From the NCBI RefSeq assembly GCF_001186125.1, contig NW_014040466.1, positions 1-37,141 of the forward strand: a DNA stretch of 37,141 bases, given 5' to 3'. How positions within the stretch are numbered: position 1 is the stretch's first letter; every line of letters begins with the position of its first letter. Below, one piece after another: positions 1-37,141 of this stretch. The stretch is from Sphaeroforma arctica JP610 (taxonomy: Eukaryota). The notes under the pieces were generated by a model. The model had not been told where the DNA came from and searched no databases. It saw only the letters and a program-made list of their open reading frames with translations. The translations under genes and the position numbers were made by a program.

Positions 1-262
1 ATCTTCTTCAGTTGTTTCGCAACTTCTGGCTGTTCTTTAAGCAGCGCTTTAAGTAGTTGAGTGCGAGCTTCAGGTTCTCTTAGAGCTTTGAGTCTTTGAT
101 CCATGGCCTTAGCTAGTTCCATGCTGTCTCAATTGGCATTACCTCGACTGCATTCTTGTTGGGTGCATATGTTGTACGAGTCTTGATCTTTTGTTCAAAC
201 TCCTTAGACTCCTCTAGTTTAGCTAAGAACTCAGTTGAGGGTTTCCACTTAGTGGTACCTGC

Positions 263-670
263 AGGACCAATACGACGAACGATGTTGTGTTTCCAAGGTG
301 TCTTCTTAATAGAATAGGATCATTGATACAAGAACGTATCGATTACACGGTCGACATATATAGGCTCGTCTTGTATCATATTAATTAAATCACGTACCCA
401 TGGGTCGAAGCTGCGTAAGGGACAACAGAGCGTAAAGGTAGATTTAGTAACATTAATATAATTTAACAATTGTGCGATAAGTTGCCATGGTGGGTTAGCC
501 CACGCATTATGCTTTGATAAGTCAAGTTGAAGGGCATCACCTTTAGGATGAGTCAACGACCTATAATCAGAAACCTGTTTGTTATGTTCTGCGGCGAACA
601 TATCAATAGTAAATTGACCCCATCTTGATTGAGCGATGTTAAACCGTTTCTTATTAAGCATCCAATCGGT
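263..670 (-). pseudogene. Dam-like DNA N6-adenine methyltransferase domain of the Gypsy pol
   Basis: ORF 320..661 has the SAM-binding-like motif WGQFTIDMFAAEHN and catalytic NPPW (485-496). The frame continues past a TGA at 320-322 as SYSIKKTPWKHNIVRRIGP. Confidence 0.8.
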
Positions 671-699
671 TGCTAATAACTCTTTAACTGTTTTCTGGC

Positions 700-1081
700 A
701 GGGACAAGTCGACAGAGCATGTCAGGAAGATGATTATGTATTCTTGATATGTGTGTACTGTTAAAAGCGAACTTAGCAATAATGTCATGCCAGCGGCTCA
801 CCAACTGTGAATCAGGGTTCATGTCTTTTAAATATTGTTAAAGACTTTTGATCACAGGCGACAGTGAAGTAACTTACATAAAGGCAGTCTTTAAACTGTC
901 TTAGCGCAGTAACAACAGCAAAGAGCTCTTGTTTAACGGTAGGGTAATTCCGTTGACTCTTATTAAAACTCTTGCTAAATAATTGTATGTAGCGTGGTTT
1001 ACCATTTATCGTTTGGTATAACACTCCACCTACCGCTCGATCTGAAGCGTCGGTTGCTACTTGGAATGGGACGCCATCCAC
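700..1081 (-). pseudogene. Ty3/Gypsy-type RNase H
   Basis: FQVATDASDRAVGGVLYQ...QELFAVV...VACDQKSL. The C-terminal part LVSRWHDIIAKF...NHLPDMLCR is read at ~700-810. Confidence 0.9.
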
Positions 1082-1087
1082 AGGGTA

Positions 1088-1306
1088 TTACATGATGGGT
1101 GCGTCCATTACTTCACTTTTGACTAGCTTAAATGCATCATCACATTCTTTAGTCCAGAGCTTTCCCAAAGGTCCTTTGTGTAGCCATAGGTGACTGAAAG
1201 GCTTTAAGTAATGAGAAAGATGAGATACCGAATCCGAGAAGAAGTTAACAAACCCACACACAAAGTTCACATCTCTTCCAGTAATCGGTGTTGATGAATC
1301 CAACAT
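1088..1306 (-). pseudogene. RT thumb/connection region of the Gypsy pol
   Basis: DVNFVCGFVNFF...LKPF...WTKECDDAFKLVKSEVMDAPIM is a typical Ty3 RT-RNase H linker. Confidence 0.85.
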
Positions 1307-1309
1307 AAA

Positions 1310-2490
1310 TTATTTCTTGCCAGGATTAATTTCTACCCCTGCTGCAGATACCTTGTAACCAAGTAAGTGTATAGTATCTTTAGCATAAGAACACTTGTCC
1401 TCGTTAATCTTAAGTTTGGCATGGTTTAGTCGCTTTAAGACTTCCTTAACGAGTTTAGCATGTTCATGTGCTGTCTTTGTAAAGATAACTATATCATCTA
1501 AATATACTGATAAGTTATCCGAGAGGTCCGCAAATAGTTCCATCATAACTTGTTGGAAGAAAGAAGGTAACATGGGTAAGCTTTCAGGTGCACCTTTAAA
1601 CTGGTACTTTTTACCTTGCCAAGTAAAGGAAAAGTATTTCCTATGCGGCTCATACATTTGTAATTGATGGAATGCAGCTTTTAAGTCTACCTTGGAAAAG
1701 ATAGTCGCACCTTCCATTTTGCGTAGTATCTCGCTTATCTTTGATGAGGGAAAACTATGTTGCGGAATTAGTTTGTTGATTGGCGACAGGTCCAGTACTA
1801 CTCTTGTTTTACTAAATGTTTCATCATATTTATATTGATCGACCGCTAAGAGAGTTAAGTTAACTGGGGTTGCATCATAATTGATTTCAATTAGACCCTG
1901 TTTTATCCAATCTTCAATTTGGGTTTTGACAACGTCTTTGTGTCTCCAACTCACGTAGTTATGTGAAGGACACTTTAACTTAGAGAAGTCGACGTTTGTT
2001 AAGTCAAGCTTACCGTACCCGTTAGAGAACTTAAACATACACCAGTCGGTTATTGCAATCTTTCTGTTTTGTATAATTAAGTCCATAACTATATCGGTAA
2101 AGTGCGGAATCATATCCTTTGCTTCACTTTCCGAAGGTTTAGGTATCTCTAACATGTTATCATCTGACTGATATTTATTTGGGTCTAGCCCATTAGGCAG
2201 ACCAGTGAGAGTTATACTTAAACTGAGAAGATCAGTCATACCTATAATTAAAACGTATTTCTGAGACATGTCAGTAACGATTAGGTGATTATTTACTTCT
2301 CTTCTATCTGACAACGTTATATGTGCATAGTCAATGGCTTCTTCGCAAGTGGTAACTTTGCCATTTCCCAAGATTAAATCAGTTGTTTCGTTATGGACAG
2401 CCATATCTGTAGCGTAGGCTACACGGCGTGAGATAGCAGAGACCCTGGATAAAAAATGCTATAACTTTTTCTCCATTTATATAAACGGGT
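1310..2490 (-). pseudogene. Aspartic protease remnant plus reverse transcriptase
   Basis: Protease-like VYINGEKVIAF-(Y)PGS (catalytic D lost at a frameshift, ~2440-2490) and YVLIIGMTDL. RT motifs RVVLDL, FSKVDLKAAFHQ, YQF..AP, YLDDIVIF and HLLGY. Confidence 0.9.
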
Positions 2491-2569
2491 TGAAGTATAC
2501 GTTCATCTCCTTTGGTATAGATTATATTGAACTTTTTCTCATAATCTTGCTCTAGTGCACACATATGGA

Positions 2570-4567
2570 ACTGTCAGTGCTTAACCCGGACGTCCGGTAT
2601 GTCCTTGCAATCATCTTTGTGCCAACCGTTAGTACCCTTGCAAGTAGTACACTCTTACATATAGTGTCCAAAGTTTGGCTTGCCTGGTGCACACTTAACA
2701 GAGTCGTATTTACCATTCCACTTGCCATCACATTTATTGAGGTTGTAACCACACTTCTTGCAAGGTGCTCTCTCCTTCCTTTCACCCTTTGGTTTAGTAG
2801 AAGTAGAGCCTTTACCACCACCAGCAGTAGTGCGAGGTTTTAGTATTACGCGCAGTGTTATTCTCTAACGCGGAACGCTTAGCGGGCTGGGTAAAGCTTG
2901 CGGTACTAAGTACTCTAGTAGATGGGTTGGTATGCATTCGAACTATGTTCTCAGAGACAGACCAAGGCATAGATCTCAAATCACCATAGGCGATGATATC
3001 ATCATTGATCTCCTTAAACAGGTTAGCCCCCAGAGTCTCCTTCATCTGGCAAATAAATAGATATTCGCCAGTATAGGTACGACCTCCCACCCGAGTGTAC
3101 ATATGTGTCATATGAGCTAGAGCACCTCGAATAGTAGTATCGTTCGCAAAGGAGTTGCGAGACTCTAGAAGTTCACGGTCTCGTGCATCTTCAAAGAAGG
3201 CGATAAGTATATTCTCACGCAACTGGCGCCAGGGTAGGGCTTTCCAGTTGAGCTCATGGGCCTTAAAGATAGTTTTCCATTCCTCTGACTCACAGAAATG
3301 AATAAAGGCAATCATCATCTGCTTATCTTTAAGGCTGGCAGACTCCTTAAGTTGGTCAAAGGCCTTCAGTGTCTCCACTGTACTCCCATTAGAGAAATTG
3401 ACCTCAGCCTTCGCGTTACCTAGCTGCTTTATAAAGCTTGGTTCGAAGCGTTCACGAGGCTCACGCTCAGTGCTACGGGCTGCTAGTGCCAAGATGGAGT
3501 CTATCTCCTTTCTCTTGTTATCGATTAGATAGCGAATGCTATCCGCTTTCTTATCGTCAAGGTCAGAGTCATTCAATAGACGGTCCTCAAGGACTTGCAT
3601 ACCAGAACGTAATAGCCTGAGACGATGTTGTCTGGTTCTCACTTCCTCGTCTTCAGAGCTAGAGTGGGTACTCTCTAGTGAGGTACTGGTATAACGATTA
3701 CCAAAGTCGTTATTACCAGGGCTAGATTGTAAATGAGGATCGACGTTATGAGGGTGGTAAGCCTCATCGATTTCCATACAATCATAGCCTCTGACAGGGT
3801 TAGGTTTGTCGAGAGGATGGTCGATTGTAGCTTCCGAGCTATAGAGATTAAATCTTGAGGTTTTACCCACTTCACCAGCGTTAACTGGCACAGTGGTAAC
3901 CCTGCTGGCTGGTAAACCCGTGGATCCCAGGTTTGAAATAGAAAGAATATCGGCTACGTGGGATATGATCGAAGGGTCAGAAGCTTCGGCAGCGGCTAGC
4001 TCCTTTATAAGCTTATATTTGCGGTTCAAATGGCGTCGAGATTGAGAAGATCCAACCACTTGTTGTCGAGTTATGGCGTCCCCAACATTTGCATCTTCCG
4101 CCCCAACATTCAGTGGCGAGGCATTCAGTGGGGAGGCATTCAATGAAATTTCACGAAATGGAACGCCACCATCTTTGTTTAATAGGTGGATTGGGCTGAC
4201 TTTTAGTAGTAATAAACCGTCGATCTCGAGATGATTCTTCCACTTGTTCAGGAGATATAGCCTTTCCAATATCTGACTTTTCGTGGTCAGCTGGCGAGCT
4301 GAGGCCCTGAGCTGCACTACTAGGAGACACACGGACGCTGGCGAGCCTTTCCGCGGCAGTTGAGACCTCCACTTCCAAGGCTTTAGGGTCCGACGAGTCA
4401 TCCTCAGAGTTTTCTTCAGAACCAAGCTCAGAAACGGCTTCCTCTACAGCTTCAACGGCAGGCTCTAAACCAGACGGACCAGCGTCCCCAGTAATCTCAG
4501 GAACCTCAACAGGCTTAGCAGGCATAGAGCTGGCAGCTCCCTTGCCTTTATAATTACCTTTAACCAT
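2570..4567 (-). pseudogene. gag-like ORF (frameshifted)
   Basis: ORF 4151..4567 is the probable N-terminus, shifting into ORF 2812..4425 and then into a frame reading CKKCGYNLNKC...CTTCKGTNGWHKDDC (~2600-2765) just upstream of the protease. Confidence 0.65.
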
Positions 4568-5681
4568 ATTAATAGCTCAAGAATAGGAAAATTAATAAAG
4601 CCTAGGTATAGTAACTAGCGTGTAGCTAACTGTAGGGTAGTATATATTACTTACAGTCCTGTCGCTGGATAGTAGGCAATTGTTAGACAGTCTAGAAGCA
4701 GTACACTACGGTAACTACTAAATAACTGAAAAATATGTAAACTTCGATGGATATTTCTATGTTTTAAACTGTTATATAAACTTATGTCAGTTAGGATTTA
4801 GCAGTGGTAGCTTGTGTATGAATGATCCGGACTGCCTCTTGGTAAGAGCCTTAATATCCTCGATCACACAGGACATACCTCTAGCTGTCCTTTCTTGAAT
4901 AATTTTCACTAGAAGTACTAAGTGTTCATGACCACATGGCTAATTTGTAGATAGACATAAAAACGTAAGTCAAGTTAATACATTAGCTAATATAAATAAA
5001 GTTCCACCTGAAGAAAAGTTAAAAAAAGAAAAAGACTTATTGGATTTTGGAGATTGGCGGGAAGACCAAAACCTGTAAGTAGTAGTTCAGATATTATAAA
5101 ATTTAGTTTATAATATCCTACATCTACTATCGTCTCAAATAGGTACAAGTAAATGAGTCATACCAAATACTCAGGCTATTGGAGCCATCAAACATCAAAG
5201 TGAATTTAGAACACTTTGGAAATATTGGAAAAAGAATTTGTATTAAATTATTTTAAATACAAATAAAAACCAATGTGTTATCAAATTTGATCTTAATATA
5301 TTAGACTAACCGGAGGCCGTATTTCTACAGAGATATACAACGTTCACAAGATATTGACAGAACATACAGATCCCAGAGCAATCGACACCAAGCTCATGAA
5401 GGTAGACAGGGCAAAGCTATGTCAGCACAAGTATCTGATGACCAGTTACCTGCAAACAGACAGATTGCATTCTCCACAATTAACCCTACAATCGACAACA
5501 AGGAGGTGATTGGTCAGTCAGATAGAGATTCTAGAGGTGTATACTGACTAGCTTGCGATAGTTGCGCCACCATACACGTACTTCCCTATAAGTACCACAA
5601 ACATCATCTCGTCAGCAACATGCGCATCAATGACCGGTATGCGCTCGAAGTAGCTGATGGTCAATCATTTATCCGAAGTAT

Positions 5682-6671
5682 GTGGCTCAGCTAGGAGTCT
5701 TGGGGGACATACTCATTGATACGACATGTAAAACTGCACTACTACGTATCAGCCCACTCTCAGCGCGACACTACTCATTTGAATTCACCAACAACAGGAT
5801 GTACATATTACTACCAAGCTTCGGAACCATAACAGTACATGAAAAGCACAGAATATACTGTGTGCACATCGACGACATAGCTATGACTACAGTGGAACCA
5901 TCGCTGGAGAAAGCCAATCAGATTTCATGGCACAACAGGCTCGCGCACCCCAGCTACCTCTCAAAAAAATTACCCTACATAAGGCAACCAGAGGAACGAT
6001 GTAGAGCATGCACTATTGCTAAGAATAAGAACAAGAATACAAACAAGGAACGACAGCACGAACCTGCTATAGTGCCTCTCGAGTTAGTCTTCGTGGACAT
6101 AATAGGACCGTTCGTAACGTCAATAGGATCCAACACCCACTCTGTATCAATCATAGACGATTTTTCTGGCATTGCCAAAGAGTATCCGATCCGCGATCTG
6201 AAAGCGACAACAAATCTGGATGCTATGTTACACACCTTCGATGAATGGTACATCTTAAGTCATCGCCGAGTTCAGTCCATACAAATGGATCGAGGCTCAC
6301 AGTTTGCAGCAAACGTAACGAGGCGCATGCTTGCATATTTGGGATACTGCTCGAGGTACACACCTACGGCCACGCCACAATACCATGGCAAGGTAGAGAG
6401 ACTCCATGGTGCACTGGTTTCTAGAGTGCTTGCACAACTGAAATATGCACGTCTACCGACTACTATGTGGGCTGAATCACTGATTCAAACTACCAACATA
6501 TACAATGCTATATCCACCAACGAGAAGAGCTCATCCCCATACGAGAAGTTTACAGGATACGCATTTTCGATAGATATGTTCAAGAACTGTGATCCAGACG
6601 GCAAACTCGACGACAAAGCACTGGATGGCATTTTTCTTGCGCAACCCTTGGACACAACACCGGACTCGTAA
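5682..6671 (+). pseudogene. Copia GAG-pre-integrase zinc-binding domain and integrase core
   Basis: Uninterrupted WHNRLAHPSY...RCRACTIAK, followed by DDE motifs. Confidence 0.9.
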
Positions 6672-6732
6672 CGTATATACTCACCTCTGACCAAGCGTAT
6701 AATACAAAGCCGAGACGTCTATATATTCGAAG

Positions 6733-8816
6733 ATGAATTATTTGTCTGGGAAGACAACAAAATGGACAACCGCTATCGTACGACCTGACACTACGAACAG
6801 TAGTACATTCCTCCAAATCGAGAATGGCGACTTCCAAACGGACGCAAGGACAACATCGACAACGAAAGATATGCTTAGCCAACATGCCCAGCCAACTGTG
6901 ACGCACAAGTCGAGCAACTCAGAACAAGTACAAATAACTTCATCTTCAACACGACAACCTGCTGAGTGCGAAGTACATACCATCAAGTCGGAGGCTGCTG
7001 CAGCGACTACCAAAGCTCAACATGATCTCGAAGCAACCATAGCTAGAAGAACGGCAGAAGGTCGCCAAGTCTCTCGAAAACTGCGGGACTTTGCGATATA
7101 TGATAATAATGTCGACTGGTATCACGATATCCGCCGTAAGAGACGAACTCCTAGCACTACGCACACTGTCAATTCAGCAACTGCAGCAACGGAACCGAAA
7201 ACATACAAAGGTATATATGAGATGCCAAACACAGCCGATTGGGAGGAATCAGCACGTTCGGAGATGGAGAGCTTGGTGATACAGCGCAAGGCATTCACTC
7301 TAGTTGACAACAAACCGCGAGAGAAATCATTATTCCCCCCTCGATGGGTCTTCAAGGCAAAAACGGATGAATTAGGACAAGTCACACGACTCAAATCACA
7401 TCTGAAAGTAGCAGCATTCAACGCAAAATAGGGAGTCAATTACGATGAAAGCTGTGCCCCAGTAGTAGCCAAGGAAACACTCAGGATCTGTCTAGCTCTA
7501 ATGGCACACTATGACATGGACATTCGACAATACGATACACCCTCGGCATACCTCACTCAAGAACTGGATACCCCTAGCTACATGCGAGTGCCGCAAGGAT
7601 ACGATCTCATCGAACATCTATTGGTCCCGTCTCAGAGAAACCTATACGAAAGGCACAAGCAAGGAGACACAAAGGTAGTATGTCGAGCTGACCGTCGTGT
7701 ATACGGTCTACCACCTAGCGGACACTACTGGTTTAAAGCTATCCATCGGTTTGCTATACAACACATTTATAACCAAGTACAATCGGATGGAGCACTGTTC
7801 ATCAAACAAACACACAGTGGACCTTGTCTCATTATTATACACGTAGATGACAAAATTGCAGCATGCCAGTGTATGACCGACGGACAGAATGACGCAATGA
7901 AAGGCAAATGGAACACTGTTGATATGGGCCTACCGTTGTGGTTTCTCAAGTGCCAAGTGGAAATACTTTTTGGAAGAGTACGTCTCCATCAACGACAATA
8001 CTTAAGAGAAATATTGTAGGAATGGGGGTTGATAGATTGTAAACCAGCGTGGGTGCCAATTTTAGAATCGGACTATGAAGTAGCAGACAAACATGCATAT
8101 CTCCAGAAAAGGGCGGCAAGCTCAGACGTCCCAACAATCACACACTATAACAAGCTAGTGGGTCAGCTACGATACCTTGTAGTCAAACACGAGTGAATAT
8201 ATGCTTTGCAGTTTCGATCCTAAGTCGCTATCTGATAGCACCTCAGTACCACCACTTCAGAGGTGCCAAGCGCTGTTTGAAGTATCTCGCTGGTACTCAG
8301 GACTTCGGACTTGAATACACGAACAAAGAACCATGTATTTCCTATCTGAGTGCAGACAATAGCTTTGCTAGCGATGACACAAATAGACGATCCACCACCG
8401 GGCGAGTGGGCATTATAGCAGGTGCGCCATTCATATGGGGAACAAACTTGCAACGATTAGTAACAACGTCTACAGCAGAGGCAGCATACGTAGCACAATC
8501 TGATACAGCCAAAGACGCAGTATGGGCTAGGGATCTCTTCACAGAATTCGGCATTCCGCTCGTAGAACCCACCACCATAGAACAGGACACCAAGTCAGCA
8601 ATACTGATGGGAAATGGTATCACGAAATCCCGCCGTACAAAACATGTCGATCTACGATACCATCACATCAGGGAACTCACATCGAACAACACCATCAAGT
8701 TAAAATACATCCCATCAGAACAGCTACTCAGTGATTTCTTCACGAAGCCACTCAGCCGAGAGAAGTTTACCGACATACGCGACAGACTAATGACTCGGAT
8801 GCCAGTATCAACATAG
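6733..8816 (+). pseudogene. Copia reverse transcriptase and RNase H (broken by stops and frameshifts)
   Basis: ORFs 6733..7431, 7501..8019 and 8193..8816 carry Copia RT and Ty1-type RNase H motifs. Confidence 0.9.
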
Positions 8817-9816
8817 TTCAATTTATAATAAAGGTAAGTATTTTAAGGTAAGCAGGTGTCAAATGCTTTGTGCTTCTATCTCTGACTGCAAAATATACAG
8901 ATATATCGTACCTTGTAAAAGGAGTGTGTACAAACTGATTGTATTATATGTAAAAATGAAATTATAAATAATGTACACGCAATATATAACTATATATTTG
9001 TTCATATAATTGTTCCTATCGATAAACACCCAAGTATTTACTTGTGCGACCGTGTTTTGACATAAAATACTCTGAAGTCAAAGTTGAATCCCGCAGACAA
9101 TTTGTATTCATCGATACACATAATATTAGTAACTTACTGGTTCGTTTTAATTTTTATGCGTGATATCGTAAAAGTTGCATAACCGTGACTATTTGTATAG
9201 AAATTCACTCGCAGTATATAAACAAAATTGTGACTTTCGCAGCCCACAGGCCCTACATGGACCACAACCCTTTTTAGAGCAACCATACGAAAGATAGCAG
9301 CCAGATCGCAACATAAGAGCCGCACGTTCCAAGACCCAAGAGAAAACCTTAACCTCACAGTCTCCGAGTCTCAGCCTCTCAGGCCACATCCCAAAGTCAA
9401 ACCAATATGCCACAACGCAGAAGGGAGCTGTCCCCCAGCATCCACGCCACAGTCCACACCGATTCAGTAAGCAAAATGCATTTTTCAAGAAAATCTCGAG
9501 TATTTTTACCTGCGAAATTGTGATGCCTGTCCCCGTGCAGAAGATTATCCACGCCAGTCGTGAAGCCTGTCACTGTACAGGAGATCGTCTACTCTTCAGA
9601 AATGTCACCGTTTTCAACAATTTTCATCGAGATAATACTCAACAGCACCAATTCGTAAACGTCTTCGACAAATATACATTGGTTCAACGCTTATCGCCGA
9701 ATCCACCTACAGAGTCAACAATTTCACAATCCAGGTCTTTAGTCTTCAGCCTTCATTAGTCTTCAAATTTCAATTTTCAGACTTCAGCCCTTGTTGATTG
9801 TAAAATCGAAGGGGAG

Positions 9817-10319
9817 TGAGAGACTACAGGTCTCAGGCCATATTTTACAGCAAGAAATCATCTTTGATTTATGGAAGTCATCATAGTTAGCTCACTCCCG
9901 AGAGCTAATCAGGTTGCTCAAATTACTCTCAAGAGTTGAGTTATTATTTAACCGACTTCCGAGAGCAGATTAAGTTTCTGAACCGATTCCCGAGAGTGGA
10001 TTAAGCCTGTCAACCGCAACATATTAATAATAGCTGTGGTTATATGTGAGTCACAACCTATGCGGAAAGGCATCATGTGATCAGCGTAAGATTTGGTTGC
10101 AGAGAAGTAGAAATAGAAAAGCATCGAAGTGTTAAAGTGTTCCGCATAAGGTTTCTCATAATGGCCATATGAGTTTTTACTCTGGCCAGCCCAAGAGGCT
10201 GAACACTAGCACAAACACCTTAGATATAAAACCAAAGGTGAGTTCAGAAATAAATACATAAATTTGCACTTTATTTAAAGTCTACTGCATTGCACTCTAA
10301 CAGAATACACTGTGTCTCA
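9817..10319 (+). repeat. LTR, probably the 3' LTR of the upstream Copia
   Basis: Polypurine tract GAAGGGGAG (9808-9816) directly precedes TGAGAGAC, and the segment ends ...GTGTCTCA. TATAAAA at ~10225 and AATAAA at ~10248. Homology to the inverted copy at 19017-19446 starts exactly at this TG. Confidence 0.75.
9894..10015 (+). repeat. 30-31 bp tandem repeat (4 copies) inside the LTR
   Basis: ACTCCCGAGAG-like core at 9894, 9925, 9955 and 9986. Confidence 0.8.
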
Positions 10320-10329
10320 CCACTCTTCG

Positions 10330-11400
10330 ACAGATGCTCCGCTGATCAACCGATGTCAAACCGCGAAGTACACCTTGGTACCTCCGTCCTCCTTCACGGA
10401 CCTCCCGATGGTGTATGCGGCGTTGGAACAACTCCAACTCCAGTCGATCCACGGTCAGGTGTCAGTTCCGACGGCGCTATAAGTCAACTGGGTCCTCCAT
10501 GACCGGTACAGTCATCTCTTGCCCGATAGGCTCCGTCGACTCCTCCAGGTTAAGTGTTCCTGGAACGTTCCTGTCGCACTGCTCCGACCAGTTCTGGCCA
10601 CTTGTGATGACTGTATATGTACTATGGGCGGAAACAGGGACTGCTCCAGCAATCTGCCAGGAAATCAATCTGGATTATACACATGTCGATCAATGAAGAT
10701 GGAGAGGGATTTAATCAGGTACTTGCTGCACAGGATAGGTTCTCCCTCCGAGCATTCGGTACATGTGGCCGATTTGATGAGCACACCGCCTCGCAGTTGA
10801 TCCGGTTTTGCGTTGAGTACTTACGACCCAGGGGCCATGTCCAACGTTATGTCTTGGATAAGGACAGTTCCATGCGCAGTGATGCGTTTACGGCATACGC
10901 AGCAGCAAATACTGCTGTGGTACATTACGTTTCCACGGGCAAACATGCCGGCAACGACCGCATAGAGGTCTCCTTACGTATCCTCAAGACATGGTTTAAG
11001 CGGTCCCTTTCAGTAGGCCTGCACCACACATGGCGCTCCCAAGTTCCGATTTTCTTCGCGAATTACAACGCGACATGGTCAAGCGTTATTGACACGGCCC
11101 CGTACACTTTGGTTACGGGCCGCATCTACCCTCGTCCATCAGACCCGGTAATAACGGCCCTACTTGATGCGGATGCGACCGCCTCGAGTTTCGAAGCTAA
11201 GGTGGAGGAACCGCCTCTAGATCGGGGCCTCCTTGCACTCCGCGCAAAAGGTCACGGCGGGCCGCCAGATCTTATATTGGCCCATGGCGGACCCACCGCA
11301 CAAATTGGCGAAGGACTGGCTGGGCCCGGTGATTGTAACGACCCATGTCCCTCCGGTGATGCACTATATCAAGGACACGACCCTCAATAAAGAGTAGCGT
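10330..11400 (+). pseudogene. Ty3/Gypsy integrase fragment (HHCC, DDE core, GPY/F motif)
   Basis: LHDRYSH...W...ATCDDC; QEINLDYTHV; VLAAQDRFS; LDKDSSM; GNDRIEV; then HKLAKDWLGPVIV in another frame at ~11290-11340. Confidence 0.85.
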
Positions 11401-12704
11401 GTCATGTGCCGCCCCTGGGCTGATCTGAGTTGGTCCCGAGTGGAACGGTGAGGTCCCACTTTGTCTTTAACGAGTCCGAATTCTCGGCACAGATGTCGGA
11501 GACTGAGCGATACCAACTCATTTTCGCGTTCCGGACGTGTGCTGCCGCAGTCCGATTCCAATATGGGATAAACTGTGCCTACACGAAGTGAGACCGCCTG
11601 TGTGCTGCGCACAACCACCTCCGGTCGAATAAATTCACGACTGACGATGAGGCGTTCTTTGATGATCACGCCAACCAAGTGGCGAACGCTTCAGGCACGC
11701 TCTCTCAGCTGCGCAGTCCTTTCCGTTTTGCAGCTTCCTCAGCGTTCCGCCAGGAGATGTTGGCCACCTGGAAGCTCAAGCACGACTCGCTCCAGTTGAC
11801 TGACCCCCTCCCACCCCAGGAGGCGCCGGCCCACTCTACAGCCTTATGTGGCTTTGCCACCGTGTGGGGTTTTGCGATGTCGACCACGGTCAGCCATAGG
11901 TGATCTTCTCTTTCCTCAGGACATGCCCGGGATGACTAGCATGTAGCTGACTAGTGATATACACTACATTAAAGGATTGGGGGTGGTTGATTATTCTGAC
12001 CCCTGTGTTGATGTGTCGAGACTCCCTCGATGTGACGACGTCACTGTATTCTACGACGACGGTCGCGGCCCTTTGATGTTGGCCAGCCGTCCACCACTGA
12101 CACCAGGCGTAGTGTGTATGTCTTGTACACACACCGGCCGTTGGCTGCTTCTGTCTGACCGTCGGATGCACACTACCCTGTGGGCTACGGTACGACGTGA
12201 CCACGGTCACCCCCGATGATGCCTTCCGAGCCAACAAGTTATGTTACGAGGGCACACGCCTCGGCCTCTCTCTCCCACCGATCCCCCATTCCTTCTCTCC
12301 AGCGCTGTCGCGTTCCTACCGCACTCCTATACTAGCCAACTAACCCCACACTCGTCCGCCTGGCACCTACACACTCTCCTGCTCAATGTTTGTTTATTTT
12401 TCACTACCACCATTTTTCTGTTTATTTTGAGACCAAGAAATTGAAAATCTCGTCAGCATGAATTTCGGACATTGACTACCCCAAATTTGGGCCAGTTTCC
12501 AACTTCTTGAGTCTGTCCGGGGCTGTAGTAAAAAGGTGGTCTCGGCCCCAAACCACAATGAGGGCCAGCCCGGACCTACCGGACCTTGATGACGAGAACC
12601 CAGGGCACTCAGATACCTTCTTGAATAGCTCTCTCCTTGGAAGCGACAAGATTGATGAGAACGTCGGTTCCGTCCGCCCTGCTGGGGGAGTGGGGGGGGG
12701 GGGA

Positions 12705-13023
12705 TACATACCTATATAAATACATAATCATTGTTTTCGAGGTAAATACACATACAATTAGCACTTTGTAACCGAAAGTAGACGACCTTATAACTGTACA
12801 ATGTGGTGACTGGTGACCGATCATTTGTGATATAGGCGCTGCGCTGTTCTTTTAAGTACACAGAACTCTGTTCATCACTGTCACTTCCAAATTTTCAACA
12901 TAATGGCTCGTGTTGTAGTGTTTGTTCACGCTCAAACTCTAAGCTATGTACTATTCATCTGTGACTCAACTTAGTCACATATCCATTTAAATATTTTGTA
13001 TACCATATTGTTATATGTATACA
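12705..13023 (+). repeat. Putative 3' LTR of the Gypsy integrase fragment
   Basis: Follows the purine tract GGGGGAGTG12A (12684-12704). The start TACATACCTATA matches the reverse complement of the end (TATATGTATACA) at 9/12 positions, but the initial TG is not intact. Confidence 0.35.
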
Positions 13024-13975
13024 CTTGCTGCAATACCAAAACATATCTATATACATAAAAATATATATAAATACAAATGTGGATGGTTGCATGACGCTTG
13101 AGTCAGATGAATGACACGTTCGTCTTTTATCCGACTCTTCTTGTTATTTATACCGGAAAATATTCGCAGGTGCATCAACAGAACTCTAAAACCTGAAATC
13201 TCAGGAGAATCCGCGAATAACGCTTCAATTTGACAACTTATATATGCTAGCAATATCAACAATAGCACAAGACAAAAGCTGACTTAGATGTTATTTGCAC
13301 ATTATTCCTGCAGGGGTTTTTATATATATCCAGAGTTGGAAAGCAGTTCAGAAAGAGGAAAATACTTTCGACTCCTTGTATTTAGCATGTAATACATATG
13401 GCAATCGAGTTGGAGCAACAGTATCGTATCGATATGACATCTCCACTTCAATGTACGCAGACTGCTGAATATTACCATTTTTGATGTCGCTATAAATATA
13501 AACAAACATAGACCATCATATATTAGCTATTAATAATATTGAACTTCTAAGTGTTGTGAAGTTTTGCTCGATTTACATTGGTCCATCCGATTCGTCGGGA
13601 ACTTGGTTCTTGGGGATGCCTTGTATTGACATGTGATTAAGTACGAAATTATCAATATATTATTTTTGTCATGGTCTCTATTTTTTTGAGAATCCGTGTG
13701 GAAAATGTCGTCGTTTTGATTCATTCCAGATATTGTCTTAAGTATCTTCACAGCCGGCTATTTTCAGCCCCAAACAAAAGATACCAAGCTCTTGGTCACT
13801 TTCAATTTGTTCGCATTTCTCAAATAAGATATTAATTTTATTGAATTTGGTAGAAATTAGTGCAAAAGATTAGTCACGACAAATGCATCATGTAAATGTT
13901 ATTACAGTTATTGTTTGACTATTGACTCGTGTTGGTGGCATCACTCATGTTATAGGAATCAAATTCCATAGCTGA

Positions 13976-14239
13976 TGTAGTAAATTAGGTGAATAACTGA
14001 ATCAAACAACCTAGTACTAGGTAGATTGGTTCAGCCATTCACCTAATTTACTATAAAACTGGAAAGCGTCGCGAGTACTTCGATCTCAGTCCGCACGATG
14101 CGCTCCTGGGTGGATTCCTTTGAACCTTTCACGCTGTGATCACCACTCCTAAGCGAATTTCTCTGAACCTTCCACGCTGGGCAATAGTGCTAGTCTAATA
14201 CTAGGTTGGGTAGTTCAGTCATTTACCTAATTTACTACA
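13976..14239. mobile_element. 264-bp TG...CA element with ~45-bp terminal inverted repeats (MITE or solo LTR)
   Basis: Begins TGTAGTAAATTAGGT and ends ACCTAATTTACTACA. Internal 80-bp palindrome at 13976-14055. Flanks are CTGA / CTGG. Confidence 0.7.
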
Positions 14240-14670
14240 CTGGACATTGGCTATGCCAATATATAAGAACCAGTCTTCGAATATTGATACCTTGTAGTCG
14301 GAAAACCCCTGCTACTCTTTTGAAAATAGCAATATGTATACTGTATAGTTAAGGTATATTCTTGACAAGTACTTGGTCAGCAGTTTCAAGTTGGTTTGAG
14401 CTGCTGCCGTTTTTGTTATTGACCAGTTCTTCCGGGATACTCAAATCTATGTACTTTATATATCAGATGAGACAAATGTTGTGTGTTCAATCTATGTTGT
14501 ACAATCTGCTGCATATGTAGTCAAAAATGAGTAATCCTATTTTGTCTGTACTTCACCTTGACCAATCAAGATCCCTTCCAGAAGTATGAGTATACAATGG
14601 CAGATTAGAATTTCACCAGTTATTATGTCCTGTAACTGTAATCAACTGTAGAATATGCAAGAAAATACAT

Positions 14671-14840
14671 TCTAGAGGGTTGGCTTGATATATTGCGCTT
14701 TTACAGCTAATGGTAAAACCCATGATATATACACCGCTGTAAAGCTGAGAAAATATCTAGAGGTTTGGCTTGATATATTGCACTTTTACAGCTAATGGTT
14801 AACCCCATAATGTATACAGAGTTGTAAAGCTGAGAAGATA
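14671..14840. repeat. 85-bp tandem duplication (2 copies)
   Basis: TCTAGAGG.TTGGCTTGATATATTGC... starts at 14671 and 14756. Confidence 0.9.
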
Positions 14841-14967
14841 CGCTGAGAATATAACAGTCAAAAGTGTGTAGTTTACGTACTTGCCACGAATCCTAACAAA
14901 CAAGTATATCAATTAAAAAAAAAATTCTAAAAGTAAATATACTGGATTGCACCAGTATGACATAAAA

Positions 14968-15116
14968 AGTAACAAATAAGATGAATGACTGATCCAAATG
15001 AATCCTAACAATCAAGCATATCACACTATAAAAAAATGTAAGACATTATGAATAATAAGTAATATGAATGACGGATACTATGTTGGTTGTTTCAGTCATT
15101 TACCTTATTCACCACA
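14968..15116. repeat. Degenerate relative of the 13976-14239 element
   Basis: The end TACTATGTTGGTTGTTTCAGTCATTTACCTTATTCACCACA resembles 14199-14239. The left end has a weak match to the left TIR. Confidence 0.5.
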
Positions 15117-15322
15117 TTAGTAGGTGTACCCTTAGTATAAACGGTCAAATGCTTCTGTGTACGTGTACAGCGCACACGCGTTAAAAACTTCACAGTGAGG
15201 CAATGTATTATTGTAAAACTTGTGTACAGACTGGCGAGTACATAGATACTTATATGTGTACACCCTTTATGTGCACGTTTAGTATTAATAGTATATACAA
15301 AAAAATTGCTACGTATATTTTT

Positions 15323-15342
15323 NNNNNNNNNNNNNNNNNNNN
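15323..15342. other. Assembly gap
   Basis: Run of 20 N. Confidence 1.
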
Positions 15343-17684
15343 TGAGTCAGAGACCATATTCGGATACTTGTTTGCTGTGTTCTGCAGCTATATTAAGATT
15401 GAGCTTAAGCTAAACGCTCTGTCGAATACTTATAAAAATAAGAGGAGTCTAATACTTTTGATATATAATTCAAACAAGACAAACACTCCCAGTAATGCAG
15501 TCATGGTGATGTCTACTGAAGCATGACAATATCGTCAATACATATACCTTACTAAGGACATGGAGCAAGACTCAAATCTTTACATAACAAACCAGAACCT
15601 TGTATACAATACTCAAAGCTGCTTAAAGAACAGTCAAGTGTGGTCAAACTGCTTGTTTACAAACTCCTACGTAAAATATAGTTAATTAGCCACGTTTCCC
15701 AAACATCCACTAATAAGAACTCTACTGATGTCGCTGACACTAAGGATTTAGTTGACCCAACAAACACATCTCAAATATTTGCCAACTTGGCAAAACTCAA
15801 AAAAATAATTGACATGTTGCATAATCTTCCTCACTGAACACACTTACAAGCAGCGATTGGTGCGTGACTTTATAATCCTGCACTGAACGTGAAGTGTATC
15901 GACACTGTACTGAATGTCAGAAGACGAACATATAGGGGTTGGCACCCCTTAAAAATGTGCGCCGAGTCATAGTCGACCAGGTATAACCCCTTCGATCCAG
16001 ACACACTAACGATTTATGTCTATCATTTTTTATGTGTGCCTTCGGGCTACAATTTGCTTTATACAATACCGAACAATCGCCCACAACCAATTGCAAAACT
16101 ACGCTATCACGTTTTTTGTGTGACTTTTGTCTTCTCTGAGCAATATATTCCGATGATAGCACATATTGTGTTTGTACCGAAGTAACGAAAGCGCTTTTAC
16201 TCATATCATGCGTAGCTTATAGACCTGGTGTTCTTTATAAACTTCAAACGCATGCCGTTAATATTGCACGCCATATAAAAATCAACTATTTTGCAACCCG
16301 CACTAGGCGATGTAGTGGTTCTACCATTTGAATATGTTTCCTTGTCGACAAAGCACCCTTTCATGATGTATTTGAGGACCGACTCTGTCATGATGTAAAA
16401 AAGGACCGGACATGATAATTCAGATTATGAAGATACCTCCATAATGGTGACTGAATTTAGCGTCATCGATGCATTGTAAAATTTTGTATCTAGGAACCCA
16501 AAAATATAGAGACAGATATTTATTCAAACCCGTCAGAGTTGACATATCCCAAACCTTTTATGTAAAGCGAAACTCGTACCTTCGCTGTAATGCGATCAAT
16601 AATTTCATCAGACATACCATCTAGAACGACACTTCCGACTGAACTCATTTATTCAGACTTGTTGCACTTTGATAAGCTGAACCTGGTTCTGCCTACAGCA
16701 TTTGCTAGCATACAAGGCGGAAGATGAATTGGATGAATGGTTGAATGTACTACTGGGATTGAGGATTAAAGTACTTCCCGCCCATAAAATCACTGAGTTT
16801 AAAAAGGATACGTCTATTGGTTTGACAAGTGCCAATGCGTGCTTGCAGCGGTTTGGCATGATATCATCTAGACGTTTTCTACCAAGGTGTGATTGTAATT
16901 GTTTCACGTGGTATAGTATACATGTGTATGTTTTAGTAGTATGCTACCCAGTGTCATTGAAGGTGTAAATATAGTTTTTGTTGTGTGCTTATGATTACAT
17001 CGTTTATATATTGTGGATAGCTGCTCAAAAGGGTATATCTATGGGTTTGTCAATTGCCAAGGTGTGCAGGCAGTTGCTTGACTTGATATTATGTCTATGT
17101 GCACTGCCAAGGTGTGCTTGTAGTTGTTTCACTTGAATATGTTTCTAGAAGTGTGCTAGCCCAATTGTAATATTTGTTGAAGTGACATTGAAGTGTGTAT
17201 GTAGTCTTTGTTGTGTGCTGATAAATGCTTTGTCGTCCAATATAAACTAGTTGCATCTAAACGATGATATATCAAGGTATAAAATAATGCGTATACGATT
17301 GACGATATTGTTTTATTTAGCTCACAACTAACAGTCATCGTAGGTAGTAATATATTGAGTTCCCATTCTTCATCCATCGCATACTGTACAATTTTCTTAG
17401 TGCATGCTTGTATAGTTGAAAATAGCATATCTTTCATCAATGGAGTGTCTTGGAAGCATCATGATTTATTATTATTCAAAAAGTACATCTAGTATAAGCT
17501 AGATTCACTTCGTGTATATCTATAGCACGAGGTTATAAGCCTATATACACATCAATCTAGCTGTTATCGTGCAGATAGTATCAGCAGTACGTCCATCTCA
17601 AAACATGCAGGTTAAGGTACTTTATGACTTTGTACTCTTGCTGTACATCTCAAATATTCACGATATACAGCCTAGTATTATTTA

Positions 17685-18337
17685 CAAGTTTTAGGGGGCT
17701 AAAAACCCCTAAACCCTAAACACAACATTAATCTATACTGACACGCGTGTATCATTTTGGTTAGTTTTCTTTTCCTGAATGGGGTATTAGAGTTGTGTGA
17801 GGCGTATTACCTTTTAAAAATTGGAGAAATGGAGAAATTGAGAAATTCAAAATTGAATACTGAGATAATTATTAATGAATTTCCAGTCGACACATGTGAG
17901 CCAATAGAAAATGAGCTTGGTCAAAGCCAATGGGAATGACCCTATCGTGTGTAATAGTTCAATACCTAATGACAGTGGTTTATTCCTACTTCTTGAATGT
18001 AAAAGTTGTTTTTATGTATTGTATAAAAGTTCGATACAAGGACAGTGATTTATTCTAACTTGAATGTAGAATGTATGAATTGTATAGTACTTTGGTAGTG
18101 ACAGTGATTTGTTCTTACTTGAATTTAAAGAGGTATGGATTGTATAGTAGTTCGGTATTGACAGTCATTCATTCTTACAGAAAGTAAAGATATGTGAATT
18201 GTATAAAAATTTGGTAGTCTTAAATGTAAAGATTTTTGCATTGTATAGTAGTTCGGTAGTGACAGTGATTTGTTTGACGTGTTTTAGGCGGTCGATTCTT
18301 CCACACCACTGCCTTTTAAAAATCATCAAAATAGAGA
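17685..18337 (-). mobile_element. Possible non-autonomous Helitron
   Basis: On the - strand, A|TCTCTATTTTG... at the 5' end; a hairpin AGGGG-tttttagc-CCCCT then AAAA-CTTG|T at the 3' end (one mismatch from CTAG). Contains an internal minisatellite. Confidence 0.35.
17970..18275. repeat. ~60-bp imperfect minisatellite (about 5 units)
   Basis: GACAGT(G/C) unit starts at 17971, 18041, 18100, 18160 and 18261, with recurring TTGTATAGTAGTTCGGTA. Confidence 0.85.
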
Positions 18338-19016
18338 TGGAATTAAAAGTGCATTGTATGAACAATATACGAATATGTACACAACACCCCTGTGTATGTT
18401 GTTAAGTGTATCTGATAAGGGCTTCGTAAGCTCAAAAAGTTGAAACATGTCAGTTGACAGTATACCAATTTTTTCCAGTACTCTATAAAGTTCGGTACAT
18501 CTATTTTAAAAACAAAAGATCTTAAGAAATATACTGAGCTGAACTCGCTCTCGGGCGGGGTACTCTATGTTGCAAATTATTTTTACCTTCTTAGATGCCG
18601 CAGTAAATCAGACCATCTTATGTTTTTTATATGCAGTTGGCGTAGAACTGTGAAACGGGAATGCAATGTTTGAATCAGATGTAAGCATGGTGATTACCGC
18701 ATGTGCGCAATCAATGTTACTCCAATTATACAATTTCTGGTTTTGTATTCTCCGTCGTATGTTATGGTAAGTTGTGGCTAGATGCTTCGGTTTTCAGGTA
18801 CCCTGAATTAAGAAACGTCTTTCAAAGGGCAACCTGGTGAACACAATTGATTTAAAAAAAAAGTTTCATGTCAGCGAAGTATGTAAGAGGCAAATACATG
18901 TTCCGAGAGCTTGTACCCGTATCAATGAACCCAATTATCCTTCTTGCATCCGTTTTTCAGAGAACGCTGCTTTCCTGGCATTATCAAAGTAGCATGTTTC
19001 TTATCTGAGTTTAAGT

Positions 19017-19446
19017 TGTGAATCCTACATTTAATCCATATACCATAAGTTCCAATATTAGAGCGTAGAATAGTAAATTTATATTTAATGTAAATTTATA
19101 TATTTATTTCTGGTTTCACCATTTGTTTTATATCTACGGTGTTTGTAATAGTGTTCAGCCACTTGGATTGGCCAGGGTGGAAACGCACATAGGGAATATA
19201 AGAAACCTTCAGAACACTTTTACACTTCGATAATGTGCATGTAGATATAATAATTTACCCAAATTGAAATGAATAACATCATCCCTATTCTATTTCGACT
19301 TCTCTGTTAGTTGATATGCTCGTGTTGTTGGTCGAGAGTGAGTTAAGAAACTTATTCGACTCTTGGGAGTGAGTCAATTCAAATGATTTCAATGGATCAG
19401 AGTGTTAACTTGTTGTGAAAGCTGGTCTGACACCTGTAGACTCTCA
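19017..19446 (-). repeat. Solo LTR related to 9817-10319
   Basis: The reverse complement aligns by eye with 9817-9930 and ~10100-10300. Termini TGAGAGTCTACA...TGTAGGATTCACA. No clean TSD (TAAGT / AAAAT). Confidence 0.75.
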
Positions 19447-22388
19447 AAAATACTTTTCCACTGCTTTGTATTAATCTTATATACTAACCGACGCATTGTG
19501 CCGGTTTTCTGGCCTTCTCAAAACGCTTCCTCTTCTACTTGAACATGCCGCAGTCCTGAATATACAGTATTATCCACCCTTACGACCCAATTGCGTTTCG
19601 GATCAGACCCACCAGCAACCGCATGTGGAGTTTCAGGATTCATACAAGTCCGTCGAGGGTTTGCGACTCCCAACCTGAGCTTGGGCATGTCTTTCTAATG
19701 CAGTACGGTTGCCTGCTGCTAACTGTTTCGTGTGCTCTCCTTCTCGTCAGGTGTACTCCTGCATCTGTATTTAAAAATCATATAAGCACATATCCTTAGC
19801 ATCTGCGTATGTGTCGCTACTGTCCTCCAATCCAAAAACGACATATTTATTTTTAGGATAATGTAATGTCAATTAAGGCCTAATGTAGAAGTACATGAAT
19901 CTCTGGACACTTTCAATGAGTTTATTTCGACCTCCAATGTGATCTCATGGCCAGTGTAATAGGAATTGCGATGAATGTTTTTATAAAACTGTCGATCAGG
20001 TCATTACCGCTGTAGTTTACCTTTTAAGGGTGTGCTCAGAGTTTAGAAAAAAATCGCATCAATGACCATTCCAACACGTGTATAGAATCTTTTCTCATAA
20101 ACATTGATGTTCAATATGATCATTCGCGCAATTGTTTCTGCAGAGAACCATGACCACAGAACATCGACAGTGAAATGGATCAGGTCGTTGTAATACCGCA
20201 ACAGTAAACATGCGGAACCGTCAGAAAATAGGGGTGTACAGAAGCAGCGGATGTGACATACCAGTGAATGTATTGTATTTCAATTATAATCATGTGTTGA
20301 TAAAAAGTCAATTCATATAACTGACTATTTTTTATGCTTACTCCGAAAGACTACCCTCTACGAGGGCTGTTCACCTTCTTTTTTTCTATTGGTATATTGA
20401 TTTTTAACGAATACATGTATCGTATTTCATACCAGAAGCAGAGTGTGTCGTGGCACACTTTGTTCGGTTTGGCTTTGTATTGGAAGTACTGTTCTCATTT
20501 GTAGGGGTTGCCCATATTGAGTGGTCTAACTTTGCTTATTTGTGTGGACCTTTTGTGTCCTCAGTTTTTGAAATCAATTCCGGTGCAATGTGGGCCAGCT
20601 GTATAGTCATATTGAAAAATATCGCGATGTAGGCTGTCGACATCATATTTATAAAGAGTGTGTTCTAAGTTTGTGTTGGTCAGTCATCGTGGATGCAGCT
20701 TCATCGAACTAAGTGCTTGGTTTTGAAAAGTGAAGTACTTCTGTCTGGCGTAGCTACAATCTTTCCCAAAGCAATTGTGGTATTCGGGTGGTGAAATGCC
20801 CTGCTTTATTTGTGTGACTTTCTTCTCATATCTAGTGGGCGAGCACTTCGAGTGTGATTATTTACGCAAAACTGAAAGCATTCATTTTCTTTTGAAAGGG
20901 TGCTTAATCGATATTTTCTCGATCTTCATTTTTATTTGCTTCACGTACAAAAAGGGAATTTCATATTTAAAAATGATCCACATGCACATACCTGACTATG
21001 CATACATAAATGTACCCATACAACTAGATTACCATCTCCTATGTAAGTTTATGTTTTAGATGGGCCAGATCCGTCAGATTTGAATTCATAAAATCTCAAA
21101 GATGTATCATAGTGGGCGTAGTACTTACTACATACAAGATTATCAGCATTGATATATTCAGGAGTCGATTGACTGTTTGATGCTTTTTCTTGTTCTGTAT
21201 AAGTTTACTTTTGTGTGTATATCCAAAATGTTGTGTCCGTTTTCTTAAATGACCTCAGATTTTCCTTCCACCAAGTGCTTATAGAAATTTTGATTTTAAA
21301 GTGAATATAAAAATACTTTGGACAGGTATCTCGGATAGTTAGATATATATTCAGTGCTTTACAGATGAAGAGTACAAGATATGCAGGTCTGGCATGCATA
21401 TACGTGAATCGACCTGGCATATGCGTAGCATCCAGGGGCCAGATTATCAGAAAAGCCGATCATAAACCCAAAATCCGGGATTATCAAATACATGCTGAGT
21501 TTTGAATCTAGGATTCAATATTTCTGATGATAGAGTGATCAGAAATAGAAGCGGGATTACCGGTAGACGATACCGGGACCCCCGCGTGTGAGAAAAACAC
21601 AGAAGTAAATATTGAGTCTAATGTAGAAAATACTAAACACAAATAGATACTCAATACGAGTCCTTCAGCCTAGGACTTTACCTAGCTGAGATATTCGCAC
21701 TTGAGAAGAGGTCTTCCTTTGGTCGTATCCTGTCAGCTGCTCTAAAACTCTACATTTTTAACAATATCCTTACCACGGTAAGACAAATAACTCCTCTGAC
21801 ATATCAGTCTTAGGTAGTAGAATAACAGCTCTAGAGTCCTAGATAAGAAACTAGACAAAGATACCTGCAGTGGAAAACCGTCTGAAGACAGAAAAGAAGC
21901 AACGAGGATTGTCGAGAAAGATAAACTCGACAGAGAAGAGAAGCCCTTCTAGGAACCAGCTCAACAGATAAATCAAGAACTAGTGGACAAAACCAGTCAC
22001 ACAAGAAGTTTGAGCTAAACTCACACCAGGAGCAAATGGGCGGGACGGATACAGGTAACCACTGAGAGTTTATTGTACAACAGTGCTTTGTAGTGCCAAA
22101 GAAATTATGTCTAGTGTCTACCCTACCCACACTCCCAATCGGGCGAATTTCGCCCGAACGGGCGTGAAACGGCAACTCAGATGGGCCGTATTTCGTTCTA
22201 CGTACACGGTCATTTGAATAGCCAATCAATTTAAAGAAATCGTTTATTAGCGCACCAAACTCACCGCTTGTCAATACCTCTAATATATCAAGAGATATAC
22301 ACAAAGTGCCACGATATACATAGATATACGTAGGTGAATATTTGAGCACTGTATAGTAGGTTAGGGAGCATTTGTTCTTGGTCTAAAC

Positions 22389-23528
22389 ATGCCTACAGTA
22401 CCTAAAAACGATTCAGCAGCCGCCAAGCGAGTGGTGGGATCCACCGAGTATATACGGTGGCACCATATGGATAGCAGATATGCTTTGAATCGATTTGGAT
22501 CGCGATGGAAGGAGACCTGGAGCGAAGCATCTGTTGTGAGTGCAAAGAGCTCTGCGTCGGCAACAGGCAGGGTAAAGGTGTGGAAGATCACGTTGAGTGT
22601 TTATGGGTTCACAGATAGTGATGGATATGTATATAGTAAAGAGAAAGAACAGTCACCACAGCTCATAGCGTTGACTCCGCTTCCTGAAGTAGATGGTGAT
22701 GATGCACCTATAGGAACACCAATGCTGATTTGCGGTCCTACTCGTGCAGCTTTAGCTAGACACCAACTTTTAGTGCAAAACAATGGACCACGCACACGAT
22801 ACAGCTCAGACCAAGTACGTGTGGGTGCACCTGACTACTACAGCGATGCTGTACCACAAGCTGTTGTACAGCAATCAGATGCACACAACGAAGATGTACA
22901 CAGCAACACACACTCTCTTACACACAGTGCTCTTGCACAACCAACTATCACTCATCATACACCAATGACACACGTACACACAGAACGTTTAGAAACAACA
23001 CACGCTCACACAGCACGTGTAGACAACACCCACATGCACACAGCACGTGCAGGCGATATACAGGCGCATACATCACGTGCTGACGGCACAGACGCACACA
23101 CAGAACATGATGAGGACACAACCTCAGACACAGCACATGCTGAAGACACACCCGCACATACAACACATACCTCACAACGGTATCAACCAGCTGATCTAAG
23201 TTCTACACTTGTGCCAGGCGATGTGAGCATTGTGAACTTAGCACGAACACTGTCACACTTAACATTACATCCTCACAACATTGCACCGGATGGTATACAG
23301 CTGGCAGTGCATAATGCAGCTCCAGCCTCCGGATCATCAGCACAAACTAATCAACAAGACGACACTCAACCAGAAATTGACTTAGGATTGGACTTGGGTT
23401 TAGACAACGAGACTCCGGAACAACAACACACACACATGCACATGGAACACTTGCACGCGCACACGCCACATCTAACTCATCAACGCAACATGCCCGACAG
23501 CCACTTATCACTCCATCAAGTCTATTAA
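22389..23528 (+). CDS. N-terminal ORF of the piggyBac-like element, with His/Thr-rich 10-aa repeats; possibly the frameshifted transposase N-terminus
   Basis: 379-aa open frame inside the TIRs, ending 8 nt before the transposase-like ORF. Confidence 0.55.
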   Translation: MPTVPKNDSAAAKRVVGSTEYIRWHHMDSRYALNRFGSRWKETWSEASVVSAKSSASATGRVKVWKITLSVYGFTDSDGYVYSKEKEQSPQLIALTPLPEVDGDDAPIGTPMLICGPTRAALARHQLLVQNNGPRTRYSSDQVRVGAPDYYSDAVPQAVVQQSDAHNEDVHSNTHSLTHSALAQPTITHHTPMTHVHTERLETTHAHTARVDNTHMHTARAGDIQAHTSRADGTDAHTEHDEDTTSDTAHAEDTPAHTTHTSQRYQPADLSSTLVPGDVSIVNLARTLSHLTLHPHNIAPDGIQLAVHNAAPASGSSAQTNQQDDTQPEIDLGLDLGLDNETPEQQHTHMHMEHLHAHTPHLTHQRNMPDSHLSLHQVY

Positions 23529-23536
23529 GCGCGGTC

Positions 23537-25242
23537 ATGCCTTTTGATCTTACAGGCAGGGGACATATCATGCTAGATACGCTTCTCACACAGGCACCTA
23601 TTATCAGACCAACATCAATTGATGTCCATGGGGTGGTTTGGAAGTGGAAGTCTGTTGATGAGGATGCCCGTCCAGTCGAGAGACTGGACTGGAAGGTCAT
23701 CGCCAACAACCAGACATTCCGGCCTAGGGATGGGATAGCGCGTGATGCGCTCTCTTACTTTTACGCCATGTTTCCTCTTGGTCACTTAGAGGAAATGTGC
23801 GCATTGACAAACGCAACACTCACCACAAGCAAAGACAGGCGGTACGCACATCATTTAACACCAGGAGAGCTCCTCAAATGGTTCGGTGTGTGTGTTCAGT
23901 TCTGTTTCATCGATTTCGGCTCCCGGGCGGACTGTTGGCGGAAACAGGCATATGCACACGAGATGCATCCCCATATAATTTTGGCCGCTTTATGGAGCGT
24001 CGCCGATTCGATGCTATTTTCCAACATCTCTAATTTGCGGAGACTACGACAAACACGCTAAACCCAAACAGTCAAGACCACCGCTGGTCTCCTGTGAAAG
24101 GGTTTGTAGACGCTATCAATGATCACAATAACCGCCAGCAGCGAGATTTGCGTGGATGAAGGTATGAGCTGATGGTACGGCTTTGGAGGCCATTGGCTCA
24201 ATGGGGGCCTGCTCCATTACGTGTCTATGGATCGGAAGCCGGAGTCCGGCTGTGAGATCTGGACTGCTTGCTGCGGGAAGGGTCACTTTTTATTAAAGTT
24301 GGAGCTTGTGCAGTCGGCGGACGCCAGCGAGAGAGAACATGAAGCTGACCATCAACATGGTACAGCGACAACTCTGCGTTTGGTACAGAAGTACTTTGGC
24401 AGTGGACGTGCTATCTATGGTGATACCTGGTTTGCTAGCTATCTAAGACCGCAGCTAAGATGTTTCCCATGAAGGTTCTGGGTCGCGAAGAACTGGCTGG
24501 AGAGGGACATTGGTCCTCCATGGTGACCACAGATTCAGCTAATAACCAGTATATCGCATTGGTTTGGTCTGATAGAAATAGAAAGTATTTCATCAGCACT
24601 CAAAGTACTACTAAGCCGGGTACCACCATCTCTCGTATGAGAGTGAGAAATGACGGCAACACGATTGCAGCTAAAGAAGTGCGTTGCCAGCAGCCCCAGT
24701 TAGTAGAACAGTATTTTATATACAATGATATCGTCGATAGACATAATAGACACAGGCAGGATACGCTCAATCATGAGAAAAAGCTCGAGGTTAGAACCTG
24801 GCACAAACGCGTTGCTACCTCTTTGCTGGCTATGTGCATTGTTAATGCTTTATTGTTGTACAACGGGACTCGCACACCAACGGAGAAACAGGTTGATCAA
24901 CGAAACTACTATATGATGTTATCAAAAGAATTAATGAACAATAATTATGAGGCACGTGTTATACGTTCAGTTACAGCCGCAATTACAATCCGTCCAGAAG
25001 TAACTACTTCTGGGGTAGGCGCACATGCAACTCCCATCAAAGAAATGAAACGAGAAAGGAGAAAGAATAAGTATGGGGAGGTTGTAGAAGGTTTGCGTGC
25101 TTATCGGAAGTACTGCAAGTACAGTGGATATTTGAAGAAGAAATGCCGTACTGGGGATGAATGTAGTATGTGTGGTTTGTGTGTACACAAGGCCTGCTTC
25201 ATGGCACACCTCCGGGAATCACATCCCCACGACGAGGATTGA
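23537..25242 (+). pseudogene. piggyBac-family transposase (DDE_Tnp_1_7-like) with Cys-rich C-terminus
   Basis: YFYAMFP...TN...LTPGELLKWFG; ICVDEGMS*WYG...DRKP..GCEI; IYGDTWFAS; LVWSDRNRKYFIST; VDRHNRHRQ; C-terminal CKY...C...CSMCGLCVHKACFMAH. Several frameshifts. Confidence 0.88.
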
Positions 25243-27479
25243 TCTACACTTACACATCATGCATATATGTGTGCATGCATGGACAATAATAATAATAATA
25301 TAGGTAATTTTTTTCAATATATTCAGAAAAACCTAAATTTTAAAATTTATAGTTATTGATTGGAGTTGACTAAATTATTTTGATTTAATTGGCTTAAAAT
25401 ATGTCACTTTTTTCCCAAAAAAAAAATCGTATGTAAAAACTTATCAATATTCGATTTTGCCCAATCGGGCTAAATATAGCGCCCAATAGGGCGGGAGGGG
25501 CGGTAGGATAGACACTAGGTGTCACTAAAGGTCAACAAAAGGTATAACCTGGGTAAAAGTTCTCAACCTGTCACAGTGATAAAAGTATCATTGTTGGGGA
25601 TTACAAAATTTGTGGAAAAGTGTCACTGGTGACAACTTCTTTAATGTTGGAGGCTACAAGCTTCCATGGGTCTGGTCATCAATCAAAAATAATACTAGTC
25701 ACCGCAGTGACGAAACACAGTAGAACACGCACTAATCACATTGCCTAGCACACCATAGACAGAAGCATACACCCTCACAATTAGAAGAGGTCAGAACAAC
25801 AAGACACATTGAAATCACGAGATACATTGAAATCGCAAGGCACAATATATATACAAGACATCAAATAAACTAAGAATCGTCTAGAACAGTATTAAGCAAT
25901 AAGGCACATCACAAATTATTGACAGCTACAAGCGAAATCACAGAATCTCTAGAAGCATCAGCACACAATTAAAGCAAGCATCATAGGCATCGAGTCATAG
26001 AAGCTAGCAGAAACACGCCATAAAAAAATATGAATAATAATATCACAAGTCATAAAACCAGGTCTACAAGAGTGCGATCGAACACCTAGAACATATAGTT
26101 GCTTGGTTAAAAAGACATTTCAGCATCCAAACTCCATGGATGGCTATAAGACACAAAAGATACCACATCTAAACCCCATAGATGCCATAACATTCTTAAT
26201 AATAACCGATACCAGACATAAACAGTAAGCACGATCAATATATCAGGCTAAAGAACACTAGAAAGCTAAATCAGATATAAATGACATGGAATAACAGCCT
26301 AATCGCATAAGAATGGGTATAGCTGTCATTAAGAGGTAATATACAGACAAGCATAAGCATTGACAGCTCACTCAAATATCTACAACCTGGATATAAGAAA
26401 GGGTGCACAAGAAAGATACAAAATAGCCTAGTAATCCAACTAGATCCACACACCATCAAATTCAAGCACACACACAGAGAAGTACAGTGATTAGAACCCT
26501 CAACGACAGAGGACGACACAAGAACACGTGATATCCACCAATAACCAAGTCCCACCCAGGGACATAAAACAAGCTATATGTGCAAGATTGCGTATTCACA
26601 TAATAACACAGCGCAAAGGATAGAACAAAGACAAGCAAGCCATCACTTAGGAGCTATACACAAAAACATATCACTTGAATAAAGCACATACACATAATTA
26701 AGAGGAATATATCAGAAGGAAATACAGAACAAGGGCGATCACAAAAGACAAACACAGCACAAGCAATGGACTCCACGTTATAACAAATTCCCAACAGCAG
26801 GGACTACACACATACGTCCACGTTCCAGACCTTCCACACAGGACTTCATAGGTCATAAACTCCACATGAATCTCATGAACATCACATGAAGAAGTACAGA
26901 AGTCACGAGAGGCACTATAACAACAACGACACACCCTCGAAGTATACAATAGTGAATAACAACATCCAGAATCAGAACCAAGAACAACATTTGTTGTTCC
27001 AGACTTTACACACACAGATACGCTAAGGTTCACCGCACACGCGATACAGAAGCACATAACATTCTGACATAACAAAAGAGGGTGCACTAGCCACCACAGA
27101 TTTTATAGAAACTCAACGAAAATTTGCCAGAAGTGCGGTACTAGAAAATAACACAGATTTACAACAAAAAACCCAATAAACCTCAATCCAAGGTTACGAA
27201 AACGATAAACCGAGTTCACACACTGAACCTAGTTTATACTATATAAACCAACATAAACCAAAGTTTATCTCCTCAAACCAAAAAGTCTCCAAATATCCCA
27301 GATATCAAAAGACAGCCAAATTCAAGCCAATCAAGCACAAGGACTCACAGTCAACACAGCCGCCAGACATCACAGAGGGCACACCAATACAGGTAATTAA
27401 CCACATGTGACCCAGAGGGTATATTGACAAAGGAGTGACACATTTCAGGTCAAGGAAGAACAGATAAACTCTAACAGAA

Positions 27480-28375
27480 TTGCGTCATTATCAATACACA
27501 GAACAGTCAATGACTTCTTTTCCTTATCAAATGACACGTGCAGCACGACGGAGCCTACGTACACAAGTAAGCTCAAGCAGAACACAGACAAGAGGCAGTA
27601 CAAGTCGTACAACCAGAACACGACCAGAAACAGCACCCACAATGCCAGTTTCTCAAGCATCTTCATGCACCTCTACCCCACACAATGGGGATGGAGGGAT
27701 GCGCATGGATGATGAGCCCAAACCAGCCAGAGCTCCATTGGATCCAGCGATGAGTAAGTACAGAATAGTCTTGGGCAAGACCATCTATGAGGGGAACTTC
27801 TACATCGTAGATATATTAGTAGACAAGTTGTATGCACAAACAGCGGACGATCCCATTGACATGATAGCACTCCACAAAGTCCGCAAAGCAGTCCATGACC
27901 AACAGCCCAATAGATTGATACCAGTAATAGACCAGTGGTTGCCAGAGCTATACAATAAAGCTATGAAGAACTGTGATAAAAGTAATCACGATGAGTGCAT
28001 TGCGATCATTGGCTGTATGAGCGACTTAACTCTAATTAGATCTCACGAAGGAGACAAAATCGCAGAACTAGAAATGGTTAAGTTACTCAAGATGAGTGAG
28101 TTCACTAAGTGGCCAGCAGGCAAGTATGTCAGCATGGCTGATTGTCGTGATACAATTGAGTTTGTATCTGTAGCCAAAGACTTGTTCGCGAGCACAAGCA
28201 TGCCATTGGTACAGTACATATCACTAGTACAAGAGCTGCTCAGACAGACAGACAGACGCAACAGAGGTATCGCGCACTGCACTCAATAATATACGTAGTA
28301 CCAAACAGCTTTGGAAAGACTTCACTTATGTGGAAGACTACAATATATTAAACATTGACAACCTGCGTCGCACTC
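27480..28375 (+). pseudogene. Probable retrotransposon gag remnant after a long A/C-rich leader
   Basis: 269-aa ORF with a basic Ser/Thr/Arg N-terminus. A shifted frame from ~28279 reads ALNNIRSTKQLWKDF, resembling the Copia gag I...TA.ELW motif. No pol follows. Confidence 0.35.
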
Positions 28376-29885
28376 CAGTCGACTATCTATTAGAGAAGTG
28401 ACCCAACGACTTCTATGATACTCGTATGAGTACGGGTAGCACGGTTACGTCGCACAATGTATAGCCCCACTATATTCAATGCTCGACAAACTACCTTTTT
28501 TGACCAATTACAGCAATGCCGTATTCACCCGAGCCTGACCCTGATCTTAAATAATCGTATTTATTTTCTCCGTTATAATTACATTTGTAGTAGACACTTT
28601 TATGATTTCAATTGCCCGTAATACCTAGCGATATTAGATATTGAGATTGTCGGTCCAATCAAGTAGGAGACAGCCTACAACGAATTTAAATGTACAATAG
28701 TTAAAAAAAATACCCCTGATTCAAGCCACATTAGATATATTCTACTCACCTGCTTAGAGAAATAGGAATATTGGTACTGTTTGATAAATCAACCAGAGGA
28801 CGGCCTTCGGGGGATTTGAATGTACAATAGTCAAAAACTTTAAAATAGATGAAAGCGATCCGAGTTTGGCAGTGTGAACATACTTTGCAATCCAGATTGT
28901 GTACCCTCGAGCCTCCGTCATTTCGTGTAGTGAGCGGGCTTCTAAACTGTTGTGCACAGGCGGGAGTTCCCCTCAGTAAAATAAAGTGAGCCTTAGTGTT
29001 GTTCTTCAATGAGAATCGGGCGCCAATAGAGGTGGAGGTTGTGTTCTTGCAGCGACATAGTCCATGCGTGGTATAGTGATTACAATGATGTCGAATCACG
29101 AAAACGACATTTTACTACTACAAAGGAGTCCCTCCGCTAATTAATAACTGATTTACTGGGACCATCCAAGAATACAAGCTATACTTTTGCAGATCGGTCT
29201 CTACGAACAACTACGTATCAGTATGTCCTTTGAACAACGAAAGATGTTAATGGAATAGTGTACATATGAAACAGTTTGTATTAAACACATCGCAGAACAA
29301 TTTATGGTATTTAGTAGAAGACATCCAATACAGTTAAACCGACCCTATGTCAATATCGATTGACCAACAACAACCAGTTATATTCTGGCAGATATGCGTC
29401 TTCCCTTGGTTTGCACAGATTTACACCAAATGACGCACGAAAACCCTTCATTTTATTTTTCTTTGGCCATGGAGTACAAGACAGTGACAGGCGAAAAGAC
29501 GGAAGTGCTAAAAAATTGCAATCTTGTCAATATACATTTGTTTATTTTTGTTTTCTTCATCAGTCATGTAGTGCGTGTTTGTCGTGGCTATCTCTTCCGC
29601 TAGAGGATATATGTCTATTGGCCGAATTGGCCGAAGATTTATCGACAACAGCAACGGTCGGATTTGTTCTCCAGCTCTAAAGAATTCGAAGAAAAGCAAA
29701 TGAATGATCAGCTATAATCAAAGCTAAAATATGCAATAGAACTGCAAGGATAGAAGTTTTCTTGTTGGTGAATTTTTTTCCCTGTGATCATGACAGTTGT
29801 CAAGTTCCAAGCCGAGCCACTACAAATAGCAGAAACAACATGCTACAAAATCCATACTCTTCAAGAAGATATAGCTATTCGGGTG

Positions 29886-30071
29886 TGTTGGAACATATAT
29901 TATATATTTGCTTAATGAAGTAAGTTTATTATTATATTGCGTATTGGCTATATATTATATAACTACCATGTGCCTTTTAAAGATATTGTTACAATAACAT
30001 GAACCGTAATATATTTTGAGCTCATAGGGTTTTTAGGGTTTGAATTTGAGTCTTATAAATTTGTCTCAACA
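29886..30071 (-). repeat. 3' LTR (186 bp) of the second Copia
   Basis: On the - strand, PPT AAGGAGAG (30079-30072) is followed by TGTTGAGAC...GTTCCAACA (canonical TGTTG...CAACA ends), with internal TATA-like and AATAAA motifs. Confidence 0.85.
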
Positions 30072-30769
30072 CTCTCCTTAATTTGGAAGCGAAAGGACAG
30101 TGTATGTAAATAATTTTTATATGTGTTAGGTACCCTAGGGTAGTGATAGCAACATATAGGCTGGCTCTCCTCAAACTGGATTGAGGCTGGAATAATTGTA
30201 AAAAGAAAAAGGGGATGGGACAATGGGCTGAGGCAGAAGATGATGGGCCGGTAAAATTGGGTTGACAGCAAATTGGAGGAATATTAAAAATTTCGAGGTG
30301 GGGTCTGGGGCCGAAGGCGTTGGGGGCGAGCGTGGACTGGGAGGACGATGCAGAAAAAATGTTGAAGGGAGGAGAAGTCTCGGTGGTGGTCGACCAATCG
30401 GGTGCTGTGCACGTTGTGTGCGTATGTGTATAAGTATGTTTGTGTAGTATAGGGTAACGATGTTACAGTTAGTGGGTCTAGAGCAAGCTGGTGTCTAGAT
30501 GGATAGTAGTGCATATATATACAGCAAGGAGGCGGATGAATCAAATCAGAGGGTGGATGGCGGTGAGCATCGATCGGGTGGATCTCTCCTGAAGGCATGG
30601 ACGATGTTGTAAGTTAGGCTGCATAACAGAGATAGCAGACACGGTATAGTGTGTTGGTAATGTGTGTATGGTTGTTATCGGACGTATATGCAAATGCTGC
30701 AACAAGGGATGATTGATCAGGGTCGGGAATGTCGGTGAGTGTGTTAGATGTATGTTTTGTTTGGGTGGG

Positions 30770-32260
30770 TCGTGGAAGGTTTTTGGTCAAGGTGTCTGCG
30801 ATGTTATCGGCAGTGTCAAAATACTTGGTAGCAATGACACCTTGGTTCTGGAGGTCACGAATATGGTGAACGCAAATATCGACGTGCTTCAGCTGCTTGG
30901 GAGTGCGCGTGTTGGTAATGACATGTGCGGCGGATTGGTTATCGCAGTAGAGATCAGCGGAGGCATCGGGGGTATTGCCGAGTTCAGTTAATAAATTGCG
31001 GAGCCATTGTAGGAGTTTAGCGGCTTCACTGGCAGCAAAGTATTCGGCTTAAGCAGTGCTAGTACTGACAGTCTTTTGGCGTTTACTTTTCCAAATCACT
31101 GGTGTGCCACACACGTGAAAGACGTAGCCGATGGTGGAACGACGGGTAGTGAGGCAGCTGGCATCAGCGTAGGCGTCAGTGGAAAGGGGTTGGGGCGTTT
31201 GACTGTACGTGAGGCCAAGTGTGGAGTTGGTTCGGATAAAGTGGAGGACTCAACAAACAGTGAGCCAGTGGTCTGCGCTAGGGTTGGAAAGAAAGCGGGA
31301 GATATTGTTGACCGAAGGTAATATCGATGCGCGTTAGGATAGAGAGGTAAAGGAGGGTGCCAACGAGTTCTCGGTAGGGGCAGGCAAAGGGAGGGCCTTC
31401 ATGTTATACGAGCGGGGCAGTCTGAAGGGGGTTGTTGACAGGATGAGTTGTAGGGATGTCAAAGTGCTCGAGGGCCTCATGAATGTACGAGGTCTGGACG
31501 ATGCTGGTGGAATCAGCGTTAGTGATAATGCGATAGCCGAGGAGCCAGGTGGGTTCGCCGAGGACGGAGCAGTCGAATTACGATAGAAGCTGTGCTTTGA
31601 ATTTTTCAAACATCGGCTGGAGTGAAACCACGTATGATTAGGTCGTCGACGTAAATCATTGTATGAGGGTGTGCGGATGGTAAACATACATCGGTATGTA
31701 TGTGCCTGGTAGAATCCGAATTGAAGTAGCTTAGACTGGATAAGAGAGAACCAAAGCTTGCCGGATTGTTTGAGACCGTAAAGCGATTTCTTGAGCTCAA
31801 GGGTGGTGACCTTAGAGATGCCTATTTGGTCGGAGCCAGCGCGTGGTTCATAAAAAGAGGATGACCAAGGTCAGCGTTGAGAAATGTGGTGTTGGCGTCC
31901 ATCTGCTCTGTCTGCCAACCCTTGTTGGCAGCGAAAGCGAGAAGCGTGCGGAGGGATTCATGGGTGCAGGTGGGCGCATACGTCTCCGTGAAGTTAATAT
32001 CCTTGGTTTGCGTGAAGTCAAGGGAAACGAGGCGAGCTTTATATTTGTCAACGATTCCATTGTCTATCTTGATTTTGAAGACCCATTTGGACGTTACATT
32101 GAGGACGTCTGCAGGAAGGTCGGTCTTGTCGCGAATGACGAAAGTGCCAGTCTTGCGAAGGCTGTTCATTTTGGACTCGATGGCTGCGGGCCAGAGATCG
32201 GCTTTGGGGCTGTTGAGGGCCTGTTTGATAAAGGTAGGGGTGATCGGTTGGTTCTGGACA
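30770..32260 (-). pseudogene. Copia RT and RNase H fragments
   Basis: PTFIKQAL...SKWVFKIK...KARLV...TETYAP...QMDANTTFLNA, MIYVDDLII and KHVDICVHHIR. Confidence 0.85.
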
Positions 32261-32757
32261 GCCTCGCAGAGTGCGTGAACGTGAGAGCAAACGGCATTGT
32301 ATTTTCGTTGGTCCGAGAGTTGCTTGCGGGTAAAGTGAGGGCGGTACTTGTCAGGACCCGGGAGATCAGATATGTGTGGGGTATCGTGCGAGTCGTCGAT
32401 GAGGAGGTTGCGGAGCTCGCGGTTATGGGAACGTTTGGCAAGGTGGTGCTGTAGCTTGTCGTTGTGTGACCCCAGGATACGGGATTGGTCGTGACGAGCT
32501 GTATAGGTTTGTAGAAGTTTGGCCTGTTGCTGAGTCTGGAAATCCGCGGTGCTGGTGCGACCTTTGAGGGCACGGCGGTCAGTAGAGGATTGGGTGGTCG
32601 GGTGGGCGATAGGGTCACGGGCGGTACGAAGCAGGATCTGAAGATCTTCAGGGGGAGAGTCAGTTGCGGTGAGGGGAGACGGAAGTGGGGGGCTGGGGAG
32701 GTCACATAGGGGGGGGGTGCAGAATCGACGACGGAACACGGCGGAGAGTTCTAAGGG

Positions 32758-33582
32758 TCACAGGTCTCGGGCGGTGGCAGGAAGGTCAAGGTGGCGGGCG
32801 GGTTCACGACGGCAGGCAGGGTATCGTGATATGTGGCGACAATAGAGAGAATAGGGCTTGGACCTAGAACTGACGTTGTGACATAAGGGGAAGATGCCCT
32901 CATTGAATGGAACGTGGCGGGAAGTCACGGTGGGACCAGTGTCGACGTTGAGCATGCGATATTCGTCGGCGTGCGTAGAGAAGTGGTCATACGCGATGAG
33001 GATGCCAACTCGACATTTGGGACAGAGTCTGTCGGTGTTGCCGTGATCATAACTGAGGGTCATGCAGCCATACACGCGAAGGGCTTTGACGAAAGCAGTA
33101 ATGGGGCGACCAAAGAATGCTTCGTAAGGGCTGATGTGGGATGCATGGGATTTGGCTTCGGCCCACATGTGGGAGGGTCGGAGAGCCTGGGCGACCATGC
33201 AAAATGCAATGTTCATGTTGGTCTGGTGTCCACGTTCGACACCACCGTGTTTGACGGAGTCGCCAGTGGGGTTGTAGAGGATCTGTACATGGGCGAGGTG
33301 GATAGCGCGTTTAAATTCGGTTGCAACAAATTCACCACCACGGTCGGCGATGATGGTGCGTAGGCGATCGCGCCCCTGTGCTTCAATATAGGTGTAAAAA
33401 CGATCGAGGACAAGGTGGGCATCGCTTTTGACACGAAGGTGCTCTTGGTACTCGAGGCCTGTACGGCGTTCAAAGAAACGGATAGTGTGTGCATGGCCAC
33501 CATATCTCTGTTCAAATTTGGCTTCAAGATCGACCTGCCATTTAGCGCCAATGGCAGGGAGGGTTCGGGACTTGTCCCTAAC
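32758..33582 (-). pseudogene. Copia integrase core and SH3-like tail
   Basis: Same frame as 33583..34386 after a single TAA: KWQVDLE...IIADRGGEF...GGVERGH...MWAEA...PYEAFFG...LRVYGC. Confidence 0.88.
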
Positions 33583-33705
33583 TTAGAGTTTGTGCATTTC
33601 GCCAGTGGCACAGGATACGCAGGAGCATGCTAGGGACCCCGTGTGGAGGAGACTGATGTCGATGGTAGTTTGGAGTGCTGCAGGAATGGGTACGGCTTGA
33701 GCCGT

Positions 33706-34134
33706 AGGACCGAAGATAGCGACACCAGTGTATAGCCAGTTGGGAGTGGTGACAAAGTCTTGAGTTCCGTCGGGTTGGCGTCGGAGGAACGTATGCGGAA
33801 AGGAAGGGATAATTTCGACGTGTAACTGAAGGTGAGCCATGAGTTTGCGCCACCATGCTGCTTTACGCTTGACGGGGAAGAACCAAATCATGCGGCCTTG
33901 GTCGGTATCGCGCGGGGAATCTTTCCAGGGAGGTTTGTCATAGAGGCGCTTGGTGGGCTGGCGCCAGTGCTGTTTGTATGCGTCGTGAAGGGAAGTGGCT
34001 TTGTCTGTGTGGTCAAGGGTGCAATAGGTAGGGACCTGGTGGTTGTACTTATTAGCGAACATGTCGATGTCAACGGAGCCGAAGACCTGCGTGACGTGTT
34101 TGTCAAATAGTGTGGGGTGAAGTCGGTAGTCGTC
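33706..34134 (-). pseudogene. Dam-like N6-adenine methyltransferase domain inside the Copia pol
   Basis: DDYRLHPTLF...FGSVDIDMFANKYNHQVPTY...HDAY..HW...LYDKPPW...WWRKL...HTFL...PNW...IFGP is collinear with the 263-670 domain. The catalytic motif reads KPPW (33925-33936). Confidence 0.75.
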
Positions 34135-34765
34135 GCAGTAGGTCAGCGGCGGAGGGGTAGGGATTTTGTGGGTGTGGGCGATGGCTTTAGTCGCGCGGGT
34201 GGATTGGTGCCCAAAGCGGGGATGATGGAGGTTGAGACTGTCAGTCTGGAAGGCATTCAGGTGGTAGCGCCCGGCAGATTTGTCGATGGCTTTGACGGAG
34301 GTGCCATCGCATGTGACAAGGCATTGGGCGAGAATGCTGGGAGCGGGAGTTTTAGGAAAGAAGATACTGTAACCGTTGCGTTGCATATTGCATACGGAGA
34401 GGATAGGCTGGCTGGCGTCGGGGAGAACGCGGGCAGGGCCGAGACCGGGAATGGTGCCACGGGTAGGGGCGGTGACGAAGGATCCGCCGACGAGCTCAAT
34501 GACGAATTGACCATGTTCGACGTCGAGGAGTGTGTAAGCGGAGGTGATGATTGAAATGTCGGCATCGGAGTCGATAAGAGCAGTGGCTATGACAGATTAG
34601 TAGTTGGGTTCGGCACGGAGTATAAGGGTAGTGCACCGGTTCGATGGTGGGGCCAGCCGGGTGGGGAACTGGTTGTGGATGTGTGGCTGCGTGAGGAATC
34701 CCGTGGCTTCAGGCACGGCGGCTGGCGGTGGTAGTGTGACCAGTGGAATTGGGGTAGTTATTACA

Positions 34766-35524
34766 TTAAAGAGAATCAGGGAGAGTACATTGGGTGCCTG
34801 TAAGGGATGAGTCGCAGCAGCGGCGACAGTTGGTGGAATGCCAGTTATAGGCGCCGTGGCCAGGCTTCTGGCAGGCGAAGCAGTTGCCGGAGGGGTCTTT
34901 ACCGAGTGGGATACGGCGGGGACGTTGGGTAGGTGTAGGGGAAGGAGTGTGGTGGGAGGCACTGGCGACGCCATAGTTGCTGCTAGTGCTTAAAATGACC
35001 TTAATATTGGTGGCATAATTGCGCATTTCAGAAACGATGGCATCGAGGGTGTATGTGTGGTCAGTTGCGCCCATAACGTCCTGGGCAATGATTTCGAATC
35101 CATCAGGAAGGGATTGCAGTAGGCTGCACACGTGATAAAATTCTGGTATGTCAGCATGTGAGGTCTTTGAACTGGTCGCGAAGGAGATGGACTTTGGCGA
35201 TGCTGTCATCCAGGGAGGGCTGCTTGGGGAGGGTAACGAGTTGAACGAGGAGTTCATATATGCGGCCGATGGTGACGAAGTTGAAGTCGTTACAGAGGCG
35301 GCGATAGAACGCGAGAGGTCTTTGGTCGAGATAAGTGTCGTATTGTTCTGGGAGGCCGTTGCCGAGTAACTCAAATAAGATGGTGGTGCCAACGGTCTTC
35401 TCGCAGGAGTCAACAGCAGAGGCAGGGTGCATAGGGTGGACGATGTCATGTTTCTTAAGATTGTGTTTGAGTTGACGACGCCAGTTGGTAAAATTGTCGT
35501 CCCCAGTAAGCTTCGTAGCAGCAT
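34766..35524 (-). pseudogene. Copia gag with zinc knuckle
   Basis: CSLLQSLPDGFEII...LDAIVSEM and CFACQKPGHGAYNWHSTNC, frameshifted. Confidence 0.75.
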
Positions 35525-36708
35525 ATTTACTGGAATACTTGAAGGGTACTGGCTAGACTGTCAGGGATTTTGGGCATCTGATGGTAGTCGTGGTGGGGAG
35601 TGCCAAGGAGTGGGGAGTCCGATCAAGATCGAGGCGGGGTGAACAAGGGGATAGATGGGAAGCGTTGTTCAAGCTTGCGGATCTTGCTGCTTTGGGCTAC
35701 CTGCAGCTGTTGACTGAAACTATGGGAATCAGATGCAACAAGTTACGCCTGAAGGGTAGTGAGTTCGTCAGGGAGCTGTGTGGCGGCAGTGGCGAGGACC
35801 TCGTTTTCTGTGAGGGCGTCCTGTAAAAGTCGTGCATGTTCGTGTGGTTGTAGGGTGAGGTTGGCGCGTTATGCGTTGCGATCTGTGCGCAAGCGTTGTA
35901 TGTCAGCTTCAGCAAGGGCGTAGGGTTTACGGAGGGTGGTGCGGTAGCTTCAAGGTGAGTGTCAGGGCATGCAGTGAATTGTTCCTGAGCTTGAATGAGT
36001 TTGAATCGTGCCTCTTCACGTTCCTCAAAGTAAGTGTCGTGTTTATGGCGGATGCGGGCGAGGTCGTTTTGTAATGTGGTGTGTCCGGTGTGTGGCTGTG
36101 TAGGTATTGATGTCTTGTATGCGTGTAAGATTGCAATGAAGATAATTGACGTTAACCAGATTCAGCTGTTTGATGTACCGTGTATCCAGTGAAGCGATCA
36201 TAATCGATCCCAAAAAGGTAGAGCATCTATTAGATTGGAGAACACTCACCGCAGGCTAAGGATGTAAACAGCATGTGTGATATTGTCAACTTTCTGTTGG
36301 GTGGAGGTCCTTACTTAGTAAGTTACCTCAAACACTTTGGACACATAGATCAGCCACCAAAGGATGGGTTATCATTTATGGTGGCAAGCGACGCATCCAA
36401 AATGGCACTGGGGGATTTACTGTATCAGATGACTGACGGGAAATCGAGATATATGTAGTTCTTCAGCAGGGCCATGAACTTGTCACAAATCAACTACCAA
36501 ACAGTGCAATATAAGCTTCTATTCTATGTGAATGCACTCATTCATTCTTACACTATACATATATGATACTCATCTTAATACTATGCGATCAGAATTCATT
36601 GGAACACTTAAAAGATATAAAACTCAACTGACAGTTTGTCAGTCGGTGGCATGATACCGTCACAAATTCCCCCGTTGGCATAAAGCATATTCAGGGTATT
36701 CCCAATAG

Positions 36709-36911
36709 CTAACCGGATATAATGACACGCTTTATCCCGGATTTCAGCAGGATTATTTGTAAGCTTTTAGTTACCTATTGGGAGGGCAATCCTAGATAAC
36801 TTAAGATGACAGACTAACCGGTATGATGTCACGCTTTGTCCCGGACTTCCACAGCATTGTTTGAAAGTTTACCTATTGGAAGGCCAATCCTAGATGATTT
36901 AAGATAACAGA
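36709..36911. repeat. ~100-bp imperfect tandem duplication at the RNase H/MTase junction
   Basis: CTAACCGG...CACGCTTT.TCCCGGA...TTACCTATTGG...CAATCCTAGAT starts at 36709 and 36814. Confidence 0.85.
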
Positions 36912-37062
36912 TAATTTCTATGGACCACATGCCATAGATATGGTTGCAGCTCAACATAATGCGCAACTACCGTATTATCAAACTCTTGAACATCCCGAAG
37001 GTGATGTATTTCATTTAACTTGACCGATGAGAACGCAAGGCCAAATCCACCGATACTGTAAT
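36870..37062 (+). pseudogene. Third Dam-like methyltransferase remnant (not in the ORF track)
   Basis: TYWKANPR*FKITDNFYGPHAIDMVAAQHNAQLPYYQTLEHPEGDVFHL, then after a frameshift LTDENARPNPP (AATCCACCG at 37044-37052). Confidence 0.75.
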
Positions 37063-37141
37063 AAGCCGGGCCTCCACATTAGACTTTATGTTATAAACGT
37101 ACTCTTAAGCAGTACGTAAATCATAAACGTACTCTTAATAG

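What the first reader, a model, noticed from the sequence alone, without database searches (positions are those of the whole stretch)
263..37062. One MTase family shared across Gypsy and Copia in the same genome: possible retrotransposon-encoded 6mA system
Seen: three homologous MTase domains within 37 kb share D(W/Y)xL..., G..xIDM(F/V)A...N.Q...Y..L.H...D and (N/K)PP; the two longer ones also share W..xL...TFL...PW/PNW...GP. They sit in two superfamilies at two polyprotein positions. Established: 6mA marks transcriptionally active chromatin in several unicellular eukaryotes (ciliates, Chlamydomonas, early-diverging fungi). Inference: recurrent capture or inter-element exchange of an adenine MTase, possibly to mimic active-gene marks, evade silencing or protect cDNA.
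Basis: inference. Interest (0 to 1): 0.85.

Follow-up and report, generated by a model that had tools for sequence, protein, structure and literature searches.

The report
Copia integrase with embedded adenine methyltransferase
A decayed Copia-type jumping gene carries an adenine-methyltransferase domain inserted inside the zinc finger of its integrase, a layout repeated in diverged relatives from the protist Sphaeroforma arctica and not found in the papers searched, and it likely helps new copies acquire an "active gene" mark; the two Gypsy-type neighbours with such a domain are an already published kind.

Summary
Three Dam-like domains are real. Two follow RNase H in decayed Ty3/Gypsy copies whose intact relatives read PR-RT-RH-Dam-integrase: the DAM-LTR kind of bioRxiv 10.64898/2026.05.21.726589. 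This scan also noted it earlier in other genomes.

The third lies in a Ty1/Copia element, in frame between the His-His and Cys-Cys halves of the integrase zinc finger. The gap is 195 residues, against 17 in the window's MTase-less Copia. Five Sphaeroforma arctica proteins carry a related domain; four show Copia context, and one, at 29% identity, keeps a 194-residue gap. So this is an old, conserved lineage, not a nested DIRS fragment. The preprint's main text never mentions Copia (it classified by RVT_1), and no paper or earlier scan note on Copia-Dam turned up.

'One family exchanged between Gypsy and Copia' is not shown. The two are 29% identical, no closer than to DIRS-type domains, and not sisters in the tree, though a joint clade is not rejected (p=0.36).

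Activity is untested. None of 4 readable Copia motifs is intact NPP, and published E. coli assays of such domains were negative. Verdict: new variant of a known kind.

The parts
1313..4576 (-). Gypsy copy 1: gag region (two ORFs), aspartic protease and reverse transcriptase, broken by frameshifts and stops
   Evidence: RVT_1 E 1.5e-27; 80% identity to intact polyprotein P0048 over 2449-122
815..1087 (-). Gypsy copy 1: Ty3/Gypsy-type RNase H
   Evidence: RT_RNaseH E 1.3e-23
278..670 (-). Gypsy copy 1: Dam-like domain directly after RNase H, motif NPPW; a stop at 320-322 cuts off its last strand; the integrase would lie beyond the window edge
   Evidence: Pfam Dam E 2.6e-8; profile 82.1 bits; P0048 and P0049 continue into an rve integrase
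5658..8816 (+). MTase-less Copia (control): His-to-CxxC gap of 17 residues, rve, RVT_2, RNase H-like ORF
30065..30079 (-). Probable polypurine tract and TG start of the 3' LTR of the Copia-Dam element; no matching 5' LTR found
   Evidence: read from the sequence, with a composition shift at about 30100; inference
30617..32757 (-). Copia-Dam element: reverse transcriptase (Copia type) and RNase H-like ORF, broken
   Evidence: RVT_2 E 3.5e-21 and 8e-6; RNase H read from motifs only
32761..33582 (-). Copia-Dam element: integrase core and SH3-like domain, same frame as the protease-Dam ORF, one stop codon (33583-33585) between them
   Evidence: rve E 0.0014, SH3_retrovirus E 3.5e-8; frame and stop
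33610..33621 (-). CxxC half of the integrase HHCC zinc finger, after the Dam domain
   Evidence: P0004 has CxxC at the same spacing (194 against 195)
33706..34137 (-). Dam-like N6-adenine methyltransferase domain inserted in the integrase zinc finger; motif IV reads KPPW
   Evidence: profile 86.2 bits; model pLDDT 87; fold matches phage Dam, E 1.4e-7, and PCIF1; only E 0.05 against Pfam Dam
34207..34224 (-). His-x4-His half of the integrase zinc finger (HPRFGH), before the Dam domain
   Evidence: relatives read HARFGH, HDRLGH, HRSEGH
34240..34596 (-). Copia aspartic protease, in the same open frame as His-His, Dam and CxxC
   Evidence: 51% identity to P0001, 34% to P0004; protease identity read from the DS(G/D) motif and position, no Pfam hit
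34600..36161 (-). Copia gag region with zinc knuckle, broken
   Evidence: weak Retrotran_gag_4 and DUF4219 hits, E 0.05-0.09; tblastn to P0001 and P0007; the 35700-36161 part is assigned from its C-rich composition only
36170..37062 (+). Gypsy copy 2: end of RT, RNase H and truncated Dam-like domain (about 36877-37052, NPP at 37044-37052 in a shifted frame), with an internal duplication of about 105 nt
   Evidence: tblastn to P0049, E 3e-43 and 2.6e-15

Best explanation
The Copia element carries a DIRS-type Dam-like domain in frame inside the HHCC zinc finger of its integrase, so the mature integrase would carry a methyltransferase that likely marks the element's own cDNA or new insertion with 6mA. 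Shown: the architecture, its recurrence in diverged S. arctica Copia-type proteins, the fold, and conservation of the domain. Inferred: (1) the protease cuts upstream of the zinc finger, as in other Copia elements (recalled), leaving a Dam-integrase fusion in the particle and integration complex; (2) it deposits N6-methyladenine on the RNA-DNA hybrid, cDNA or integration site; (3) host AMT1 maintains the mark and keeps the copy in permissive chromatin, the model proposed for Gypsy DAM-LTRs in the preprint. The Copia capture was most likely separate from the local Gypsy capture (about 65%). The two Gypsy copies are ordinary decayed DAM-LTRs. Confidence in the architecture is about 0.9; the number given is for the writer mechanism.
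For: One open frame runs protease-HH-Dam-CxxC, and the integrase follows in the same frame after one stop. Third-codon-position C is 0.48 in Dam against 0.42-0.58 in the other four Copia domains and 0.19-0.20 in the Gypsy. The top 5 of 46 phmmer hits are S. arctica proteins: P0001 PR-HH-Dam at 56%; P0003 protease tail-WHDRLGH-Dam-rve; P0004 PR-HH-Dam-CxxC at 29% with a gap of 194; P0002 with the second His and Dam; P0005 Dam only. Against P0003 the Dam N-half is 56% identical and the integrase core 34%. Five Copia Dam rows form a clade at 98/86, six at 61/94. The model (pLDDT 87) matches phage N6-adenine MTases. Asn of motif IV is kept in 3 of 4 readable Copia motifs, and also in P0003's raw sequence. 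Gypsy relatives P0048 and P0049: Dam 68% identical, against RT 60, RH 77, integrase core 58 and linker 30. The preprint reports more 6mA and expression on DAM-LTRs in S. arctica.
Against: None of 4 readable Copia motifs is an intact NPP (KPPW, NQP, NPIW, NIPF), against 35 of 39 in the other rows; P0048 reads CPPW. No intact full-length Copia-Dam polyprotein was found, and RVT_2 next to Dam is seen only in the window copy. Heterologous eukaryotic DAMs gave no 6mA in E. coli. Iyer et al. judged DIRS MTases likely inactive. The best solved-structure match is the RNA cap enzyme PCIF1, at E 1.5e-3. No relatives were found outside S. arctica. No methylation data could be examined.
Confidence: 0.45

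Rival explanations
1. The domain is a non-catalytic reader or tether on the integrase. It binds adenine, 6mA-marked DNA or the element's nucleic acid and steers integration or packaging, as the MBD of arthropod CopiaMBD elements or the chromovirus chromodomain does.
For: Motif IV varies across the Copia rows while the N-half is well kept. It sits on the integrase, where targeting modules act. The E. coli assay was negative, and Iyer et al. regard DIRS MTases as likely inactive binders. CopiaMBD is a precedent for a Copia with a targeting reader.
Against: All Copia sequences seen are decayed copies or broken gene models, so the motif changes may postdate insertion. The Asn is mostly kept. N(L/I)PY motifs are active in KsgA/Erm enzymes (recalled, not from a call). 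NPPW is intact in window copy 1 and P0049.
Confidence: 0.3
2. The domain is an RNA methyltransferase of the PCIF1 type that modifies the element's transcript (cap-adjacent or internal adenine) to help its stability, translation or packaging.
For: The top three distinct PDB entries include human and zebrafish PCIF1 (ranks 1, 2 and 5; TM by query 0.52-0.55), with KsgA/Dim1 RNA enzymes next. Iyer et al. place DIRS MTases in the PCIF1 clade. It would explain the negative DNA assay.
Against: Predicted phage Dam proteins match better (E 1.4e-7, TM 0.64) than viral PCIF1-like ones (E 5.6e-4). A place inside the integrase zinc finger suits DNA. PCIF1's cap-binding helical domain is absent (157 residues against about 490).
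Confidence: 0.15
3. Origin rival: the Copia took the domain from the co-resident Gypsy DAM-LTR, or the reverse, by inter-element exchange in this host lineage.
For: Both occur in one 37 kb window. The AU test does not reject a joint clade (p=0.36). In the quick tree P0004 fell in a 7-row group with the Gypsy rows (96).
Against: Identity is no higher than to unrelated DIRS-type domains (29 against 28-30%). The careful tree does not join them. P0048 and P0049 were not among the 46 phmmer hits of the Copia ORF. The alignment is only 146 columns, deep nodes are unresolved, and the comparison rows are biased towards Copia-like sequences.
Confidence: 0.3
4. A one-off nested DIRS fragment or an assembly chimera, with no function.
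For: The window is a graveyard of nested, broken elements, and the Copia copy has many stops.
Against: The same junction recurs in proteins at 29-56% identity, with near-identical spacing. Codon composition matches the host element. No tyrosine recombinase was found in 147 of 147 ORFs of at least 68 aa scanned.
Confidence: 0.04

Closest known systems
DAM-LTR retrotransposons, ichthyosporean lineage (Fernandez-Moreno et al., bioRxiv 10.64898/2026.05.21.726589; whole main text read, supplement not seen)
   Same: LTR element with a DIRS-type Dam domain. The two Gypsy copies fit it directly (PR-RT-RH-Dam-integrase, no chromodomain hit in P0048 or P0049). The paper names S. arctica as a host.
   Different: The paper describes Ty3/Gypsy-like carriers classified by RVT_1; 'copia' and 'Ty1' occur 0 times. 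Here a Ty1/Copia (RVT_2, integrase before RT) carries the domain inside the integrase zinc finger, detached from RNase H.
DIRS1-type tyrosine-recombinase retrotransposons (MT domain; PMC3783388, passages read)
   Same: Same domain family and motifs; the RH-MT junction is as in the Gypsy copies.
   Different: DIRS lack an aspartic protease and DDE integrase and have a tyrosine recombinase; here the reverse holds.
CopiaMBD of centipede and spider (PMC6673714, passages read)
   Same: A Copia lineage that captured and conserves a DNA-methylation-related domain.
   Different: MBD is a 5mC reader that steers insertion to methylated DNA; here it is an adenine-MTase fold. I did not see from the text where the MBD sits in the polyprotein.
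PCIF1/CAPAM cap adenosine N6-methyltransferase and phage Dam (PF05869)
   Same: Fold and NPP-aromatic motif type.
   Different: Only a core of about 145 residues, 14-23% identical; substrate untested.

Membership tests
Ty1/Copia (element 30065-36161) | Domain order gag-PR-integrase-RT-RH | tested here: met
   rve and SH3 upstream of RVT_2 on the coding strand
Ty1/Copia (element 30065-36161) | Copia-type RT (RVT_2) | tested here: met
   E 3.5e-21
Ty1/Copia (element 30065-36161) | Pair of LTRs with target-site duplication | tested here: inconclusive
   No direct repeat pair; a probable PPT and 3' LTR start is present; a Gypsy fragment abuts the 5' end
Ty3/Gypsy DAM-LTR (copies 1 and 2) | RVT_1 and Gypsy-type RNase H followed by Dam | tested here: met
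Ty3/Gypsy DAM-LTR (copies 1 and 2) | Protease and DDE integrase in the same pol | tested here: met
   Shown on intact relatives: P0048 (80% identical to copy 1) has protease and rve hits, P0049 has rve. The integrase of the window copies lies off the edge or is lost.
Ichthyosporean DAM-LTR clade of the preprint | Placement in their Dam and RT trees | not testable with these tools
   Their sequences are in closed supplements; the host is inferred only from S. arctica top hits of the Copia ORF
DAM-LTR as published (for the Copia element) | RVT_1 / Ty3-Gypsy-like organisation | tested here: not met
   RVT_2 and Copia order; it may work like a DAM-LTR but lies outside the five described lineages
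DIRS1 | Tyrosine recombinase; no protease, no DDE integrase | tested here: not met
   No recombinase hit in 147 of 147 ORFs scanned; protease and rve present
Dam-like N6-adenine MTase (PF05869 type) | Fold and profile match | tested here: met
Dam-like N6-adenine MTase (PF05869 type) | Intact NPP-aromatic motif IV | tested here: inconclusive
   Gypsy: NPPW, CPPW, NPPW. Copia: KPPW, NQP, NPIW, NIPF, all from decayed copies
Dam-like N6-adenine MTase (PF05869 type) | Methyl transfer to DNA adenine | not testable with these tools
   The published E. coli assay of related domains was negative

The most novel reading that the evidence does not exclude
An ichthyosporean Copia lineage independently built a methyltransferase into the zinc finger of its integrase, making a fused integrase-adenine methyltransferase that stamps (or reads) 6mA at the moment of integration. 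This would show that the DIRS-type domain acts through the integration complex rather than with RNase H, and it extends DAM capture to a second LTR superfamily.
Probability: 0.35. Interest if true: 0.8.

Novelty: new variant of a known kind. Interest (0 to 1): 0.6.

Why it matters
The role of the DIRS-type methyltransferase domain is an open question: it is conserved across eukaryotes, yet no activity has been shown. In DIRS and in these Gypsy elements it follows RNase H, so its partner is ambiguous. In this Copia it sits inside the integrase's own zinc finger, which points to the integration complex and names a specific protein to test. S. arctica is culturable, already has published nanopore 6mA data, and holds Copia-type proteins with the domain; the window also holds a Copia without it. 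If the window's host is S. arctica or close to it (inferred), that gives an internal comparison and an independent replicate of the DAM-LTR hypothesis. It also shows that an RVT_1-based survey misses a class of carriers; some of the preprint's 46% 'orphan' DAMs may be these.

Tried and rejected
No whole genome is held, so the genome-wide survey could not be run; other DNA copies, reads and expression were not examined.

Word-index searches with the Copia ORF found nothing (47 and 866 candidates), even though P0001 lies in the length range, so those blanks are weak. Scans of metagenome contigs and viral contigs found no confirmed locus.

ESM Atlas gave no usable hit for the window ORF. For P0004 it gave only lead-level hits under 0.9, among them Pol_BBD and gag_pre-integrase clusters.

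A model of the whole PR-HH-Dam-CC region (P0004) had mean pLDDT 47, so whether the split zinc finger closes around the insert is undecided. A PDB sequence search found 0 matches. VIA-align fold searches never ran.

ApT and GATC observed/expected values show no pattern that separates Dam-bearing from Dam-less elements (ApT 0.88, 1.02, 1.21 against 1.06), which is uninformative. No LTR pair was found, so the copies could not be dated.

Rejected: 'DIRS misread as Gypsy' and 'nested fragment'.

Left out of the tree: P0007 (no Dam), P0020 (internal duplication), P0047 and P0050 (cluster mates), and window copy 3 (too short). P0003 was cut after residue 154, where its gene model leaves the domain. 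The bootstrap had not converged (0.953).
Full report
OBSERVATION. The window is a cluster of decayed transposons. Pfam scans of 20 and then 127 ORFs, together all 147 stop-to-stop ORFs of at least 68 aa without N, gave a Gypsy-type element at the left end, a Copia at 5.6-8.8 kb, a DDE_Tnp_1_7 transposase, a second Copia at 30-36 kb and a Gypsy RNase H at the right end. No tyrosine recombinase was found. A six-frame motif scan found the three methyltransferase-like stretches. A profile of 39 other Dam domains scores them 82.1 (278-670, -), 86.2 (33721-34134, -) and 15.6 bits (36877-36999, +); the best decoy scored 0.2 in 20 sets. Those 39 rows were themselves found with the Copia ORF, so the test is not fully independent for that copy. 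The third domain follows an RNase H of the same lineage as the first (tblastx E 4e-37) and is truncated just after a frameshifted NPP.

THE GYPSY COPIES. RT-RH-MT is also the DIRS order, so I tested this. A search with the two Gypsy domains returned 2 proteins among 159 candidates, P0048 and P0049. Both are intact polyproteins with RVT_1, RNase H, Dam and an rve integrase, and P0048 also has protease hits. P0048 is 80% identical to window copy 1 over 779 columns; P0049 is the better match to copy 2. DIRS are defined by lacking protease and DDE integrase (PMC3783388, passages), so these are Ty3/Gypsy. Between P0048 and P0049 the Dam domain is 68% identical, against RT 60, RNase H 77, integrase core 58 and the following linker 30, which shows constraint. 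In 40 Dam codons shared by the two window copies, differences by codon position are 19, 9 and 26. This is the DAM-LTR kind of bioRxiv 10.64898/2026.05.21.726589 (whole main text read; supplement not seen). That paper names an ichthyosporean lineage in Pirum, Abeoforma and Sphaeroforma arctica, reports more 6mA and expression on such elements, proposes the mimicry model, and found no activity when the domains were expressed in E. coli. Earlier notes of this scan describe Gypsy-Dam elements in other genomes.

THE COPIA ELEMENT. One open frame (33586-34596, -) holds a protease, the His-x4-His half of the integrase zinc finger, the Dam domain and then CxxC. The integrase core follows in the same frame after one stop, then RVT_2 and an RNase H-like ORF. 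The His-to-CxxC gap is 195 residues, against 17 in the window's MTase-less Copia and 30 in P0048 and P0049. The insert has the element's own C-rich codon pattern (third-position C 0.48 against 0.42-0.58; Gypsy 0.19-0.20). An exhaustive phmmer search gave 46 hits at E up to 0.001. The top five are S. arctica proteins:
- P0001: protease-HH-Dam, 56% identical.
- P0002: second His plus Dam.
- P0003: protease tail, WHDRLGH, Dam, rve.
- P0004: protease-HH-Dam-CxxC, 29% identical, gap 194.
- P0005: Dam only.
Hit 7 (P0007, also S. arctica) matches the protease only. The other 40 match in the Dam region, many with RVT_1 or RNase H, and none of the 46 had an RVT_2 hit. So the layout is shared by families that diverged long ago and is not a one-off nesting or misassembly. 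Against P0003 the Dam N-half is 56% identical while the integrase core is 34%. Limits: no intact full-length Copia-Dam protein was found; no DNA context for the S. arctica proteins was available; and nothing was found in metagenome or viral contigs. The host is probably Sphaeroforma or a near relative, by inference from these hits only.

FOLD AND ACTIVE SITE. The Copia domain models at pLDDT 87. Its best matches are predicted phage N6-adenine methyltransferases (E 1.4e-7, TM 0.64; 17 matches at E up to 0.001, including viral PCIF1-like proteins). In the PDB the best match is human PCIF1 (E 1.5e-3; none under 0.001). Motif IV is NPP in 35 of 39 outside rows; NPPW, CPPW and NPPW in the three Gypsy rows; and KPPW, NQP, NPIW and NIPF in the four Copia rows where it is readable. 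All four come from decayed copies or broken gene models, so decay and a shifted function cannot be told apart. A model of the whole region was too poor (pLDDT 47) to show whether the zinc finger closes.

ONE FAMILY? Mean identities are 29% Copia-Gypsy, 30% Copia-other, 28% Gypsy-other and 33% other-other. In the careful tree (49 rows, 146 columns, bootstrap not converged), five Copia rows form a clade at 98/86, six at 61/94, and the Gypsy rows at 100/100. The two groups are not sisters. Forcing them together costs 5.9 log-likelihood units and is not rejected (AU p=0.36). In the quick tree, long-branched P0004 grouped near the Gypsy rows. Exchange within the host is thus neither shown nor excluded. 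I put separate captures at about 65%.

MECHANISM. Shown: architecture, recurrence, constraint, fold. Inferred: because the domain lies between the zinc ligands of the integrase N-terminal domain, it would stay on the mature integrase and reach the cDNA ends and target DNA. The most likely role (about 45%) is to write 6mA there for host AMT1 to maintain, as proposed for Gypsy DAM-LTRs. Rivals are a non-catalytic reader or tether (30%), with CopiaMBD as precedent (PMC6673714, passages) and the view that DIRS domains are likely inactive (PMC4738411, passages), and a PCIF1-like RNA enzyme (15%).

NOVELTY. The preprint's main text holds 'copia' and 'Ty1' 0 times and classifies by RVT_1. Nine paper searches (listings only, except for the four papers cited) showed no report of a Copia with this domain. 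The library lacks most subscription journals, and the preprint's supplement may list such elements. Earlier-findings look-ups showed no Copia-Dam note. Verdict: Gypsy half already known; Copia half a new variant of a known kind, with an unusual insertion site that makes the domain's role testable. Interest 0.6.

Noticed in passing
window 15568-16274 (+): Decayed integrase fragment 36-41% identical to the linker-integrase region of the Gypsy-Dam polyprotein P0048; possibly a third remnant of that lineage. A short inverted match links 30-112 with 15552-15633.
   Followed up: partly
window 22365-25242 (+): DNA transposon remnant with DDE_Tnp_1_7 hits and a C-terminal cysteine-rich tail, piggyBac-like (the name is recalled).
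   Followed up: no
window 10483-11900 (+): Integrase-like ORF read by eye (D..D..E-type motifs) with no Pfam hit; 10123-10268 has an 81% inverted match at 19089-19231.
   Followed up: no
window 27468-28289 (+): 273-aa ORF with no Pfam hit, next to a strongly A-skewed stretch (26-28 kb); possibly a gag of another element.
   Followed up: no
window 34134-34137 (-) and P0004 residues 186-189: A lone Cys directly precedes the Dam domain (CDDY in the window, CNDY in P0001 and P0002, CEAW in P0004) at about the spacing of a normal zinc-finger CxxC, as if the domain entered at the first Cys and a full CxxC was kept downstream.
   Followed up: partly
proteins P0013, P0034, P0037, P0043: Dam-like domains next to a chromodomain, an endonuclease domain (LINE-like) or an SH3 integrase tail in unnamed records: further polyprotein positions for this domain.
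   Followed up: no
window 36709-36914 (+): Tandem duplication of about 105 nt (80% identity) at the RNase H-Dam junction of Gypsy copy 2.
   Followed up: no

What the first reader, a model, noticed from the sequence alone, without database searches (positions are those of the whole stretch)
33583..34590. Ty1/Copia retrotransposon with an N6-adenine DNA methyltransferase embedded at the integrase zinc-binding region
Seen: one - strand frame runs protease (ALIDSDAD), then LHHPRFGH...YCDD, then ~140 aa with DIDMFA and YDKPPW, then SLLH...CVSC, one TAA, and the integrase DDE core. The other Copia in this window (5682-6671) has an uninterrupted WHNRLAH...CRAC, which serves as an internal control. 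Established: Dam-like MTase domains are typical of DIRS tyrosine-recombinase retrotransposons, where they follow RNase H; they are not part of the canonical Copia pol. Inference: this Copia lineage captured an adenine MTase in frame, probably processed as an MTase-integrase fusion that could mark its own cDNA or insertion site with 6mA. This copy looks dead (KPPW instead of NPPW, apparent small indels after it). I cannot verify novelty without a search.
Basis: partly seen in the sequence, partly recalled or inferred. Interest (0 to 1): 0.9.

Follow-up and report, generated by a model that had tools for sequence, protein, structure and literature searches.

The report
Copia integrase with inserted Dam-like methyltransferase
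A family of Copia-type jumping genes, likely from the single-celled animal relative Sphaeroforma, carries an adenine-methyltransferase-fold domain between the two halves of its integrase zinc finger; such domains were so far reported only in DIRS and Gypsy elements, the domain may let new copies mark themselves as active, and this particular copy is broken.

Summary
Confirmed. One reading frame runs protease, HH, Dam-like domain (33700-34134), CxxC, stop, integrase core, stop, Copia-type RT (RVT_2). The gap from the second His to the first Cys is 195 aa, against 17 in the window's other Copia. The domain belongs with DIRS-type Dam domains and folds closest to PCIF1. It is not a one-off insertion: other copies join it to both neighbours, and Sphaeroforma arctica proteins show a second family, 35% identical in the integrase core, with the same order. 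Their Dam domains form one clade (99/97). This copy is dead. A May 2026 preprint already describes Dam-carrying LTR elements, including in S. arctica, but as Gypsy only; its main text never mentions Copia. Earlier scan notes likewise hold only Gypsy cases. New here: the Copia host and the site inside the zinc finger. Catalysis is unproven: NPPW was read in none of five Copia copies, and that preprint's E. coli assay was negative. Verdict: new variant of a recently known kind.

The parts
35151..35552 (-). gag, N-terminal part (decayed, frameshifted)
   Evidence: weak Pfam Retrotran_gag_4 E=0.048 and DUF4219 E=0.087
34841..34882 (-). gag zinc knuckle C-x2-C-x4-H, last Cys position reads W
   Evidence: read from the translation
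34230..34596 (-). aspartic protease (DSDAD 34572-34558) and linker
   Evidence: motif (motif meaning recalled); 58% identical to P0001 over residues 1-57; no Pfam hit
34138..34229 (-). first half of the integrase zinc finger (H-x4-H) and linker
   Evidence: same motif in P0001 and P0004 and in the control Copia
33700..34134 (-). Dam-like N6-adenine methyltransferase-fold domain; motif I region DIDMFA 34071-34054; motif IV position reads KPPW 33936-33925; five codons shorter than other copies just after it
   Evidence: other copies from loose ends, translated by eye
33586..33699 (-). predicted helix and second half of the zinc finger (CxxC 33621-33610)
   Evidence: CxxC-xxG[KE] also follows the domain in P0058; helix predicted at low confidence
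33583..33585 (-). premature TAA between zinc finger and integrase core
   Evidence: also in an identical contig of run X16 (record 15)
32758..33582 (-). integrase catalytic core (D 33531, D 33345, E 33237) and SH3-like domain, ending in TGA
   Evidence: Pfam rve E=0.0014, SH3_retrovirus E=3.5e-8; residue places
31334..32757 (-). Copia-type reverse transcriptase, frameshifted
   Evidence: Pfam RVT_2 E=3.5e-21 and 8e-6 in two frames
30614..31200 (-). RNase H region with stops
   Evidence: translation; Ty1-type motif recalled; no Pfam hit

Best explanation
This is a dead copy of a Ty1/Copia family whose pol gene carries a DIRS-type Dam-like domain between the HH and CC halves of the integrase zinc finger, so the mature integrase would likely carry the domain onto the new cDNA and may mark it with N6-methyladenine. 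Shown: domain order, family-wide presence, two old subfamilies, decay of this copy. Inferred: a protease cut between HH and CC would split the zinc site, so the domain probably stays in integrase, is packaged in the particle and sits on the cDNA. Untested: it methylates adenine in the RNA-DNA intermediate or cDNA, and host AMT1 then keeps the mark so that new insertions lie in permissive chromatin (the model the 2026 preprint proposes for Gypsy DAM-LTRs). Architecture about 0.9; whole mechanism about 0.45.
For: Other copies link the domain to both neighbours: X15 record 10 (33989-34997, 137 differences), X16 record 16 (33485-33815, 46 differences), X20 record 22 (32713-34921 in two pieces); five differing X13 records cover 33949-33987. 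S. arctica P0001/P0003 share the order HH-Dam; a second family shows HH-Dam (P0004) and Dam-CxxC-integrase (P0058; P0059 without a readable CxxC). Between the families the Dam N-half is 56% identical (35/63) against 35% (40/114) for the integrase core and 31% for the linker, which points to selection on the domain. Five Dam rows form one clade, 99/97. Asn at motif IV is kept in 4 of 5 readings, and NLPY is the catalytic motif of DIMT1, so N-[LI]-P-[WF] need not be dead. The preprint reports 6mA in S. arctica and more methylated insertions among DAM-LTRs.
Against: Canonical NPP[WFY] was read in 0 of 5 Copia copies, though all five are probably decayed. The preprint's heterologous DAMs did not raise 6mA in E. 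coli. Iyer et al. call DIRS MTase copies likely inactive and derived from PCIF1. The best structural match is an RNA enzyme, PCIF1/CAPAM (Z 10.0, rmsd 3.5, 143 aligned; next 7.9). No copy with an open frame from protease through integrase was seen. The strongest conservation was measured only in the N-half; the C-part against P0058 is 33%. No dN/dS could be run.
Confidence: 0.45

Rival explanations
1. The insert is kept as a non-catalytic module: it binds nucleic acid or SAM, or tethers the integration complex, without methylating.
For: Motif IV departs from NPP in all 5 readings; Iyer et al. propose such a role for DIRS domains; negative E. coli assay for related DAMs.
Against: Asn and the second Pro are mostly kept; NLPY is catalytic in DIMT1; the SAM-side motif D-x-F is invariant in 5 of 5 rows; all copies read are decayed.
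Confidence: 0.3
2. The domain is an RNA N6-adenine methyltransferase acting on the element's transcript or on the RNA strand inside the particle.
For: Top fold matches are PCIF1/CAPAM, then KsgA, DIMT1 and Erm; NLPW and NIPF resemble the NLPY motif of DIMT1.
Against: A shared fold shows no substrate; M.TaqI and T4 Dam score Z 7.3, level with KsgA; a seat inside integrase favours DNA (inference); the sequence and feature neighbours are annotated as DNA methylases.
Confidence: 0.13
3. The domain is part of the family but the zinc finger no longer closes around it; it is cut out or the integrase N-terminus is rebuilt with other ligands (for example the Cys of YCDD).
For: Both flanks were predicted at low confidence (pLDDT under 50 for residues 1-24 and 213-228); family A keeps a Cys 23 residues after the second His.
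Against: Both families keep HH before and CxxC-xxG[KE] after the domain; family B has His, not Cys, at that place.
Confidence: 0.1
4. A one-off nested insertion or assembly chimera put a DIRS or Gypsy Dam fragment into one Copia copy.
For: The window is full of nested elements, with two more Dam pieces.
Against: Same junctions in several copies and in two families at 35% integrase identity; only 26% identity to the window's Gypsy Dam; identical contigs across both junctions.
Confidence: 0.02

Closest known systems
DAM-LTR retrotransposons (Fernandez-Moreno et al., bioRxiv 10.64898/2026.05.21.726589; whole main text read, figures and supplements not seen)
   Same: An integrase-type LTR retrotransposon carrying a DIRS-type Dam domain in pol; one lineage is reported in S. 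arctica itself, whose 6mA was mapped there.
   Different: All lineages in the main text are Ty3/Gypsy-like and were classed by RVT_1; 'copia', 'Ty1', 'PF07727' and 'zinc' occur 0 times. Here the host is Copia (RVT_2, integrase before RT), the domain sits inside the integrase HHCC motif, and it scores 14-19 bits on Pfam Dam, likely under their E<1e-5 screen.
DIRS tyrosine-recombinase retrotransposon methyltransferase domain (Pfam PF05869-like)
   Same: Same domain family; 20 of 54 scanned hits have RT or RNase H upstream; the insert starts at the same xDW/xDY motif.
   Different: DDE integrase instead of tyrosine recombinase; domain before RT, not after RNase H; long branch and altered motif IV.
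PCIF1/CAPAM cap-specific adenosine N6-methyltransferase
   Same: Best solved fold (Foldseek E=6e-4; Z 10.0); placed in one clade with DIRS domains by Iyer et al. (passage).
   Different: 12-15% identity; a cellular RNA enzyme with WW and helical domains; no function can be carried over.
DNMT-carrying retrotransposons (de Mendoza et al. 2018, PMC5890265; passages read)
   Same: Retrotransposons that captured a DNA methyltransferase into pol.
   Different: Cytosine enzymes in LINE, DIRS and Gypsy; that paper notes that Symbiodinium Copia lack a DNMT.

Membership tests
Ty1/Copia | pol order PR-IN-RT-RH | tested here: met
Ty1/Copia | RT of the RVT_2 type | tested here: met
   E=3.5e-21, 76 bits over the 31.6 cut-off; no RVT_1 hit
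Ty1/Copia | compact HHCC zinc finger before the integrase core | tested here: not met
   all four ligands present but H-X195-C against H-X17-C in the control; this is the variant feature
Ty1/Copia | paired LTRs, primer site, polypurine tract | tested here: inconclusive
   no LTR pair found; one PPT-like 10-mer at 30174; copy is decayed
DIRS-type eukaryotic Dam domain | sequence similarity to the family | tested here: met
   the Pfam cut-off itself is not reached
DIRS-type eukaryotic Dam domain | SAM-dependent methyltransferase fold | tested here: met
   model pLDDT 76; top matches are methyltransferases
DIRS-type eukaryotic Dam domain | Asn-Pro-Pro catalytic triplet | tested here: inconclusive
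   this copy KPPW; others NLPW, NQP, NIL, NIPF; two more copies align through the motif but their letters are not listed
DIRS-type eukaryotic Dam domain | adenine methylation activity | not testable with these tools
   needs an assay
DAM-LTR (2026 preprint) | Dam domain in pol of a DDE-integrase retrotransposon | tested here: met
DAM-LTR (2026 preprint) | Ty3/Gypsy-like RT (RVT_1) and order | tested here: not met
   RVT_2 and Copia order; so not a member of the five described lineages
DAM-LTR (2026 preprint) | raised 6mA and expression of insertions | not testable with these tools
   no genome or modification data held
DIRS retrotransposon | tyrosine recombinase, RT-RH-Dam order | tested here: not met
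   DDE integrase, Dam before integrase core

The most novel reading that the evidence does not exclude
The first methyltransferase-bearing Copia lineage: an active adenine methyltransferase grafted into the integrase zinc finger, so that integration and 6mA (or RNA-hybrid) marking are done by one protein. It would be a further independent capture, in the same genome as a Gypsy DAM-LTR, and perhaps taken from it.
Probability: 0.4. Interest if true: 0.75.

Novelty: new variant of a known kind. Interest (0 to 1): 0.55.

Why it matters
It extends Dam capture to a second LTR superfamily and adds an independent case in a host with a mapped 6mA methylome, so the 'self-marking' model can be tested with existing data: Dam-positive against Dam-less Copia in one genome. 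It shows that an integrase zinc finger can tolerate an insert of about 145 residues over a long time, which bears on integrase engineering. It also suggests that screens using Pfam Dam at E<1e-5 with RVT_1 miss such elements, and that the preprint's 'Dam-less LTR' control set for S. arctica may contain Dam-positive Copia (inference; supplements not seen).

Tried and rejected
No genome was held, so no genome-wide copy count, intact copy or dN/dS. Word-index protein searches found nothing for the domain in longer proteins or the ORF at near length; they also missed P0001, so they are insensitive; the alignment search found 3 proteins, all S. arctica. Locus scans found no relative in metagenome, viral (46) or prokaryote (85) contigs; this does not show absence elsewhere. 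Sequence search of solved structures gave nothing useful (PCIF1 only at E=0.46). The atlas gave no hit for residues 100-337. Co-folding the HH and CC halves with zinc gave no verdict. The longer model matched only methyltransferases, no integrase N-terminal domain. Donor: the free trees do not join the Copia Dam clade to the window's Gypsy Dam, but the AU test does not reject it (p=0.65, constrained tree scored higher); unresolved. No RNA holder is on record; X20 as RNA is a guess. The 44 listed single-base differences give no sign of selection (Dam 4 of 11 synonymous, p=0.31), but 39 are mostly this copy's own decay and only the tool's top rows of about 1,580 were shown. ApT observed/expected in the element is 1.02, uninformative. 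The profile was built from hits to this query, so its score on the query is circular and is not used as proof.

Full report
Observation. The - strand ORF 33583-34596 reads protease motif, HHPRFGH, YCDDY, DIDMFA, YDKPPW, CVSC and a TAA. The same frame continues into an integrase core with an SH3-like domain and, after one TGA, an RT that hits RVT_2 at E=3.5e-21. The order PR-IN-RT-RH and the RT type make it Ty1/Copia. The gap between the second His and the first Cys of the zinc finger is 195 residues; in the window's other Copia (5658-6671) it is 17. No LTR pair was found.

Identity of the insert. Pfam Dam is weak on this copy (E=0.05; 0.004 on the cut domain). An unfiltered search of 1.84 billion representatives gave 56 hits. 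I scanned 54, leaving out two repetitive ones: 42 carry Pfam Dam, 20 carry RT or RNase H upstream, 1 (P0004) carries rve, none RVT_2. The atlas places the domain with Dam clusters at 0.92. The model (pLDDT 76) matches methyltransferases, best PCIF1/CAPAM (E=6e-4; Z 10.0 against 7.9 for the next). Iyer et al. put DIRS methyltransferase domains in the PCIF1 clade (passage). The insert is thus a DIRS-type Dam-like domain.

Host. The four best hits and two further ones are Sphaeroforma arctica JP610 gene models, an ichthyosporean. None is the window's own gene (best 60%), so the host is inferred to be this species or a close relative. No genome was held.

Family trait, not accident. Laid contigs include identical pieces across both junctions (X16 records 15 and 17) and differing copies that join the domain to the protease side (X15 record 10), to the integrase side (X16 record 16) or to both (X20 record 22, two pieces). 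Five differing X13 records cover 33949-33987; X13 and X15 may be the source of this DNA, which does not matter for copies that differ from it. P0001 runs protease-HH-Dam at 56% identity. A second family is seen in P0004 (linker, HH, Dam N-half, then integrase), P0002 (whole Dam) and P0058/P0059 (Dam C-half, then integrase; CNPC-FVGK in P0058). Its integrase core is 35% identical to the window's, against 29% for the Dam-less control, while the Dam N-half is 56% identical. The five Dam rows form one clade at 99/97, split into the two families (57 rows, all picked for likeness to the query, bootstrap not fully settled). One old capture, kept under selection, is the simplest reading. These gene models are fragments, so no single record shows family B from HH to CC.

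This copy is dead. It has stops at 33583 and 32758 and frameshifts in gag and RT. Motif IV reads KPPW, and loose ends of other copies, translated by eye, show five more codons after it, which brings the spacing to that of DIRS domains. Of 39 sites where this copy differs from X20 and from other copies, 11 are silent, against 27% expected under neutrality.

Catalytic motif. Directly read: KPPW (window), NLPW (one copy, in three runs), NQP at the end of P0001, NIL in P0004 and NIPF in P0002. NPPW was read in none of the five, whereas 37 of the 56 hits have it or a close form. Two more copies align without gaps through the motif, but the tool does not list their letters. NLPY is catalytic in DIMT1 (passages), so the variant is not proof of loss, nor of activity.

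Mechanism. Shown: place and conservation. Inferred: lying between HH and CC, the domain stays in mature integrase and travels with the cDNA. The longer model predicts two helices before the domain and one after it, ahead of CxxC, at low confidence on the flanks; that this mirrors the three-helix integrase N-terminal domain is recalled, and the fold search did not show it. Untested: methylation. I favour marking of the replication intermediate or cDNA, later kept by host AMT1 (0.45), over a non-catalytic role (0.3), RNA methylation (0.13), a rebuilt zinc site (0.1) and accident (0.02). Against catalysis stand the negative E. coli assay and Iyer's view that DIRS copies are inactive.

Prior art. 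A search found bioRxiv 10.64898/2026.05.21.726589; I read its whole main text, not its figures or supplements. It reports five DAM-LTR lineages, one in S. arctica with 'conventional Ty3/Gypsy-like organization', raised 6mA and expression. 'Copia' and 'Ty1' do not occur; the screen used E<1e-5 and RVT_1. This window holds such a Gypsy-type Dam with intact ANPPW after RT-RNase H (278-670; Pfam E=2.6e-8), only 26% identical to the Copia domain; whether it was the donor is unresolved. Listings of searches showed no title or abstract opening on a Copia with an adenine methyltransferase; the library lacks most subscription papers. Six earlier scan notes concern Gypsy cases only; look-ups by place, sequence and further words were empty.

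Verdict. Real and family-wide; a new variant (Copia host, insert within the zinc finger) of a kind described in 2026; function unproven but testable with existing data. Interest 0.55.

Noticed in passing
window 278-4443 (-): Decayed Gypsy-type element: RT (RVT_1 E=1.5e-27), RNase H, then a Dam domain with intact ANPPW at 278-670 (Pfam E=2.6e-8); integrase not within the window. Probably the ichthyosporean DAM-LTR lineage of the 2026 preprint (membership not tested).
   Followed up: partly
window 36877-37023 (+): Short Dam scrap beside the Copia's 5' end, overlapping a ~100-bp tandem duplication (36709-36911); groups with the Gypsy Dam (95/84).
   Followed up: partly
window 5658-8816 (+): Second Copia without Dam (compact H-X17-C; rve, RVT_2), 29% identical in the integrase core; used as control.
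   Followed up: yes
window 23381-25242 (+): Two DDE_Tnp_1_7 transposase pieces with a Cys-rich tail, piggyBac-like (label recalled).
   Followed up: no
window 10611-11390 (+): Integrase-looking ORF without a Pfam hit; nearby 9817-10279 has inverted copies at 19078-19446.
   Followed up: no
window 13976-14239: Near-perfect palindrome with partial repeats, like a small foldback element.
   Followed up: no
window 37057-37141: Extremely deep repeat with many different loose ends in laid runs: a very high-copy element end.
   Followed up: no
proteins P0042, P0047, P0012, P0025, P0011: Unnamed metagenome proteins with the Dam domain after an SH3_Tf2-1 domain, after a chromodomain, after an endonuclease domain, or ahead of a protease-like region: further placements; the endonuclease-Dam one may merit a look.
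   Followed up: no
window 15323-15342: Run of 20 N (assembly gap), far from the finding.
   Followed up: no
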